Of a stretch of 64,000 nucleotides of DNA, positions 1 to 64,000 are shown piece by piece (positions within the stretch are counted from its first letter, which is position 1; each line of letters opens with the position of its first letter). A model generated the notes under the pieces. It was given only the letters and a program-made list of their open reading frames with translations, searched no databases and had not been told where the DNA came from. A program made the position numbers and the translations under genes. Location of the stretch: NCBI GenBank assembly GCA_944391065.1, contig CALXSH010000005.1, forward strand, positions 1,876 through 65,875, written 5' to 3'. This stretch comes from an uncultured Kiritimatiellota bacterium (lineage in GTDB: Bacteria; Verrucomicrobiota; Kiritimatiellia; RFP12; DVOR01).

Positions 1-3000
1 CCCATCGGCGTCCGGATCGAGGAAGGTCTCGCCCTCCCGCAGCGGGTCAAACCCGTAGCGCAGCTCCCAGGGATCGGGCAAGCGGTCGCCGTCGGTATCG
101 GCCAGCAGGGGAGACGTGCCATGCAGAAAGACCTCCTCGCCGTCACTGAGCGTGTCCCCGTCCGTGTCAGCGGCGTCGGGATCCGTGCCGTGGGTCTCCA
201 TCTCCAAGACATCGCAAAGGCCATCGCCGTCGGGATCGGCATAAGCCCCGGAGACGGTCAGGGTCTGGAGGCCCGAGGCCACGTTGCCGAAGGGATCGGC
301 GGCCCTCCACGCGCGCACCACCGTGCGGAGACGCTCGGAATCGGCCGGATCGGCCAGGGCGGCGAACGCCTCGCGGGACAACTGAGCCAGCCGCCAGCAT
401 TCCTCCGCGGAAAGCGCCCTCTCCCAAACGGCCACATCCCGGATGGCTCCGACGAACCGCCGGCCGGCGACCGTCGGATTGTAGCCGATTGCCCAGTCAG
501 CATCATAGGCGACGGGATCGACAGCCACGGTCTTGCGAGCCAAAAGGCTCCCGTTCCGGTAAAGGCAGATCTCCCGGCCCCGCACGGTACCGGTCAGCGT
601 CACCCAATTTCCGTAATCCGCATCCGGGACCGTTACCGACACCATGCGGTTGCCGGCATTGTTGAAGCCGAACTGATACTTGCCCTTTTCGATACGGAAA
701 ATCACCTCTTTGCCCGACACGTGGCCTTTGGAGACGATGGTATGGTCACCGCCGGAAGTTTTCATCGCAATGTCCGGACAAATGACCGCAGACACGGTGT
801 AAGGTTGCGTCTCATCCAAGAAATCCGTGTCCCCCAAAAGGAGGCCACCCTCGTTGGCACTCAACTCGAGCGTGTCAGTTTTCTGGCGAACCAACCCTTG
901 CGACAATGTCGAAACGGTCTCAAACGCCTCAATCACGACGTCATCCGTTTCCGCAAGCGCCGTCACCACCGCCACTTCCCGAGCGGAGAGGGTGCGTTGC
1001 CATCCCATTGTTTGCCCAATCTCCCCCAAAAACTGCCGATTAGGGAAGGCCGGATTATACCCCACCGCCCAATCTCCCTCATAATCGACAGGCCTCTGCG
1101 CAGGCGTTGTCTGCGCGATCACTGTGCCATTCCGATAAAGGTGGAGAAGCCGGCCATCATAGACGCCGACCAGCGTCACCCATGCGCCGAAATCCTCATC
1201 GGGAATCGCCATCGAAGCCACTTGATTGGAGCCAAAGTTAAATCCGAATTGGTATTTCCCCTTCTCTACACGGAAAATGATTTCCTTGCCGCCGACATAC
1301 TCCTTCGCAATGATTGTATGGTCGCCACCGGAGGTTTTCATCACGGCCGAGGGCTTAATTCTGGCCAACAGCGTATAGGGGCGCGTGGCGTTCAGAACCC
1401 CTTTGGAACCAAGGAGAAGACCTATCTTTTCCGAGGACGACAACGCCACTGGCTCGGTAGTCTGCCATCGCAAAGAAAGCCCAAGCGAGGAATCGTCCAC
1501 GTCGTGCCAAGAGACGGCGGGCTCCATGCCGGAGTTATCCGTGGCGGCGGCCATACCCGTGACTTCCGGCGCAATGCCCTGGCGCTGGGTAACGGCGACA
1601 TTCGCGGGAAGCGTCAAAACCGGGGGCACCGTGTCAGAGAGGTCGAGCGTCTGGTCGGAAACGGTCTCCAAACCCGAGGCGTCCTCGGCCACCCACTGGC
1701 GGTAAAGCCGATACCGCAACGTGCCATCCTCTTGGGTGACAAAGGACGGGCCTTCATCGACAGGCGTGACGACGACCTCGGCGGAGGCGGCGTCCGTGGC
1801 GGTGGCCGTGCCGTGCGTCGCCACCGAAAGGTCATCCTGTGGCGCAGGCAAGGTCTTGTCGTCGGGGACGTCCAGCTCCGGCGGCGTCGTGTCGGCCAAA
1901 ACGACAAATTGGTCGCCGTGCAACCAAATACCGCGCACAGAGGCTTCGGAAACGCCTTGCGCGCGGCTTTGCGCCAAAAGCGCCACGGCCTCGGGCGACA
2001 CAGGCCCTTTATAGAAGGAAACCTCCGCGATGTCGCCGTAAAAGAAACGCTGCGCGGACGTGGCATGACGCCCAATCGCCCAATCGCCGTTGAACGAGAC
2101 CGGTTTGAGATTGGACGTTTTCCGTGCGACCTCCTGCCCATTGATATACAGGATATAGGCCGAGCCGTCGAAGACGCCCATCACATGCGTCCATGTCCCC
2201 AACGCGGGCGTGTACGGCGCTTGCGCCGCCGCCTCGCCCCAGTCACACCACCACCCGAACTGCAGGTTGCCGTTTCGGAAACGCAGGTACAGTTCACGCT
2301 TGGGGGAGGAAATGAAGCCGCGGGCGACGATGTTGCGGACACCGTCCTTCTTTTCGGGACGGATCCAGGCGGAGACGGCACAGGGGGCCTCGTCGCCGAA
2401 ATCCAGCGCGGCGGGCTGCCCAAGCACCACGCGGGCATCGCTGCCGCGGAACCGGAGGGCGCCCTCGTCGGTACGTGACGTGCCATAAGCCACGGCGGCC
2501 ACCCCAAAAGTTTTGGACGCAAAAGGATAAAAGGCGGAGGCCCGGAGCGTCACATGGTCCGTCGGCATCAAGACGGTTGCCTCCCCCTCCATGGGACATG
2601 CCCGCGAAGGTGACGTGGCTTCAACCCAAACGACATCCGGCCCCGAGGCCGCGTCCCCCTCCCCGTCACCCAAGCCCGATCCATCCGCGTCGGCCTCTTC
2701 CGTCTCCGGCAGATCCTCCGTCTCCCAGGCCAAGGCAAGCGCCGTCAGAACGGCCTCCTGCTGCGGGAGCAACACGAACATCGAGGCCGTCGCCCACGCC
2801 TCCTCCGAAAAATCGAGCGTCACGGCCTCCTGAAACGGGAGCTGGCACGATGCGCACAGGGTCAAGGTCTCGTCCTCCCCTTCGCCGGAAACGGCATAAC
2901 CGTTCAGCAGCAGGGGCTGCGCGCTCGTCCCCTCCACGGTGAACGCCAAGCGACAAGGGGCCGTAGCCCTGTCCACGACAATCGTCAACCCAGAATCAAA

Positions 3001-3180
3001 CGGCAACGGCAGTCCGGCTTCCGTCACGACCCCATCCGTCGTCACCTCCGCCATCCATGCCGGCACCACCATCGGCTGAGCCATGGAAGTCAAATCCAAC
3101 GACAACGACTCCTCGAGCGCCGACACCGTCATTGCGGAACACAAGGACAAAAGGCACACCGCGTACTTGATAGATCGCAT
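1..3180 (-). CDS. Large secreted/surface protein with 3 LamG-like domains, 2 HYR/Ig-like repeats and DxDGDG (TSP3-like) Ca-binding repeats; runs off the window start (3' partial)
   Basis: Manual translation from ATG at 3180 (MRSIKYAVCLLSLCSAMTVSA signal peptide; RBS GGAGAGG) stays open to base 1. LamG motifs AVSAWIRPE, WTHVMGVFDGS, LYINGQEV; HYR-like DTTPPELDVP..TATATD; DPDGDGL..E..GTDP..ADTDGD repeats. Absent from the ORF track because there is no stop inside the window. Confidence 0.9.
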   Translation of the reverse strand, partial: MRSIKYAVCLLSLCSAMTVSALEESLSLDLTSMAQPMVVPAWMAEVTTDGVVTEAGLPLPFDSGLTIVVDRATAPCRLAFTVEGTSAQPLLLNGYAVSGEGEDETLTLCASCQLPFQEAVTLDFSEEAWATASMFVLLPQQEAVLTALALAWETEDLPETEEADADGSGLGDGEGDAASGPDVVWVEATSPSRACPMEGEATVLMPTDHVTLRASAFYPFASKTFGVAAVAYGTSRTDEGALRFRGSDARVVLGQPAALDFGDEAPCAVSAWIRPEKKDGVRNIVARGFISSPKRELYLRFRNGNLQFGWWCDWGEAAAQAPYTPALGTWTHVMGVFDGSAYILYINGQEVARKTSNLKPVSFNGDWAIGRHATSAQRFFYGDIAEVSFYKGPVSPEAVALLAQSRAQGVSEASVRGIWLHGDQFVVLADTTPPELDVPDDKTLPAPQDDLSVATHGTATATDAASAEVVVTPVDEGPSFVTQEDGTLRYRLYRQWVAEDASGLETVSDQTLDLSDTVPPVLTLPANVAVTQRQGIAPEVTGMAAATDNSGMEPAVSWHDVDDSSLGLSLRWQTTEPVALSSSEKIGLLLGSKGVLNATRPYTLLARIKPSAVMKTSGGDHTIIAKEYVGGKEIIFRVEKGKYQFGFNFGSNQVASMAIPDEDFGAWVTLVGVYDGRLLHLYRNGTVIAQTTPAQRPVDYEGDWAVGYNPAFPNRQFLGEIGQTMGWQRTLSAREVAVVTALAETDDVVIEAFETVSTLSQGLVRQKTDTLELSANEGGLLLGDTDFLDETQPYTVSAVICPDIAMKTSGGDHTIVSKGHVSGKEVIFRIEKGKYQFGFNNAGNRMVSVTVPDADYGNWVTLTGTVRGREICLYRNGSLLARKTVAVDPVAYDADWAIGYNPTVAGRRFVGAIRDVAVWERALSAEECWRLAQLSREAFAALADPADSERLRTVVRAWRAADPFGNVASGLQTLTVSGAYADPDGDGLCDVLEMETHGTDPDAADTDGDTLSDGEEVFLHGTSPLLADTDGDRLPDPWELRYGFDPLREGETFLDPDADG

Positions 3181-3252
3181 AACCCTCTCCAAAAACAAAC
3201 CTGTCAATAGTATATACCCTATTCGCGGAAATGTCCAGCAAAGGCTATAGTC

Positions 3253-4152
3253 TTATTTCATAATCTTACTCTTTAGGTAGAGGCTTGCAGTGCCGTGGCC
3301 GGGAATGGTGAAGACGAAGGTCTTTGGGGTCTTCCAGGAGCCGAGGTGTTCTTTTGGGATGGAGAGCCGAAGCGGGATGCCTTGGGAGGTGGCGGGGCCG
3401 ACGGGGGTGAGGGTCATGCCGTCGCGCAAGGGGGAAACGGCGATGGTGGCAGGATCGATGGTTCTGACCTTGGGATCCATCGCGCCGGCGAGGGTGTCGG
3501 GTTTCAAGCAAACGACCAGTGAGAGATCCTTCTCAGTCTCGTTGACGAAGAGCGAACGCGGCACCGTCACCCATGGGGTTCCGACACGCTTGGTCACCTT
3601 GAGGCAGACAGGCTGTTCGGCTGTGACATCCGGCCACACGGCGACCTTCCACTGATGGTAGCCCACCGACAATGTTTTCGGCGGCGTGAAGGTGGCGACC
3701 ATCGGCTCCGCCCCCTCGCCGTCCAAAGGGATGACCTTGAAGGTCGCAGTCGTCTCGCCTTCCTTGAGGGCGATTTCCGTGCCTGGCTCAACCTTCCAAC
3801 GTGGACGAATGTCCCCCTTCACCGTGGCGGCGGCGGAGGGACCGCCCACCGTGCGCAAGAAGAAGGTCTTTTGGAACGGCCCGTCGAAGACGTTGCTGTC
3901 CAAGACAAAGGTCGCCTTCACCTTCTCTCCCGGCGCGATTGTCCGCTTCTCCAACACCAAGTCCGCGCAAGAGCACGTGCGAATGACATCGCGAATGACA
4001 ATGGGCTTCGAGGTGGGATTGGCCACCGTCACGACGGCGGAGGGGCGTTCGCCCTGCACCACTTTGCCAAAGTCCGTAACCTCCGGAGAGACCGTCAGTT
4101 GCGCCCAACCGACCATCGGCAACAGCACGCCTGCGCACATCCAGTTCTTCAT
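3253..4152 (-). CDS. DUF1573 (Ig-like) domain exported protein
   Basis: Signal peptide, then DFGKV..TVANPTSKPIVIRDVIRTCSC..IAPGE..V..D, typical of DUF1573. Confidence 0.8.
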   Translation of the reverse strand: MKNWMCAGVLLPMVGWAQLTVSPEVTDFGKVVQGERPSAVVTVANPTSKPIVIRDVIRTCSCADLVLEKRTIAPGEKVKATFVLDSNVFDGPFQKTFFLRTVGGPSAAATVKGDIRPRWKVEPGTEIALKEGETTATFKVIPLDGEGAEPMVATFTPPKTLSVGYHQWKVAVWPDVTAEQPVCLKVTKRVGTPWVTVPRSLFVNETEKDLSLVVCLKPDTLAGAMDPKVRTIDPATIAVSPLRDGMTLTPVGPATSQGIPLRLSIPKEHLGSWKTPKTFVFTIPGHGTASLYLKSKIMK

Positions 4153-5123
4153 CGTGACTCCTTGGTTGCCTGTTTCAACTGTTTCAATGCCGCTTCCACG
4201 GCGGGCAAAAGACGAGGATTCGCGCCGGGAACGACGCGTTTCTCCAAAAACTCAATATCCTCGGGACACCCAAAGCGTCCCAACGCGCCGATTGAGACGA
4301 CACGTTGCGTCAAGGGCAACGACTCGTCCGTGGCCATACGTCGAATGACCGGGAGCAACTCGGCGTAACCCCGCTCGGCGGCAATTTGAATCGCCGTCAC
4401 CTTTGCCGCCTCGTGCGAGTCTTCGGCATACAGCAACGCCGCCACGCGTTCATTCACAAAATGCCGCATGTCATCATCCTCGTGCGGCGTATGCAATAAA
4501 GCGATCAGGGCCGTTCCCGCATAGGAAGCACCCGGGACACGTGTGGCACGTTGCAGACACGCATAGATGCGCGAGCGCTCCTCCTCGTCGGCGCTTGCCT
4601 CCTGCACGGCGCCGAGGTGCTGAATGCAATAGTCCAACATCGCCACCCCATAGGCTTGCGAATCAAACATGGCGATCAACGTCTCCGAAAGTTGCGGCGA
4701 CACCCGCTTTTGCGTACGAAGTACATTTATGATGTCATTCTTCAGCGCATCCACCCGCTCCTCGCGCAACACGTCCTCCGTGGAACGCAGATACGCCAAA
4801 AGCGCCTCCACCGCCTCATCCGGCAAATCCCTCCCCAACTTCCACACCGCCTCCGAGCGCGCCACATACCGCCGCGCGGTCACCTCATCCGCCCCAATCG
4901 CCACCTTCACCAAGTGCGACGCCTCCACCGCCGGCTCTTCAACGCGCGTTGAGACCACTGGCGCCTCTTTCGGTCGCAACGTAAGTTGGGTTTCTCGCTG
5001 CGCGTTCACCTCACTCGGGCGTGGCAAGGTTTGCCGGGCCACAACCTCGTCGCGCGGCCACAACCACCACAGACACGCCCCCGACAGCAACGCGCTTAAT
5101 AGAATGATAAGCCGTAACTTCAT
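4149..5123 (-). CDS. Membrane-anchored HEAT/ARM-repeat protein
   Basis: N-terminal TM helix (MKLRLIILLSALLSGACLWWLW), then alpha-helical HEAT-like repeats (RVVSIGALGRFG). ATG at 5123 chosen over TTG at 5171. Overlaps the next gene by 4 nt. Confidence 0.7.
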   Translation of the reverse strand: MKLRLIILLSALLSGACLWWLWPRDEVVARQTLPRPSEVNAQRETQLTLRPKEAPVVSTRVEEPAVEASHLVKVAIGADEVTARRYVARSEAVWKLGRDLPDEAVEALLAYLRSTEDVLREERVDALKNDIINVLRTQKRVSPQLSETLIAMFDSQAYGVAMLDYCIQHLGAVQEASADEEERSRIYACLQRATRVPGASYAGTALIALLHTPHEDDDMRHFVNERVAALLYAEDSHEAAKVTAIQIAAERGYAELLPVIRRMATDESLPLTQRVVSIGALGRFGCPEDIEFLEKRVVPGANPRLLPAVEAALKQLKQATKESR

Positions 5124-5499
5124 ATTTGAAGGATACCACCTCTCTTGCAAGAGTTCAACAGCAATCTTCAACTACCCCAAACCCACCGACTTTTCCAAGT
5201 TAAGCCCTCGCGCGCTCAAACAGACCCATCGTCTCATCGTCCACTACCCACACTCCCCCAAAAAGGTCTCCTAACCCATGCGTATGTTCCAAGTCTTCCC
5301 AAACGCTCTGCGCAAATCTATTGACATTCTACAGATACGGCTCCGCCGGTTGCCGCCAATGGCATACGGATGTCTCCCTATCCGAGGACGGCATCGGTGA
5401 TGAATGAGCCGCGGCCCTCTGATGCCGCAATCGGCGGCAGAGGGATGCTTTCTGCCCCGGACCGAGCCGGGAGGTGCCATGGCTGGGCCAGATGGCCCA

Positions 5500-8400
5500 T
5501 TAGGGCTGACGCAGCGGATAACCGGTGATGTTGACCCAGAAGCCCTCGGCTGTGGCGGCCGGGACGCGGATGCGGACATACCGCGCCTCGCCGCGCAGCG
5601 TCTCGCGTGTCGTCCGCCCCATCTGGTCGGAGGATGCGGAGAGGCGGTCGCAGGCCGTCGTCCAAGTCTCGCCGTCGGCGGAGATATCGATGGCGTAACG
5701 GTGAGGGCCCTCGCCGCTCCAGGCCAGCTCGGCGTCGCGGATGAGATGGAGCGTGCCCGCGTCAAAGGACCAGGCCGGCGCCGCGTCGGACGGATCGGGT
5801 TTCCAATAGAGGGCCGGGTTGCCGTCGTTGCCATTCTCGGGGATGACTCCGGGCGCGCAGGAGGTCGCCGTCACGGGGGCGTTGTAGTCGAGACGGACGA
5901 GCTCCATCGCGGTGCCCTGGGCACTGACCTCACGCAGGCAGGGCCAGCGGCCGGGCGTGTTGCTGCGGAGCCAGACGCGAAGATAGCGGCCGGGCTGATT
6001 GAGCTTCACCGTCATCTCGTGGCCGTCAACGCGCTTCACGGCATCGGCGGGAAGCGCGTTATTGCCGAAGGTCGGATCGTGCGAGACCGCCACGCAGACC
6101 CGCCAGTCGGCAGGCGCCTCAAAGCGGACATTGACGGAGGTCACGTTGAATACCGTCCCCAGGTCGGCCTGCCACCAATGCCTGTTCAGCGGGTCGGCGG
6201 CATACGGACGGGTCGCGCACCACTTCGTGCCGACGGCGCCGTCATTGGCGTAGGAGGGTTCCTCGCGTCCGTAGGCGCCGATATTGACGGAGCTCGCCGA
6301 AGCGGTCTTGCCGAGCAGAATATTGGCCGCGGCCGCGGGCGGCTTGGGATGGACGAATCCGTGTTCGTCCGCGTCGCCGCCGGGCGGCACGGGCGGGAGG
6401 CCGGCGACGGTCTGGGTCGGCAGTGTCAGGGTGACGGGCGTCAGGCCCTCGGAGGCAGCCTTGAGCACGATCGGCCCTTCGCCGCGGCGGCTGCGGACCC
6501 AGACGGCCCACTGACCGCCGCGCAGCGGAACGGTCTTCGGGCCGATGACAAGGCCGGGGCCTTCGACGGAGAAGGTCACGGGCGCGGAAGACGCAGTCAC
6601 GACCGTCCCCGCCGCATCGCAGGCTTCGACCCAGACGAGCTTGGCGGAACTGCCGTCGAGGCGGAGCGGACGGTCATCCTCGGCCGTCAGCGCCAGCGCC
6701 TCGGCCTTGCCGGGCGCGCGGCGGACGGCCTCGGCCGCGGGCTCTTCCTGTCCGTCGCGGAAAGCGACGGCGCGCAGCGTCCCCTGCCCCGGCGTGTAGG
6801 CGCTCAGGTCAAAGGTAAAGGGCGGATGGGCGAGGTGCTCAGTCGAGACCAGGGCGCCCTGGTTGGGCTTCGGATGGTCGGTGGGATTGTCCGTCCTGCC
6901 GTGCGGTGCCCACATCGTGGCATCGGGAGTGTCGCGGCGTTCGATGAGCTTGTCGTCGAGCCAGAGTTCGACGGTGTCGCAGTTGGTATAGACGCGGACC
7001 GTCCTCGGGGAATCGGCCCCCCAGGTATTGGCGATATAGACCATCGGCCCGCTCTTAAGGCCGTACTTGGAGAGGTCGGTGTCGGGATCGGTCTGGCTGC
7101 GGAAGAAGGCCGCGCCGAACTTCGGCAGACGCGCCACGTCGACGACGCCGCAGAAGGTCAGCTTCTGTCTGTCGAAGCCCGCGTAGTCCGCATAGTCCCA
7201 ATAGGCCGTGGCCCCGTACCAAGGCAGGCTTCGGTTGAAGGCGAAGGAGGACTGGATGTTGTCGCACTGGACCAGCATACCCGCGTCGCCGCCGGCCGTG
7301 CCCGCGTAGGGCGAGGCCTCACGCGTGACACGCGTGGTGGAATTGAAACCGCCAAAGTTCCAGTCGCCGTACTCACTCACGATGACGGGACGCTTCGCGT
7401 GCTTCGCGGCGTCGCCCACGACGTTGGCCTGGGGCGTGCCGACGCCGAGGTCAAAGACATCCCAAAAGATCCAGCCGCCCGTGTAGGCGCGCGCGACGCC
7501 GTCGGCAGGGAGTTCCTCGTGGACCGTGCGGTGCATCCGTTCTGCCCAGGGACGGGTAAAGCCGCTCTCGTTCAGGCTCGGCTCCCACGCCACGATACAG
7601 GGATTATTGCGGTTGACGCGGATCTGGTCGCGCAGCTGCTCGACGCAGTTGTCGCGGAAGGCGGGCGTGTCGCTGTAGAACTGCCACCCCGCCAGACAAT
7701 CGATCACCGCCACGCCGTAACGGTCGCAGGCCGCGTAGAAGGCCCGGTCGTGCGGATAGTGGCTCATGCGGATGAAGTTGAATCCATGCTCGCGCAGACG
7801 GCGGATCTCCGCGTCGATGGCGTCGTTGTCCAGCGCGTTGCCGCGCATGTAGGATTCGGAATGGAGATTGGCCCCGACCAGTTCGACGCGCTTGTCATTG
7901 ATGTAGCAGCCGTCGCGCTTCCACTCGACCTTGCGGATGCCGTAGACCGTGTCCACGCTGTCAGTCACCTGGCCGTCACGGAGGACCGTCGTCCGGACCG
8001 TGTAGAGCTCGGGCGTGTCGGGCGACCAGAGACGGGGCTTCTCCACCGTCAGACGGGGCGTGAAGGTCGTCTGCGTGCCGGGCTCCAACGTCCGCGACTC
8101 CTCCGCCGAGGCCACGACGGTGTCACCGTCGAGCAGCTCGGCCCGCAGCGTCACCGACGCAGGCTTCGCGTCGTCGTTGCACACCTCCGTCGCGGCACGG
8201 ACCACGGCATGGTCGGCCGACACCACGGGCGCGGTCAGCCGGACGCCGCCGCCCGCGACGGTCTCGGAGAGGATCGGATCGGTAATGTGGACGGGGTCGG
8301 TCGCCGTCAGCCGTACGTCGCGGTAGAGACCGCCGAAATACTGGAAGTCCGGATTGGATTTGCCGGGCGCGAAGGTCGCCCCCGGCCGCGTGTCGAGGCG

Positions 8401-8832
8401 GACGGCCAGAACGTTCGCCCCGTCAAAGCGGACCTTGCCCGTGACGTCGAAGGCAAACTCCGTGTAGCCACCGCGGTGGACGCCGAGCGCCTCGCCGTTG
8501 AGCCATACCTTCGCCTCCTGCATCGCCCCCTCAAAGGTCAGCGTCAGACGCTTGCCCTTCAGCGCCGGATCGGCCGTGAAGGTCCTGCGGTACCAGAAGA
8601 CGCCCAGGTCCTCATGAAAATAACACTCCGGCGTATAGGCGATTGTGCTGTGCGGCACATTGACGTAGAGCCACGCCGAATCGTCCGCGTCCGCCTTCTC
8701 CGCCCCCGGCCATTCACCCGGGCAGTAGCGCCAGTCATTGTTGAAATCTATCGCCGTCCGCGCGACCGTCGTCCCCAACGGCACCCCAAGCGCCGCCGCA
8801 GCCAAAAGCATTCCAAACAAACCGTACCTCAT
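5500..8832 (-). CDS. Secreted glycoside hydrolase family 2 with two C-terminal F5/8 type C (CBM32-like) modules
   Basis: GH2 motifs FEGAMQEAKVWLNG, GGYTEF, YFGGLYRDV, FNFIRMSHYP; acid/base LNE and nucleophile VSEYG; discoidin-like AxDG..T.W / WWQADLG. Start placed at the signal peptide MRYGLFG. Confidence 0.9.
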   Translation of the reverse strand: MRYGLFGMLLAAAALGVPLGTTVARTAIDFNNDWRYCPGEWPGAEKADADDSAWLYVNVPHSTIAYTPECYFHEDLGVFWYRRTFTADPALKGKRLTLTFEGAMQEAKVWLNGEALGVHRGGYTEFAFDVTGKVRFDGANVLAVRLDTRPGATFAPGKSNPDFQYFGGLYRDVRLTATDPVHITDPILSETVAGGGVRLTAPVVSADHAVVRAATEVCNDDAKPASVTLRAELLDGDTVVASAEESRTLEPGTQTTFTPRLTVEKPRLWSPDTPELYTVRTTVLRDGQVTDSVDTVYGIRKVEWKRDGCYINDKRVELVGANLHSESYMRGNALDNDAIDAEIRRLREHGFNFIRMSHYPHDRAFYAACDRYGVAVIDCLAGWQFYSDTPAFRDNCVEQLRDQIRVNRNNPCIVAWEPSLNESGFTRPWAERMHRTVHEELPADGVARAYTGGWIFWDVFDLGVGTPQANVVGDAAKHAKRPVIVSEYGDWNFGGFNSTTRVTREASPYAGTAGGDAGMLVQCDNIQSSFAFNRSLPWYGATAYWDYADYAGFDRQKLTFCGVVDVARLPKFGAAFFRSQTDPDTDLSKYGLKSGPMVYIANTWGADSPRTVRVYTNCDTVELWLDDKLIERRDTPDATMWAPHGRTDNPTDHPKPNQGALVSTEHLAHPPFTFDLSAYTPGQGTLRAVAFRDGQEEPAAEAVRRAPGKAEALALTAEDDRPLRLDGSSAKLVWVEACDAAGTVVTASSAPVTFSVEGPGLVIGPKTVPLRGGQWAVWVRSRRGEGPIVLKAASEGLTPVTLTLPTQTVAGLPPVPPGGDADEHGFVHPKPPAAAANILLGKTASASSVNIGAYGREEPSYANDGAVGTKWCATRPYAADPLNRHWWQADLGTVFNVTSVNVRFEAPADWRVCVAVSHDPTFGNNALPADAVKRVDGHEMTVKLNQPGRYLRVWLRSNTPGRWPCLREVSAQGTAMELVRLDYNAPVTATSCAPGVIPENGNDGNPALYWKPDPSDAAPAWSFDAGTLHLIRDAELAWSGEGPHRYAIDISADGETWTTACDRLSASSDQMGRTTRETLRGEARYVRIRVPAATAEGFWVNITGYPLRQP

Positions 8833-8959
8833 CCCGCGCCTCCTGTAAGCTGCGTCCTCACCCATCCTCGCGGCACCGTCGCCCCGAAGCAGGCACAGTC
8901 TACCAAACCCCGCCCCGCTGCCAAAGGCACCCCGAGAAAAGCCTGTCATGGCGCGGTTT

Positions 8960-9047
8960 TGAAACATCGCCCACGTTTAAAGCATTTGTCGCCCACTTTT
9001 GGAGCATTTGTCGCCCACTTTTGCCTCAATTGTCGCCCACTTTTTGA
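8960..9047. repeat. Array A: 4 imperfect tandem units, 22-bp period, core TCGCCCAC(TTT)
   Basis: TCGCCCAC starts at 8967, 8989, 9011 and 9033. Confidence 0.9.
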
Positions 9048-9093
9048 AACCGGCGTGGGCAAGGCGCGGACAGGGCGGGTGGAAGAGGTGCGC

Positions 9094-9486
9094 TCAGCTG
9101 AGGGCGAAGGGCTGGGGAAAGACGTCACGGAGCGACAGACGCGTCGCGGGGCCGGTGGGGGCGACGAGGAAGATGGGCATGTCCGGGGGGCAGAACTCGG
9201 CAAGGACCTGGCAGCAGGCGCCGCAGGGGGGAACGGGACGCGGGGCGGCGACGGCAAGGGCGGTAAAACGGCGGCAGCCGGCGGCGACGGCGGCGGTGAG
9301 GGCGTTGCGTTCGGCGCAGAGGGTGAGACCGTAGGAGGCGTTCTCGACGTTGCAGCCGGCGTGGACGGTGCCGTCCTCGCCCAAGAGCGCCGCGCCGACG
9401 GCGAACTTGGAGTACGGCGCGTAGGCCGCCTTGGCGGCCTCGCGCGCGGCGGCGGTCAGACGGGTTTCAGGGTCATCGGGTGTCAT
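9094..9486 (-). CDS. cdd: Cytidine deaminase
   Basis: AYAPYSKFAVGAAL, NVENASYGLTLCAER, PCGACCQ zinc motif. Confidence 0.95.
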   Translation of the reverse strand: MTPDDPETRLTAAAREAAKAAYAPYSKFAVGAALLGEDGTVHAGCNVENASYGLTLCAERNALTAAVAAGCRRFTALAVAAPRPVPPCGACCQVLAEFCPPDMPIFLVAPTGPATRLSLRDVFPQPFALS

Positions 9487-9497
9487 TGCGTGCCTCC

Positions 9498-12400
9498 TTA
9501 CTTCAATTTGAGGATCCAGCCCGGCATGGTGAAGGGCGCGATGCGCACCGTCGGATCGCCGAAAAGGGTCAACCCGGCACCCTCGGCAGCCGCGGCCGCG
9601 CCGACAGTCAGGTCAGGATTGGCGATCATGGCTTCGATTACGGCCATGCAGGCGGCGTGGGGCGTATCCGTATCCACCACGAGGCCGGTCCCGGTCAGCA
9701 CCGCGTCATACTCCTTGGGCGGCGCCAGCAACGTCAGCGCACCACCATACGGAGAAAGGACGAGCGTCTCGGCCACGGAGGGGTTGCTTCCGGCGGTCTG
9801 CCCCACTGAACCGATGGGGACCAGGGCCAGCGTGTGCAGGCCGGTCACGGCACCGTCTCCGAGCATATCGGCATCGAGCTTGACACCGTCATACCAACGG
9901 CTGATGACACCGGCGGAATCGCCACCCGTATCCGCGCCCTCCAGCCAGAGGAGCACGCCGTCACGCTTCACAGCATCACCGACACTGGCAATAAAGCGCT
10001 CCGGCGAAGGAGTCTGGAAGCAATAAATATCCGTCGCGCAGAAGGCCGCTTCCGTCAGCGGAGTGCGATTTGGAGAGAGCTTCCTCATCAGACGGTTCCG
10101 CTCACGCAGCGCGGTCATCGACACGCGTGCGCCCTGCGAGGGCATGTACCAAGCACGGTTGTCCGGTTCAGGCATACCGTCGATAGCCTCGTAGTTATGC
10201 TCAGGCGCTCCGGTGTAGCCCGAGCCTTCCGGATAGGTACCGCCAAGGAAGGTCACAACGCCGGGGCACCACGGCGCGGCCGCCTCGTGGCGTTGCAGTT
10301 TGGCCAGATAGTCTCCAATCTGCTGTTCGGCCGTGCGGGTTTCGGAGACGGTCACCACATTGACGTTGTCACGCTTGCCCAGAGTCTGCGTAGGGCGGAT
10401 GGGCAGCAGACCGACATACTTCCCGGCCAAAGGACCCACCGTCAGGGAGACTTCGGCTCCGTCTGTCGTGTCAGCCGTGGCACCGAGAATCACATAATCC
10501 GCGGGCTGGTTGAGCACGTAATCCGTCACCGCAGTACCCGCAGGAACATTCGAGGGGGAGGCCACCATGACGGTCCAGCTGCCGCCGTCCTCGGAGCTCT
10601 TCCAGGCGGCGTAGGACTCCCAGTAACCCATCTCCTTGTATTGACGGGGCGTCAGGATCAAGAGATTCCGAGCCCGGTTGGCCTCCGGCAGCGCTTCGGC
10701 TTCCGTGAGTGCCCCGTCGGCATAGACGGTAGGAGGCGTGACACCGGTCGAAATCAGACGGTAAGCATAGCGATTGCCGGCGACGGAAACGCACTCGACA
10801 CCGAAGCCCTCGGCCACGGTGAAGGTGAGATTCGACGTGGCGGTCTCGAGGAAGGTGCCGACACGTGTGCCGGTGACGGGGATGGGAGCGATAGCGGTCA
10901 CGGTGCCGGAGACGGTCAGCAGGCGCCCGGAGGTAAGCGCGGCCCCATCCAAGAGGCCGAGATTGTCCCCAAGCGAACCGCCGTCGAGCCGGGCAGGGCC
11001 TTGGACGATGACGGGGACATTGACATTGCGAAGCGAGAGGCGGGCACCCTCAGTAGAGGTCGTGACGGTCAGGGAGCCGGAGCCGTTGAGCGGAGCGGTC
11101 CAGGTAAGGACGGTGTTGGCGTTGCTGAGTTCCAGCGTAGCCTCATCCGACAGCGTGAGCGACGCATTACCCTCGGCTGTCACGGTGGCACTGTCCTGAA
11201 TGGTCAACGTGGTTGGCAGGGTGGCGGTGCCGGAGGGAACGATGAGGTCGGCACCGCTCAGAGTCAGCTTGGAGAGGTTAATACCCGGGCGGAGAACCAT
11301 CTTGGCGCCGCCTGAGAGCGTGAGGGGAGTGTCAATGGACTCGGTAGGTTCGAAGTCGACGCGGGTGCCGGAGACGGTCAAGGGGCCGCCGAGAACGAAG
11401 CGGGCGACGTCGAGACGAGCGGCGGGGGTATTGGCCGTCAGAGCGGCGACGCCCTCGGTCGTGAGGGTGCCGGCCCGCAGGGTCTTGTCGAGGGTCAGGG
11501 AGACACCCTCCGCCAGCGTCAGGTCACTGCCGGCATAGAATCCGCTCTCGGAGAGGCGGCAGGATTCGGCGATGCGCTGGGCAACGGGAGCCGTCACCCC
11601 ACCCGCCAGCCAGTCGGCCAGGGGTTGCTCTTCGGAACAGAAGGTGATGATCTTCTTCTGAGAAGTCAGGATGAAGGCCTTAGCCGTGGGACGGGAGGCC
11701 ATGGTGTCGACCTTTTCGCCGACGGTGGGATGGGAATACCAGAGGGTGTAGTTGTCGAGCGCGCCGGAGGCGCCGGCCTCGCGGAGTTCCTGACGGTCAT
11801 CATTGTCCTGAGGACGGATGCAGAGGATAGAGTTGCCATCCGCGGCGGCGATGGCCTCGTCCAGGGCGGTATGGACGATGAAGGAGGCTATGTCGGTGGG
11901 AGAGAGGACGGCCTCGTGTCCGCTGACGACGGCTTTGAGGTCGGCAAGGGTCATGCGGGGGGCGTCGTTACCGATGTAGACCTTATTCTCCTGCGTGGGG
12001 AAGGATTGGGAGGCATTGCCGCAGCGGACGGTATGGGCACCGTCGAACCACCCCCAGAGGCCATAGCGGCCGGCGTGATCGGTCAGGGTCGAGGCGATTT
12101 GTACGCCGTCGCGTTCGAGGGTGACGGGGGCATAAGGAATGGGGGCGCCGTTCCCGTCGACGACGGTACCGATGATGGGGAAAGCGTGGACGTCACGCGT
12201 GACGACTTCGGGGCGTTGGGCGACCATGGCGGCCAGGGCGTAGTCGAGTTTGCCGCCGGTGGCAGGGTAACGGCTGATTCGCGGCAAGGTATCCCAGAAG
12301 CCGGCTCCGCCGTAACCGAGGAAGATGGCGGTGCGGGGATTGTCGCCCTGGGCGTCGGTGCCGCAACCGTAGGCGACGACGGCATGGGCGCCGTAGCCGA

Positions 12401-12992
12401 GGTCAAGGCTGAGGGGAACGGGCGAACCGCAACGGATGGAGGCCCAGACGGCGGCTTCGATATCGTCCTGTGATGTGGCGTCGAGGTTGAGGGGAACGGT
12501 GTAGGCACTGGCGTAGCCGACGGCGGGGTGGCGCAGGGCGGTGCCGAGGTTGGCGAGCGGCGTGGTGGAGGCGGATTCGTTCGCGCCGTAGTGCATGTCA
12601 CTCAGGAGGCCGAGGTTGTAGAGGATGTCATAGACCGTGGCCATGCCGTCGGGGCGATTCGGCGTAGGGGACATAGAGGGCCAGTCAATCGGGCCGGCGC
12701 GAAGTTCGCGCTCGATATCGAAGATGACGGAGCCTTCGCCGAAGGCCCGCGGCCATTGAAGGGCCTCCATGGATGAGGCACCGGCGATGGCGACGCAGCC
12801 GGGCTGGTACTTCACGCCGAAGGGTTCGAGGGCGAAGTCCCGGTAGGGGTCGTACTGCGTCCAGTGGGTGGGAAAGTCGGTGGGCAGGGCAACGATATCG
12901 CGCGGGGCGCCGGCGGTTTCGGTGGCGGCGCGCAAACCGCACACGGCAAAACAACACATTGCGCAAATAAAGTGTGTAAGCGAAAACTTCAT
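9498..12992 (-). CDS. Secreted multidomain protein: N-terminal peptidase C10-like domain, carboxypeptidase-regulatory-like domain, beta-rich repeat region, C-terminal peptidase C25 (gingipain)-like domain
   Basis: HWTQYDPY, PGCVAIAGA..WP, DMHYG, HAVVAYG, LGYGG (C10); IIGTVVDGNGAPIPYAPVTL; NLLILTP..YAAWK and LFGDPTVRI (C25). Confidence 0.75.
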   Translation of the reverse strand: MKFSLTHFICAMCCFAVCGLRAATETAGAPRDIVALPTDFPTHWTQYDPYRDFALEPFGVKYQPGCVAIAGASSMEALQWPRAFGEGSVIFDIERELRAGPIDWPSMSPTPNRPDGMATVYDILYNLGLLSDMHYGANESASTTPLANLGTALRHPAVGYASAYTVPLNLDATSQDDIEAAVWASIRCGSPVPLSLDLGYGAHAVVAYGCGTDAQGDNPRTAIFLGYGGAGFWDTLPRISRYPATGGKLDYALAAMVAQRPEVVTRDVHAFPIIGTVVDGNGAPIPYAPVTLERDGVQIASTLTDHAGRYGLWGWFDGAHTVRCGNASQSFPTQENKVYIGNDAPRMTLADLKAVVSGHEAVLSPTDIASFIVHTALDEAIAAADGNSILCIRPQDNDDRQELREAGASGALDNYTLWYSHPTVGEKVDTMASRPTAKAFILTSQKKIITFCSEEQPLADWLAGGVTAPVAQRIAESCRLSESGFYAGSDLTLAEGVSLTLDKTLRAGTLTTEGVAALTANTPAARLDVARFVLGGPLTVSGTRVDFEPTESIDTPLTLSGGAKMVLRPGINLSKLTLSGADLIVPSGTATLPTTLTIQDSATVTAEGNASLTLSDEATLELSNANTVLTWTAPLNGSGSLTVTTSTEGARLSLRNVNVPVIVQGPARLDGGSLGDNLGLLDGAALTSGRLLTVSGTVTAIAPIPVTGTRVGTFLETATSNLTFTVAEGFGVECVSVAGNRYAYRLISTGVTPPTVYADGALTEAEALPEANRARNLLILTPRQYKEMGYWESYAAWKSSEDGGSWTVMVASPSNVPAGTAVTDYVLNQPADYVILGATADTTDGAEVSLTVGPLAGKYVGLLPIRPTQTLGKRDNVNVVTVSETRTAEQQIGDYLAKLQRHEAAAPWCPGVVTFLGGTYPEGSGYTGAPEHNYEAIDGMPEPDNRAWYMPSQGARVSMTALRERNRLMRKLSPNRTPLTEAAFCATDIYCFQTPSPERFIASVGDAVKRDGVLLWLEGADTGGDSAGVISRWYDGVKLDADMLGDGAVTGLHTLALVPIGSVGQTAGSNPSVAETLVLSPYGGALTLLAPPKEYDAVLTGTGLVVDTDTPHAACMAVIEAMIANPDLTVGAAAAAEGAGLTLFGDPTVRIAPFTMPGWILKLK

Positions 12993-13049
12993 CTGTGTCC
13001 CTCCGGCAGAGATTGTATCGGGTTGACGCTCTTGGGCACAAGCAAAAAC

Positions 13050-13154
13050 TCAGCAGCGGGCGCCGAGGATGAGGCCGAGGGCAGCGGCGAGGAGGCCGGA
13101 GAGGTTTTGGAGGAGGAGGTTGGCGCAGGCGGCGAGAACGAGTCTGAGGGTCAT
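13050..13154 (-). CDS. Putative 34-aa hydrophobic small protein (MTLRLVLAACANLLLQNLSGLLAAALGLILGARC)
   Basis: ATG at 13154 with upstream AAGGA, TGA at 13050-13052, GC3-rich codons; below the ORF-track length cutoff. Confidence 0.45.
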   Translation of the reverse strand: MTLRLVLAACANLLLQNLSGLLAAALGLILGARC

Positions 13155-13229
13155 GGGAGAAAGTCCTTGAGTTGGCGCGGTCCCCTGACTCAGGGGCTCT
13201 CACCTTTCAGCCCGAGTCATGCCGCGCAC

Positions 13230-13270
13230 AAAAAAAGCCCCGCTTGCACGGGTTTTGCGGAGCGGGGGTT
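13230..13270 (-). terminator. Intrinsic terminator after nadA
   Basis: GC stem AGCCCCGCT/AGCGGGGGTT followed by a T7 run on the - strand. Confidence 0.7.
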
Positions 13271-14319
13271 CAGAGGGCGAGCATCCGCTCGACGCAGGCG
13301 CGGGCGTCGGGGACGAGGGCCGGATCGACGGTGACGCGGCGGGATTCAGGCCAGTCGCGCAGGGTCGTGAGGAGGTCGTCCAGCGTGGTTTTGCCCATGT
13401 CCTCGCAGACGATGGGCCGGAGAGGGCGGATGGTGAGCCCGGGATGGTCGGCCGTGAGGCGTTCGACCAGGTGCTGTTCGGTGCCGATCAGGTAGCTGCC
13501 GCCGGGTGCGGCAGCCTCGACGGCGGCGATGATCTCCTTGGTGGAGCCGGCCATCTCGGCCTGAGCGGCCACGGGCGAGGGCGCTTCGGGATGGATCAGC
13601 AGTGTCGCGCCGGGGGCCGCGGCACGGGCGGCGGCGACGTCCTCGGAGGTGAAACCGGCATGAATCGGGCAGCACCCGCTCCAGGCGATGACGCGGCTGC
13701 GGCGGATGACGTCGGGCGTCAGGCCGCCGTCAGGCAGTTCGCGCTGCCAGAGGGCATGGGAGTCCTCGGGATAACCGAGGGTGCGCAGGATGTTGGCGCA
13801 GAGGTGCTGATCGGGGGCAAAGAGGATTTTGGCGCCCTGATCGAGAAAGCGGCGGAGGACGCGGAGGCCGTTGCCGGAGGTGCAGGCGGAACCGCCGTAG
13901 CGGCCGCAGAAGGCTTTGACGTCGGCGGTGGAATTGACGTAGACGATGGGCACCCAGCGGCTGTCGGGGTCGGCGGCGGCAATCTGTGCCCAAGCCGCCT
14001 CGAGGGCATCGGCGGAGGCCATGTCGGCCATGGGGCAGCCGGCGGAGGGGGCCGGCTGATAGACGCGGCGGCCGAGGTCTTCACCCCGGGGGCCGCGGAC
14101 CAGGATGTCGGCCGTTTCGGCCATGAAGCGGACGCCGCAGAAGACGATACGGTTGGCCTTGGAGGCGGCGGCGATGCGGGAGAGCTCCAGGGAGTCGCCG
14201 ACGGCGTCGCAGTGGGCGACGACGGCGGAGTCCTGATAGTGGTGGCCGAGAATGAGCAGGTCATCGCCCTGCCCGCGGCGGATGGCATCGATGGCGGCGG
14301 CGGTTTCGGCAACGGTCAT
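13270..14319 (-). CDS. nadA: Quinolinate synthase A
   Basis: ILGHHYQ, GDSLELS, FCGVRFMAETADIL, AGCPMADM, YVNS, CTSGN, GCCPIH, HPE, CEDM. Confidence 0.95.
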   Translation of the reverse strand: MTVAETAAAIDAIRRGQGDDLLILGHHYQDSAVVAHCDAVGDSLELSRIAAASKANRIVFCGVRFMAETADILVRGPRGEDLGRRVYQPAPSAGCPMADMASADALEAAWAQIAAADPDSRWVPIVYVNSTADVKAFCGRYGGSACTSGNGLRVLRRFLDQGAKILFAPDQHLCANILRTLGYPEDSHALWQRELPDGGLTPDVIRRSRVIAWSGCCPIHAGFTSEDVAAARAAAPGATLLIHPEAPSPVAAQAEMAGSTKEIIAAVEAAAPGGSYLIGTEQHLVERLTADHPGLTIRPLRPIVCEDMGKTTLDDLLTTLRDWPESRRVTVDPALVPDARACVERMLAL

Positions 14320-14765
14320 GGGCGCTCCTCCAGATAGAATTCGGCACGGCGATCGGTGTCGCCGAGGCGGGTGAGGCAGAGGCGGTAGCGGACGGGGGCC
14401 TCGGCATCGAGGACGCGCCGGGCGCGTTCGGGCCATTCGACGGCGAGGCGGTCACCGGCCTCGAGGGCTTCGGTGAAGCCGAGGTCGTAGAGACCTTCGG
14501 GAGAGGCCAGGCGATAGAGGTCGAAGTGGACGAGGTGTCCGCCGGAAGGGATGGGATAGGTATTGGCCAGGACGAAGGTCGGACTGGTCACCGCGCGGGT
14601 GATGCCCAGCGCCCTGGCGAGGGCCTGGACGAAGGTCGTTTTACCGGCGCCGAGGTCCCCCTCGAGGAGAAGGAGGGAGCCGGGTCCCAGAGACAGAGCC
14701 ACCTCCGCGGCCAGCGCGGAGGTGTCGCTGAGCGTGTGCAGATCGCGGGCGAAGAGCAGACGCAT
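14316..14765 (-). CDS. tsaE: tRNA threonylcarbamoyladenosine biosynthesis ATPase
   Basis: GDLGAGKTT, VTSPTF, HFDLYRL, VEWPE. Confidence 0.95.
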   Translation of the reverse strand: MRLLFARDLHTLSDTSALAAEVALSLGPGSLLLLEGDLGAGKTTFVQALARALGITRAVTSPTFVLANTYPIPSGGHLVHFDLYRLASPEGLYDLGFTEALEAGDRLAVEWPERARRVLDAEAPVRYRLCLTRLGDTDRRAEFYLEERP

Positions 14766-14772
14766 AACCGGA

Positions 14773-14994
14773 TTACATCACGCGTTCGACGGTGATCTCG
14801 GGATCGATTTCCTCACGCAGCACGCGCTCGATGCCGCTCTTGAGGGTCATCATGGCGTGGGGGCAGCATCCGCAGGCGCCGCGGAGGCGGACGTGGACGC
14901 ACTTGCCGTCGATGTCGACGAGTTCCAGGTCACCGCCGTCGGCCTGAAGCATGGCACGGAGGCTCTCGAGTTTCTCACGGATTTTGTCATTCAT
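14773..14994 (-). CDS. NifU C-terminal domain / NfuA-like Fe-S carrier
   Basis: LQADGGDLELV, GACGCCP, TLKSGIE. Confidence 0.9.
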   Translation of the reverse strand: MNDKIREKLESLRAMLQADGGDLELVDIDGKCVHVRLRGACGCCPHAMMTLKSGIERVLREEIDPEITVERVM

Positions 14995-15040
14995 GAGGGA
15001 TATTCCTTTCGTTTTGGGGCAATACTATAGCAAAGCGGCT

Positions 15041-15505
15041 CTATTCGCGGCGGAGTTTGCGGGCGATTTTGCGGACTTCGTCGACGAACTGGGCGGGTTC
15101 CTCGAAGGCCCAGTAGACGGAGGCAAAGCGGAGATAGGCGACGCCGTCGAGTTTGCGCAGGCGGTCCATGATGAGGGTGCCGATGGCCTCGGAGGAGACT
15201 TCGGCGCCGCCGCGGCGTTCAAGCTCGAGGGTGACGTCGGCGATGAGGCGGTCGATGTCGGCGCTTCGGATGGGACGCTTCTGGCAGGCGGACCGGAGGC
15301 CGCGTTCGATTTTGGCGCGGTCAAAGGCCTCGCGGCGGCCGTCGCGCTTGACGACCATCAGGACGTGCTGCTCGATGCGTTCGTAGGTGGTGAAGCGGGC
15401 CCCGCATTTGCGGCAGCGGCGGCGGCGCCGGACGAAGGAGGCGTCTTCGGGCTCGCGGGTATTGACGACCTGATCTTCAGTCGAACCGCAGACGGGGCAG
15501 CGCAT
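15041..15505 (-). CDS. nrdR: Transcriptional repressor NrdR
   Basis: MRCPVC, RRRRRCRKC..RFTTYE, ATP cone, AYLRFASVY. Confidence 0.97.
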   Translation of the reverse strand: MRCPVCGSTEDQVVNTREPEDASFVRRRRRCRKCGARFTTYERIEQHVLMVVKRDGRREAFDRAKIERGLRSACQKRPIRSADIDRLIADVTLELERRGGAEVSSEAIGTLIMDRLRKLDGVAYLRFASVYWAFEEPAQFVDEVRKIARKLRRE

Positions 15506-15521
15506 GGAGGGGCCTTCCGAA

Positions 15522-16286
15522 TCAGACGATGGTGCGCATCGCGGCCTGGGCGATGGCGGCGCCGTCGTTACCCTCGATGACGGCCATGGCGCGCTTATCG
15601 AGCATCGGCAGGGCGGCCGGGCGCTTCTCGGCGTCGTAGACGACGGCCGGGATGTCCCGGAAGCTCGGCAGGCGGCGGAGCATGCCGATGACGTCCTCGG
15701 CGCCCATGCCGACGGAGTCGAGGGGAATCACGAGGCCGGCGGGATGGCGGGAGACAACGGCCTCGACGGCCTCGCCGCCGGTACGGACGACTTCGGCGGA
15801 GAAGCCGGCCTTGCCGAGGGCCTCACGGAGGGCGTTGGCACGGATGGCATTGGGCTCGGCCAGCACGAGGAGACGCTGGGCGTCGTCGCCGACAATCATC
15901 GTGTCGCCGCGGGGCAGGTCCGATTCTGTGAAGAGGATGCGCTGGATCTCCGCGGCCAGCTCGTCGGGGTCGGCGGGCTTGGTCATGAAGCCGGCGATCT
16001 TCTTATCGGCGAAGTATTCGGCCATGTCGCTGCGGGCCGTCAGCACAAGGACCGGGACGCGGGTGTAACCGTGGCGGTCGGTGATGCGCTCGAGGAAACC
16101 GGTGCCGCCCATGCCGGGCATGCCCATGTCCAACAGCACAAGGTCAGGGAGCGATTCGGTCATCAACCGAAGCGCTTCCTCGCCGGAGGAGGCCACGGTG
16201 ACCTCGTATCCGGCACCAATCAGGAAGTCGCCCAGCATCATCTGGACGTTCGGGTCGTCGTCGACCAGCAGCAGCTGCTTGGCCAT
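15522..16286 (-). CDS. Response regulator with two receiver domains (second degenerate) and no DNA-binding output
   Basis: LLLVDDD, PDLVLLDMGMPGMGG, VLVLTA, KP; second REC-like half. Confidence 0.85.
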   Translation of the reverse strand: MAKQLLLVDDDPNVQMMLGDFLIGAGYEVTVASSGEEALRLMTESLPDLVLLDMGMPGMGGTGFLERITDRHGYTRVPVLVLTARSDMAEYFADKKIAGFMTKPADPDELAAEIQRILFTESDLPRGDTMIVGDDAQRLLVLAEPNAIRANALREALGKAGFSAEVVRTGGEAVEAVVSRHPAGLVIPLDSVGMGAEDVIGMLRRLPSFRDIPAVVYDAEKRPAALPMLDKRAMAVIEGNDGAAIAQAAMRTIV

Positions 16287-16341
16287 GGGGGCACCTTTCA
16301 ACGGAGACGGGTACCGGCGGGGCCGGTACCCGCCGGCAGGG

Positions 16342-17751
16342 TTATTCGGAGAGAAACGCCAGGTAGGCGCGGTAGGTCATGTAGCAGTCGTACTTCGTGA
16401 CCAGCTCCCATGGGGCGTGCATATTGAGCATCGGGACACCGAAGTCGACCACGTTCATGCCGTAGCGGGCCATAAAGAGGGCGATGGTGCCGCCGCCGCC
16501 TTTGTCGGCCTGGCCGAGTTCGCCGGCCTGCCAGACGACGCCGTGCTTGGAGAAGATCCTGCGCAGGGAGGCGAGGTACTCGGGATGGGCGTCGGAAGAA
16601 CCGGATTTGCCGCGGGAGCCGGTGTACTTGATGAGGCTGCCGCCGCCATTGAGACAGGCCATGTTGTTGGCGGAGTCGGCGATGGGGAAGTGCGGATCAC
16701 TTGCGGCGCAGACGTCGGCCGAGAGCATATCGCTGGCTTCGAGGGCGCGGCGGACGGCGATGTCGCCGGCGGTGGGCTCCTGGCGGACGATGAGTTCGGC
16801 CACGGAGTTCTCGAAGAAGGTGGAATCCATGCCGGTGGAACCGACGGAACCGATCTCCTCCTTGTCGCAGAGCAGGACCATGCCGGTGCGCTCGGGCACT
16901 TCGGGCAGATCCATCAGGGCGCGCAGGCCGGCGTAGGCGCAGACGCGGTCGTCATGGCCGTAACCGAGTATGGCGGAGCGGTCGAAGCCGAGTTCGCGCG
17001 GCATGCCGGCGGGAACGAGTTCGAGTTCGGCGGAGATGAGGTCTTCCTCGGTGATGCCGTACTTCTCGCCCAGGATGCGGAGGATGTTGAGGCGGACCTT
17101 GTCCTTGAAGTCCTCGTCGTCGTCGGCCTCGGCCGCGGGCAGGGTGCCGATGATGGGGTCGAGATCCTCGGCCACAAAGGCCTCGCCGAGCTTCTTGCCG
17201 GACTGTTCGGCGCCGAAGTGCGGCAGGATATCGGAAATCATGAAGACGGGGTCGGCCGGGTCATCGCCGACGGCGATGTCGACGCGGGTGCCGTCAGGCT
17301 TGATGACGGTCCCGTAGAGGGCCAGGGGCATAGCGACCCACTGGAACTTCTTGATGCCACCGTAGTAGTGGGTGTCGAGATAGGCGAGGCCGCCCTTTTC
17401 GTAGAGCGGGACGGGCTTGCAGTCGATGCGCGGGGCATCGGTGTGGCCACCGATGACGTGAATGCCGGCGGAGACCGGAGCCTTGCCGATGACCGCGGCC
17501 ATCAGCGTCTTGCCGCAGTAACCGCGGTAGACGCGGTCGCCCGGACGCAGCGTCTCAAAGGTCTTCAGTTCGCGGAAGCCCAGCGCTTCGATGCGGCGGA
17601 CGGCTTCGGCGTAGGCGCGGCGTTCGGTCTTGGCGATGCCAAGGTAGCTCATGTAGTCGGCGGCGTAGGCGGCGCAGGCCTCGGTTTCGGCCGGGGTCAG
17701 CTTACGGCACTGATTCTCGCGTTTGACGAGTCCTTCGGGTTTGTTAGCCAT
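16342..17751 (-). CDS. M18 family aminopeptidase
   Basis: GGHTDAPRID, THYYGGIKKFQW, GHDDRVC, DKEEIGS, NMHAPWE. Confidence 0.92.
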   Translation of the reverse strand: MANKPEGLVKRENQCRKLTPAETEACAAYAADYMSYLGIAKTERRAYAEAVRRIEALGFRELKTFETLRPGDRVYRGYCGKTLMAAVIGKAPVSAGIHVIGGHTDAPRIDCKPVPLYEKGGLAYLDTHYYGGIKKFQWVAMPLALYGTVIKPDGTRVDIAVGDDPADPVFMISDILPHFGAEQSGKKLGEAFVAEDLDPIIGTLPAAEADDDEDFKDKVRLNILRILGEKYGITEEDLISAELELVPAGMPRELGFDRSAILGYGHDDRVCAYAGLRALMDLPEVPERTGMVLLCDKEEIGSVGSTGMDSTFFENSVAELIVRQEPTAGDIAVRRALEASDMLSADVCAASDPHFPIADSANNMACLNGGGSLIKYTGSRGKSGSSDAHPEYLASLRRIFSKHGVVWQAGELGQADKGGGGTIALFMARYGMNVVDFGVPMLNMHAPWELVTKYDCYMTYRAYLAFLSE

Positions 17752-17788
17752 GTTTCTCCTGTAGTGTTGTAATTACGTCCGTTCGGGC

Positions 17789-18898
17789 TCAGAGTCCGTT
17801 GCGGTAAATGTCGATGACCTCCGCGGGGGTCGGCATGGCGCGGTAGCGCCGCATCATCTCCAGACGGAGCGGCGTGAGGGAGAAGGCCCGCAGCTCATCC
17901 TCCGTCAGCGACGCGCGCGACAGCCCGAGTCCGTCGATCAGCGCATCGACCAACGCCTGCAGGGCGTCGGGGGACTCCATCCCCATCGCGGCCAGGACGC
18001 GCTTGGTGAGCTCGGGGCAGTGTTCGGTCATAAAGGTCAGATAGCCCGGCAACAGGAGGCCGTTGGCGCGGCCGTGGGGCATGCCCTTGTGGTAGGTCAG
18101 CGGATACCCCATCGCGTGCACGAGCGCCGTGCCCGTCTGGGCGATGGCCATGCCGGCCACCATGGAGGCGTAGTGGAGCGCGGCGCGGTTGACGAACATC
18201 CCGTGCGTCATGCGCAGCAGTTCCGGCACGATGACGCTCATCGCCTCAAAGGCCAGCATGCACGAAGCCTTGGTCGAGCGCAGCGAATAAACGCTCTCAA
18301 TGGCGTGCGACAGCGCGTCGAGTGCCGTGTCGCAAAGAACGGCCTGAGGCAGATTCTCCAGATAGGCCGCGTCGAGCAGCGCCACGCGCGGGAAGAGCGC
18401 GGAGGCGGAGATGTTGGTCTTGGACTGAATCTTGTGGTTGGTGATAATGGCGTACGGCGTCACTTCGCTGCCCGTGCCGCAGGTCAGCGGCACCGCCACG
18501 ATGGGGAGCACCCTATCGGACGGGCCCGGCAGACGGCCGAAGAAGGCCTCCCGCTCGATGCCGGCGCCGGCCACCCAGGCAATCGCCTTGCCGGCGTCCA
18601 TCGGCGAACCGCCGCCGACCGCCACAACGAAGTCACATCCCTCGCGGCGGGCGATTTCCGCGCCGTCGTAAACCTGCGCGTCATCCGGGTTGGCACGGAT
18701 GCCGTCATCTATCACGTACGGCGTCTGCTGCGATTCCAGCGCGGCGATGACATCATCCAGCGCGCCGGAGGCCTTGGCGCTCTGCACCCCCGTTACGATC
18801 AGGGCCTTGCGGCCCAGGTTCCAGTCGGCGGCATGGTTACGGACCGCGCCGCGTTCCGCGATCACCGTCGTCGGCAGAGAAAATCGAAATCTATCCAT
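17789..18898 (-). CDS. Iron-containing alcohol dehydrogenase
   Basis: GGGSPMDAGK, GTGSEVT, DALSHAIES, HAMGY, HGRAN. Confidence 0.92.
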   Translation of the reverse strand: MDRFRFSLPTTVIAERGAVRNHAADWNLGRKALIVTGVQSAKASGALDDVIAALESQQTPYVIDDGIRANPDDAQVYDGAEIARREGCDFVVAVGGGSPMDAGKAIAWVAGAGIEREAFFGRLPGPSDRVLPIVAVPLTCGTGSEVTPYAIITNHKIQSKTNISASALFPRVALLDAAYLENLPQAVLCDTALDALSHAIESVYSLRSTKASCMLAFEAMSVIVPELLRMTHGMFVNRAALHYASMVAGMAIAQTGTALVHAMGYPLTYHKGMPHGRANGLLLPGYLTFMTEHCPELTKRVLAAMGMESPDALQALVDALIDGLGLSRASLTEDELRAFSLTPLRLEMMRRYRAMPTPAEVIDIYRNGL

Positions 18899-19082
18899 GG
18901 TACTCCCTGATGGCTTCAGTGCTTCCTATTGTAGCAGAATGGACCCGTTACAGAATATTCCCGCGTGACTCCGCTGGCGGTGCGGTCCGCGGTACGCCGC
19001 GGCGCAGGGCAGGGAAAGGGCTTTGGCGGGCTACCGTCCCGCGTGGTATACTGTCATCCAAAACAGGAGGAGATTCCGATTT

Positions 19083-20063
<981 letters not shown>

Positions 20064-20084
20064 GCCCACCTTCCGCGGCCACCC

Positions 20085-20966
20085 ATGGAGATCGATACCG
20101 CAGCCCTGATGAAAGAGGTCGGGAGAATCCGCATCCTGACCCAGAAGACCGTCGACGAACGTCTCGCCGGCGACTACCGCTCCGTCTTCCGCGGGCAGGG
20201 CATGGAATTCGACGAAGCCCGTCCCTACCAGCCCGGCGACGACGTCCGCCTCATCGACTGGAACGTCACCGCCCGCACCGGTGTCCCCTACATCAAGCGC
20301 TACTCCGAGGAACGCGAGCTGACCGTCCTCTTCATGGTGGACGTCTCGGGCAGCCAGGCCTTCGGCACCGGCCGCAGCAAGGCCGCCGTCGCCGCCGAGC
20401 TCACCGCCCTCCTGGCCCTCACCGCCATCCGCAACCAGGACCGCATCGGCCTCCTGCTCTTCAGCGACCGCGCCGTCCGCTACATTCCCCCGCGCAAAGG
20501 CCGCACCGCCGTCATGCGCCTCGTCCGCGAAGTCCTCGCGGCCGAGGAGACCGACGAAGGCACCGACATCGCCGCCGCGCTCGGATTCGTCTCGGCCCTC
20601 CTGCGCCGCCGGGCCGTCGTCTTTCTCGTCTCGGACTTCCGCGACAGCGGTTACGAGAAGCCCCTGCGGGTCTTCGCCCGCCGTCACGACGTCATCGCCT
20701 GCACCGTCACCGACCCCGCCGAGGAAACCCTCCCCGACGTCGGCCTGATTGAGCTCACCGATCCCGAGACCCACCGCACCGTCCTCGCCGACACCGCCTC
20801 GCGCGCCGTCCGCGACGCCTTCGCCAACGCCGCGAAGCGCCGCGCGGAGGACCTGAAGACCCTTTTTCTGAGGACAGGCATCGACCGTCTGGACCTCCGG
20901 ACCGACACCCCCGTCATCGACGCCGTTCGGAACCTCTTCCGGCAGCGAAGCGAGAGGAGACGCTGA
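20085..20966 (+). CDS. DUF58 domain protein
   Basis: GMEFDEARPYQPGDDVRLIDWNVTAR, EERELTV, VDVSGS. Confidence 0.93.
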   Translation: MEIDTAALMKEVGRIRILTQKTVDERLAGDYRSVFRGQGMEFDEARPYQPGDDVRLIDWNVTARTGVPYIKRYSEERELTVLFMVDVSGSQAFGTGRSKAAVAAELTALLALTAIRNQDRIGLLLFSDRAVRYIPPRKGRTAVMRLVREVLAAEETDEGTDIAAALGFVSALLRRRAVVFLVSDFRDSGYEKPLRVFARRHDVIACTVTDPAEETLPDVGLIELTDPETHRTVLADTASRAVRDAFANAAKRRAEDLKTLFLRTGIDRLDLRTDTPVIDAVRNLFRQRSERRR

Positions 20967-20968
20967 TC

Positions 20969-22162
20969 ATGGAATCCCTAACCGACCTCTACAAAATCGG
21001 CCTTGGCCCCTCCAGTTCACATACCATGGGCCCCCGCCTGGCCGCCGAACGCTTCCTGGCCCGTTGTCCGCAGGCCGAACGCTTCCGCGTGACCCTCTAC
21101 GGGTCCCTCGCCGCCACCGGCAAGGGCCACATGACCGACGCCGCCATCCTCGGCGTGCTCGGCAGGGAACGCACGGAAATCGTCTGGAAGCCCACCGAAT
21201 TCCGCCCCTTCCATTCCAACGGCATGCTCTATGAAGGCCTCGCCCCCGACGGCTCCGTCCTGGACAGCTGGGAGGTCTACAGCATCGGCGGCGGCTTCCT
21301 CAGCGACGGCACCGGCGCCCCGCAGGCCAAGACCGTCGGCTATCCCTACACCACCATGACCGACATCCTGAAGTGGTGCGACGAGACCGGCTGCACCTTC
21401 TGGGAATATGTCCTGAAGTATGAAGGTGACGGTATCTTCGACTATCTCACCAAGGTCTGGCACGTCATGCGCGACGCCGTTGAGCGCGGCCTCGAGGCCG
21501 AGGGCGTTCTGCCCGGCGGTCTCGGCCTCCAGCGCAAAGCGGCCTCCTACTACCGCCGTTCCTTCGGCATGCGCGAGAGCCTGCGCACCCGCGCCTCGCT
21601 CTTCTCCTACGCTCTGGCCGTCTCCGAGGAGAACGCCGCCTCGAGCGGTCTTGTCGTCACGGCCCCCACCTGCGGCAGCGCGGGCGTCCTGCCCGCCGTC
21701 CTCTACTACACCTGGAAGCAGCACGACGTCTCCGAGAAGCGCATCGTCCGCGCCCTGGCCACGGCCGGCCTCTTCGGTCTCGTCGTCAAGAAAAATGCCT
21801 CCATCTCCGGCGCCGAAGTCGGCTGCCAGGGTGAGATCGGCGTCGCCTGCGCCATGGCCGCCGCGGCCATCTGCCAGATCTTCTCGGGCTCCACCGCGCA
21901 GATCGAATACGCCGCCGAGATGGGTCTGGAGCATCACCTCGGCCTCACCTGCGACCCCATCTGCGGCCTCGTGCAGATTCCCTGCATCGAGCGCAACGCC
22001 TTCGCCGCCGCCCGCGCGATGGACGCCAATCTCTACGCCACCCTCTCCGACGGGCGCCACCGCGTGACCTTCGACAAGGTCGTCCGCACCATGCTCGAGA
22101 CCGGCCACGACCTGCCCTCCCTCTACAAGGAAACCTCGACCGGAGGCCTCGCCAAAGCATGA
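20969..22162 (+). CDS. sdaA: L-serine ammonia-lyase (Fe-S dependent)
   Basis: IGLGPSSSHTMGP, APTCGSAG, GAEVGCQGE, GLTCDP, IPCIERN. Confidence 0.95.
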   Translation: MESLTDLYKIGLGPSSSHTMGPRLAAERFLARCPQAERFRVTLYGSLAATGKGHMTDAAILGVLGRERTEIVWKPTEFRPFHSNGMLYEGLAPDGSVLDSWEVYSIGGGFLSDGTGAPQAKTVGYPYTTMTDILKWCDETGCTFWEYVLKYEGDGIFDYLTKVWHVMRDAVERGLEAEGVLPGGLGLQRKAASYYRRSFGMRESLRTRASLFSYALAVSEENAASSGLVVTAPTCGSAGVLPAVLYYTWKQHDVSEKRIVRALATAGLFGLVVKKNASISGAEVGCQGEIGVACAMAAAAICQIFSGSTAQIEYAAEMGLEHHLGLTCDPICGLVQIPCIERNAFAAARAMDANLYATLSDGRHRVTFDKVVRTMLETGHDLPSLYKETSTGGLAKA

Positions 22163-22845
22163 GCCGCACCTACGCCATCCTCGGCGCCCTCGACCGCGAG
22201 GTCGCCCTCCTGCGCGAACAAATGGTCATCGAAGGCGAACAGCGCGCCCTCGGGACCGTCTTTTATCGCGGCACCCTGCGCGGCAAAGCCGTCGTCCTCG
22301 CCTGCTGCGGCGTGGGCAAGGTCAACGCCGCCTGCTGTGCCACCTACATGCTCACGGCCCTCGGTTGCGACGCCATCCTCCACGTCGGCATCGCCGGCGC
22401 CACGGGCCACGGCCTGCGGACGATGGATGTCGTCATCTCGCGCGAGCTCTGCTTCCATGACCAGGACCCCGTCATGCTGAAGTACTTCCCCGCCCGCCGC
22501 TTCTTCGACGCCGATCCCGCGCTCCTCGCCGCCTGCGAACGCGCCTGCGCCCGTCCCGGCGTGCTGACCGGGAACCTCCGCGTCGGCCGTATCGCCACCG
22601 GCGACCGCTACGTCAATGACGCCGCGGCCCGTGCCGCCATCATTGCCGACAGCGCCCCCGACTGCGTCGAAATGGAGGGCGCCGCCACCGCCCATGCCGC
22701 CTTCGCCGCGGGCAAACCCTGCCTCGTCGTCCGCACCATGAGCGACTGCGCCGACGACGACACCGACGTCACCTACGACAACTTCCTCGAACGGGCCGCT
22801 GACCAGTCCGCCGCCATCGTTCTGGCCCTGATGGACGAACTCTGA
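22159..22845 (+). CDS. mtnN: 5'-methylthioadenosine/S-adenosylhomocysteine nucleosidase
   Basis: GVGKVNAA, IATGD, VEMEGAA, RTMSD. Confidence 0.9.
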   Translation: MSRTYAILGALDREVALLREQMVIEGEQRALGTVFYRGTLRGKAVVLACCGVGKVNAACCATYMLTALGCDAILHVGIAGATGHGLRTMDVVISRELCFHDQDPVMLKYFPARRFFDADPALLAACERACARPGVLTGNLRVGRIATGDRYVNDAAARAAIIADSAPDCVEMEGAATAHAAFAAGKPCLVVRTMSDCADDDTDVTYDNFLERAADQSAAIVLALMDEL

Positions 22846-22846
22846 G

Positions 22847-23164
22847 ATGCGCACCCTCGGTTACCTCCTCGCCCTCGTCCTCCTCCTGACCGCCGCCTGG
22901 GGCACAGCCCGGATGCTGGTGCCGGAGGCCCCGGCACCCACGGCCGCGAAGGCCCTCCCCGCAGATCCTTACACGGCGGCGCTGAAGGACCTCCCGGCGA
23001 CGCCCACCGCCGTTCAGCTCCGCGTCGCGGTCAACGTCGCCTTCGGCCTGATGCTCACCGACGATGACATCCGGGCCTGGCGCGCCTGGACCGCCGAAGG
23101 CATCTCGCCCGGCGAAGCCCTCCGCCGCGTCGTCGCCTACCGCCGCGCCGCCGGCAGTCCGTAA
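22847..23164 (+). CDS. Hypothetical membrane-anchored protein
   Basis: N-terminal hydrophobic helix; abuts mtnN; codon usage like its neighbours. Confidence 0.65.
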   Translation: MRTLGYLLALVLLLTAAWGTARMLVPEAPAPTAAKALPADPYTAALKDLPATPTAVQLRVAVNVAFGLMLTDDDIRAWRAWTAEGISPGEALRRVVAYRRAAGSP

Positions 23165-23195
23165 TCCCACCCACCACCCCGACGGGAGACCGCCC

Positions 23196-24572
23196 ATGAA
23201 TCCCTTCCGCACCCTCCTCTTCGCCCTGGCCGCCGCCCTCCTGCCCGCCCTGCCCGCCGCGGCCATCGACGGACCCGGCGCCTACACCTTCACCGAGAAA
23301 GTCCCCGCGGACTGGACCGCCGGCCTGCCCGCCGACATCGTCGAAGTCACCGCCACCTGCCAGTACAGCAAGGCCGAACGCGCCGTCTACATCCTCACCG
23401 ACCTCTGCGGCCTCAGCGAAGGCATCGAAACCGAATTCATCGTCGCCGGCCCCCTCTCCGACCGCGCCTACGAAGCCTTCGCCATCGCCCGCGACCTGCC
23501 CTCCGTCATCGCCCGCGCCGTCGAAGCCCTCGGCGTCCCGCCCGGCCAAGCCGCCGATCCCCTGGCCGGCCGCGGCATGGCCAAGGGCGAACGCTTCACG
23601 CTCTCCGTCCGCCGCCTCGGCCCCGGGGGCGACACGGACTTCCGTCCCCTCTCCGATTTCGTGGAGGACACCTGCTCCACGCCCGCCCAGAACCTCTTCG
23701 GCCGCGGCTTCCCCTACGTCGGCAATACGCCCGAACTCGACACCCACATGCCTTCGGCCGTCGTCGCCTCCTATACCGAACCCATCAGCCTCTTCGGACT
23801 TCCCTTCCACGCTCCCAAGAGTCAGGTCTACGGCCTTTTCCGCGCCAAGAGCGCGGAGACCGGCGGCCGTCCCGCCGTCATCCGTCTCGCGTGGGACCGC
23901 CTCCGCGACGGGCAACCCCGCGTTTATAACGTCCGCCTCCCCGTCACCAAGGCCGACCTCGACAGCCCCGACGCCATCCTGGAGAAGCTGAAGGCCCTCT
24001 GCGAAGATCCCCGCGACGTCTTCCTGACACCCGTCATCGCCGATGACGTCCCCCTGGAGAAGCTCCCCGCCTTCGCGGCCCTCGTCATGGAACTCGACCG
24101 CCAGGGCGGCATCGCCGTCGACACCGCCGAATCCGGTCAGATCTCCCTGCGTGCCTTCCTCCCCAACCCCGTCTGGAACGAGCGTTCCAACCGCGTCTTC
24201 CAGCCCTGGGAAATTGAGGTCGCCCCCGGCGAAGCGCCCGGCAAACCCCGCGTCACCCTCTGCCGCATCATCGAGGACTGGACCGCCGAAGGCAACGAGC
24301 CCGCCCTCACCCGAAGCTGCTATCCCGGCCTCAATGCCAAAACCCTCGACAGCGCCATGCAGCGGCTCGACACCGAAGACGGCCGTATCTACGTCGCCTT
24401 CTTCTATGCCGCCCCCGGCCTCACCATGGGGGACATCGGCCCCCTCTCCACCGCCATCCTGAAGCGCTGCCCCACCCAATGGGTCTTCCTGCAGCCCGCT
24501 CCCGCCATGGGCGCCGCGAAGGCCGAAAAGCCTCTCGGGACGCCCGCGGAAGAATCCGACGCCGCAATGTGA
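23196..24572 (+). CDS. Exported hypothetical protein, YdjY-like N-terminal domain
   Basis: Signal peptide MNPFRTLLFALAAALLPALPAAA; GIETEFIVAG..YEA..ARAVEALG..PG resembles YdjY. Confidence 0.65.
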   Translation: MNPFRTLLFALAAALLPALPAAAIDGPGAYTFTEKVPADWTAGLPADIVEVTATCQYSKAERAVYILTDLCGLSEGIETEFIVAGPLSDRAYEAFAIARDLPSVIARAVEALGVPPGQAADPLAGRGMAKGERFTLSVRRLGPGGDTDFRPLSDFVEDTCSTPAQNLFGRGFPYVGNTPELDTHMPSAVVASYTEPISLFGLPFHAPKSQVYGLFRAKSAETGGRPAVIRLAWDRLRDGQPRVYNVRLPVTKADLDSPDAILEKLKALCEDPRDVFLTPVIADDVPLEKLPAFAALVMELDRQGGIAVDTAESGQISLRAFLPNPVWNERSNRVFQPWEIEVAPGEAPGKPRVTLCRIIEDWTAEGNEPALTRSCYPGLNAKTLDSAMQRLDTEDGRIYVAFFYAAPGLTMGDIGPLSTAILKRCPTQWVFLQPAPAMGAAKAEKPLGTPAEESDAAM

Positions 24573-24585
24573 TACGATAAGGGCC

Positions 24586-25020
24586 ATGAAAGCCATCCTT
24601 CCGATTGTCCTGACGGCGCTGACCCTCGTCATTGCGGGCTGCACCGCAGAATCGGTCGCCGGACGCATCAAATCGCGCCCGGACCACTACGCCACCTACC
24701 CCGCCGACGTGCAGGAACGCATCGCGCGCGGTCAGATCCGCATCGGCGATGACGCCGAGGCCGTCTGGTACGTCTACGGCGAACCCTCCCGCAAGACCCG
24801 TTCCGTCACCGAGAACGGCACCGTCGAGACCTGGACCTACCGCATCCTCGGCTACACCGACAGCCTCTATCCCACCGTCCGTCCCGTCACCGTCGTCGGC
24901 CGCCGCGGCGGTTCCTACACCAGCTACTACATCGACAACACCCCCTACTACGAATGGCAGGACGTCCTCAGCATTGACCTCCGCGACGGCAAAGTCACCG
25001 CCGTCCGCATGGTCGAGTGA
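24586..25020 (+). CDS. Outer-membrane lipoprotein, SmpA/BamE-like fold
   Basis: Lipobox IAGC; IRIGDD..V..VYGEP..ETWTY. Confidence 0.7.
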   Translation: MKAILPIVLTALTLVIAGCTAESVAGRIKSRPDHYATYPADVQERIARGQIRIGDDAEAVWYVYGEPSRKTRSVTENGTVETWTYRILGYTDSLYPTVRPVTVVGRRGGSYTSYYIDNTPYYEWQDVLSIDLRDGKVTAVRMVE

Positions 25021-25268
25021 CCCGCCACCCCATCCCAGCGCAAGACGCCGCCGGCTCCCGCCGACGGCGTTCTTGTCTTTCGGGACCGTCTCGAAAGCTC
25101 AGGCAGCCTGGGTCCGGTATCCGGCGGAGCGGTCGCGCCCGACGAGGCGGCAGACGGGGCGATTGAGCCCGATGCACATCAGGCCCAACGCCCCGATATG
25201 CGGGTGAAGCAGTGTCGGCGCAATCAGGCTTGCGCGGTGACCGCGGCTCACGGTCAGGCGCCCCCGTC

Positions 25269-26558
25269 TTAGCAGAGGCCGAGGACTTTGGGGAAATCGG
25301 GGAAGGACTCGTTGAGCATCTCGAAGCCGGCGACAGTGACGGGACGGTCGGCGGCAAGGCCGGCAAGGGCGAGGCTCATGGCGACGCGGTGGTCGCCCTG
25401 GGCGTCGACGGCGGCGCCGCCGGGGATGCGGCCGGTGCCGCGGATGCGAAAGCCGTCGGGATATTCCTCCATGTCCACGCCGAGCGCGCGCAGGCGCGCG
25501 GTCATCACGGCAATGCGGTCGGACTCCTTCGTGCGGAGCTCCGCCGCGTCGCGGACAATCGTCTCACCCTGAGCCGCGGCGGCCGCAATCATGAAGGCGG
25601 GGAATTCGTCAATCATGCGCACGACCAGGTCTCCCGAGACCGACGTGCCGCGCAACGAGGCGGCCCGCACGCGGATGTCCGCGACCGGTTCGCCCGCCAT
25701 CGACGATTCGTTCTCAAAGACAATGTCCGCGCCCATGGCGCGGAGGGCGTCGACGATGCCCGTGCGCGTCGGATTGATGCCCACGCGCTCAAGGAGAAAA
25801 TCGGACCCCGGCACGAGCGTCGCGGCCACAATCAGGAAGGCCGCGCTCGAGATGTCGCCGGCCAGCTCGGTATCGAGCGGCCGCAGCGGGGCCATGAGGG
25901 GCTCCACCCGCGCGCCGTAGGGCGCGACGGGCGTCACCGAGGCGCCCATGGCCGAGAGCATGCGCTCGGTGTGGTCACGGGAGGGCCCGGGCTCGGTCAG
26001 GAGCGTCGGCCCGTCGGCCGTCAGCGCAGCCAGGATGAGGCAGCTCTTCACCTGCGCCGAAGCCACGGGCAGCGCGTAGGTCACGCCCTTCAGCGACGCC
26101 GGGGCAAAGATCAGCGGCGCCCGGCCCTCCGCCGTCTCCACCGCAGCGCCCATCAGGCGCAGGGGGTCGGCAATACGGTTCATCGGACGCTTGCGGAGCC
26201 CCTCCGAACCGTCCAGGACGCAGGGAATGCCGGCGCCCGCGAGGACGCCGGCCAGCAGACGGAAGGTCGTGGCGGAGTTGCCGCAGTTGAGCGGCGCGGC
26301 CGGCGCGCGGAACCCTTTCGGCCCGACGCCGCGCACCGTCAGCGTGTGGGTCTCCTCGTCGAGGGACCACGCCACGCCCAGGTCACGCAGACAGCGCAGC
26401 ATGGCCTTCGTCACGCCGCCGACCAAAAAGCGCCGCACCGTGCTCGTGCCCTCGGCCAGCGCCGCGAAGAGCAGCGCGCGGTGCGAAAGCGATTTGTCGC
26501 CTTCGGGACGGTATGCGCCGGTCAGCGGCGCGGTTCGGCGGGAAACGGTCTGATCCAT
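25269..26558 (-). CDS. aroA: 3-phosphoshikimate 1-carboxyvinyltransferase (class II)
   Basis: GDKSLSHRA, CGNSATT, KRPM, ASAQVKS, RDHTERM, KESDRI, DHRVAMS. Confidence 0.97.
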   Translation of the reverse strand: MDQTVSRRTAPLTGAYRPEGDKSLSHRALLFAALAEGTSTVRRFLVGGVTKAMLRCLRDLGVAWSLDEETHTLTVRGVGPKGFRAPAAPLNCGNSATTFRLLAGVLAGAGIPCVLDGSEGLRKRPMNRIADPLRLMGAAVETAEGRAPLIFAPASLKGVTYALPVASAQVKSCLILAALTADGPTLLTEPGPSRDHTERMLSAMGASVTPVAPYGARVEPLMAPLRPLDTELAGDISSAAFLIVAATLVPGSDFLLERVGINPTRTGIVDALRAMGADIVFENESSMAGEPVADIRVRAASLRGTSVSGDLVVRMIDEFPAFMIAAAAAQGETIVRDAAELRTKESDRIAVMTARLRALGVDMEEYPDGFRIRGTGRIPGGAAVDAQGDHRVAMSLALAGLAADRPVTVAGFEMLNESFPDFPKVLGLC

Positions 26559-26594
26559 GCGGGACTCCTCCGGTCAGTCGGGAATGAAAGGCGC

Positions 26595-27575
26595 TCAGTC
26601 CCCGGGCGTCAACGACTCGGGATCGGGCAGGTCGGCACGCGAATAGCCCTTGGCCTCCAGGGCTTCGGTGACCGTCTTGAAATGGCATTTGGCGACCTGC
26701 GGCAGCACGGACGGACCGCGCTTCGCAATCAGGCCGCCGAGGGCCGTGGGAACGGCGGGACCGGCGCCCTTGGGGAGTTCCGCGCCGTAGGTCTCGGAGA
26801 GCTTGGCCGTCTCGCGGACGAAGAGGTCGCGCGCCAGCACGGAGGCCGCGGCGACGGCAATGTCGCGCTCGGCCTTATGCATCTGCTCGACCGTCAGCTT
26901 CCGGCCGCGCGCCATCAGGGCGCGGGTGATCGTCGCCTCGGTCCTGGCGAACTGGTCGACCACCGCGCGTGTGCAGTCGGGGCGCTGTTCGGCAAGCGTC
27001 TCGATGGCGCGGGCGTGACACCAGGCCAGCAGGCGGTTGACGTTGGGGATCTTCGCGTAGAGCCGGTTGTAGGTCGGCGGACGGAGCAGGACGACGGAGC
27101 AGTTGTTACGCCCCAGAATCTTCCGCGCCTCCGTGGCCAGCTGACGGATGCGTCCGTCGGCGATGGTCTTCGAATCGCGGATGCCCAGCTCGCTCAGCTG
27201 CTTCGAGGTCGTCTCATCGACGAAGACCGCCACCGTCACGAGCGGGCCGAAGATATCGCCCTTGCCGCTCTCGTCGGAACCCATGTGGGGCGAGAACATC
27301 TTCGGATCGAGCACGTCCTCATACCCCAGACCGGCGGCCTGAAGGACGAGGGGCTCGAGGGTATAGAGGACGAATTCCTCCGCCTCCTTGCCCTGCACCA
27401 CCAGTTTGCCGGAGGTGTAGAGATTGATCGTCAGGCCGCGGCTCTTCAGCGCGAGCGAGGTGTAGGGCACCTGAACGCGCTGCAGGGCGCTCATGCCGGC
27501 CGTGACGCTCTCCAGCGCGGCCGCCTGTTCGGCGGTCAGCGTGTAGGTGAAGAGGTTCTTCTTCTGCGGCTCCAT
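26595..27575 (-). CDS. rnhC: Ribonuclease HIII
   Basis: N-terminal TBP-like LYTSGKLVVQG; GSDESGKGD, DSK, VDQF, AERD.AVAAASVLAR. Confidence 0.93.
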   Translation of the reverse strand: MEPQKKNLFTYTLTAEQAAALESVTAGMSALQRVQVPYTSLALKSRGLTINLYTSGKLVVQGKEAEEFVLYTLEPLVLQAAGLGYEDVLDPKMFSPHMGSDESGKGDIFGPLVTVAVFVDETTSKQLSELGIRDSKTIADGRIRQLATEARKILGRNNCSVVLLRPPTYNRLYAKIPNVNRLLAWCHARAIETLAEQRPDCTRAVVDQFARTEATITRALMARGRKLTVEQMHKAERDIAVAAASVLARDLFVRETAKLSETYGAELPKGAGPAVPTALGGLIAKRGPSVLPQVAKCHFKTVTEALEAKGYSRADLPDPESLTPGD

Positions 27576-27582
27576 GCAGGTC

Positions 27583-28701
27583 TCAGCGGCGGACGTTGGC
27601 GGCGTAGTAGCGATCGATGGCCTCGGCGCAGCCGAAGGTGGCCGCAATCAGGGCTGCGCGGATCCACATGCCGTTGCGCATCTGACGCCAATACTTCGCG
27701 CGCGGATCGTTGTCCAGCGAGGTCGCGATTTCGTCGCGGCGCGGCAGAGGGTGAAGAATGGCCGCGGTCGGCTTCATGACCGCCGCCTCGCGGTCGCCCA
27801 GCTTGAAGTGGGAGGTATCGATGCGGGCCGATTCGCCGGCGGCCCTGTCCCACTCATCCTGAATGCGCGTCATGTAAATCGCGTCGGCCTCGGGGAGCCA
27901 ACGGCGCAGGTCGGAGGAGACCTCAAAGGTCACGCCGCGCTCGCGCAGCAGATCGAGGATGTCTCCGCCGATCTGAAGCTCGTCAGGGGCCACGAAGACC
28001 TGACGGACATCGGTGAAGCGCGTCAGCAGCCACGAGAGCGAACGCACCGTACGCCCGCGCAGCAGATCGCCGACGAAGACAACCGTCTTGCCGTCGATGC
28101 CGCCTTGGGTTTCAAAAGAACGGTGCAGCGTGTAGATGTCGAGCAGCGCCTGAGTCGGATGCTGATCCTTGCCGGAACCGGCGTTGATGATCGGCACGGG
28201 GCGCTCGGAATTGCCCAGCACCCAGGCCATGCGCTCGGCCAGCCCCTTCGAGGGGGAACGCATGATGATCAGATCGAAGTAGGACGAGAAAGTGCGGACC
28301 GAATCCTCCTTGGACTCGCCCTTCAGTTCCGAACTCGTCGCGGCGTCGCGGACCGAACCGGTACGCATGCCGAGGATTTCGCAGGCCGAGAGGTGCGACA
28401 GGAAGGTGCGCGAACTCGGCTGCGAGAAGTAGAGCATGGCACGCTTGTGCGCCAGCAGCGACGCCAGGAAGAGCGCCCCCTCGCGCGTCTTGGAGATGCG
28501 GCGGATGGCCGTGGCCAACCCGCACAGGCGCTCCAAGAGCGGACGCTCAAACTGCTGGGCGAAGAGCGTATTGAACGGCATCCCGTCCGACTGCATCAGG
28601 TACGGAGCCTTCTGAAGGGGCTCCATGGCGATGAAATCCTCAAACGAAACGGCGGTGATATCCTTCTGCATTGCGGCCCCCTTGCGATTGGATGCGTCCA
28701 T
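27583..28701 (-). CDS. pyrB: Aspartate carbamoyltransferase (start may be 28671)
   Basis: PSSRT, KGES, INAGSG..HPTQALLD, GDLLRGRTVRSL, YMTRIQDE, LHPLPR. Confidence 0.88.
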   Translation of the reverse strand: MDASNRKGAAMQKDITAVSFEDFIAMEPLQKAPYLMQSDGMPFNTLFAQQFERPLLERLCGLATAIRRISKTREGALFLASLLAHKRAMLYFSQPSSRTFLSHLSACEILGMRTGSVRDAATSSELKGESKEDSVRTFSSYFDLIIMRSPSKGLAERMAWVLGNSERPVPIINAGSGKDQHPTQALLDIYTLHRSFETQGGIDGKTVVFVGDLLRGRTVRSLSWLLTRFTDVRQVFVAPDELQIGGDILDLLRERGVTFEVSSDLRRWLPEADAIYMTRIQDEWDRAAGESARIDTSHFKLGDREAAVMKPTAAILHPLPRRDEIATSLDNDPRAKYWRQMRNGMWIRAALIAATFGCAEAIDRYYAANVRR

Positions 28702-28713
28702 CGGTCCTCCGGC

Positions 28714-29718
28714 TCAGAAACCGGCTTCGCGGCAGAGCGCGGAGACGTACAGGGCCTTGATGGTGTGCATGCGGTTCTCCGCCTCGTCGAAGACGCGCGA
28801 GAAGTCCGACTCGAAGACGTCGTCCGTCACCTCCAGCGCCCCCGTCTCGCGGGAAACGTCCGTCTGATTGTCGTGGAAGGCCGGCAGGCAGTGCAGGAAG
28901 ATCAGGTCCTTGCCCAGATTGCCCGTCGCCTCGCAGAGCTTCATATTGATCTGATAGGGCCGCAGGAGCGCCAGGCGTTCGGCCTTCTTGTCCTCCTCAC
29001 CCATGCTCACCCACACGTCGGTGTAGAGCACGTTCGCGCCCTTCACGCCCTGAACGGGATCGGTCTCCACACGGATCTCGCAGCCATTGCGCACCGCAAT
29101 CGCGCGGGCCTCGGCCACCAGCGTCTCGGAGGGGAAGAGCGCTGCCGGCGTGACGTTGACGAAATTGATGCCCGCCTTGGCGCAGCCCATCATCAGCGAA
29201 TTGGCCACGTTGTTGCGGCCGTCGCCCACATAGGCCATCGTGCGGCCGCGGACCTCGCCGAAAGCCTCGCGCATCGTCATCATGTCCGCCAGGAACTGCG
29301 TCGGATGGCTCTCGTCCGTCAGGCCATTCCAGACCGGCACGCCGGAAAGCTTCGCCAGCGTCTCGACCGTCGACTGCCTGTACCCGCGGAAGAGGATGCC
29401 GTCAAAGAGACGCCCCAGCACCCGCGCCGAATCCGCCACCGACTCCTTCACGCCGAAGTGCGTGTCGTGACCGGTCAGAAACTCCGCGTGGCCGCCCTCG
29501 TCGCGGACCGCGATGGCCGCCGAATTGCGCGTACGGGTGGAACTCTTCTCGAAAATCAGCGCGATGTTCATCCGGCGAAGCAGATCGCCGCGGATGCCGG
29601 CCCGCTTGCGCGCCTTCAGCGCCATCGCCAGATCGACCATATAAGCCAATTCGGAGTCGCTCAGCGAACGGATGTTGAGCAGCGAACGTCCCAGCAGGGC
29701 ATGATTCAGTTCAAACAT
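28714..29718 (-). CDS. argF: Ornithine carbamoyltransferase
   Basis: FEKSSTRTR, HPTQFLAD, DVWVSMG, HCLP, AENRMHT. Confidence 0.95.
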   Translation of the reverse strand: MFELNHALLGRSLLNIRSLSDSELAYMVDLAMALKARKRAGIRGDLLRRMNIALIFEKSSTRTRNSAAIAVRDEGGHAEFLTGHDTHFGVKESVADSARVLGRLFDGILFRGYRQSTVETLAKLSGVPVWNGLTDESHPTQFLADMMTMREAFGEVRGRTMAYVGDGRNNVANSLMMGCAKAGINFVNVTPAALFPSETLVAEARAIAVRNGCEIRVETDPVQGVKGANVLYTDVWVSMGEEDKKAERLALLRPYQINMKLCEATGNLGKDLIFLHCLPAFHDNQTDVSRETGALEVTDDVFESDFSRVFDEAENRMHTIKALYVSALCREAGF

Positions 29719-29894
29719 GAGAATCCTTTCAGTTATTTGCTCCGCATTTTACCATATCTCCCCACCCCACTCGCGCCCCGCCCCCACGCGGCCCTTCTGC
29801 GGAAATTGCACAATTAGATGACGCACCATCGAAGAGAAGGGGACGTCCCCCTCCCTCGTCCCCTTCGAAGCCACAATACCTCCAAATGCGAGCT

Positions 29895-31678
29895 CTACTG
29901 CGCAGAGCGCTCCGTAAGCGGATACGGAAGTCTGGAGAAACTCCGGACAAACGGGAAACGCAGCAGTGCCCCCACAGAATCACAGACGGGAAAGGCCGAC
30001 GCAAGGCCCAATACCTCATCATCGGAGCCCGCGTGGGGATACAGGAACTGCCGATTGAGTCCGAGCCTCGGCATCAGCGGGTCCGACGACACCTTTATGC
30101 CTGCCACCCGCAGGCGTTCCCGCAATGTATAGGAGTCAATATCCTCAGATACGTACCAGGTATCGGAGACATCATGCAATCGCTCCAGTTGTTGCTGCCT
30201 GGCGACCTCCAATACCATCATTCTTCCTTGGTAGGCAACCGTCCGAATCAGAGTCAGCGAGGTCAGAGCGGCCACCCCAACGATGCAGACGATGCGAACC
30301 CATCGACAAACATAGCGGCGTATCCCCGGAAGAGGATTGGACAGGAGATTAAATCCTGCCAGAAACGGGATTACCCATATCTGCGGGAAATAACGGTTGT
30401 AGCCGATGTATTTCAGCGGAGCAAGATTGGAAACGGCAAACACGAAAAGGCAAAGCCAAAAAACGCTGTTCTTTTTTGAAAGAGCCAGCGCCACGGCACT
30501 TCCGAGAAGCATTATCCGAAACGCAGCCCCCATCCCGGCAACGCCTCCGGCCACAGCAAAAACCGGAGAAAAGTCAGGATTCCCGGAAACCATTCCGCCA
30601 AGATATACCGCCAGCGACGGTGAAATCCATGCGTACACTATTCTGGAGAGATACCCCATCGACAGCGCGTCCGCATTGCCCGTGAAATCAGCCGTGATGT
30701 CAACGGGCTCAATATTCGGATCAAACGTCAGCTCCGGATAAACCGGAGACCCGTACTGAATCCAAGAGGAAAGATACGGCGTGGCACCGGTGACAAGAAA
30801 AGCCGCCGCCCATCCGACCACTGCCCACCGATATATCGGACTGCACCTGCAAAGCCACCCCCCAAAACAATCAGCAACACGCTGAGCATCAGGCCGGTAC
30901 TCTTGGACAACGCACAGAAGAGCGCCGCCATGAAAAAAACCGCCGTATCATGAACCGTTACGGACTTCCGGAGCATCCACAGGGACAACAGGGCCGAACA
31001 AAGTGCGGCATACATCGTGTAATCTACCTGACCGGCCAGAAAACTGGTGATCTTCGCGGAAAAGGCCAAGGCCGCGGCAAAAACACAACGCCCCCCAGGG
31101 ACGCCCACATGGGGGAAAAAGCGATCATAAAAGCGTGCCGCAGTGACAAATAGCAGGTAAATCAGGACATAGCCGAGATAGGCATCCCCCGTCCAAAGCC
31201 CGGTCGCAGACGCGACAAAGGCGCCCACCAACGCACTTCCCTTAGGCAAAAAGAGCGTATGGTAGACGGAGCACCGCCCCAAATCGGCAATGGCCGAAAA
31301 CTTCTCCAACGTCGAGTCAAACAGCGGATTCCACCCCGTCCGAATTAAGTGCTGCATCGGGAAATGATAGTTAAGCGCATCCGTTCCCGTGTAGGAGAAC
31401 GTAAAGGCCGTCAGCACCAAAAAGCAAGCCGTCCATCCCCAGTAGGCAAGCAGACGTCGCCGGGAATGAAACAAAGCCAGCAGAGACCCTCCCCAAAAAG
31501 CCACCCACATCGGAACCGGACCGCAGGGAACCCCGAAGAAAAATCCCAAACACCCAAGCATGAGCCCGACGGCCAGTGTGCCCGGCAACAATACAGACAG
31601 CCTGAGAATCTCCCTGTCACAACACGCCGCGCGCCATGCGGCACAGCGGCACAAGAACTCTCTGAGCAATGTTTTCAT
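29895..31678 (-). pseudogene. Polytopic membrane protein (possibly GT-C-like surface-glycan modifying enzyme) split by a frameshift at a G6 tract
   Basis: ORFs 30728..31678 and 29895..30821 join into one 594-aa frame if one G is added at the C6 run 30858-30863. Motifs DALNYHFP, SKSTG, PYLSSWIQYGSPVYP. AT-richer than its neighbours. Confidence 0.75.
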
Positions 31679-32169
31679 CCGGTCCCGTCCTTTTTGGGGG
31701 ACAGAGACGCAAAAAGGGCGTGCCTCCGTCCCACACATTTTTCTGGGAGGCCTACCACAGCCCTGAGAAAAAACATACGGGAGAAAGCACGCCCCGGGAA
31801 TGAACCCCAGGACGCACCTCCGCGATACGTTCGTTTTCTCAGTAGAAAGTGGTAGTTTCCCAGAAACGAAAGTATGCGTCTGACGCATCGGTTATGCGTT
31901 CAAGGGGGACGGGAGGGCCTAGCAGGCCACCGTCACGTCTCAAACTATGTGGCCCTATGATAACACATTTCCCGAAGTTACCTCACAGGCCCCATGGGCG
32001 AGAAGTGCGCAAATGCGGACGCACTCTGCTATTTCCGTAGCCCTGCGCACAGTTGCATGCCGTCCCCGATGCCACCCGATGACGGCTCCGCAGCAGTCCG
32101 GCGCGGACCGCGGCATGGGCCGTCTGCGACCTGCGGGCAAGCCATGCCGGACCCCGGATTCGGCAAAGT

Positions 32170-32270
32170 CCGACCTCTTGGGCTATAGCCCAAGAGGCGC
32201 TACCCCTATAGCCCAAGCACGTCTACCCCTATAGCCCAAGCGGTGCTACCCCTATAGCCCAAGAGGTCGG
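32170..32270. repeat. Array B: 4 copies of CTATAGCCCAAG at a 23-bp period within an 18-bp perfect inverted repeat
   Basis: Copies start at 32183, 32206, 32229 and 32252; CCGACCTCTTGGGCTATA (32170) and TATAGCCCAAGAGGTCGG (to 32270) are reverse complements. Confidence 0.92.
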
Positions 32271-32513
32271 GATTGGGGGAAGCCGCGATCCGCTTTTGGC
32301 GACACGGCGGTCGGAGTCCGGCAGGGTGGCTGTCGGGCCGCCCCGCGGTGCCCGCGGGAGCGCGGCGGCTTCCGAGGCGGCATACGGCAGACCGAACCGC
32401 GGTGCGCAGCAGGGGAGAATCTGTCCGGCGCGGTTGGCAGGGGGCGAAGCGCTGTGCTATAGTCCAGAAAGATTCCGGGTGCATTCCGCATCCGGCAGTG
32501 AGGACCGACACGC

Positions 32514-33812
32514 ATGAAACGCTTCCGCAAGCTGACGCTCTGTGCGCTCGCCGTGCTTTCGGGTGCCGCGCTTTTTGCCGGCGGCCCGGCAAGCAGGGGC
32601 GCCGAACCCGGCGTCTGGACGACGGACCTTGAGGCCGCCAAGGCGCTGGCCGCGGCCAAAAATCTGCCGGTGCTGCTCAATTTCACCGGCAGCGACTGGT
32701 GCCATTGGTGCAAAGAGATGGACCGGCTGGTCTTCTCGACGGATACCTGGCAGGCCTACGCCCGGGAGCACCTTGTCCTGGTCCTAATCGACAAGCCCAA
32801 AGACCGGTCCCTCACGACGCCCGAGCTTGAGGCGCTCAACGCCAAGCGCCGCGAGGAGTATGGCGTGAAGGGCTTCCCGACCTTCGTGATTCTGACACCG
32901 GACGGCCGGGAGGCGGGCCGCAGCAACGCCGAGCGCGGGGCCACGCCGGAGTCTTTCATCGAGGGTATCCGCCGGCATCTCGTCACGGCCGACATCGGGC
33001 AGTATCTCTCCGCGGAGGAGGCGGCCGAATATGCTTCGCTGACGGAGGCTCTCCAAGCGTGGCAGAAGCGGGCCGAGGAGGTCTACGCGCGGCACGATGC
33101 CCGCTTCCGCCCGCATATCGCCAAACGCGAGGCGCTGGACGCCGAGGGTGACGCCTTGGTCGACAAGGCGGTGGCCGCCGCCAACCGTCCCACCCTGGCC
33201 GACGCCGCCGGTACGCCGCCCGTGACCCCGACGGACGATTTCGGGGCCGCCAAAGCCCTGGCCCGCGAAAAGGGGCTGCCCATTCTGCTGCGGTTTGTCG
33301 GCAAATCGTGGTGTCCCTGGTGCCGGCAGATGGAGGAGCAGATCTTCCGGAAACCCGAGTGGCAGGCCTATGCCGCAAAATATCTGATCACCGTGGACGT
33401 CGATCTGCCCAAGGGAGACCGCGCGCCGGAGACGGAGGAGGAGCGGGCAAAGGCCGCCCTCTGCAAGGAATTCGGTCTGCGGGGCGTACCGTCGTATTTT
33501 GTGCTGACCCCCGAGGGCGTCAACTGCGGCATGTTCGGCGCGACCACGGAGGCCTCCCCGGAGACCGCCGTCCGGGACATCGACCGCCGTCTGGTGGCCT
33601 ACGACATCGGCCGCTATCTCTCGGAGGAGGATACCGCCCGCGTCAATGCCGTCCTCCGGGCCCAGGAGGCATGGCGCGAAGAGGCCAACCGCCTGTGGGC
33701 CGAGCACGAGATAGCCCGCAAGCCGCTTGATGCCGAATTCCAGACGCTGAACGGACGCCTGCGGGAGCTCCGCAGAAAGGCCTGCGAGGCCGCCGGCGTC
33801 AAGGCGGAATGA
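32514..33812 (+). CDS. Exported protein with two thioredoxin-like (DsbH/SoxW-type) domains
   Basis: Signal peptide; NFTGSDWCHWC and FVGKSWCPWC; GFPT / GVPS cis-Pro loops. Confidence 0.9.
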   Translation: MKRFRKLTLCALAVLSGAALFAGGPASRGAEPGVWTTDLEAAKALAAAKNLPVLLNFTGSDWCHWCKEMDRLVFSTDTWQAYAREHLVLVLIDKPKDRSLTTPELEALNAKRREEYGVKGFPTFVILTPDGREAGRSNAERGATPESFIEGIRRHLVTADIGQYLSAEEAAEYASLTEALQAWQKRAEEVYARHDARFRPHIAKREALDAEGDALVDKAVAAANRPTLADAAGTPPVTPTDDFGAAKALAREKGLPILLRFVGKSWCPWCRQMEEQIFRKPEWQAYAAKYLITVDVDLPKGDRAPETEEERAKAALCKEFGLRGVPSYFVLTPEGVNCGMFGATTEASPETAVRDIDRRLVAYDIGRYLSEEDTARVNAVLRAQEAWREEANRLWAEHEIARKPLDAEFQTLNGRLRELRRKACEAAGVKAE

Positions 33813-33868
33813 CCCGCCCCCTTTTCCCCAATCCCACACAATCCACAACAAACAGGAGAAACATCCCA

Positions 33869-34546
33869 ATGAGAACCAAACTGCTTTGCACCGCCTTCTT
33901 TGCCGCCGCCCTGAGCCTGACGGCCCTTGCCGCGCCCATGACCGAGGGCGCCGAGCCCGGCGTCTGGACCATGGACATGCCGGCCGCCCAAACGCTGGCC
34001 AAGGAGAAATCCCTGCCCATCCTCATCAACTTCACCGGCAGCGACTGGTGCGGCTGGTGCAAGCTGATGGACAAAAAGGTCTTCTCGCAGCAGGCGTGGC
34101 AGGATTACGCGAAGAAAAACGTGGTCACCGTCTGGGTCGATTCTCCCCGCGACAAGAGTCTGGTGCCGGAGGCGCTGCGTCCGAAGGCCGAGGCGCTGCG
34201 CGAGACTTATGACGTCCAGGGTTTCCCAACCTACGTGGTGCTGAATGCCGAGGGCAAGGAGCTCGGCCGCCTCGGTGCCAGCCAGGACGCCACACCGGAG
34301 TCCTTCATCGCCGAATTGCAGGGCGTCCTGATCCGCGACCGTCTGCCGGAGCTGCTCTCTGCCGAGGAGCTTGCGGAATTTGAGCAGATCGGCGAGGCCA
34401 AAGAGGCTCTGGAGAAGCGTCATGAGGCTCTGATGAAGGATATCGAAACGAAGATGACCGCCCTCCAGGAGGAATACATGAAGCTCGACACCCGCGAGCA
34501 GGAGCTGCTGAAAAAGGCCACCGAAAAAGCCAACAAGTCCAACTGA
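33869..34546 (+). CDS. Exported thioredoxin-like protein
   Basis: Signal peptide; NFTGSDWCGWC; GFPT; C-terminal coiled coil. Confidence 0.9.
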   Translation: MRTKLLCTAFFAAALSLTALAAPMTEGAEPGVWTMDMPAAQTLAKEKSLPILINFTGSDWCGWCKLMDKKVFSQQAWQDYAKKNVVTVWVDSPRDKSLVPEALRPKAEALRETYDVQGFPTYVVLNAEGKELGRLGASQDATPESFIAELQGVLIRDRLPELLSAEELAEFEQIGEAKEALEKRHEALMKDIETKMTALQEEYMKLDTREQELLKKATEKANKSN

Positions 34547-34568
34547 CCGCGCAGACTCGTGTCTGCAC

Positions 34569-34603
34569 ATTCGGCCGCCCGACCGGGCGGCCGAATTTTA
34601 TTT
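34569..34603 (+). terminator. Intrinsic terminator
   Basis: ATTCGGCCGCCC/GGGCGGCCGAAT stem followed by TTTATTT. Confidence 0.75.
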
Positions 34604-34687
34604 GTCCGGACTATGCTACAGTGGCGGCGTTCTGCCCGGGGCTTCCCGGGACATTCCTTAAACGTCATCCCGAAGGAGACTCCCACC

Positions 34688-35266
34688 ATGAACCGCCGAA
34701 TCCACACGACCGCCATGCCGGCCCTGCTGGCCGCTGCCGCGCTCTTTGCCTTCACCGCCTGCGACTGCCCGTGCACGGCCGACCAGGCCGCCGGACAGGA
34801 CACCCTCCCTGCCGCCGACCAAGACGAGACGCCGAAGACCGCGGCCAGAGCCGACGGGGCGCCGATGCTGGTCGGGGCCGAACCCGGTCTCTGGACCATG
34901 GACATCGATGCGGCCAAGGCGCTGGCCAAAGCGAAGAACCTGCCCCTGCTCATCAATTTCACCGGCAGTGACTGGTGCTCTTGGTGCAAGCTGATGGAGG
35001 AGAAGGTCTTCTCGCAGGAAACCTGGAAGGCCTATGCGAAGGAGAATGCCGTCCTGGTCTGGATTGATTTTCCGAAGGACCGCGCCAAACTCCCCGCCGG
35101 CATGGAGGGGCGCAATGCCGGGCTGGCGAAGACCTACGGCGTGCGCGGGTATCCGACCTTCGTGGTGCTGAGCCCCGAGGGCAAGGAAATCGGCCGTCTC
35201 GGCGCGAGCCGCGACGCCTCGCCCGAGAGCTTCATCGGGCAGCTGAATGGCATCACCGGCCGCTGA
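34688..35266 (+). CDS. Thioredoxin-like lipoprotein
   Basis: Lipobox FTAC; NFTGSDWCSWC; GYPT. Confidence 0.88.
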   Translation: MNRRIHTTAMPALLAAAALFAFTACDCPCTADQAAGQDTLPAADQDETPKTAARADGAPMLVGAEPGLWTMDIDAAKALAKAKNLPLLINFTGSDWCSWCKLMEEKVFSQETWKAYAKENAVLVWIDFPKDRAKLPAGMEGRNAGLAKTYGVRGYPTFVVLSPEGKEIGRLGASRDASPESFIGQLNGITGR

Positions 35267-35287
35267 AGCGCGCACCACTCCAGACAC

Positions 35288-35319
35288 AAAGGGACAGCCC
35301 GCTGGGGCTGTCCCTTTTT
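35288..35319. terminator. Terminator between convergent genes (possibly bidirectional)
   Basis: AAAGGGACAGCCC/GGGCTGTCCCTTT stem plus T run. Confidence 0.8.
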
Positions 35320-35342
35320 CGTGCCAGGAGCGTGAGGCGGCG

Positions 35343-35831
35343 TCACTCGACGGAGAGGACTTCGCCGTGGGAGAGGTGATACATCTTCTGATTGGAGGAG
35401 CCGCGGAAGCGCATGTTGAGCGTGCGGCGGGCAAGCATGAAGCGGCCGTCGACGAGGACGTCGATCTCATTGAGGAGGTCTTGGCACTCGGGTTTGCGGC
35501 GGAGTTCTTCGAGCGTCCAGCCGGAGTAGGCCATGACGGGGAGGTGCAGGCGGTGGCACCAGCGGGCAAGGTGGTAGAGGGGAAAGGGCTGGCAGAAGGG
35601 ATCGCCGCCGGAGAAGGTGACGCCGTCGAGATTCTCGCGGCAGTGCCAGATCTGACGCATAAGGGCGAGGAGGGTGACTTCGCGCCCGCCGCGGGGGTCG
35701 TGGGTCTGGGGATTGTGGCAGCCGGGGCAATTGTGGGGGCAGCCCTGCGTAAAGACGGCGAAACGAAACCCCGGGCCATCGACGATGGACTCGGGGATCG
35801 TTCCGGCGATGCGCAGGGTTACCAACGCCAC
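35343..35831 (-). CDS. nrdG: Anaerobic ribonucleotide reductase activating enzyme
   Basis: ESIVDGPGFR, QGCPHNCPGCHN, GVTFSGGDP, RGSSNQ. Confidence 0.96.
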   Translation of the reverse strand: MALVTLRIAGTIPESIVDGPGFRFAVFTQGCPHNCPGCHNPQTHDPRGGREVTLLALMRQIWHCRENLDGVTFSGGDPFCQPFPLYHLARWCHRLHLPVMAYSGWTLEELRRKPECQDLLNEIDVLVDGRFMLARRTLNMRFRGSSNQKMYHLSHGEVLSVE

Positions 35832-35839
35832 GGCACGCC

Positions 35840-38152
35840 TTACATGTGCTGGACACGGTCGCGGACTTCGGCGGCCTTGGCGTCGTTGAAGCGGTCGAGG
35901 GTACCGACGAGGTAGCCGGTGATGCGGCGGATGCGCTCGAAGCCGGGACCGTTTTCAAATTCCTTGCGGCCGCACTTGGGGCAGACGTCGTCGATGATGC
36001 CGCGGTAGCCGCAGACGGGGTCGCGGTCGAGGGGGTGATTGACAGAACCGTAACCGATGCCGCACTTGGCCATGTGGCGGACGACGCGCTCGAAGGCTTC
36101 GGGGTTGTCGGCCATTTTGCCATTGAGCTCGATGTAGGTGATGTGGCCGCCATTGGTGAGCGCGTGGTAAGGAGCCTCGATTTCGATCTTGCGGAAGGCG
36201 CTGATCGGGTAGTAGACCGGGACGTGGAAGGAGTTGGTGTAGTAGGCGCGGTCGGTGACCTCGGGGATGGTGCCGAAGCGCTTGCGGTCCATGCGGATGA
36301 AGCGGCCGGAGAGGCCTTCGGCGGGGGTCGCGATGACGGAGAAGTTGAGCCCCGTCTCTTGGCTGCAGCGGTCGGTGTATTCGCGCATATGGCGGACAAT
36401 CTCGAGACCGAGCTTCTGGGATTCCTCGCTCTCGCCGTGGTGCTTGCCGGTGAGGACCTTGAGGGTCTCGGCCAGGCCGATGAAGCCGATCGTCAGGGTG
36501 CCGTGGCGGATGACCTCGCGGACCTCATCGTCGGGACCGAGCTTCTCGGAGTCGAGCCAGATGCCCTGGCCCATGAGGAACGGGAAGTTGCGCACACGCT
36601 TGCGGCTCTGGACCTCGAGGCGGTCGAGGAGCTGGTCGCGGACGAGCTGGAGCATGTCGTCGAGCTGGGCGTAGAAGGTCTTGATGTTGCCGTGGCTCTG
36701 GAGGGCGAGGCGGGGGAGATTGATGGAGGTGAAGGAGAGGTTGCCGCGCTTCCAGACCTGGGCCTTGGAGGGGTCGTAGACGTTGTCGCCGACGCGGGTA
36801 CGGCAGCCCATGTAGGAGATCTCGGTCTCGGGGTGGCCTTCCTTGTAGAGGGCGGCATTGAAGGGGGCGTCCTGGAAAGCAAAGTTCGGGAAGAGGCGTT
36901 CGGCGCTGACCTCGCAGGCAAGCTTGAAGAGGTCGTAGTTGGGGTCGCCGGGATTGAAGCTGACGCCGGCCTTCACGCGGAAAATCTGAATCGGGAAGAT
37001 GGGCGTCTCGCCGTCGCCGAGGCCGGCCTGGGTGGTGAGGAGGAGGTTCTTGACGACCATGCGGCCTTCGGGGGAGGTGTCGGTGCCGTAGTTGATCGAG
37101 GAGAAGGGCGTCTGGGCGCCGGCGCGGGAGTGCATGGAGTTGAGGTTATGCACGAGCGCCTCCATGGCCTGGTAGGTGTCGCGGTCCGTCTGACGGTAAG
37201 CGTGCTCGCGGGTGAAGGCCTGGATCTTGGCGACGGTGTCGGCGTCGATGCCGGCCTCGGTGAGGACGCGGGCCTCAGCGGTGCGGACGGCTTCGTCGTC
37301 GCAGGTGGACATCGTCGGAGGTTCGGGCAGGGTGACCTTCTCGGCGAGCTCAGGGGAGGCGAGGAGTTCGATGGCTTCGCGCATGCAGGCCTTGTAGTGG
37401 CGGGCATAGGTCATGCGCACGCCGATGGCCATGGCGAGGTCGAAGTTGGGGATAGCCTGGCCGCCGTGCTGGTCATTCTGGTTGGACTGGATGGCGATGC
37501 AGGCGAGGGCGGCGAAGGAACGGATGTCCTTCGGCGGACGGAGGAAACCGTGACCGGTGGAGAAGCCGCGGGTGAGCAGGTCGACGAGATCGATCTGGCA
37601 GCAGGTCATCGTCAGAGAGTAGAAATCCAGATCGTGGATATGGATATCGCCCTGCTCGTGGGCTCGGGCAATGTCCGGGCGGAGCATATTGTCGATGTAG
37701 TAGCGCTTGGCGGATTCGGAACCGAACTTGAGCATGGAGCCCATGGCGGTGTCGCCGTCGATATTGGCGTTCTCGCGCTTGATGTCGGAGTCCTTGGCGG
37801 AGGCGTTGACGATGTCGCCGAGGGTGCGCATAAGCTGGGTGTTGCGCTCGCGGGCGCGGCTGCGGTCGGCGCGGTAGAGAATGTAGCTCTTGGCGGTGTC
37901 GGGGAGGCTGTTCTCCATCAGCACGCGCTCGACGGCGTCCTGAATCTCCTCAATGCCGGGTTCTTCCTTATCCAGGGTGCGGGCCGCTTCGGCGGCCAGC
38001 TTGTTGGCGAGGGCTTCGAGTTCGAAATCATCCTTGTCCCTAAGCGATTCGCTGCCGCGCGTGGTGCCGAGCGCCTTGAGAATGGCGAGCGCGATTTTGG
38101 AGAGATTGAACGGCACATGACGGCCGTCACGCTTGATGACTGATTTGACCAT
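35840..38152 (-). CDS. nrdD: Class III anaerobic ribonucleoside-triphosphate reductase
   Basis: ATP cone VIKRDG; IHIHDLDF, QHGGQ, YMGCR, TPAEG, CxxC zinc site, glycyl-radical RITGYL. Confidence 0.97.
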   Translation of the reverse strand: MVKSVIKRDGRHVPFNLSKIALAILKALGTTRGSESLRDKDDFELEALANKLAAEAARTLDKEEPGIEEIQDAVERVLMENSLPDTAKSYILYRADRSRARERNTQLMRTLGDIVNASAKDSDIKRENANIDGDTAMGSMLKFGSESAKRYYIDNMLRPDIARAHEQGDIHIHDLDFYSLTMTCCQIDLVDLLTRGFSTGHGFLRPPKDIRSFAALACIAIQSNQNDQHGGQAIPNFDLAMAIGVRMTYARHYKACMREAIELLASPELAEKVTLPEPPTMSTCDDEAVRTAEARVLTEAGIDADTVAKIQAFTREHAYRQTDRDTYQAMEALVHNLNSMHSRAGAQTPFSSINYGTDTSPEGRMVVKNLLLTTQAGLGDGETPIFPIQIFRVKAGVSFNPGDPNYDLFKLACEVSAERLFPNFAFQDAPFNAALYKEGHPETEISYMGCRTRVGDNVYDPSKAQVWKRGNLSFTSINLPRLALQSHGNIKTFYAQLDDMLQLVRDQLLDRLEVQSRKRVRNFPFLMGQGIWLDSEKLGPDDEVREVIRHGTLTIGFIGLAETLKVLTGKHHGESEESQKLGLEIVRHMREYTDRCSQETGLNFSVIATPAEGLSGRFIRMDRKRFGTIPEVTDRAYYTNSFHVPVYYPISAFRKIEIEAPYHALTNGGHITYIELNGKMADNPEAFERVVRHMAKCGIGYGSVNHPLDRDPVCGYRGIIDDVCPKCGRKEFENGPGFERIRRITGYLVGTLDRFNDAKAAEVRDRVQHM

Positions 38153-38272
38153 TGTTGCTTCCTGTCGCGAATTGTAAGAATTTAAAAGCGTCTGCCGTCC
38201 GTCGCGTCCTGCGACGCGTGCCACCGACCGGCAAAACGCTGTGGAGAATACCTCAAAGCACCCCTCACGTCA

Positions 38273-38316
38273 ACCATATAAAGGCACGTTTTCATAAGCA
38301 TAATACTACATATTGT
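38273..38316 (-). promoter_or_regulatory. Tandem NrdR boxes upstream of nrdD
   Basis: ACTACATATTGT (38305) matches the aCwAtATaTwGt consensus; a weaker ACCATATAAAGG lies 32 bp away (38273). Confidence 0.7.
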
Positions 38317-38505
38317 ATATTTAACCCATCCCTAAAAGATCTCGGCAGACCGTCCGACAGAGGTAAAAGCCTCTGTTTTCAGGGATTCCGCAGGGCCCCA
38401 AGGGGGAGGCCGCGGATGCAGGAAAAATATTTTTTGGGGCCGCTCTTGTCGGTTGGGCGGGGATGGCCGGGAAGGGCGCAACGGCGCGGTTGCGAGGGGG
38501 TTGCG

Positions 38506-40842
38506 TCACGCTTTTGGCCGCCGGGGCAAACGACGGGACGCGACGCCCTGCGTCGGGTCCTCGGGCCAATCGTGCTTCGGATAGCGGCCGCGTAGATCCT
38601 TGCGGACGAGAGCGTAACCGTTGGCCCAAAAGCTGGCGAGGTCGGAGGTGACCTGGACGGGACGCTGGGCGGGGGAGAGGAGATGGAGCAGCAAGGGTAC
38701 CCGGCCCCGCGCCAGGCGGGGCGTGGCCTTCAGACCGAAGACTTCCTGAATGCGGACAGCGACGTAGGGCTGTTCGCCGTCGTAGCGGACGAGCATCTCC
38801 GAGCCGCTGGGGACCTTATAACGCTGGGGCGCCTCCGTGTCGACTTCGCGCATCGTGTGGCCGGAATCGGTGACGAGGCGACGCAGGACATCGGTGAGCG
38901 CCGTGCCGGGGGATTCGGCGAGGAGCTCGACGAGACGTTCGTCATCGGTTTCAGGCCAATGCTCCTCGGGGAGGGCGCGACGGAGAAAGGCGATGCGTTC
39001 GGCCAAGGCGCGGGCCCCATCGCTCCAGGGAAGGCCCTGGTGGCGGAGACGGCAGCGCTCGGCCAGGGCGCGGACCTCGGGCGGGATATCCTTCAGCGGA
39101 CGGCGGCGAAGAACGATGGCTCCGACGCATTCCTCCTCGGCAGCCACGAGGCGATCAGCCTGACGGTCCCAGGCAATGCGGGTGCGACGGGTGCGGGGGA
39201 GGAGCTCGGTATCGGATTCGGAGAGCGGCGCGGCCCAGCGGATGACGGCATCGCCGTCGCGGTCGGTCATGCGCACGGCCAAGAGCCATTCGGCATTGAT
39301 GAGCGGGGAGTCGGGAGGAAGGGTGACGCCAAAACCGGCCGCGGTCAGGTAACGTCCCGCCGCGCGGTCACGACGGACGGCCAGATGGCCGGGAAAGGCG
39401 TAGAGAAGGCAGGGGACAAGTTCGTCGACGGAGAGACGGGGACGGGCTTCGCCGCCGGCCCACCGGGCCGCGAGCTGCCAGATCTCGCGGGGACGTTCGC
39501 GCAGGACCCATTCAAGGACCTTGCGGAAATCCTGAAGGCTGCGGAGGGCGGCGATCTTTTCGCCTTCGCTGCAGACGGCAGCGAGGAGTGCACCGCCGGC
39601 GCGGTCGGTCTGCCGCATGCGCAGCATCATCGCCGCGAGGGGCGGATGGACGGGGAAGCGGACCATCGCCCGGCCGAGATCGGTAATCCGCAGGTCGGCG
39701 TCAATGGCGCCGAGCTCCTTCAGCGTCTCGAGCGCGCGGGTACGGGAAGAGGGCGGCGGCGGCGTGACCCAGGGAAGGTCATAGCTCCCCCACTCCGCGC
39801 AGACAAGGAAGGTCTGGGAGAGATCGGCGTCGAGGATCTCGGGCGAGGAGACCTGGGTGAAGGCGAGTTCCTCACGCGCCTCCCAAAGGCGGTAGCAGAC
39901 GCCTGGGCAGAGTCGTCCGGCACGGCCGGTGCGCTGCGTCACGCGGTCGAGGGGGATGCGGCGCGTTTCGAGGCGCGTGAGGCCGTTGCGCGGCGAGAAC
40001 CGCGGGACGCGCGCCAGGCCCGTATCGACGACGACGCGGATACCCTCGATGGTGAGGGCGCTCTCGGCGATGGAGGTCGCCAGGACGACCTTGCGTTCGC
40101 CGGGGGCGGGCGCGGCCACGGCCGCGTCCTGTTCACGGCGCTCGAGGGCCGCGTAGAGGGGGCAGATCCGGGTATTGGGCGGCAGGGGGCCTTCGCGGAG
40201 GGCCTCGGCGGCGGCACGGATCTCGGCCTCGCCGGGCAGGAAGCAAAGGACGGAGCCCTCGCATTCGCGCAGGGCCCGCTGAACGGCCGCAACGGGCGTG
40301 AGCGGGCCGACGTGGCGGAGTTCGACGGGATAGGCCACGGCCGGCACAGAGACGAAGGCGGCCTCGGGGATGACATTCTCCTGCACGGTGGCCGACATCA
40401 CCAGGAGGCGCAGGTCGGGACGGAGGCCGTCACGGACCTCGCGGGCCAGGGCAAAGCCCAGGTCGAGCATGAGGGAGCGTTCGTGGAACTCGTCGAAGAT
40501 GATAAGGCCGGTGTCGGCGAGCTCGGGATCGGCCAGGAGACGTTGGGTAAGGAGGCCCTCGGTGAGAAACTCAATGCGGGTGGAGGGACCGATGCAGCGT
40601 TCGAGACGGACCTGGAAACCGACGGTCTCCCCGACCCGTTCGCCCCGCTTCGCGGCCATGTAGACCGCAGCCCGGCGGGCGGCCAGGCGGCGGGGTTCGA
40701 GGACGAGAATCTTGCGGCCCTCCAGCCATGGGGCATCGAGGAGGGCCGTCGGGACGGCGGTGGTCTTACCGGTGCCGGGCGGCGCGGTGAGCACCGTCAG
40801 TCGGTTGGCCGCCAAGGCGGCTTCGAGGGCCGTGGTATCCAT
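38506..40842 (-). CDS. hrpB: ATP-dependent RNA helicase HrpB
   Basis: APPGTGKTT, EPRRLAAR, DEFHER, ATSIAESALTI, QRTGRAGR, YPKHDWP. Confidence 0.95.
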   Translation of the reverse strand: MDTTALEAALAANRLTVLTAPPGTGKTTAVPTALLDAPWLEGRKILVLEPRRLAARRAAVYMAAKRGERVGETVGFQVRLERCIGPSTRIEFLTEGLLTQRLLADPELADTGLIIFDEFHERSLMLDLGFALAREVRDGLRPDLRLLVMSATVQENVIPEAAFVSVPAVAYPVELRHVGPLTPVAAVQRALRECEGSVLCFLPGEAEIRAAAEALREGPLPPNTRICPLYAALERREQDAAVAAPAPGERKVVLATSIAESALTIEGIRVVVDTGLARVPRFSPRNGLTRLETRRIPLDRVTQRTGRAGRLCPGVCYRLWEAREELAFTQVSSPEILDADLSQTFLVCAEWGSYDLPWVTPPPPSSRTRALETLKELGAIDADLRITDLGRAMVRFPVHPPLAAMMLRMRQTDRAGGALLAAVCSEGEKIAALRSLQDFRKVLEWVLRERPREIWQLAARWAGGEARPRLSVDELVPCLLYAFPGHLAVRRDRAAGRYLTAAGFGVTLPPDSPLINAEWLLAVRMTDRDGDAVIRWAAPLSESDTELLPRTRRTRIAWDRQADRLVAAEEECVGAIVLRRRPLKDIPPEVRALAERCRLRHQGLPWSDGARALAERIAFLRRALPEEHWPETDDERLVELLAESPGTALTDVLRRLVTDSGHTMREVDTEAPQRYKVPSGSEMLVRYDGEQPYVAVRIQEVFGLKATPRLARGRVPLLLHLLSPAQRPVQVTSDLASFWANGYALVRKDLRGRYPKHDWPEDPTQGVASRRLPRRPKA

Positions 40843-40855
40843 CGGGTGGCAGGTC

Positions 40856-41794
40856 TCAGAGCCCGATGCGTTCGCGTACCGCCGCCATGACCGGCGCGGG
40901 ATCGACCTTGCGCGTGGCGTGGCCGAGGGTGCCGTCAAAGCGATGGGCGTAACCCGCCTCGCAGAGGCCGTCGACGAAACGGCCGAACTTGCCGGCCTTG
41001 GCGCTGAGGTTGTCGAGCACCTCGACGGCCGAGGTCCCGATGGCGACGGCCTCGCTGAGCATGCCGGTCGAATCGGCCGTGACGAAGAGCGTCTCGCAGG
41101 AGGTCACGAAGGCCGGGATGGGATTAAAGCGTTCGCGAGAGAAGATGAGCCTGTAGTCGAAGGGGAAGCTGTCGACGACAGCCTCGGCTTCGGGCGAAGT
41201 GCGACGGGAGGTGGTCACCCAATGTTCGCAGTCAGGGGTGGCGTCAAAGATCCTCCGCAGCTGATCCCCAAGCCATCCGGGCGTCACGTCGGCGATGGCA
41301 TTGCGCCCGCCGACGATGACCGCGACGGCACGCGGCTTGGTCTGCGTGTAACGTTCGCGGAAGGCCTTGGTCTGCTCCACGTAGAAGTCCGGACGGGCCG
41401 GCGTGAGATTGGTCGGCATGCGGATGACGTTGGGCAGGTCGGGGGGCGTGTCAAAGACGGGAGCCAGGACGGCGTCGAACCCGCCGAACCGGTAACCGCC
41501 TGGCGTCAGGACCGCGACGCAGGGCACGCCGAGGGCGCGCTTGAGGACCTTCAGGGTATAGAACGTATTGGAACCCGCGCCGATCAGGAGGGAGGGACGA
41601 TCCTCCGGCAGCGGCACGCCGGTCAGATTGGGGCGGATGCCGAGGCGGTCGAGGAGATAGGAGAGCGTCTTGCACGCCTTGGACGGGAAGACGCAGGGGA
41701 CGATCCGAAACGAAAGTCCAAGGCCCTCCGCGAGAGCCTTGGACTGGTTTTCGTGTCCCGGCTTGCCGTCCGACAGGATCAGGGCATAGGACAT
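40856..41794 (-). CDS. ELM1/GtrOC1 family putative glycosyltransferase-like protein
   Basis: LSDGKPGHENQS, TSRRT, VTADSTGMLSEA. Confidence 0.85.
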   Translation of the reverse strand: MSYALILSDGKPGHENQSKALAEGLGLSFRIVPCVFPSKACKTLSYLLDRLGIRPNLTGVPLPEDRPSLLIGAGSNTFYTLKVLKRALGVPCVAVLTPGGYRFGGFDAVLAPVFDTPPDLPNVIRMPTNLTPARPDFYVEQTKAFRERYTQTKPRAVAVIVGGRNAIADVTPGWLGDQLRRIFDATPDCEHWVTTSRRTSPEAEAVVDSFPFDYRLIFSRERFNPIPAFVTSCETLFVTADSTGMLSEAVAIGTSAVEVLDNLSAKAGKFGRFVDGLCEAGYAHRFDGTLGHATRKVDPAPVMAAVRERIGL

Positions 41795-41806
41795 GACGCT
41801 GCGGCC

Positions 41807-42787
41807 TTATTTGGCGAAGCGGCCCATCGCGGCGAACTTCGCGTAACGGCGCTCGAGGAGCTCCTCAATCGGGATATCCTTGAGAGCGCGGAGCTCTTCG
41901 AGGACGGCCTTTCTGACGGTCTCGATGGTCTTCTTCGGGTCCTTGTGGGCGCCCCCCTTGGGTTCGGGGACGACGCGGTCGACGACACCGAGGCTGAGGA
42001 GGGCGTCGGAGGTGACCTTGAGGGCCTGGGCGGCGACGGGCGCGTAGGCGCCGTCACGCCAGAGGATCGAGGCGCAGCCTTCGGGAGAGATCACGGAGTA
42101 GATGGCATGCTCGAGCATGAGGATGCGATCGCCGACGGCGATGCCGAGCGCGCCGCCCGAACCGCCTTCGCCGGTGATGACGACGACGATCGGCGTCTTC
42201 AGCACGGACATATCGGCGAGATTCTTCGCGATGGCCTCGGCCTGGCCGCGGGCTTCGGCGTCAAGACCGGGGAAAGCACCCGACGTATCGATGAGGGCAA
42301 TGACGGGCAGGCGGAACTTCTCGGCCAGGCGCATGATACGCATCGCCTTGCGGTAGCCGTCGGGATTGGCCATGCCGAAGCGGTTGGCGATCTTCTCCTC
42401 GGTCGTGCGGCCCTTGCGGTGGCCGACGATGACGACGCGCTCGCCGTCGATTTCGGCGATACCGGCGAACATGGCCGGATCGTCGGCGACCAGACGGTCA
42501 CCGTGGAGTTCGATGGCGTCGGGGCACCAGGCGTTGAGATAATCGGTGAAGAGGGGACGATCGGGGTGACGGGCGATCTTGACGGTCTCCCAGGTCGGAT
42601 TGGAGGGAATCAGCTTCGGGGCGCCGGCTTCGGCAGCGGGCGCGGGCTCAGCCTTGGGGGCCGGGGCCGCCTTGGCGGCAGGCTTCTTCGCGGGCGCCTT
42701 CTTGGCGGGGACCTTGGCAGCAGGCTTCTTGGCAGGGGTCTTCTTCGCGGCGGGCTTCTTCGTAGCGGCGGGCTTCTTCGTAGCCAT
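41807..42787 (-). CDS. accA: Acetyl-CoA carboxylase carboxyltransferase alpha, with a Lys/Ala/Pro-rich N-tail
   Basis: ARHPDRP, LHGDR..DD, EGYRKA-like DGYRKA, GEGGSGGA, YSVISPEGCA. Confidence 0.96.
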   Translation of the reverse strand: MATKKPAATKKPAAKKTPAKKPAAKVPAKKAPAKKPAAKAAPAPKAEPAPAAEAGAPKLIPSNPTWETVKIARHPDRPLFTDYLNAWCPDAIELHGDRLVADDPAMFAGIAEIDGERVVIVGHRKGRTTEEKIANRFGMANPDGYRKAMRIMRLAEKFRLPVIALIDTSGAFPGLDAEARGQAEAIAKNLADMSVLKTPIVVVITGEGGSGGALGIAVGDRILMLEHAIYSVISPEGCASILWRDGAYAPVAAQALKVTSDALLSLGVVDRVVPEPKGGAHKDPKKTIETVRKAVLEELRALKDIPIEELLERRYAKFAAMGRFAK

Positions 42788-42798
42788 GGCAGTCTCCT

Positions 42799-43635
42799 TT
42801 ACTTGGCAGCCGTCAGCAGACGGATGGTCTTGGCCAGGAAGGCCTTGAGGTCCTTGCGGGCAACGATCTTGTCGAGGAAGCCGTGCTCGAGGAGATATTC
42901 GGAGGTCTGGAATTCCGGCGGAAGCTTCTGCTTAATCGTCGTTTCGATCACGCGGCGGCCGGCAAACCCGATGAGGGTCTTGGGTTCGGCGATGTTGAGG
43001 TCGCCGACCATGGCGTAGGAGGCCGAGACGCCGCCCGTGGTCGGGTCGGTCATCACGGAGATGTAGAGGAGGCCTTCGTCACGCAGACGCTGAATGGCCG
43101 CGCAGGTCTTGGCCATCTGCATGAGGGAGATGATGCCTTCCTGCATGCGGGCGCCGCCGGAAGCGGTGCAGAGGATGAGCGGGCAGCGGGCCTTGCGGGC
43201 GGCCTCGGCGGCCTGCAGGATGCGTTCGCCGGTGCCGGAACCAAGGGAGCCGCCCATGAAGGCAAAATCCATGGCGCCGAGGACGACGGGGATGGAATCG
43301 AGGGTGGCGTGACCGACGACGACGGATTCGCCGATCTTGGTCTTCTCGCGGGCCGCGGTGACCTTGGCGACGTAGGAGCCGGAGGCGTCCTCGAACTTCA
43401 GGGGATCGTGGGCAATGACGTCGGCAGCAATTTCACGGAAGGACCCTTCGTCCGCCAGCTGGGCGATGCGCTCACGCGCGGAGAGGCGGCCATTGTAGCC
43501 ACAGTGGGGGCAGACCTTGTGCGCGGCGATGTACTCGTCGCGGGGGATGTAGGCCTTGCACTTCTTGCAGATGCACCAGATTGCTTCCGCGGGCACGCGC
43601 AGCGGCGCTTCGGGCGCCTTCGTAAACCAAGCCAT
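42799..43635 (-). CDS. accD: Acetyl-CoA carboxylase carboxyltransferase beta
   Basis: CxxC..CxxC zinc finger, FMGGSLG, SGGARMQEG, GFAGRRVIE. Confidence 0.96.
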   Translation of the reverse strand: MAWFTKAPEAPLRVPAEAIWCICKKCKAYIPRDEYIAAHKVCPHCGYNGRLSARERIAQLADEGSFREIAADVIAHDPLKFEDASGSYVAKVTAAREKTKIGESVVVGHATLDSIPVVLGAMDFAFMGGSLGSGTGERILQAAEAARKARCPLILCTASGGARMQEGIISLMQMAKTCAAIQRLRDEGLLYISVMTDPTTGGVSASYAMVGDLNIAEPKTLIGFAGRRVIETTIKQKLPPEFQTSEYLLEHGFLDKIVARKDLKAFLAKTIRLLTAAK

Positions 43636-43736
43636 AATCAGACTCCTTTCGGGGATATTGGATACGCGCTCAATCTATCAAAGCAGGGCCTGCCCTTGCA
43701 AGCCCGCCCCCTTCGCAGATATCCTCCGGGGCACAG

Positions 43737-43769
43737 AAAAGGGAGACGTCCCGGCGAGGGGCGTCTCCC
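43737..43769 (-). terminator. Intrinsic terminator after rplI
   Basis: GGGAGACGTCCC/GGGGCGTCTCCC stem with TTTT on the - strand. Confidence 0.7.
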
Positions 43770-43802
43770 GATTCGGATGACCGGCGGAGCCGGCAGGATC
43801 CG

Positions 43803-44261
43803 TTATTCCGCGACGACGGCAACGGTGATGTCGGCCGTGACGTCAGGCATGAGGGCGATCGTGACGGCGGTCTCGCCGACGGTCTTGATCGGCTCTTCGA
43901 GGCGGACCATGGCGGGCGCCACGGCGGTGCCCTGGGCTTCGAGGGCCGCGGCGATGTCGGCCGCGGAGACAGAGCCGTAGAGCTTGCCTTCTTCGTCGCC
44001 TTCGACGGCCTTGGCGGCGATCGTGAGGGTGATGCCCTTGATCTTGGAGGCCTTTTCGGTGGCTTCGGCGCGGCGGATGCGCATGAGCTCCTCGCGCTGC
44101 TTGCGGAGCTTCTCGAGCTTGCGGAGAGCGTTCTTCGTCAGGGGCTCGGCGAGGCCGCGGGGCAGGAGGTAATTGCGGGCATAGCCGTCACGGACGTGCA
44201 CGGTGTCACCCATCTTGCCGAGATGCTCGACATCATCCATCAGGATAACTTCAACGGACAT
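43803..44261 (-). CDS. rplI: 50S ribosomal protein L9
   Basis: VRDGYARNYLLP, KLYGSV. Confidence 0.97.
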   Translation of the reverse strand: MSVEVILMDDVEHLGKMGDTVHVRDGYARNYLLPRGLAEPLTKNALRKLEKLRKQREELMRIRRAEATEKASKIKGITLTIAAKAVEGDEEGKLYGSVSAADIAAALEAQGTAVAPAMVRLEEPIKTVGETAVTIALMPDVTADITVAVVAE

Positions 44262-44283
44262 GGTGTCTTTCCTTTCGGTTCAA

Positions 44284-44526
44284 TTAGGCGAGCAGGCCCA
44301 TGTTGCGGGCGCGGCGGATGCCCTTCTTGATGTGACGCTGCTGAAGGGCGGTGACGCCGGTCACGCGGGCGGGGATGATTTTGCCGTATTCGGTGACGAA
44401 GCGGCGGAGGAATTCGACGTCATTGATGTCGACGAGTTCCGAGGGCTCCATGGCGGCCTGACGCTTGCGGGGCACCAGATCATTCTTCGGCTTACGGGAA
44501 CCGGGGCGTTTGGGTTTGATAGGCAT
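44284..44526 (-). CDS. rpsR: 30S ribosomal protein S18
   Basis: FVTEYGKIIPARVTG, QR..I.RAR.MGLL. Confidence 0.95.
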   Translation of the reverse strand: MPIKPKRPGSRKPKNDLVPRKRQAAMEPSELVDINDVEFLRRFVTEYGKIIPARVTGVTALQQRHIKKGIRRARNMGLLA

Positions 44527-44566
44527 GGCAATGCTTCCTTAGCGTTTAGAGTGATTGTGGGAGGAA

Positions 44567-45055
44567 TCAGAAGGGGAGGTCCTCAACGTCGGAACCGTCG
44601 TGCGGCGGGGGCACGGACGGCGCCGCGTGATGCTGCGACGGCGACAGGGGCCCGGCGACATACTGCGGGGGCGGCATAGGCATGCCCGTGGCGATGTCGC
44701 GGCGCTGCGCGATGTTGACGGAGTAGAGGAACTGGACACGGTCGGCGCGGACGCGCAGGCGGCTGCGCTTCTGACCGGTGGCGCGGTCTTCCCAAGTGTC
44801 GAGGACGAGACGGCCCTCGACAAAGATCGGGCGGCCCTTGGTCAGGTACTGACCGCAGTTCTCCGCGACCTTACCCCAGACCGTCACGTCGACGTAAGTC
44901 ACGACTTCACGGACTTCGTTCGTGGTGCGCGAGCGAAACTGCTCACTGACCGCGAGGCCGAGTTCGGCGACGGTTTCGCCGCTGGGAATCTGACGGACCT
45001 CGGGGTCACGGGTCAGGTTACCCATGAGAAAGACTTTGTTGAGCGTGGCGGCCAT
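44567..45055 (-). CDS. ssb: Single-stranded DNA-binding protein
   Basis: LNKVFLMGNLTRDPE, VEGRL, C-terminal DLPF. Confidence 0.97.
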   Translation of the reverse strand: MAATLNKVFLMGNLTRDPEVRQIPSGETVAELGLAVSEQFRSRTTNEVREVVTYVDVTVWGKVAENCGQYLTKGRPIFVEGRLVLDTWEDRATGQKRSRLRVRADRVQFLYSVNIAQRRDIATGMPMPPPQYVAGPLSPSQHHAAPSVPPPHDGSDVEDLPF

Positions 45056-45080
45056 CGGATGTCTCCCGGGTTAAACGGAA

Positions 45081-45452
45081 TCAGGCCTCTGCGGAAGCAG
45101 CGGCTTCGGCGGCCTCGCGGCGGGCCTGCCTCTCGGCGGCCTGCTTGGCGAGCTTGAGCTCGACGATGGGATCGATCGCGATGATCTGCACGCGGAAGAT
45201 CTCTTCGAGGAGGGCGTAACGGGCGCGGAGCTCGTTCACCTTGGACGAATCCAGTTCGAAGCGGATCGTGAGATAGGTGCCGCTTTCTTTCTTCTGCTGG
45301 ATGCGGGCGAAGGTCTTCTTGCCGTGGTCGGTGGTGTCCAGGACCTTGCCGCCGATGCGGGTGATCTCACCCTGCATGCGTTCGATGGTTTTCGCCCAGG
45401 CCTCGTCGCGGGAGGTCTGCACGAAGATAAAGGTAGCGTCGTACTTCTTCAT
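45081..45452 (-). CDS. rpsF: 30S ribosomal protein S6
   Basis: MKKYDATFI..G.K.FARIQQK..G.Y; canonical rpsF-ssb-rpsR-rplI order. Confidence 0.9.
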   Translation of the reverse strand: MKKYDATFIFVQTSRDEAWAKTIERMQGEITRIGGKVLDTTDHGKKTFARIQQKKESGTYLTIRFELDSSKVNELRARYALLEEIFRVQIIAIDPIVELKLAKQAAERQARREAAEAAASAEA

Positions 45453-45467
45453 TGAAATGTTTCCTAA

Positions 45468-46049
45468 CTAATCGTTTGACTGGGCCGCATTGTAGCGGTT
45501 CTGGGCCTCACTGACCCCGGAATCGAGGCAGCAAAGGGCGGCGTCGGCACCAAGGGCCGCGGTCTTGGCGGCCGTTTCGGCCTCCTCGGGCGAGAATCGG
45601 TGGAGCACGAAGTCCACCATCGCCTGCCGCGGTTCCTGCGCGCGTCCCACACCCAGACGGATCCGGGCGAAGACCTGCGTGCCGAGGGCTTCGATGATGC
45701 TCCTGAGACCGTTGTGCCCGCCGGCGGAGCCGGAGGGGCGGACGCGGATTCTCCCGGGGGGGAGATCGGCGTCGTCGCTCAGGACGATCACATCGGCGCC
45801 CGTGGCGCCGTAGTACTTGAGGAAGGGCCCTACCGATTCGCCGGAGCGGTTCATGTAGGTCTGTGGCTTCATGAGCCACAGGGTCTGCCCCTTCCGGAGC
45901 ACTTTGGCCACGAGGGCCTGAAACTTTCTGTCGGCCTTCCACTCGGCCCCGAGTCTGTCGGCGAGACTGTCGACGGCCATGAAGCCGAGGTTATGGGGGG
46001 TCCTGGCGTACTGTTCGCCCGGGTTGCCCAATCCGACGATGAGTTTCAT
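45468..46049 (-). CDS. pth: Peptidyl-tRNA hydrolase
   Basis: LIVGLGNPG, HNLGF, KPQTYMNRSG, GGHNGLRS. Confidence 0.97.
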   Translation of the reverse strand: MKLIVGLGNPGEQYARTPHNLGFMAVDSLADRLGAEWKADRKFQALVAKVLRKGQTLWLMKPQTYMNRSGESVGPFLKYYGATGADVIVLSDDADLPPGRIRVRPSGSAGGHNGLRSIIEALGTQVFARIRLGVGRAQEPRQAMVDFVLHRFSPEEAETAAKTAALGADAALCCLDSGVSEAQNRYNAAQSND

Positions 46050-46101
46050 CTGTCCCCGTTGCCTGCCGGCCCGTTCGCGTCAAGCGAGGCCGGTCTCAGG
46101 A

Positions 46102-46746
46102 TTACTTGTCGGCTTCGGCGGCCGGTTTGGCACCGATCACCTCGGGTTCGGCGGCAGCGTCCGTGGCGGGCGCGGCGACTTCGATTTCCTCGTCGGCGGC
46201 CACGCAGGAGACGATGACCGTATTCTTGTGGGTGGCGACGTGATACTTGCTGCCGAGGTTGAGATCGGCGGCGGTGAGCTTGTCGCCGACGCGGAGCGCG
46301 GAAACATCGACGTCGAAGGATTCGACGATGTCGGTCGGCAGGCAGTCGACGTGAATGGCGTGGACATCCTGTTCGAGGACGCCGCCCTGGTTCTTCACGC
46401 CGTCAGGGGTGCCGACGAAGTTGAGGGCGATTTCGACGCGGACGGTGCTGGTCATGCTGACTTCGCCGAAGTCGACATGGGTGGGGGCGCCGGTGATGAC
46501 GTCGTGCTGCACTTCGCGGAGAAGGGCCGTGACGTGGCTGTCACCGAGGTTGAGCCCGACCAGGAGCTGATCGCCGTGATGGCTGCGCATGGTCATCATG
46601 TACTCATGGGCATCGATCGCGATCAGCGTCGTTTCACCCGACATGCGCTTGATGACGCCGGGGATCTTCCCCGCGCGGCGCAGGCGGCCGGCGGCCTTGG
46701 AGCCCTGCTCGGTACGAACGGAGGCGTTGAGTGTAATCTCGTTCAT
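46102..46746 (-). CDS. rplY: 50S ribosomal protein L25/CTC
   Basis: RLRRAGKIPGV, HVDF, GVKNQGGVL. Confidence 0.93.
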   Translation of the reverse strand: MNEITLNASVRTEQGSKAAGRLRRAGKIPGVIKRMSGETTLIAIDAHEYMMTMRSHHGDQLLVGLNLGDSHVTALLREVQHDVITGAPTHVDFGEVSMTSTVRVEIALNFVGTPDGVKNQGGVLEQDVHAIHVDCLPTDIVESFDVDVSALRVGDKLTAADLNLGSKYHVATHKNTVIVSCVAADEEIEVAAPATDAAAEPEVIGAKPAAEADK

Positions 46747-46787
46747 TTGGATTGTGTTCCTTGGTTGTGGAAACGTCCGCGCTCCCC

Positions 46788-47729
46788 TTACGACAGGCGG
46801 AAGAGGGAGGAGACGGACTGGTTGTTATGGATGCGCTGGATCGCCTCGGCCAGCAACGGCGCCACGGAGAGCACCTTGATCGGCAGATCCGTTTCCGCGA
46901 GGGGAATGGAGTCCGTCGTAATGAGCTCTTCGATGAGGCCCTTGTTGGCACGCAGACGGTCGATGCCGACCTGCGTGAGGGGGATATGGGAGACGACCGC
47001 GCGGACACTCCTGGCGCCATGCGACTTCAGCAACTTCGCCGCCGCGCAGAGCGTCCCGCAGGTCGTGGTCATATCATCCACCAGGATCACGTCGCAGCCT
47101 TCAACGTCGCCAACGACGCTGAACGCATCCACTTCCGTGGCACCCAGACGCTGCTTCGCCACGATCGCCAGGCCCGTGCCCAGCATCTGCGAATAAGCGT
47201 AAGCCGTCTTGACCCCGCCGGTATCGGGTGAAACGACAAGCGGCTTATCGAGCTTCATATCGCGCAGGTACTTCACCATAACCGGCGCGGCGTGAAGGTG
47301 ATCCACGGGAATATCAAAAAATCCCTGAATCTGCTGTGCGTGCAGATCCATCGTCAGGACGCGGTTGGCCCCCGCAGCTACGAGGAGGTTCGCGACCAAT
47401 TTCGCCGTGATCGGCACGCGCGGCTGGTCCTTGCGGTCCTGGCGCGCATAACCGTAATACGGCAGCACAGCGGTGATCCGATCGGCGGAGCCACGGCGGG
47501 CCGTGTCGATCATGATCAGCAGTTCCATGAGCATTTCGTTGGGTCTCGTGCAGATCGGCTGCACCAGGAAGAGGTCCGCGCCGCGAACGTTGTCGCTATA
47601 CTTGCAGAAGGTCTCCCCGTCGGGAAAATGACGGATATCGATCGCGCCGAGCGTCGTTCCCATGCACGCCGCGATCTTCTCGGCCAGCGGCCGGTTCGCG
47701 GTACCCGAAAACACCTGTAGGTTTTCCAT
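46788..47729 (-). CDS. prs: Ribose-phosphate pyrophosphokinase
   Basis: FPDGET, PYYGYARQDRK, DLHAQQIQGFF, SPDTGG, LVDDM. Confidence 0.97.
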   Translation of the reverse strand: MENLQVFSGTANRPLAEKIAACMGTTLGAIDIRHFPDGETFCKYSDNVRGADLFLVQPICTRPNEMLMELLIMIDTARRGSADRITAVLPYYGYARQDRKDQPRVPITAKLVANLLVAAGANRVLTMDLHAQQIQGFFDIPVDHLHAAPVMVKYLRDMKLDKPLVVSPDTGGVKTAYAYSQMLGTGLAIVAKQRLGATEVDAFSVVGDVEGCDVILVDDMTTTCGTLCAAAKLLKSHGARSVRAVVSHIPLTQVGIDRLRANKGLIEELITTDSIPLAETDLPIKVLSVAPLLAEAIQRIHNNQSVSSLFRLS

Positions 47730-47751
47730 TGTGTTCCTTCCCTGTCTGTCT

Positions 47752-48714
47752 TCAGACGCAGCCTGGTTGCCCGACATGGATTCGAACCATGACTATGGGC
47801 GTCAAAGGCCCGTGTGCTGCCATTACACCATCGGGCAGCGTCTGTGCGCAGACCCGCCGAAACCCGCACAATGCGGGAGCCGACAGAACTTTTTCTCCCT
47901 CTTTGCGCGACCGTACGAGCGCGAAAACCGTCGCGCCGCTTCCGCTCAGGAGCACCGTCCCGCAGCCCGCCTCGCGCAGCGCCTGAGCGCTCCGGGCGAC
48001 CTCCGGGAAACACGAAAAACACGGCGCCTGCAGGTCGTTTACGAGCTGCCGGGCCACGCCGTCGGTGTCTCCATTCCGAAGAGAGAGGCGCAAAGTATCG
48101 CAAAAATCATTCCTTAAAGTCAAGTTATCGGCGCACGCCGCCCCCGGATCCGCGTCAAAGGCGCCGTACACCTTCCCCGTGGGGCAGGCGCATCCGCAGT
48201 TCACCAGCACCGCCCACAAGGGCTCCGCGCCCTCCATCGCCCAGCGCTCCACGCGCTCGCCCCGGCCCGTCATGCGGACCGTCCCGTCCGCCACGAAGAG
48301 CGGCACGTCCGACCCCAGCTCCGCCCCCAGCTCCGAAAGGCGCGCACGCCCCAGGCCCAACCCATACACCCGATCCGTTTCGCGCAGCACCGCCGCCGCG
48401 TCGCTGCTCCCGCCCCCCAGACCGCCCCCGAGCGGAATCCGCTTCACGATCCGAATCCGTACCGGCAGCGGACGGCCCGTCTCGCGTTCCAGGAGGCGCA
48501 CCGCGCGGACCGCCAGGTTGCGCTCCGGGTCCTCCGGCATCGCGCCCAGGTCGACCCCGTCGGGGACGACCTCAAGCGCCGTCCGCTCCGCCCGCTCCAC
48601 CGTCACCCCGTCGCCGAAAGCCAACGGCACGACGACCGAATCGAGATCATGGTAACCGTCCTCCCGCTTCGGGAAGACACGCAGCGTCAGATTGATTTTG
48701 GCAGGGGCTAACAT
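47752..48714 (-). CDS. ispE: 4-diphosphocytidyl-2-C-methyl-D-erythritol kinase (ORF reads through tRNA-Gln)
   Basis: APAKINLTL, KRIPLGGGLGGGSSDAAA, LGSDVP, NDLQ, LSGSGAT. Confidence 0.95.
   Translation of the reverse strand: MLAPAKINLTLRVFPKREDGYHDLDSVVVPLAFGDGVTVERAERTALEVVPDGVDLGAMPEDPERNLAVRAVRLLERETGRPLPVRIRIVKRIPLGGGLGGGSSDAAAVLRETDRVYGLGLGRARLSELGAELGSDVPLFVADGTVRMTGRGERVERWAMEGAEPLWAVLVNCGCACPTGKVYGAFDADPGAACADNLTLRNDFCDTLRLSLRNGDTDGVARQLVNDLQAPCFSCFPEVARSAQALREAGCGTVLLSGSGATVFALVRSRKEGEKVLSAPALCGFRRVCAQTLPDGVMAAHGPLTPIVMVRIHVGQPGCV
47764..47837 (-). tRNA. tRNA-Gln (TTG), CCA encoded
   Basis: TGCCCGA/TCGGGCA acceptor stem, TGGTGTAATGGCAGCAC D-arm, CTTTGAC anticodon loop, GGTTCGAATCC T-arm, ACCA end. 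Confidence 0.95.
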
Positions 48715-48724
48715 AATGCCCGCC

Positions 48725-48735
48725 AGTATAACACA
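48725..48735 (-). promoter_or_regulatory. Extended -10 promoter (TGTGTTATACT) just upstream of ispE
   Basis: TGnTATACT 10 nt before the ATG; the same 11-mer precedes the bamD-like gene at 62968-62978. Confidence 0.55.
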
Positions 48736-48789
48736 GCGGACGCCGGCCGGAGCCGGGCATCCGCGCGAAAGGGGGCTCCGCTCCTCTCC

Positions 48790-50268
48790 TCAGGCCACCA
48801 GACGGTAGACGCCCAGACAGACCAGCGGGAAGAGGAAGAAGGTCGCCACGATGTAGAGGATCGCCATCGAACGCCGTTCGCTCGCCAGCTTCGCCAGGCT
48901 CGACGCACAGACGAGCGGGACGCGGCGCAACAGCGGGACGCCGTAGATGACAATCACGCCGAAGACGTTGAAGAGCAGGTGAATGAAGGCGACCTGCAGG
49001 CCGAATTCCGCGCCCGGCCCCGTAATGGCCAGCGCCGCCAGGAGCGCCGTCACGCACGTGCCGATATTCGCCCCCAGCGTGAAGGGGAAGACCTGCTTGA
49101 GCTTCATCAGACCCGCGCCGGCCAGCGGCACGATGAGGGAGGTCGTCGTGCTGCTGCTCTGCACCAGCACCGTGATGAGGCAGCCGCTCCCGATCGCAGC
49201 CACCGGGCTGCGGCCCACCGCGGCGTGAAACATCTTCTCCGCCCGGCCCGTCAGCAGCATGCGCAGCAGCTTGCCCAGCAGCAGAATCGCCGCGAAGATC
49301 AGCACGAGGCCGAAAGCCACATAGGCGCCCTCCGAGCACCACGTCGGCCCCGGAATCAGACGGAACGCCCCATGCATCGCCGATTCGACCGGCTTCGTGA
49401 TTGTACCGATGAAGTTGAAGGCGCCCAGGTCCACGCCCGCCGAACCGCCGTAGAGCGCGCCCGCCAGCCACCCCGAGACCTTCTCGAGCAGACCGCAGGC
49501 CATTTCCAGCGGCAGGAAAATCAGCACCGCCGTGATGTTGAAGAAATCATGCACCGTCGCCGCCGCGAAGGCGCGGCGGAACTCCCGGCGGTGGCCGATG
49601 TGGCCCAGCGAGACCAGCGTATTCGTCACCGACGTGCCGATATTCGCGCCCATGATCATCGGGATGGCCGTCGTCACCGGCAGACCGGCCGCGCACAGCG
49701 CCACGATGACCGAGGTCGTCGTGCTGCTGCTCTGAATCACCGCCGTCGCCAGCAGCCCCATCAGCAGCCCCATGAAGGGATTCGTCGCGAAGGCGAAGAG
49801 CTCCTTCGCCGCCTCCTGACCGCCGAAGAGCCCGTTGAAGCCGCTCCCCAGCGCCGAAACCGCCAGAAGCAGCAGATAAACAAAACCCGCGGTCGCGATC
49901 CAGGCGACCACGGGTCTCTCCGCCATCCACGCGAAGGTACGGCCAAACCAACCCGGCTTCTTTGTCTCAGCCTTCGGCTCGGGCCGCGGCAGATTGTCGG
50001 GAAGCGCCGCGCCGCGGAGCGTCTCCTCCAGCGACTGAACCGCCGAAAGCAGCCCCTCGCGCAGACCCGCGAGCGCCTCGGAGCGGTAATTGTTTTCGGG
50101 ATTGACGACGAGATTGATCAGCTCGTCCTCCAGACGGGAACGCTCCGCGAAGAGCTCCTGAAGGCGCGCCTTCATCTTCTCGGTCGTGAGGGCCGAATTG
50201 GCAAGCGCCTTGATTTCGTCGCGCAGCTGCAGCAGCCGGCTTTCCAACGCCAATTGGTGGTCGTTCAT
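48790..50268 (-). CDS. Na+/Pi cotransporter (NptA/SLC34-like) with an N-terminal helical extension
   Basis: Two QSSSTTTS repeats, MGANIGTSVT, LGANIGTCVTA. Confidence 0.92.
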   Translation of the reverse strand: MNDHQLALESRLLQLRDEIKALANSALTTEKMKARLQELFAERSRLEDELINLVVNPENNYRSEALAGLREGLLSAVQSLEETLRGAALPDNLPRPEPKAETKKPGWFGRTFAWMAERPVVAWIATAGFVYLLLLAVSALGSGFNGLFGGQEAAKELFAFATNPFMGLLMGLLATAVIQSSSTTTSVIVALCAAGLPVTTAIPMIMGANIGTSVTNTLVSLGHIGHRREFRRAFAAATVHDFFNITAVLIFLPLEMACGLLEKVSGWLAGALYGGSAGVDLGAFNFIGTITKPVESAMHGAFRLIPGPTWCSEGAYVAFGLVLIFAAILLLGKLLRMLLTGRAEKMFHAAVGRSPVAAIGSGCLITVLVQSSSTTTSLIVPLAGAGLMKLKQVFPFTLGANIGTCVTALLAALAITGPGAEFGLQVAFIHLLFNVFGVIVIYGVPLLRRVPLVCASSLAKLASERRSMAILYIVATFFLFPLVCLGVYRLVA

Positions 50269-50316
50269 AACGGTTCCTTTTTGCTTCGGTTAGACGGCCC
50301 ATACTGTCTCATAAGC

Positions 50317-50358
50317 ATGTTAGGTCTCTGTTAGGGACTTTGTTAAATTTCCGTTAGA
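50317..50358 (-). promoter_or_regulatory. Four phased (C/T)TAAC(A/G) direct repeats, PHO-box-like
   Basis: GTTA on + at 50319, 50330, 50342 and 50353 (spacing 11/12/11), upstream of the phosphate transporter. Confidence 0.55.
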
Positions 50359-50396
50359 TTTGCGCCGCGGCCGCTTGCCGCGTTATGATAGCGGCC

Positions 50397-50720
50397 ATGC
50401 ATCCGACCCGTCCCACAGCCTCCTTTGAAGCCGACACCTACTCCGTGCTGGTCATCCTGACCCTGCCCCTCGGGCTCTACCCCTTCTATCTGAGAAAGTG
50501 GTGCGTAGGCGCCCTCACGGCGCTGGCCACCCTGGCCGGCTGGGCTCTCCTCGCGACGGGTCTTATTGTCGCCCGGCCCCTCATGGCGCTCCTCGGCGGC
50601 CTCCTGCTGCTCGGGCTCCTGATTGTCGGCCTCCGTCAAGCCGGCCGCGCCTACGCCGTCACCGAACGCCTCAACCGCCAAAACGCGCCGGGGCCCCGAT
50701 CCGGGACCCCGACGAAATGA
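50397..50720 (+). CDS. Small hypothetical membrane protein
   Basis: Three hydrophobic segments; TATGAT 7 nt upstream of the ATG. Confidence 0.65.
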   Translation: MHPTRPTASFEADTYSVLVILTLPLGLYPFYLRKWCVGALTALATLAGWALLATGLIVARPLMALLGGLLLLGLLIVGLRQAGRAYAVTERLNRQNAPGPRSGTPTK

Positions 50721-50745
50721 TCCTCACACAGACCGCGCGCGCGGC

Positions 50746-52035
50746 TCAGCCGAAGACGCGATCGCGCCGGCCAAAGACCACGAAGAGCAGCGCCGAGACG
50801 CCCATCAGCATCGGATAGATGCAGTACGGCACCACCTGCACGGGGCTCACCGCCTCGGCAAAGGCCGCCGCCGTCAGCAACTGCGCCCCGTACGGAATCA
50901 GCCCTTGGAAGACCGACGTGAAGATATCGAGCAGCGACGCCGTACGGCCCGGCTCGATCTTGTACTCCGTCGCGATTTCCTTCGCCACAGGCGCGGCAAT
51001 GACGATGGCCACCGTGTTGTTGGCCGTCGCGCAGTCCACCGCCGCGCTCAGCGCCGCGATGCCGACCTCCGCGCCCTTGCGGCTCTTCACGCCGCGGCGC
51101 ACCGTCTTCAGGATCCATTCGATGCCGCCGTTCGCGCGGATGAGCGCGAGCGTCGCCGCGACCACGATCGAGATCACCGTAATGTCGTACATCGACATGA
51201 CGCCCTTGCCCATCACCGAGAAGATCTCCGTCAGCGCGAAGTCCCCGTAGCAGAGTCCGACAATCAGCGAGAAGAGCGTGCCGCCTGCCAGGAGCAGAAT
51301 GACGTTGAAGCCCATCAGCGCGCCGATCAGCACCGCCAGGTAGGGCAGGATGCGGACAACGTCGTAGTCGCCCGCCCTGATCTCGCCCGCGTCGCCCGCG
51401 CACAGCGAGAGCGCCAGCAGGATGCCCGCCGTCAGCACCGCGGCCGGCAGCACCAAGCGGATGTTCTCGCGGAACTTCTCCCTCATCGCGCACCCCTGCG
51501 TGCGCGTCGCCGCGATCGTCGTATCGGAAATCATCGAAAGGTTGTCGCCGAACATCGCCCCGCTCACCGCCGCGCCCAGGCAGAGCGCCGTCGGGATTTC
51601 CGTATGCTCCGCGATGCCCACCGCAATCGGCGCCAGCACCGTAATCGTGCCGACCGATGTGCCCATGGCAATGGAGATGAAGCAGCCCACCAGATAGATA
51701 CCCAGCACAGCCACCGACGGCGGCAGCACCGACAGTGCGAAATTCACCGTCGACTCCGCGCCGCCCGCGGCCCCGATCGACCCCGAGAAGGCGCCGGCCA
51801 TGATGAAGACCAGACACATCACCATCACGTTCTCGTCGCCCATCCCGCGCGCCGCGATATCAAGCTTCTCGGCGAAGGTCCGCTTCCGGTCCATCAGAAA
51901 GGCCACCGTCAGCGCCACGACAAAGCCCGCAATCGCCGGCATCGCGTAGAAGTCACCCGTCCACACCCCATACCCCACAAAGAGGGCCAGAAAGACAAAA
52001 ATCGGCGTCAGCGCCCAAAAACTGCATCTCGGCAT
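50746..52035 (-). CDS. NhaC family Na+/H+ antiporter / amino-acid transporter
   Basis: SIAMGTSVGT, GAMFGDNLSMISDTTI, polytopic hydrophobic profile. Confidence 0.9.
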   Translation of the reverse strand: MPRCSFWALTPIFVFLALFVGYGVWTGDFYAMPAIAGFVVALTVAFLMDRKRTFAEKLDIAARGMGDENVMVMCLVFIMAGAFSGSIGAAGGAESTVNFALSVLPPSVAVLGIYLVGCFISIAMGTSVGTITVLAPIAVGIAEHTEIPTALCLGAAVSGAMFGDNLSMISDTTIAATRTQGCAMREKFRENIRLVLPAAVLTAGILLALSLCAGDAGEIRAGDYDVVRILPYLAVLIGALMGFNVILLLAGGTLFSLIVGLCYGDFALTEIFSVMGKGVMSMYDITVISIVVAATLALIRANGGIEWILKTVRRGVKSRKGAEVGIAALSAAVDCATANNTVAIVIAAPVAKEIATEYKIEPGRTASLLDIFTSVFQGLIPYGAQLLTAAAFAEAVSPVQVVPYCIYPMLMGVSALLFVVFGRRDRVFG

Positions 52036-52125
52036 CGTCGTGTCCTTTCCCCAAAAACGGCCGTCTCACCCGGCACCGGCCGGGCATCATAGGCCGCACA
52101 GCGTACCAAAAAGCCCCGGAGACGC

Positions 52126-53811
52126 TCAGCGCGCGTCTTCCGTGACGCGGATAAGCTCTTCCACGGACGTAAAGCCGGAGAAGACCTTGCGCCAGCCGTC
52201 CTGGCGGAGGGTGGCCATGCCTTCCTCGAGGGCGGCTTTGCGGATTTCGGCGGAGGAGCGGCGGGCGATGACCATGGAGCCGATGCGCTCGGTGACTTCG
52301 AGAAGCTCAAAGACGGCGCCGCGGCCTTTGTAGCCGGTGCGGGCGCAGGCGTCGCAGCCGACGGGGGCGTAGACAAAGTCCTGCGGCGGGTCGCCCGGCT
52401 GGTCCCACCACTCGCGCCTGAGGGGAATCTTCGCGCGGCACTTGGGGCAGAGACGGCGGACGAGGCGCTGAGCGAGGACGCCTGCGACGGCGGAGGAGAC
52501 AAGGAAGGGCTCTGCACCCATATCGACAAGGCGGGCGAAGGCTCCGGCGGCGTCGTTGGTGTGGAGGGTGGAGAAGACGAGGTGGCCGGTAAGGGCGGCA
52601 TTGATGGCGATTTCGGCCGTCTCGCCGTCGCGGATTTCACCGACCATGATGATGTCGGGGTCCTGACGGAGGAAGGCGCGGAGGGCGCGGGCGAAGGTGA
52701 GGCCGATGTCGGAGCGCACCAGGACCTGGTTGATGCCGGGCATTTCGTACTCGATCGGGTCCTCGGCGGTCATGATGCGGACGTCGACCTTGTTGATCTC
52801 ATGGAGGAAGGCATAGAGCGAGGTCGACTTACCGGAACCGGTCGGGCCGGTGACGAGGATGATGCCGTTGGGGCGGGTGATGAGGCGGTTGGTGAGGGCG
52901 TAGTCGCGCTCGCTCATGCCCAGGTCGGCGAGGCGGACGAAGTTGCCGGCCTTCTGGAGGAGTCGGAGGGAGACCGATTCGCCGTAGGCGGTGGGGCAGG
53001 TCGAGACACGGATATCGATGTCCTCATTGTTGAGGCGGATGCCGATGCGGCCGTCCATGGGGAGGCGCTTTTCGGCGATATCGAGGTTGGCCATGACCTT
53101 GAGACGGGAGATGATGGCGGCCTTGAGGCGGTTGAGCTGCGGGGGGACGTCGACCTTGTGGAGCATACCGTCGATGCGGTAGCGGATGCGAAGCTCGGTC
53201 TCCATCGGCTCGACGTGGATATCAGTGGCGCCCTCGCGGTCGGCTTCGGCGATAATCTGGTTGACGAAGCGGACGATGGAGGCCTCCTGGCCCATCTCGT
53301 TGACGTCGATTTTGGAGATGTTGGCCTCTTCGGTGACCTCGTAGCGGCCGTCCTCAATCATCTTCTCGATGGCTTCGGCACCGACGCCGTAGTATTTGCG
53401 GATGGCCTTGTCAATCTCCTCGGCGGGGGCGAGGGAGACGCGGACGGAGAGGCCGGAGGCGGCGCGGATGCCGTCTGGCGCGGCGGTGTCGAAGGGATCG
53501 GAGAGCGCCACGCGCAGGGCGCCGTCCTCAATCGCGAGCGGCAGGGCGGCGTACTGGTAGACGGCACGGGCGGGGAGAAGCTGCAGGGCCTCGTCGGTGG
53601 GACGGGTGTGCTCGAGGTCGACGTAGCCGAAACCGAGCACCTCGGCCAGGCGGCAGAGGAAGTCGGCGGGCTTGGCGAGCTCGAGGCGGGTGACGGCGCC
53701 CGGGATGCCGCCTTCGGAGAGGTCGGAGGCCAGGATACGGGCAATCTGGGCGTCGGTGAAGAGGCCGGTCTGCTTAAGAAGCGCCGTAAGGAAGGGAGGC
53801 TGGTCGGTCAT
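52126..53811 (-). CDS. GspE/PilB family secretion ATPase
   Basis: GATDIHVEP, LVTGPTGSGKST, TAEDPIEY, RQDPDIIMVGEIRDGET, TGHLVFSTLHTND. Confidence 0.95.
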   Translation of the reverse strand: MTDQPPFLTALLKQTGLFTDAQIARILASDLSEGGIPGAVTRLELAKPADFLCRLAEVLGFGYVDLEHTRPTDEALQLLPARAVYQYAALPLAIEDGALRVALSDPFDTAAPDGIRAASGLSVRVSLAPAEEIDKAIRKYYGVGAEAIEKMIEDGRYEVTEEANISKIDVNEMGQEASIVRFVNQIIAEADREGATDIHVEPMETELRIRYRIDGMLHKVDVPPQLNRLKAAIISRLKVMANLDIAEKRLPMDGRIGIRLNNEDIDIRVSTCPTAYGESVSLRLLQKAGNFVRLADLGMSERDYALTNRLITRPNGIILVTGPTGSGKSTSLYAFLHEINKVDVRIMTAEDPIEYEMPGINQVLVRSDIGLTFARALRAFLRQDPDIIMVGEIRDGETAEIAINAALTGHLVFSTLHTNDAAGAFARLVDMGAEPFLVSSAVAGVLAQRLVRRLCPKCRAKIPLRREWWDQPGDPPQDFVYAPVGCDACARTGYKGRGAVFELLEVTERIGSMVIARRSSAEIRKAALEEGMATLRQDGWRKVFSGFTSVEELIRVTEDAR

Positions 53812-53834
53812 CCGGAAGGGCCTTTCTGGGTCGG

Positions 53835-55061
53835 TCACCGGCAAAGATGGGTGAGGAAGTCGACGAATTCGGGGTAGATGGTATCCATCATGAAGTTCTC
53901 GCGGGCGATGCGCGCGGAGGCGATGGATTCCTGGGTGATGCGGCTGCGCTGGCGGGTGTAGACGCGGACGGCGGCGCAGAAGGATTCGATGTCGCCGGCG
54001 CGGTAGAGCGTACCGGCCCCGTAGCGGGTGATGAGCCGCTCGGTTTCGCCGGTCAGGCAGCTGATCATCGGGAGCCCGGCGGCGGTGTAGTCGGCGAGCT
54101 TGTAGGGCACGGCGACGAAGCTGTCGGGAAACATGGGCACGATGGCGATGTCGGAGTCGGCCAGGAGCTGGTGCATATCCTCATTGCTGAGGTAACCGTG
54201 GAAACGGATGGCGGGGCACCCGGCGGCCTCACGGCGCAGGAGCGGTTCGCGCGGACCGGTGCCGGCCAGATCGAGACGGACGCGTTCGCCGGCCGCGAAG
54301 AGGCGGCGGACACCGAGGACGACGGTCCTCAGGTCATAACTGCGGCCCATGCTGCCGACGTAGATGAGGCGCAGGGGTTCGCTCTCATCGAGGGCATAAC
54401 GGTAAGCGCCGTTGTTCATGCGCATGATGCCGTGGTAGCAAAGGTGGCGCGGCGCACGGCACCCGTACCGGGCGGCCAGCTCAAGATAGGTGCGGCCGAC
54501 GCCGGTGACCGCGTCGGAGAGACGGTAAGCCTGACGGGCCTCGCGATGGAGACCGCTGAAGAGAATCCGCCCCAGGATGTCGCGAAACCAGTCGGGGCCG
54601 GGAATGAGCCGGTAGAAGTTCTCCGGCCAGGCATCCATGATGTCGACGACGACGCGGCAGTCCCAGCGCTTGCGGAAGAGGCGGGCGACGCCGGCGGTGC
54701 CGCAGGGCGGCCAGGAGACAAGCACCAAGTCGGGTCGGGCGAGTTCGCCGCTCTCGACGGCCTCGATGGCCAGGCGCTTCCAGTCGCGGGCATACTTCCG
54801 GTGGCTGCGGAAGCGGCGAAAACCGACATTGTCCTTATAGGGGAGCGTGGGAATCTGTCGGACCTGGAATCCCTCGGGCGCCGTGTAGACGGGGGTCTCG
54901 GCGACGGTGCGGCGGCGCTTGCGCGGATGGCTGAAGTCGCTCGTCCACCAGACGACGTCATGGCCGGCGCGGACCAACGCCCGGCAGAGCAGGCCGTAGC
55001 GCTGGATGCGGTGGCCCTCGCCGGGGAGGTTGTCGAAGGGATTGTTGACCCAGAAGATCAT
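53835..55061 (-). CDS. Glycosyltransferase family 4
   Basis: GT-B features DIMDAWPE, YVGSMGRSYDL, PYKLADY..AG.P. Confidence 0.88.
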   Translation of the reverse strand: MIFWVNNPFDNLPGEGHRIQRYGLLCRALVRAGHDVVWWTSDFSHPRKRRRTVAETPVYTAPEGFQVRQIPTLPYKDNVGFRRFRSHRKYARDWKRLAIEAVESGELARPDLVLVSWPPCGTAGVARLFRKRWDCRVVVDIMDAWPENFYRLIPGPDWFRDILGRILFSGLHREARQAYRLSDAVTGVGRTYLELAARYGCRAPRHLCYHGIMRMNNGAYRYALDESEPLRLIYVGSMGRSYDLRTVVLGVRRLFAAGERVRLDLAGTGPREPLLRREAAGCPAIRFHGYLSNEDMHQLLADSDIAIVPMFPDSFVAVPYKLADYTAAGLPMISCLTGETERLITRYGAGTLYRAGDIESFCAAVRVYTRQRSRITQESIASARIARENFMMDTIYPEFVDFLTHLCR

Positions 55062-55067
55062 GGCCGC

Positions 55068-56666
55068 TTACCATTCGCGCCGGGCGGCGCGGACCAGGAC
55101 GGTATCCTTGGCGACGCGGTGGCGTTCGGGATAGTCGAGGGTATAGTGCAGGCCGCGGCTCTCGTGACGCTCCATGGCGGAGGTGACGATGAGCAGGGCG
55201 GCGTCGGCGAGGTTCCGGAGCTCAAGGATGTCGGACGTGACGAGATAGTCGAAGTAGTACTCGTTGATCTCGCGGCGGAGGTTCTGCACGCGGTGGAGGG
55301 CGCGCTGGAGGCGGCGGTCGGTGCGGACGATGCCGACGTAGTCCCACATGCAGGTGCGGAGCTCCTGCCAGTTGTGGGCGACAAGGACGGCCTCGTCGGA
55401 GGGCACGGCGCGGCCATAGACCCAGTCGGAAATCTTCACGTCGGGCACGGCCGGCACCGGGGCGGCGTTGAGCGTCTCGGCGCATTCGCAGGCGCAGACC
55501 AGGGCCTCGAGGAGCGAATTGCTCGCGAGGCGGTTGGCGCCGTGCAGCCCCGTGCAGGCGCATTCGCCGACAGCGTAGAGACCGGGGATGGAGGTGACGC
55601 CGTCAACCGTGGCCGCGATGCCGCCGCAGCAATAGTGGGCGGCCGGAACGATCGGGATGAGATCCCTGGCCATGTCGATGCCGAATTCGAGGCACTTGGC
55701 GTAGATGCCGGGGAAGCGCTGCTTCAGATAGGCCTCACCGCGGTGGCGGATGTCCAGGCAGCAGTAGGCGTCGCCGCGCTTCTTCATCTCCGAGTCGATG
55801 GCGCGGGCGACGATGTCGCGCGGCGCCAGCGAACCGCGCGGGTCGTAAGCCTCCATAAAGGGTTTGCCGTCGCGGGTGACGAGCACGGCCCCTTCGCCGC
55901 GGACGGCCTCGCTGATCAGGAAGCGCTTGGCCTTGGGATGATAGAGGCAGGTGGGATGAAACTGCACCATCTCCATATTGCGGATTTCCGCGCCCGCGCG
56001 CCAGGCGGCCGCAATGCCGTCACCGGTGGCGACGTCGGGATTGCAGGTGTACTGGTAGACCTTGCCGCACCCGCCCGTGGCCAGAATGACGGTGGAGGCC
56101 CGGACGGCCCAGATCTCGCCCGTCTCGACGGTCAGCATGTAGGCGCCGACGACGCGGTTGTCGCCCGCGACATGGAGAAAACGGGTGGTGACAAGATCGA
56201 TCAGGAGGGTATTCTCGCAGATATGGAGACGCCCGGTGGAGCGGACCGCGGAGACGAGGGTCTCCTCGACCATGTGGCCGGTGATGTCGCCGGCGTGGAG
56301 GATGCGGCGCTTGGAATGGCCGCCCTCGCGGGTCAGGTCGTAATCGCCGGCGGCGTTGCGCGTGAAGGGGACGCCGAGGTCGATCAGAGCTTGGAGACAT
56401 CGCGGCCCGGCCTCGACGATGCGGCGGACGACGGCCTCGTTGCAGAGCCCGGCGCCGGCATCGAGGGTATCGGCGACATGTTCGTCAAAGGAATCCTCGG
56501 GGGACATCACGCAGGAGATGCCGCCCTGGGCATAATTGGTATTGGCCTCGGCCAGTTCGCGCTTGGTCACCAGCAGCACGCGGCCGCGTTCGGCCAGGCG
56601 CAGAGCGACCATGGTGCCGGCGAGACCGGAGCCGACGACCAGATAATCGGTGTCAATAGTCCGCAT
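55068..56666 (-). CDS. nadB: L-aspartate oxidase
   Basis: VVGSGLAG, NYAQGGI, REGGHS, QFHPT, SEAVRGEG, HYCCGG, GLHGANRLASNSLLE; RBS AAGGAG. Confidence 0.96.
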   Translation of the reverse strand: MRTIDTDYLVVGSGLAGTMVALRLAERGRVLLVTKRELAEANTNYAQGGISCVMSPEDSFDEHVADTLDAGAGLCNEAVVRRIVEAGPRCLQALIDLGVPFTRNAAGDYDLTREGGHSKRRILHAGDITGHMVEETLVSAVRSTGRLHICENTLLIDLVTTRFLHVAGDNRVVGAYMLTVETGEIWAVRASTVILATGGCGKVYQYTCNPDVATGDGIAAAWRAGAEIRNMEMVQFHPTCLYHPKAKRFLISEAVRGEGAVLVTRDGKPFMEAYDPRGSLAPRDIVARAIDSEMKKRGDAYCCLDIRHRGEAYLKQRFPGIYAKCLEFGIDMARDLIPIVPAAHYCCGGIAATVDGVTSIPGLYAVGECACTGLHGANRLASNSLLEALVCACECAETLNAAPVPAVPDVKISDWVYGRAVPSDEAVLVAHNWQELRTCMWDYVGIVRTDRRLQRALHRVQNLRREINEYYFDYLVTSDILELRNLADAALLIVTSAMERHESRGLHYTLDYPERHRVAKDTVLVRAARREW

Positions 56667-56906
56667 TATGGGATACTCCTTAGCGTCTATCATAGCAAAT
56701 GCCGCACGGGGACGCGCGGTTGTCCTCGAAGAGGAGGCGAAACCGGGGCGGGGCCAACGGAGGGCTCCCAGGTAACATGCCGTCCGTGACCGCCGATGAC
56801 GCAGCGGCCCCAGGCGAGGCCCCCGCCCCGATTCCAAAGCGACACGCCCCAAAGAGACTCGGAAGGAAGCCGGATTCCAATCAGTCTTCGCCCCGAAACC
56901 ACCAAC

Positions 56907-56990
56907 CACCCTATAGGGTAGTCAAATACCACCCTATAGGGTAGACGCACATCACCCTATAGGGTAGCGGGCTGCTACCCTATAGGGTGG
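56907..56990. repeat. Array C: 4 copies of the perfect palindrome ACCCTATAGGGT at a 23-bp period
   Basis: Copies start at 56908, 56931, 56954 and 56977. Confidence 0.93.
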
Positions 56991-57081
56991 CGAATGCTTT
57001 TCTGCCCCGGCGCCATTGGAAAGCGCCCGTCGGACGATTGGCCCCCGTCCCGGCCCCGGTTCGGATTCCGGCACAGGGCAG

Positions 57082-57114
57082 AAAAAAGCCCCCGCAGCGA
57101 GGCGGGGGCTTTTT
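57082..57114. terminator. Intrinsic terminator after the beta-galactosidase gene (A/T tracts on both sides)
   Basis: AAAAAGCCCCCGC/GCGGGGGCTTTTT. Confidence 0.85.
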
Positions 57115-57133
57115 GTGTATCGGGGGGAGGCTC

Positions 57134-61401
<4,268 letters not shown>

Positions 61402-61407
61402 CGGAAA

Positions 61408-61923
61408 TCAGCGGGTGCCGAGAGAGTGGAGCTCCTCCAGCACCCGGTCGGCAATCTGCTTCGCGGCACGCGGCAGATAGTTCATGACGCCGGTCTGGTA
61501 GTCATTCATCGTCAGCATCAGGGTCTCGCCGGTGAACGTCTTGCCGTTGATCAGGGCCTCGCCGGTACGCGCGTCGAAGGCGTAGATTTTCGCGGAGAGG
61601 ACCATGCGGAATTCGTCGGGGACGAGGCGGTTGGACTGGTCAAAGGCAACGGCGCGCGTGACGGGATCGGAGACGACACCCTGGACGCGCAGGGTGGCCG
61701 AATCGTAGTCGGTCAGGCTGAAGGTGCCATCGTCGATAAGGGCGCGGGCAATCTGTTCGGTGACCGTGGCGCCGGCCATCGGATAGAGGGTGCCGTTCTC
61801 AAAGGCGGCCAGATGGACGGCGCGCAGGTCCTTCGGCACGGAGGAGCCGCGGGTGTAGCCCGCGCAACCGGCCAGGAGGGCCATCAGCGGGAGGAGGGCA
61901 AAGAGAGCAAGAAAACGTTTCAT
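61408..61923 (-). CDS. lptE: LPS assembly lipoprotein LptE
   Basis: Lipobox LAGC-GY, 'VHLAAFEN.T', A..L.G fold pattern, adjacent to a bamD-like gene. Confidence 0.75.
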   Translation of the reverse strand: MKRFLALFALLPLMALLAGCAGYTRGSSVPKDLRAVHLAAFENGTLYPMAGATVTEQIARALIDDGTFSLTDYDSATLRVQGVVSDPVTRAVAFDQSNRLVPDEFRMVLSAKIYAFDARTGEALINGKTFTGETLMLTMNDYQTGVMNYLPRAAKQIADRVLEELHSLGTR

Positions 61924-62957
61924 GGGGTGGTTTCCGGGGACGTAGAGGCGGCCGGCAGACGGTCGGCCACGGAGAGCGCGGCAATGCGCGCGCGGACCGC
62001 GTCGGCCTGAGGGGCATCGGGGAACTGCTGAAGGAAGGCCTGATAGGCACGGATGGCGGAATCCGGGGAGTAGGCCTTGGGATTGTCGTAGAAGGCGGCC
62101 TTGACGTACGAGCCGTCGCGGCGGATTTCATAGATTTCGCGCTGCCAGGCTTCGAAGTCAGCGCGGGAGGGATGGGCCGGACGGAAGGCAATGGCGCCGG
62201 CGATGAGGCGCTCAAGGTTGTTGAGGCGGCCGGTGTCGTTGTGCCAGACATTGGCCTGCTCGCGGCAGGCCTTGGCGTAACAGTAGACGACATCGTCCAT
62301 GCGGGCAAAGGAGGGCCAGCGGACGATGATATTGTCGTAAATCGTGAGGGCGCTGGCGTACTGGCCGGCATCCGAATAGAGGGCGCCGATGCGCATCAGG
62401 AGCTCGGGGACCATGACCCAGCGGGGCGCGAAGTGGATGATGCGCTCGTAGTTGCTCCGCAGCGTGGCGTGGGAATAACGACGGAGGCCGAGAAACCCGC
62501 TGCCGGCCCGTCCGGCCATGAGATCGGCCTGGGAGAGGGCGTCCTTGAGGACGGGTTCCATTTCGAAGCGGCCGGAGAAGTGGGCCAAGAGATAAATATC
62601 GGCGTCATAGGCCTTCTCGGCCTCGCCGGCGGCGGAGTAAAGACGCGCGATGGCAAGCTGGGCCTTCAGCGCCTCGGGGGTGGCGTGCCATTCGTGGACG
62701 AGATCGTCGTAGGCGTCGATGGCCGCGTCGGCCTTGCCCTCGGCTTCCAGAGCGCGGGCGTACTCAAGCTGTTCGGCGGGGGAGTCCTTCTCGGGATCGT
62801 GCCACCACCAGGAGGGTTCCTTGAGCTCGATGTCCATCGGATCGTCGATGAACATGAGTTCCGCCGGGGTCTTGCCCATGCGCGAATAGTCGACGTACTG
62901 CGCGCGGAGGACCGTCACGCAAAGCAACAGGAGCGAAAGGGTGAGAATGCGTTTCAT
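61920..62957 (-). CDS. BamD-like TPR outer-membrane assembly protein
   Basis: Signal peptide; TPR helices (AIDAYDDLV..W..TPEA..AQL, AIRAYQAFLQQFP). Confidence 0.8.
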   Translation of the reverse strand: MKRILTLSLLLLCVTVLRAQYVDYSRMGKTPAELMFIDDPMDIELKEPSWWWHDPEKDSPAEQLEYARALEAEGKADAAIDAYDDLVHEWHATPEALKAQLAIARLYSAAGEAEKAYDADIYLLAHFSGRFEMEPVLKDALSQADLMAGRAGSGFLGLRRYSHATLRSNYERIIHFAPRWVMVPELLMRIGALYSDAGQYASALTIYDNIIVRWPSFARMDDVVYCYAKACREQANVWHNDTGRLNNLERLIAGAIAFRPAHPSRADFEAWQREIYEIRRDGSYVKAAFYDNPKAYSPDSAIRAYQAFLQQFPDAPQADAVRARIAALSVADRLPAASTSPETTP

Positions 62958-62979
62958 ACGGCCGCTCAGTATAACACAC

Positions 62980-63759
62980 TCAGCCCCGCCGCTCAGCGGG
63001 CAGGAAGCGCGTGCAGGGGAAATCGGGCGGATCGCCGAAGACGACGGCCTTCAGGACACCGGGGCGGTTGCCGTTGGCGACGGCGCAGGCGATGCCTTCG
63101 CGGGCGAGGGCGGAGGTCACGGAGAGTTTGGTCGTCATGCCGCCGCGGCCCTTGCTGCTGGTGGAGCGGACGACGCCGCCGGAACGGTCCTCGCCGGGGC
63201 GGACCTCGCGGATGAGTTCGGAGGCCGGGTCGGCGGGATCGCCGGTATAGAGGCCGTCGACGGAGGAGAGGATAACGACGAGATCGACATTGAAGAGACG
63301 GGCGACCTGGCCGGAGAGCTCGTCATTGTCGGTGAACATGAGCGATTCGACGGAGACGGCGTCGTTTTCGTTGATGACGGGGATGACGCCGTGGTCGAGG
63401 AGGGCCGTGATGCACTGGCGGATGTTTTCGGAATGGTCGCGGTCGGCGAAGTCGCTCTTGGTCACGAGGATCTGGCCCATGGGCAGGCCCGTCGTGGAGA
63501 AGCAGGTCCGGTAGGTATCCATGAGCGAGGGCTGACCGACGGCCGAGAGGACCTGGCGGCGGATGACGCGGTCAATCACCGGCGGCAGGGAAATCCGGGC
63601 GCAGCCGGCGGCGACGGCGCCGGAGGTGACGACCATGACGCGGTGGCCGGCCTCATAGAGGGCGGCCACTTCCTCGACGAGGGCGGCGATGTGCGCAATG
63701 CTGAGGCGCCCGTCGGGACGGGTCAGAACGTTGGAACCGATTTTGACGACGATACGCAT
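62980..63759 (-). CDS. proB: Glutamate 5-kinase (no PUA domain)
   Basis: RIVVKIGSN, VTSGAV, SAVGQ, INENDAV, DNDELS, GRGGMTTK. Confidence 0.95.
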   Translation of the reverse strand: MRIVVKIGSNVLTRPDGRLSIAHIAALVEEVAALYEAGHRVMVVTSGAVAAGCARISLPPVIDRVIRRQVLSAVGQPSLMDTYRTCFSTTGLPMGQILVTKSDFADRDHSENIRQCITALLDHGVIPVINENDAVSVESLMFTDNDELSGQVARLFNVDLVVILSSVDGLYTGDPADPASELIREVRPGEDRSGGVVRSTSSKGRGGMTTKLSVTSALAREGIACAVANGNRPGVLKAVVFGDPPDFPCTRFLPAERRG

Positions 63760-63784
63760 GGACGGACTCCTCGGGAAGGAGAGG

Positions 63785-64000
63785 TCAGCGGCCGATGCAG
63801 CAGGCGCGCAGGCCCTTGACGACGGCACCGGTGAAGCCGTTGGCCTCGAGTTCGCAGATGCCCCGGACCGTCAGGCCGGCCGGCGTGCAGACGCGGTCGA
63901 TGGCAGCCTCGGGATGTTCGCCGGCGGCGACCATGGCGGCGGCGCCGCGCATGGTCTGGGCGAAGAGGGCCGCGGCCATGTCGGCGCGCAGGCCCATGGC
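63785..64000 (-). CDS. proC: Pyrroline-5-carboxylate reductase, C-terminal part (5' end outside the window)
   Basis: GL..A..L.AQTMRGAA, VCTPAGLT..G..LE..G. Confidence 0.9.
   Translation of the reverse strand, partial: AMGLRADMAAALFAQTMRGAAAMVAAGEHPEAAIDRVCTPAGLTVRGICELEANGFTGAVVKGLRACCIGR

Follow-up and report, generated by a model that had tools for sequence, protein, structure and literature searches.

Three intergenic regions in the 64,000-nt stretch of DNA analysed here (the window), which comes from an uncultured Kiritimatiellota bacterium, each carry a run of four short repeat units at a fixed period, raising the question of what these arrays are and which protein, if any, recognizes them. 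A sequence-only reading of the window had proposed either a dispersed REP/MITE-like element with a variable repeat unit or phased binding sites for an unknown protein, and had linked the three arrays through shared flanking motifs. We examined the arrays themselves, their flanks, their distribution across the 1.96-Mb assembly and in congeners, and the genes that they accompany.

Architecture of the window arrays

Both TRF and direct reading of the sequence confirmed four units in each region, with a period of 22 bp in array A and 23 bp in arrays B and C (Table 1). TRF returned array A as 8967–9044 (period 22, score 107) and array B as 32183–32266 (period 23, score 120). Array C consists of four copies of the perfect palindrome ACCCTATAGGGT, at 56908, 56931, 56954 and 56977, spaced exactly 23 bp apart by spacers that differ from one another, and its predicted fold comprises two long hairpins (−32 kcal/mol, z = −8.7). 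In array B, unit 1 is the symmetric sequence CTTGGGCTATAGCCCAAG, and units 2–4 read CTACCCCTATAGCCCAAG, which is a variant form of CTACGGCTATAGCCCAAG, the unit of family B. Array A forms a class apart from B and C, as it is made of non-palindromic direct repeats. Specifically, four AA(A/C)GTGGGCG cores follow each other at exactly 22 bp on the minus strand, each unit comprising CAAAAGTGGGCGACAA and 6–7 variable nucleotides, with a degenerate final unit, AAACGTGGGCGATG. The array A sequence is identical in two other, independent assemblies of the same species, and thus no presence/absence polymorphism was seen.

The start of the GH2 gene next to array A, at 8832, is that of the public gene call at the same locus. 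The promoter-like site of the thioredoxin-like gene begins ~170 bp past the right end of array B and therefore does not overlap the array. Array C lies between a terminator-like site and an sdhA/frdA-like gene (ORF 55068–56909) whose start is probably near 56670–56700.

Table 1. Arrays and neighbouring features in the window, and motifs of the arrays upstream of HU-Ig paralogues elsewhere in the genome.
Feature	Position	Strand	Description
GH2 beta-galactosidase-like gene with signal peptide	5500..8832	-	array A upstream of gene
Promoter-like site, GH2 gene	8897..8924	-	TTGGCA, 16 nt, TG-TAGACT
Array A	8968..9055	-	four direct 22-bp units; TRF and sequence reading
Low-GC islet, left border of array B	29700..32000	.	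GC 0.55-0.56 vs genome 0.65
Dyad-symmetric full element around array B	32106..32334	.	positions from sequence
Array B	32175-32266	.	four 23-bp units, GGGCTATAGCCC-type core; TRF and sequence reading
Promoter-like site, thioredoxin-like gene 32514-33812	32434..32463	+	TTGGCA, 18 nt, TG-TATAGT
Array C	56905-56992	.	four perfect palindromes, period 23; TRF and sequence reading
Terminator-like hairpin and T-run	57088..57103	-	3' end of upstream GH2 gene (57134-61096)
Own upstream array of paralogue C10			ACCCTATAGGGT
Own upstream array of paralogue C73			CTACC(C/A)TATA(T/G)GGTAG
Own upstream array of paralogue C24			CTTGGGCTATAGCCGTAG
Own upstream array of paralogue C70			AAAAGGGTATATGGGT
Own upstream array of paralogue C16			TTCATACCGGTATGAA

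Phased GTC sites flank the palindromic arrays

The flanking motifs on which the sequence-only reading had relied are confirmed in part and do not define a family. The motif CCCCGCCCCGnTnCCAAAG is present at 8908 and 56821 as described, but genome-wide it accompanies only arrays A and C, besides two unrelated sites with two mismatches, and at array A (8908–8926) it corresponds to the −35 hexamer and spacer of the GH2 promoter-like site. ATGCTT(T)TCTGCCCCGG similarly occurs at 56994 and 5445, with only one weak further site in the genome. Being found genome-wide only at the two window sites, these flank motifs were rejected as a link between arrays. The pair CATGCCGTCC and CCGATGACG, proposed to join B and C, turned out to be short words that are common in the genome (21 and 186 copies, respectively), and their register at array B differs from that at array C.

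The general flank feature of families B, C and E is instead the trinucleotide GTC, read outward on both sides at a 22-bp phase. Measured from the outermost palindrome centre, it falls at +12, +34, +56 and +78, where we found it in 18, 19, 14 and 11 of 28 non-redundant flanks, respectively, compared with about one per offset on average. Around array B, GAC on the plus strand occurs to the left at 32106, 32128, 32150 and 32172, and GTC or ATC occurs to the right at 32266, 32288, 32310 and 32332, giving the 22-bp phase in the outward direction on both sides. The looser flank (32152–32168) that had been noted at array B lies inside this pattern.

Arrays are dispersed throughout the genome

About 50 intergenic arrays belonging to at least six motif families are present in the assembly, so that an absence of further copies genome-wide, which was named as refuting the original proposal, is clearly contradicted. 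They share an architecture in which a conserved 12–18-bp core recurs at exact phase, almost always in four units, with spacers that vary. From base composition, ~0.07 exact copies of the array-C 12-mer would be expected in the genome; allowing up to one mismatch, we observed 52 sites, among them nine clusters of exactly four sites spaced 23/23/23, and a chance origin of the arrays is excluded. Motif sites are almost confined to arrays, where the cores are conserved and the spacers free. Family A totals 14 arrays, including array A. Of the GTAG/CTAC head conserved in the imperfect 20–40-nt palindromes of REP elements, a counterpart (CTAC...GTAG) is found in C, E and B units and is absent from the units of families A, D, F and G and from those of the congener G007. 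The genes beside arrays are functionally unrelated and include GH2, cdd, sdhA-like, thioredoxin-like and cas9 genes.

Dispersed, near-identical non-coding copies of 100–800 bp are a trait of MITEs that holds here for subsets of the arrays only. These subsets sit within dispersed repeats of 80–95% identity, which for C/E-type arrays number 6–8 copies of 330–690 bp and for A-type arrays seven copies of 200–490 bp; the three window arrays are not among these subsets. Aligning eight C/E-bearing repeat copies revealed a conserved core of ~450 bp with fuzzy edges and no evident terminal inverted repeats. The REP-associated Y1 transposase that had been suggested as a possible neighbour of some copies was not found: a search for Y1/RAYT (PF01797) gave no match at E ≤ 0.01 in this genome (G000) or in the congeners G002, G004 and G007, and control genomes were positive. 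Neither the window nor four array-bearing repeats gave an Rfam match reaching a gathering score, and the only sub-threshold match, to the miRNA family mir-3688, fell on a palindromic array in both orientations and was taken as spurious. No description of these arrays was found in the literature searched.

HU-Ig genes each carry a private array

The genome contains five paralogous genes for proteins of 255–269 aa (~260 aa), each combining an HU fold with an Ig-like domain (HU-Ig). The paralogues match the Pfam families HU-HIG (PF18291) and Bac_DNA_binding (PF00216), with PF18291 scores of 30–33 bits in three of the five (cut-off 26.2), 22 bits in one and no match in another. An AF2 model (pLDDT 79) consists of an HU fold and an Ig-like sandwich; in Foldseek searches the N-terminal half matched HU/IHF (TM-score normalised to target up to 0.82) and the C-terminal half matched CopC/Ig-like sandwiches, and a profile search also matched HU/IHF chains. 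The family is rare, with 142 matches in 1.84 billion representatives. A word-index search for protein homologues returned two clusters only, the index being too insensitive; searching the genome contigs with the paralogue alignment yielded no confirmed relatives, and the conserved leader GTGTCCGGTGAGG, used with two mismatches as a probe for more paralogues, gave noisy output in which only the known genes were recovered.

All five HU-Ig genes are preceded by an array of four 23-bp units, and the motif differs in each (Table 1). In every case an extended −10 box (TGnTAnAAT) starts 44–46 bp downstream of the last palindrome centre, a count that takes in the degenerate fourth unit of the C73 array. 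The core of window array C is the core of the C10 promoter array, and the unit of window array B is a variant form of that of C24; C10 and C73, which share 50% protein identity, have near-identical motif cores. Autoregulatory phased operator arrays lie in a fixed register with the promoter of their binder's own gene, and the arrays of all five paralogues show such a register with the promoters of these genes. The protein left unnamed in the sequence-only reading thereby acquires a candidate for arrays B and C, which match the own-promoter arrays of HU-Ig genes, but none for array A. A profile search of all ORFs and inspection of neighbouring genes identified no candidate binder for family A, and no HU-Ig partner was detected in this genome for families A and G.

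The remaining arrays, which we refer to as orphan arrays, favour promoter-bearing gaps and often adjoin low-GC islets, and those that were read had no promoter in the register found at HU-Ig genes. Convergent intergenic gaps are avoided in this genome, holding one of 30 arrays (p = 0.002–0.012).

Array motifs in congeners

Four of four HU-Ig homologues with available upstream sequence, from G003, G014 and G021, are each immediately preceded by a private 22/23-bp array with about four units, and orphan arrays elsewhere in G003 and G014 carry the respective genome's own motif. Between G021 and G003, nearly identical proteins go with almost the same motif; judged from this pair and from C10 and C73, motif similarity tracks protein similarity among HU-Ig genes. 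Array motifs turn over between species of this one genus. Because the congeners are only ~80% identical in protein, intergenic DNA could not be aligned, and in none of the same-genus sdhA loci retrieved did TRF report an array in the ~900 bp that precede the orthologue.

C-like arrays are also abundant in G007 and G004, with 185 and 136 adjacent CCCTATAGGG pairs at 23 bp, respectively, and neither genome has an HU-Ig homologue at E ≤ 0.01. These two genomes encode only a 145-aa HU-HIG-like protein, which was not detected in the assembly containing the window. It shows high conservation even between species whose motifs differ and therefore cannot set specificity, and we rejected it as the specificity determinant.

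Discussion

On the basis of co-location and co-variation of HU-Ig genes and array motifs, the arrays are probably phased docking sites for sequence-specific HU/IHF-superfamily proteins with a C-terminal Ig-like domain (HU-HIG-like). Each HU-Ig protein would bind its own palindrome as a dimer, so that four dimers would lie side by side ~2.2 helical turns apart, and the weaker GTC sites at the 22-bp phase may allow the complex to spread outward into a bent or wrapped nucleoprotein of ~250 bp. An array at the gene's own promoter would mediate autoregulation, and the other ~45 orphan arrays, window arrays B and C included, could be extra docking sites for the same proteins, serving as architectural or regulatory landmarks. 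Array A would be an analogous array of direct repeats with a 22-bp period, and part of the array copy number would stem from dispersal on small non-coding repeats. Running counter to a role for HU-Ig are the arrays of G007 and G004, which occur without a detected HU-Ig gene, the missing partners of families A and G, the REP-like placement of arrays in G007, the absence of a promoter in the HU-Ig register from the orphan arrays that were read, the unrelated functions of the genes beside them, and the published argument that HU-HIG proteins are unlikely to be sequence-specific transcription factors (PMC5499826). We tentatively speculate further that the HU-Ig proteins could be private 'address' systems, in which each paralogue recognizes its own palindrome and assembles first on the four sites at 23-bp spacing, from where it extends across the phased GTC sites as a wrapped complex of ~250 bp; some ten orphan arrays for each paralogue would then act as chromosomal landmarks, such as boundaries of horizontally acquired low-GC islets or promoter insulators, with proteins and sites co-diversifying within the genus.

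It is also conceivable, though in our estimate unlikely, that the arrays are mainly selfish or neutral REP/BIME- or MITE-like repeats independent of HU-Ig, whose neighbouring palindromes would base-pair as hairpins, in RNA or in DNA made single-stranded, and could end or stabilise transcripts, and that HU-Ig genes merely acquired arrays or use them secondarily. G007 and G004 would fit such a view, each having more than 100 adjacent site pairs with no detected HU-Ig gene, and many G007 arrays lie 80–130 bp past stop codons, with six of 17 loci for which both neighbours were called being convergent gaps. Motif turnover between species, the dispersed repeats, the proximity of 16 of 53 TRF arrays to a contig end (≤600 bp) and the folding of array C into two hairpins just past a terminator point the same way. 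However, strict four-unit composition, exact 23-bp phasing and free spacers are characteristic of sites bound by protein rather than of functional hairpins, and the non-palindromic family A could not form such hairpins at all. The near absence of arrays from convergent gaps in this genome, the identity of array A between independent assemblies, the lack of a detected RAYT gene and of evident terminal inverted repeats likewise argue against selfish repeats, which would also leave unexplained the private promoter-proximal array at each of nine HU-Ig genes. REP or MITE membership proper is thus not supported; a REP/MITE-like selfish component is possible, since some arrays ride on 200–700-bp dispersed repeats. 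What survives of the original proposal is one dispersed family of phased arrays that are protein-binding sites, a REP/MITE-like element or both, and not the evidence by which A, B and C had been linked.

That HU-Ig genes are targets and not binders, the arrays being operators of another family of sequence-specific regulators, appears improbable. Arrays in genomes without HU-Ig and the unpartnered families A and G would be accommodated, as would the usually low sequence specificity of HU-family proteins (PMC5499826), but at least five further paralogous regulators of matching specificity would be needed, no candidate family recurs beside arrays, and the one-gene-one-motif rule at nine HU-Ig genes in four genomes is simplest as autoregulation. 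We regard it as highly improbable that the arrays are iterons or resemble centromeres, as parts of a replicon or mobile element (a plasmid origin, a ParR/parC-type centromere or a Tn7-like transposon end). The 22–23-bp period and 4–6 copies do resemble those of R6K and RK2 iterons, of parC and of the four 22-bp TnsB sites in the right end of Tn7, and one G array has an IS630-like HTH ORF 440 bp away. Nevertheless, iterons and parC centromeres lie next to rep or par genes at one or few loci per replicon, whereas ~50 arrays are spread across the assembly contigs, no rep, par or tnsB-like neighbours were found among the genes examined, and the arrays are single and dyad-symmetric instead of forming paired ends; the neighbouring genes examined, together with the RAYT search, led us to reject the RAYT, iteron, par and Tn7 readings. 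CRISPR, in which cas genes accompany repeats of 23–50 nt with unique spacers of 26–72 nt, was rejected as well, as the arrays have four units with spacers of 5–11 nt.

Returning to HU-Ig proteins as the probable binders, the closest described group is the HU-HIG clade of the HU/IHF superfamily (Pfam PF18291), in particular its Ig-fused subclade; PDB 4FMR was the cited structure, and HU-HIG proteins were argued to be unlikely sequence-specific transcription factors (Burroughs et al. 2017, PMC5499826). This was the only analysis of HU-HIG found in the literature searched, and it predicts a lack of sequence specificity (PMC5499826). The proteins described here resemble HU-HIG in their matches to PF18291 and PF00216, in having an HU fold followed by an Ig-like domain, and in forming a fast-diverging, lineage-specific expansion whose members have no conserved operon partners. 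They differ in their weak scores (22–33 bits, two of the five paralogues being below the Pfam cut-off), in belonging to a lineage outside the Bacteroidota, in which HU-HIG was defined, and in the private phased array of each paralogue, where the paper predicted no sequence-specific role.

Likenesses to other systems are partial. REP/BIME elements (RIP/RIB with an IHF site in E. coli) are also short, palindromic, hairpin-capable intergenic units in tens of copies, species-specific and probably associated with an HU/IHF-family protein, but there the units are single or inverted pairs of 20–40 nt, whereas the arrays are 12–18-bp palindromes in strict fours at 22–23 bp, favour promoter-bearing gaps over 3′ ends (G007 excepted) and come without a detected RAYT gene. 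ParR–parC of R1 and pSK41 and omega of pSM19035 share tandem sites of fixed phase at the binder's own promoter and, probably, cooperative autoregulation; the present arrays differ in lacking a partition ATPase or actin-like partner, in a candidate binder with an HU rather than a ribbon-helix-helix fold, and in the dozens of orphan arrays elsewhere in the genome. With IHF/HU architectural sites they share the same protein fold, a probable minor-groove bending mode and an [A/G]TC flank reminiscent of the ATC in the IHF consensus WATCAANNNNTTR, but IHF sites are single, asymmetric and ~35 bp long, whereas the arrays combine four strong palindromes with weak sites in phase, and their cores are specific to the paralogue. 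The Tn7 right end consists of four abutting 22-bp TnsB sites, resembling the four direct 22-bp units of array A, but no TnsB or TnsA genes were seen among the neighbours examined, and the 14 family-A arrays are solitary, with no paired left end.

HU-HIG and HU-Ig proteins make up a large group that evolves fast and for which neither a function nor a DNA target is known, and the arrays provide these enigmatic proteins with a candidate target that can be tested with one protein and 92 bp of DNA. Five paralogues with distinct arrays in one genome offer a natural specificity series for how an HU fold might read sequence. If the 'address' reading were true, it would overturn the published view of HU-HIG as not sequence-specific and establish the arrays as bacterial nucleoprotein elements of a new class, and the arrays may represent a new layer of chromosome organisation, or of control over horizontally acquired islands, in uncultured gut bacteria.

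In metagenome assemblies, short-read contigs of this lineage are broken by these repeats, and short-read contigs from six other samples terminate within array A.

Phased arrays recur across the genome

All three intergenic four-unit repeats described in the sequence-only reading were recovered by Tandem Repeats Finder (TRF) and direct reading, and they are genuine and well beyond what chance would produce. By GC3-based gene calls and Pfam, array A separates a cytidine deaminase gene from the gene for a secreted GH2 enzyme and ends upstream of the GH2 promoter-like site, about 45 bp from its -35 hexamer. Array B is flanked by a low-GC islet and by a thioredoxin-like gene, its end about 170 bp from that gene's promoter-like site, and array C has the terminator of a second GH2 gene on one side and an sdhA/frdA-like flavoprotein gene on the other. 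Read directly on the minus strand, array A consists of four AA(A/C)GTGGGCG cores spaced by exactly 22 bp. Array B comprises one symmetric CTTGGGCTATAGCCCAAG unit and three units of CTACCCCTATAGCCCAAG, and array C holds four perfect ACCCTATAGGGT palindromes (at 56908, 56931, 56954 and 56977) whose four spacers all differ.

Across the whole source assembly (1.96 Mb in 79 contigs, 65% GC; window, C5:1876-65875), TRF locates about 50 arrays between genes, with a period of 22 or 23 and usually 3.5-4 copies, so the proposed repeats do have further copies genome-wide. The family C core, for example, occurs at 52 sites with at most one mismatch, of which hardly any lie outside arrays; nine clusters consist of exactly four at 23/23/23 spacing. 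Cores are conserved while the 5-11-nt spacers vary, a pattern that points to binding-site selection and not to recent tandem duplication. Within array B (32198-32266), three of the four units depart from the family B consensus by one shared GG-to-CC change, so that a single array has changed in concert; the altered half-site is similar to that of C/E (CTACCC).

Arrays of the window (Tandem Repeats Finder and direct reading), motif families of the source assembly, and HU-Ig genes
Feature	Location	Strand	Period (bp)	Motif	Remarks
Array A	8967-9044 (TRF); units 8968-9055	minus	22
Array B	32183-32266 (TRF); four 23-bp units 32175-32266		23
Array C	56905-56992		23
Family A			22	CAAAAGTGGGCGACAA	direct repeats; 14 arrays
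Family B			23	CTTGGGCTATAGCCGTAG	8 arrays
Family C			23	ACCCTATAGGGT	9 arrays
Family D			23	AAAAGGGTATATGGGT	often two opposed blocks
Family E			23	CTACCATATATGGTAG	6 arrays; outer units C-like
Family F			23	TTCATACCGGTATGAA
Family G			22	AATGTCGGGGGGCAACATTAC	5-6 units
HU-Ig C10	C10:467-1276			family C (own array)
HU-Ig C73	C73:4002-4811			family E (own array)
HU-Ig C24	C24:27828-28625			family B (own array)
HU-Ig C70	C70:1407-2201			family D (own array)
HU-Ig C16	C16:34178-34951			family F (own array)

Shared flanks had been proposed to link the three arrays, an argument that proved wrong in its details, given genome-wide counts and differing registers. The flank CCCCGCCCCGnTnCCAAAG is indeed present at 8908 and 56821, but it is not a family feature, as the rest of the genome offers only two further sites, both unrelated and each differing at two positions. 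At array A this flank supplies the -35 hexamer and the spacer of TTGGCA-16-TG-TAGACT, a promoter-like site reading into the GH2 gene; at array C no -10 box follows it. Of the other proposed words, some are very rare, such as ATGCTTTTCTGCCCCGG with 2-3 copies, and some common, such as CCGATGACG with 186; their registers differ at B and C. Another flank feature does hold generally for the 23-bp arrays: reading outward on both flanks from the outermost palindrome centre, GTC (sometimes ATC) recurs at +12, +34, +56 and +78 in 18/28, 19/28, 14/28 and 11/28 non-redundant flanks, respectively, compared with about one flank at an average offset. Array B shows the full pattern (GAC at 32106, 32128, 32150 and 32172; GTC/ATC at 32266, 32288, 32310 and 32332), which makes the element a dyad-symmetric unit of about 230 bp; in array C the GTC phasing is poor and a symmetric GA(T/C)TGG lies near +32 on both sides instead. 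At C30:18357-18539, a 4 x 22-bp GGTCCGGTAACGGGCACACGGA array abutting a family B array is an amplified version of this phased GTC flank.

HU-Ig paralogues carry private arrays

A whole-genome search with the Pfam models HU-HIG and Bac_DNA_binding, followed by tblastn, identified five HU-Ig paralogues of 255-269 aa with 31-50% mutual identity. It also picked up a truncated pseudogene (C14) and a single distant protein of HU-DNA_bdg + DUF4469 type (C46); a full-text literature search for DUF4469 found no paper. The AlphaFold model (pLDDT 79) shows an HU fold followed by an Ig-like sandwich, the HU part matching HU/IHF structures with target-normalised TM-scores up to 0.82, and the HU-Ig profile likewise matches HU and IHF chains among PDB sequences. 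Each of the five genes has a 4 x 23-bp array upstream, with a different motif at each, and an extended -10 box (TGnTAnAAT) that starts 44-46 bp from the last palindrome centre in all five, counting C73 with a degenerate fourth unit. Because the motif families match, array C of the window has the core of the C10 gene's own array, and array B is a variant of the array at C24: three of its units have CC in place of GG in one half-site.

Among 40 related genomes, HU-Ig homologues at E <= 1e-10 occur only in the congeners G003, G014 and G021, and each of the four homologues with available upstream sequence is immediately preceded by a private array of about four units, with a period of 22 or 23 bp and the motifs AATTAACCCCGTGGGGATAATT, its near-twin, AATAAGACCCCGTCTTATT and AATAAGTCCnnnACTTAT. 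The motif tracks the protein: near-identical proteins have near-identical motifs, and distant proteins share outer half-sites only. G003 and G014 also carry orphan arrays of matching motif, away from the HU-Ig promoters. All nine HU-Ig genes have an array no more than 200 bp upstream, against a background of about one array per 40 kb; the association cannot be chance, and we infer from this linkage that each HU-Ig protein would bind its upstream array. A G003 locus (L027:68-264) has two four-unit arrays side by side with different cores, AATTAAGCCCGTGGGGATAATT and AATTAACCCTTAGGGATAATT, which suggests two specificities at one locus.

The family is rare, with 142 matches at E <= 1e-3 among 1.84 billion representative proteins, about 20 of them full length. 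HU-HIG proteins have been described as a lineage-specific expansion with rapid divergence and without conserved gene neighbours, unlikely to be sequence-specific transcription factors and proposed to act against invasive DNA (Burroughs et al. 2017, PMC5499826); no other HU-HIG analysis was found in the literature searched.

Placement of orphan arrays

Orphan arrays far outnumber gene-linked arrays in the source genome. Where both neighbours were called (30 arrays), 13 gaps are divergent, 16 tandem and one convergent, against 20-25% convergent gaps at baseline (p = 0.002-0.012); this avoidance indicates a preference for promoter-bearing regions. The orphan arrays that were read lack a promoter in the HU-Ig-gene register, and the neighbouring genes examined share no common function. 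We also observed a 1-kb flank of less than 58% GC beside 15 of 50 arrays, compared with 42 of 316 control gaps. Several arrays of families A and G have AAA_21/RloB-like defence-type genes as neighbours. Low-GC islets contain family G arrays and some of family A, adjacent to AAA_21/AAA_15 ATPases and an RloB-like protein (C32:9226-13173, C29:18549-22670 and C49:12993-14300), and one array at C29 is 440 bp from an IS630-like HTH ORF. Given these features and the mixed placements, an architectural or boundary role would seem as likely as classical gene regulation.

A possible selfish or mobile component

A serious rival is that the arrays have a REP/MITE-like selfish or mobile component, which need not exclude HU-Ig binding. 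Dispersed non-coding repeats with 80-95% identity carry subsets of the C/E arrays (6-8 copies of 330-690 bp) and of the A arrays (7 copies of 200-490 bp), but the aligned copies show no evident terminal inverted repeats and a Y1/RAYT transposase is absent from the four genomes searched. In single-stranded form, adjacent palindromes fold together into long hairpins (-32 kcal/mol, z = -8.7), whereas family A is non-palindromic. Contig breaks also point to such a component, with 16 of 53 TRF arrays within 600 bp of a contig end and Logan contigs from six other samples terminating inside array A, yet array A is identical across independent assemblies of the species. Further support comes from the congeners G007 and G004, which contain 185 and 136 adjacent CCCTATAGGG pairs at 23 bp, respectively, yet have no HU-Ig homologue detectable with three different models; in G007, arrays of 4-7 units frequently follow a stop codon by 80-130 bp, and where both neighbours were called (17 loci), 6 gaps are convergent. 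HU-Ig genes of these two genomes could have been lost in binning; all five in the source assembly lie no more than about 2.2 kb from a contig end.

The G007/G004 pairs (for example, loci L089-L108) consist of GAGACCCTATAGGGGTC units in arrays of 4-7, many right behind stop codons. The only HU-HIG-like protein in these genomes is a 145-aa single-domain protein, highly conserved across the genus, including species with different motifs (L048-L053: G001, G004, G006, G007, G010 and G011), and not detected in the source assembly; it therefore cannot explain specificity and was ruled out as its determinant. Upstream of its G007 gene, AGGGT half-sites lie 46 and 23 bp apart, beside a -35 box.

One C/E-bearing repeat of 450-690 bp (C18:24080-24742; copies on C27, C24, C4, C13 and C66) has a CTCCCGG...CCGGGAG stem-loop on one side and a AAATGCGCCTA...TAGGCGCATTT hairpin near the end on the other; Rfam returned no match to it above a gathering score. 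More generally, 133 of the 158 contig ends have a match in another part of the assembly (for example, C73, C24, C12, C52, C59 and C28), and several share 72-77-bp overlaps with several other contigs, indicating that one or more further repeat families break the assembly. Other tandem repeats, with long units of 31-43 bp, occur at contig ends on C7, C47 and C64.

Relation to known systems

The arrays resemble the cooperative phased operators of ParR-parC in their presumed mode of action and REP/BIME or RIP elements in their dispersal, but share the defining features of neither. The earlier view of a dispersed family of phased protein-binding arrays was right in outline. For arrays B and C, the pairing of paralogues with motifs leads us to favour, with moderate confidence, cooperative binding by paralogue-specific HU-Ig proteins as the most likely mechanism; array A belongs to a parallel 22-bp class outside this pairing. 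What the window adds is one genome with five paralogue-motif pairs and phased GTC flanks.

The C10 HU-Ig gene and its array are divergent from a cas9 (1076 aa, HNH_4)-cas1-cas2 operon across an intergenic region of about 800 bp (C10:1-1276; L063:135-6132 in another assembly of the same species). IHF assists CRISPR spacer integration in other systems.

What the first reader, a model, noticed from the sequence alone, without database searches (positions are those of the whole stretch)
47752..47850. Entire tRNA-Gln gene is read in frame as the C-terminus of IspE
ispE has no stop before the tRNA. The 74-nt tRNA begins inside a Leu codon and encodes PDGVMAAHGPLTPIVMVRIHVGQP, and the stop comes 12 nt after the CCA. 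One transcript segment is therefore both an essential mRNA and a pre-tRNA. RNase P cleavage would leave a non-stop ispE mRNA needing tmRNA rescue, and translating ribosomes could block tRNA maturation. That would couple isoprenoid synthesis, tRNA-Gln supply and downstream prs expression.
Basis: partly seen in the sequence, partly recalled or inferred. Interest (0 to 1): 0.62.

Follow-up and report, generated by a model that had tools for sequence, protein, structure and literature searches.

The report
tRNA-Gln gene nested inside ispE
In this gut-type Kiritimatiellia bacterium the essential isoprenoid gene ispE has no stop codon of its own and reads through a working glutamine tRNA gene, an overlap conserved across the whole bacterial class, while a promoter hidden inside ispE probably feeds the tRNA and the genes after it.

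Summary
The ispE ORF (47752-48714, minus strand, 320 aa) contains the whole tRNA-Gln(UUG) gene (47764-47837). The stop TGA ends 12 nt after the CCA.

It is not an assembly error. Six independent assemblies give the identical protein and differ only by synonymous SNPs.

It is not a one-off:
- In 24 fetched loci of the genus the whole tRNA is read through.
- In nearly every family of the order, and in 16 of 20 loci from other families of the class, ispE abuts the tRNA with a -1 to +2 nt spacer. It stops inside the tRNA at positions 8, 13, 42 or 48.
- Other classes of the phylum show 0 of 20 overlaps.

The IspE fold ends exactly at the tRNA boundary, and the 28-aa tail is predicted to be disordered.

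New here is an invariant TTGAC-18 nt-NATA(A/C)T motif inside ispE, about 285 nt upstream of the tRNA. It is kept at synonymous sites, so it looks like an embedded sigma-70 promoter for tRNA-Gln-prs-rplY-pth. That would largely separate tRNA and prs supply from ispE mRNA.

Non-stop ispE mRNA after RNase P cleavage remains a plausible but untested inference. No RNA data could be reached.

The closest precedent is selC nested in selB (Mukai 2021).

The parts
47752..48714 (-). ispE open reading frame, 320 codons plus stop, including the tRNA-encoded tail
   Evidence: ORF list. TIGR00154 188.6 bits and Pfam GHMP_kinases_N and _C. The identical protein is found in at least 10 independent contigs.
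47839..48714 (-). IspE catalytic core, residues 1-292. The last beta-strand (286-292) ends at the tRNA boundary.
   Evidence: The family models stop matching at residue 285 or earlier. The AlphaFold2 model has pLDDT above 90 to about residue 295 and its last strand is E286-292. The order-wide alignment ends in a conserved ...W-x5-T.
47764..47837 (-). tRNA-Gln(UUG), 74 nt with encoded CCA. It is the only tRNA-Gln(UUG) gene in the assembly and lies wholly inside the ispE ORF (codons 293-317).
   Evidence: ARAGORN. Rfam 61.6 bits. Genome tRNA inventory. The tRNA is identical in 23 of 24 loci of the genus.
47752..47754 (-). ispE stop codon TGA, inside the conserved 3' trailer motif
   Evidence: Read from the sequence. 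The same position is used in 10 other loci of the genus.
47753..47759 (-). 3' trailer motif GCGUCUG, complementary to the 5' leader CAGACGC
   Evidence: Conserved in all 24 loci of the genus despite 0-12 nt insertions after the CCA. Predicted duplexes are -14 to -22 kcal/mol. The helix appears in the MFE fold, but the z-score is only -1.4.
47838..47844 (-). 5' leader CAGACGC (ispE codons Gln-Thr-Leu), invariant at synonymous sites in the genus. It pairs with the trailer.
   Evidence: Alignment and duplex prediction.
48094..48123 (-). P2, a predicted sigma-70 promoter embedded in ispE codons 198-207: TTGACT, 18 nt, TG-c-GATACT. The predicted start is about 250 nt upstream of the tRNA.
   Evidence: Promoter scan. 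The motif is invariant in the genus. It sits at a fixed position in 64 loci of the class, with T63 T64 G64 A64 C64 of 64 in the first hexamer. The Leu codon is TTG in 63 of 64, whereas other invariant Leu sites use 5-6 codons. TTG is 5.8% of Leu codons in this genome.
48725..48733 (-). P1, a predicted extended -10 promoter (TGT-TATACT) 10 nt upstream of the ispE ATG. There is no Shine-Dalgarno sequence, so the ispE mRNA is probably leaderless or nearly so.
   Evidence: Sequence. The same TGnTAnAnT lies 6-7 nt before the ATG in many species of the genus.
46788..47729 (-). prs (ribose-phosphate diphosphokinase). Its ATG lies 34 nt after the CCA and 22 nt after the ispE stop, and a GGAAGGA Shine-Dalgarno sequence lies between.
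   Evidence: Pfam and NCBIfam matches. Sequence.
45468..46746 (-). rplY/ctc (46102-46746) and pth (45468-46049), the rest of the co-oriented cluster
   Evidence: Pfam Ribosomal_L25p and TL5_C, and Pept_tRNA_hydro.

Best explanation
This is a real and ancient same-strand gene overlap. In the class Kiritimatiellia ispE lost its own stop codon. Its reading frame now abuts tRNA-Gln(UUG) with essentially no spacer and ends wherever the tRNA sequence, or the DNA after it, first offers a stop. In this genus a change in the variable loop (TGA to ATA) removed the internal stop, so the whole tRNA is nested in the ORF.

I infer two overlapping transcription units. P1 is an extended -10 promoter just before the ATG. 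It makes a near-leaderless, probably weakly expressed ispE mRNA that runs into the tRNA. P2 is a consensus-like sigma-70 promoter embedded in ispE codons 198-207. It makes an untranslated precursor with a leader of about 250 nt, from which tRNA-Gln and the prs-rplY-pth mRNA are cut.

On this view most tRNA-Gln and prs expression does not depend on ispE mRNA. The 28-residue tRNA-encoded tail is a disordered by-product, made only when a ribosome passes before RNase P cuts. P1 transcripts that are cut first become stop-less and are cleared by tmRNA-SmpB or the ArfB-like factor.

Shown: the overlap, its conservation, DNA-level selection on the promoter motif, the end of the fold at the tRNA boundary, and the presence of the RNase P RNA and rescue genes. 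Inferred: the transcription starts, the cleavage, how often the tail is translated, and the neutrality of the tail.
For: - Overlap and its conservation. All 30 closest loci share the junction ..T-L|PDGVMAAHGPL in the same frame. Of 20 further loci from the order, 18 show an overlap, with stops at tRNA positions 8, 13, 42 or 48 or beyond the tRNA. G118 has a spacer and G029 has no tRNA nearby. In other families of the class 16 of 20 loci overlap, and in other classes of the phylum 0 of 20 do.
- Whole-tRNA read-through arose at least six times and in two frames that give different peptides. Tail length and sequence therefore seem unselected.
- The tail looks non-coding. GC3 is 0.57 against 0.82 for the core, and the CAI-like index is 0.29 against 0.53. 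AlphaFold2 gives pLDDT below 50 for residues 299-319, while the core is above 90 and ends with strand 286-292.
- P2. TTGAC is invariant, and NATA(A/C)T follows 18 nt later at a fixed position in 64 loci. The first -10 codon varies among Asp, Asn, His and Tyr but is always NAT. The Leu codon is TTG in 63 of 64, while four other invariant Leu sites in the same genes use 5-6 codons. Genome usage is TTG 5.8% of Leu and ACT 3.1% of Thr codons.
- In G118, where the tRNA is separated from ispE, TTGACA-17-TATACT sits 85 nt upstream of the tRNA in AT-rich spacer.
- The tRNA is functional. It is the sole tRNA-Gln(UUG) gene and is nearly invariant in the genus, whereas IspE is 59-70% identical.
- The machinery is present: RNase P RNA at 219.5 bits, tmRNA, SmpB, an ArfB-like GGQ protein with a basic tail, and IspF.
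Against: - There is no transcript, 5'/3'-end or proteomic evidence.
- P2 is a comparative prediction only. Outside the order the -10 is weaker in several families (AAAGAT, AAAAGT, ACAAGG), although TTGAC stays. The 18-nt spacer is one longer than optimal.
- A by-product reading does not explain why the near-zero spacer has persisted for so long.
- It also does not explain the leader-trailer complementarity that embraces the stop codon in this genus.
- If RNase P cuts P1 transcripts quickly, the cell pays a constant ribosome-rescue cost on an essential gene. That would suggest the arrangement is more than neutral.
Confidence: 0.62

Rival explanations
1. Regulatory coupling. ispE and the tRNA are matured from one transcript. 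RNase P cleavage turns ispE mRNA into a non-stop message, so IspE output is set by the race between ribosomes and RNase P. tmRNA tagging serves as a built-in throttle linking isoprenoid synthesis to tRNA processing and rescue capacity.
For: No relative has a stop upstream of the tRNA. RNase P RNA, tmRNA, SmpB and an ArfB-like factor are all encoded. No terminator lies between ispE and the tRNA. The spacer has been held at -1 to +2 nt across the class. The leader-trailer helix spans the RNase P site and the stop codon.
Against: The embedded promoter P2 gives the tRNA and prs an ispE-independent source. The stop position wanders freely: tRNA positions 8, 13, 42, 48, 75 and 81-120. No RNA or protein data exist.
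Confidence: 0.2
2. Translational coupling to prs. The ORF is kept open through the tRNA so that ribosomes finishing ispE terminate close to the prs ribosome-binding site. There they melt structure or re-initiate.
For: In the window the stop lies 22 nt before the prs ATG, just upstream of GGAAGGA. In L004 the stop is 4 nt before the ATG.
Against: Seven loci of the genus stop immediately after the CCA, about 40 nt before prs. Most of the class stops inside the tRNA. There is no ATGA-type stop-start overlap here. P2 transcripts would carry prs without any upstream translation.
Confidence: 0.08
3. The tRNA-encoded tail has a protein-level role, for example as a degron, a localisation signal or an autoinhibitory element of IspE.
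For: The tail PDGVMAAHGPL... is nearly invariant wherever the frame is the same.
Against: That invariance is explained by the tRNA. G094 reads the tRNA in another frame and gives an unrelated peptide. Tails range from 2 to more than 40 residues. The tail is predicted to be disordered and its codon usage is non-coding-like.
Confidence: 0.05
4. Artefact: an assembly or sequencing error removed the true stop, or the tRNA or ispE is a pseudogene.
For: The genome is a metagenome-assembled draft of 79 contigs, 94% complete.
Against: The protein is identical in at least 10 independently assembled contigs carrying different synonymous SNPs. The same junction occurs in more than 80 genomes. The tRNA scores 61.6 bits and is the only UUG isoacceptor. 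IspE has all its family motifs.
Confidence: 0.01

Closest known systems
selC (tRNA-Sec) nested inside the selB ORF in Alphaproteobacteria, with partial overlaps in Dyella/Luteibacter and Nitrospirae (Mukai 2021, Int J Mol Sci 22:4605, PMC8124441; read)
   Same: A complete same-strand tRNA gene lies inside the 3' end of a protein ORF, and the C-terminal extension is the translated tRNA. Related lineages have the stop in the middle of the tRNA (nt 46-48 there, 42-50 here). The trait is conserved but was lost in some lineages. Both cases rest on bioinformatic evidence only.
   Different: selB and selC are functional partners, and a stoichiometry-control model was proposed for them. IspE and tRNA-Gln have no known functional link. 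Here the tRNA is a housekeeping elongator and the sole UUG isoacceptor. There is no stop-start overlap with the next ORF. A conserved promoter for the tRNA is embedded further upstream in the host ORF. [quoted passage not shown]
The widespread ispE-tRNA-Gln(UUG)-prs-(ctc-pth) gene order of other bacteria
   Same: The genes, their order and their strand are the same. In my sample of 80 ispE loci, 15 outside this class have tRNA-Gln(UUG) downstream. They come from beta-, gamma- and deltaproteobacteria, Acidobacteria, Nitrospirae, Elusimicrobia, Zixibacteria, Heliobacteria and Binatus.
   Different: There ispE has its own stop 3-351 nt before the tRNA. Only the two Kiritimatiellia-like loci overlap, both by 44 nt.
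Mitochondrial tRNA punctuation and tRNA/protein gene overlaps (established knowledge; Ojala et al. 1981. Mukai 2021 cites Armadillidium mitochondria)
   Same: Protein genes abut or overlap tRNA genes, and tRNA excision defines the mRNA ends.
   Different: In mitochondria incomplete stops (T or TA) are completed by polyadenylation. Here the RNase P product would end ...ACG-C, which adenylation cannot turn into a stop.
arfA mRNA of E. coli, an obligately truncated non-stop mRNA made by RNase III and policed by tmRNA (established knowledge; Garza-Sanchez 2011, Chadani 2011, cited from memory)
   Same: It is a precedent for a functional protein made from an mRNA that is cut inside its ORF, with output governed by tmRNA.
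   Different: Cleavage there is by RNase III at a hairpin, and the regulatory logic is demonstrated. Here cleavage is only inferred.

Membership tests
IspE (4-diphosphocytidyl-2-C-methyl-D-erythritol kinase, GHMP kinase superfamily) | Scores above the curated cut-off of an equivalog model | tested here: met
   TIGR00154 scores 188.6 bits against a cut-off of 138.7, and NF011202 scores 204.3 against 204.
IspE (4-diphosphocytidyl-2-C-methyl-D-erythritol kinase, GHMP kinase superfamily) | GHMP N- and C-terminal domains and the glycine-rich ATP motif P-x-G-x-G-L-G-G-G-S-S | tested here: met
   PF00288 and PF08544 both match. IPLGGGLGGGSSDAA is invariant in the alignments. The predicted fold is confident, with pTM 0.87.
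IspE (4-diphosphocytidyl-2-C-methyl-D-erythritol kinase, GHMP kinase superfamily) | Kinase activity on CDP-ME | not testable with these tools
   The pathway context is present, since IspF is encoded.
Bacterial elongator tRNA-Gln | Cloverleaf scoring above the Rfam gathering score, with anticodon UUG | tested here: met
   ARAGORN. RF00005 scores 61.6 bits against 29 over the full model, positions 1-71.
Bacterial elongator tRNA-Gln | A functional gene rather than a relic: needed as an isoacceptor and under purifying selection | tested here: met
   It is the only UUG isoacceptor in the 94%-complete assembly. It is identical in 23 of 24 loci of the genus, whose IspE proteins are 59-70% identical.
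Bacterial elongator tRNA-Gln | Expression, processing and aminoacylation | not testable with these tools
Nested tRNA gene inside a bacterial protein ORF (selB-selC type, Mukai 2021) | The entire tRNA sequence lies on the same strand inside the annotated ORF with no earlier in-frame stop | tested here: met
Nested tRNA gene inside a bacterial protein ORF (selB-selC type, Mukai 2021) | The trait is conserved among relatives, with partial-overlap and lost-overlap variants | tested here: met
   The overlap is lost in f21, f31, f55 and G118.
Nested tRNA gene inside a bacterial protein ORF (selB-selC type, Mukai 2021) | [quoted passage not shown] | tested here: not met
   There are 22 nt between the TGA (47752-47754) and the prs ATG (47729).
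Sigma-70 (RpoD) promoter, for P2 inside ispE | -35 and -10 hexamers at 16-18 nt spacing | tested here: met
   TTGACT-18-GATACT with TG. The genus consensus is TTGACA-18-TGnGATAAT.
Sigma-70 (RpoD) promoter, for P2 inside ispE | Conservation beyond what the encoded protein requires | tested here: met
   The codons are fixed while the amino acids vary. Control Leu sites use 5-6 codons. The genome's codon usage is given.
Sigma-70 (RpoD) promoter, for P2 inside ispE | A transcription start mapped downstream of the -10 | not testable with these tools
   No RNA data were available.
Natural non-stop mRNA / tmRNA substrate | An mRNA 3' end generated inside the ORF, and an SsrA-tagged or ArfB-released product | not testable with these tools
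   Only the components are shown to be encoded.

The most novel reading that the evidence does not exclude
In Kiritimatiellia IspE is routinely made from a stop-less message. RNase P removes the tRNA, and with it the only stop codon, from ispE mRNA. The enzyme, whose fold ends exactly at the cut, is then released by ArfB or tagged by tmRNA. Ribosome rescue would be an obligatory step in expressing an essential metabolic gene. The leader-trailer helix around the tRNA would tune that cleavage.
Probability: 0.15. Interest if true: 0.8.

Novelty: new member of a known kind. Interest (0 to 1): 0.55.

Why it matters
- It is a second case of a working tRNA gene nested in a bacterial protein ORF, after selB-selC, and it is phylogenetically much deeper. 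It involves an essential enzyme and the only isoacceptor for CAA.
- It offers a natural system for asking what happens when RNase P and ribosomes compete for the same RNA, and whether non-stop rescue is used constitutively.
- It shows how a promoter can be maintained inside a coding sequence purely through codon choice.
- There is a practical annotation consequence. To my knowledge Prokka by default drops CDSs that overlap tRNA genes. It would then lose ispE across this class and make the MEP pathway look incomplete. Callers that keep the ORF deposit IspE proteins carrying a spurious-looking 15-30 residue tail; P0094 and P0107 from NCBI records carry it.

Tried and rejected
I substituted independent assemblies.
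- Assembly error and pseudogene were rejected.
- Mitochondrial-style stop completion by polyadenylation was rejected. The RNase P product would end ...ACG-C (ACC or ACC-AU in other frames), and adding A residues gives CAA, AAA or AUA, not a stop (sequences).
- Leader-trailer helix as a general feature. It is strong only in family f1: the genus at -14 to -22 kcal/mol and G058 at -15.9 with a different sequence. Most other families fall in the range expected by chance, -3 to -10. The MFE z-score for the window is only -1.4. There is no covariation within the genus because the leader is invariant. I kept it as an unexplained side observation.
- Literature. Searches for ispE with tRNA-Gln and prs, for tRNA/CDS overlap terms, and for Kiritimatiellae with ispE found nothing on this locus. 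One search failed on syntax.
That sample proved useful as a background.
- Exact taxonomy. Only record titles are available (Kiritimatiellae, Kiritimatiellia or Lentisphaerae bacterium MAGs). Order and family names are not known to me.
Full report
**1. The observation**

The minus strand of 45.4-48.8 kb carries ispE, tRNA-Gln, prs, rplY/ctc and pth, all in the same orientation.

- ARAGORN finds tRNA-Gln(UUG) at 47764-47837. Rfam's tRNA model matches end to end at 61.6 bits against a gathering score of 29.
- The ispE ORF runs from the ATG at 48714 to the TGA at 47754-47752, which is 320 codons.
- tRNA base 1 is the second base of Leu codon 293. The tRNA supplies the residues PDGVMAAHGPLTPIVMVRIHVGQP. 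Three more codons (GCV) and the stop follow the encoded CCA.
- The family models for IspE stop matching at residue 285 or earlier.

**2. It is not an error**

The exact 320-aa protein is called on at least 10 contigs from unrelated assemblies, four Logan runs and two ENA assemblies among them. Six of these were compared base by base over ispE to the prs start. They differ from the window by 2-5 substitutions, all synonymous, with no indel.

**3. It is conserved, and the window is the extreme form**

*Genus and order.* A six-frame search of 40 relatives aligned the query right through the tRNA-encoded residues.
- After orienting the 30 fetched loci on the tRNA, every one has ispE entering tRNA-Gln in the same frame at the junction ..T-L|PDGVMAAHGPL.
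- All 24 loci of the genus read the whole tRNA. The stop comes either directly after the CCA (TAA, 7 loci) or 6-34 nt later.
- Other families of the order mostly stop at TGA in the variable loop, tRNA positions 42-44.
- A 301-genome survey of the order, plus 20 further loci, showed other solutions. In the largest family the tRNA starts in codon position 1 or 3, and ispE stops at the D-loop TAA (positions 13-15) or at TGA (positions 8-10). One family stops at TAG at position 48.
- The last conserved IspE residue is a Thr. It is separated from tRNA base 1 by only -1 to +2 nt everywhere.

*Repeated origin of full read-through.* Besides this genus it occurs in G025, G044, G090 and the G120 genus. 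In G094 it occurs in a different frame that yields an unrelated peptide. That makes at least six origins.

*Class, phylum and other bacteria.*
- In other families of the class, 16 of 20 loci overlap by 15, 44 or 50 nt. Three families have spacers of +3 to +75 nt.
- In other classes of the phylum none of 20 loci overlaps, and 19 have no tRNA-Gln nearby.
- A near-random sample of 80 bacterial ispE loci shows that ispE followed by tRNA-Gln(UUG) is widespread, but with spacers of +3 to +351 nt.
- Only two loci in that sample overlap. One is labelled Kiritimatiellae. The other is labelled uncultured Akkermansia but resembles this order.

*Taxonomy.* Record names of close homologues read Kiritimatiellia or Lentisphaerae bacterium. 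I therefore place the window in the class Kiritimatiellia and cannot name the order.

**4. What the tail is**

- An AlphaFold2 model built on 82 homologues is confident for the kinase (pTM 0.87). Its last strand, residues 286-292, ends at the tRNA boundary. Residues 299-319 have pLDDT below 50 and no secondary structure.
- The tail's codon usage looks non-coding: GC3 is 0.57 against 0.82 for the core, and many codons are rare.
- Tails in relatives range from 2 to more than 40 residues and come in two frames.
- I conclude that the tail sequence is dictated by the tRNA and is not selected as protein.

**5. The tRNA is a working, needed gene**

- It is the only UUG isoacceptor in the 94%-complete assembly. 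One CUG isoacceptor lies elsewhere.
- It is identical in 23 of 24 loci of the genus, while IspE is only 59-70% identical.
- The assembly also encodes RNase P RNA, tmRNA with the tag ANDNFAYAA and SmpB.
- It encodes a short GGQ protein with a basic tail, like ArfB, and the next enzyme of the MEP pathway, IspF.

**6. A promoter hidden in ispE**

- The simple promoter scan found TTGACT-18-GATACT with an upstream TG at 48123-48094 on the minus strand, inside ispE.
- In the genus alignment this is the one island of perfect DNA conservation in a stretch where the protein is poorly conserved and variable in length.
- Across 64 loci of the class the motif sits at a fixed distance from the tRNA: -282 to -289 in the order and -295 to -303 elsewhere. 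Counts out of 64 are T63 T64 G64 A64 C64 in the first hexamer. In the second hexamer, NATA(A/C)T, they are A58 T51 A62 (A or C)59 T62.
- The encoded Leu is always TTG. The one exception is Val GTG, which keeps TGAC. Four other invariant Leu positions in the same genes and genomes use five or six codons each.
- TTG is 5.8% of Leu codons and ACT 3.1% of Thr codons in this genome.
- The first -10 codon changes amino acid (Asp, Asn, His, Tyr) but is always NAT.
- This is selection on the DNA, and a sigma-70 promoter is the obvious reading.
- In G118, where the tRNA is separated from ispE by an AT-rich spacer, TTGACA-17-TATACT lies 85 nt upstream of the tRNA.
- The predicted start gives a leader of about 250 nt made of untranslated ispE 3' sequence.
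- The promoter falls in the low-confidence, length-variable loop of the model, around residues 190-200.
- Caveats: outside the order the -10 is degenerate in several families, and no transcript start has been mapped.

**7. ispE's own promoter**

TGT-TATACT lies 10 nt before the ispE ATG, and there is no Shine-Dalgarno sequence. In many species of the genus TGnTAnAnT lies 6-7 nt before the ATG. This suggests a leaderless or nearly leaderless ispE mRNA. This too is inference.

**8. How it most likely works**

- Two nested transcription units share the tRNA.
- P2 transcripts are not translated across the tRNA. They probably provide most of the tRNA-Gln and the prs-rplY-pth mRNA.
- P1 transcripts carry ispE and run into the tRNA. 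A ribosome that arrives before RNase P adds the disordered tail and terminates 22 nt before the prs start.
- Once RNase P has cut, the ispE mRNA has no stop. The remaining ribosomes must be rescued, either by ArfB (untagged IspE ending at its natural fold boundary) or by tmRNA (tagged and degraded).
- I rate the anatomy and its evolution as near certain, the two-promoter architecture as likely, and the fate of P1 transcripts as open.

**9. Rivals**

It is weakened by P2 and by the free drift of the stop position.
- Translational coupling to prs fits the window (22-nt gap) and L004 (4-nt gap). It does not fit the seven loci that stop right after the CCA, nor the bulk of the class.
- A protein-level role for the tail is contradicted by the two frames and the variable lengths.
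- An artefact is excluded.

**10. Comparison with what is known**

Mukai (2021, PMC8124441) described selC nested in selB in Alphaproteobacteria, with partial overlaps whose stop lies at tRNA nt 46-48 in Dyella and Luteibacter. The paper called this the first report of a tRNA gene nested in a bacterial ORF.

The present case is the same kind of arrangement. It differs in three ways:
- The gene pair is functionally unrelated.
- It spans a whole class.
- It comes with an embedded promoter.

I found no paper on ispE/tRNA-Gln. Earlier unchecked notes of this scan report ispE/tRNA-Gln overlaps in at least 19 other genomes. One is a followed-up Aminicenantes-like clade, and one note places the tRNA promoter inside ispE. 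I did not test those genomes. My 80-locus sample found overlaps only in Kiritimatiellia-like records, so such clades must be scattered.

**11. Verdict**

This is a real feature, conserved class-wide. It is a new member of the nested-tRNA kind, of moderate to high interest mainly as a test bed for RNase P versus ribosome competition and for promoters maintained within codons.

Noticed in passing
window 47838-47844 and 47753-47759 (minus strand); loci L001-L023, L028, L031: The 7 nt before the tRNA (CAGACGC) and a motif after it (GCGUCUG, containing the ispE stop in the window) are reverse complements. Both are conserved through the genus despite 0-12 nt insertions after the CCA. The sister genus (G058) pairs GCUCGC with GCGAGC instead. 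The helix would extend the acceptor stem across the RNase P site. Its role is unknown.
   Followed up: partly
window 48712-48733 (minus strand); genus loci: An extended -10 element (TGnTAnAnT) lies 6-10 nt before the ispE ATG with no Shine-Dalgarno sequence in most species of the genus, so the ispE mRNA is probably leaderless. A few species (L007, L009, L010, L021) instead have a longer leader with AAAGGAG.
   Followed up: partly
L020-L023, L028 (G004, G006, G007, G008, G011); proteins P0013, P0017-P0034, P0056: Several species of the genus carry in-frame, low-complexity insertions of about 20-110 residues in IspE, immediately upstream of the embedded -35 element. This is the loop that the structure model predicts with low confidence. 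The promoter-proximal coding region seems free to expand.
   Followed up: no
L010 (G017), just after the tRNA: There is a 34-nt tandem duplication of the tRNA 3' end plus trailer (TCGAATCCATGTCGGGCAACCATGCAGCGTCTGA, twice) between the tRNA and prs. It could be a footprint of integration or slippage at the tRNA 3' end.
   Followed up: no
G000 contig C21, about 8800-9200 (minus strand), outside the window: A 135-aa protein has a GGQ motif (GSGSGGQKINK) and a strongly basic C-terminal tail, as in the ribosome-rescue factor ArfB. It is encoded alongside tmRNA (C39) and SmpB (C2).
   Followed up: partly
class-level survey: Only 90 of 201 genomes of the class gave any IspE match in six-frame search, and 73 of 168 among high-quality genomes. 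About half the class therefore apparently lacks the MEP pathway kinase and may use another isoprenoid route.
   Followed up: no
window 47767-47769 (minus strand), codon 316 of the ORF: The tRNA-encoded tail contains a CAA codon (tRNA positions 69-71). CAA is the rare Gln codon (8.8% of Gln codons), which is read by this same tRNA-Gln(UUG).
   Followed up: no
public proteins P0094 and P0107: NCBI-annotated IspE proteins from Lentisphaerae and Kiritimatiellia MAGs end in ...TLPDGVMAAHG(F/P)LEP. The tRNA-encoded residues are therefore already deposited as protein sequence without comment.
   Followed up: partly
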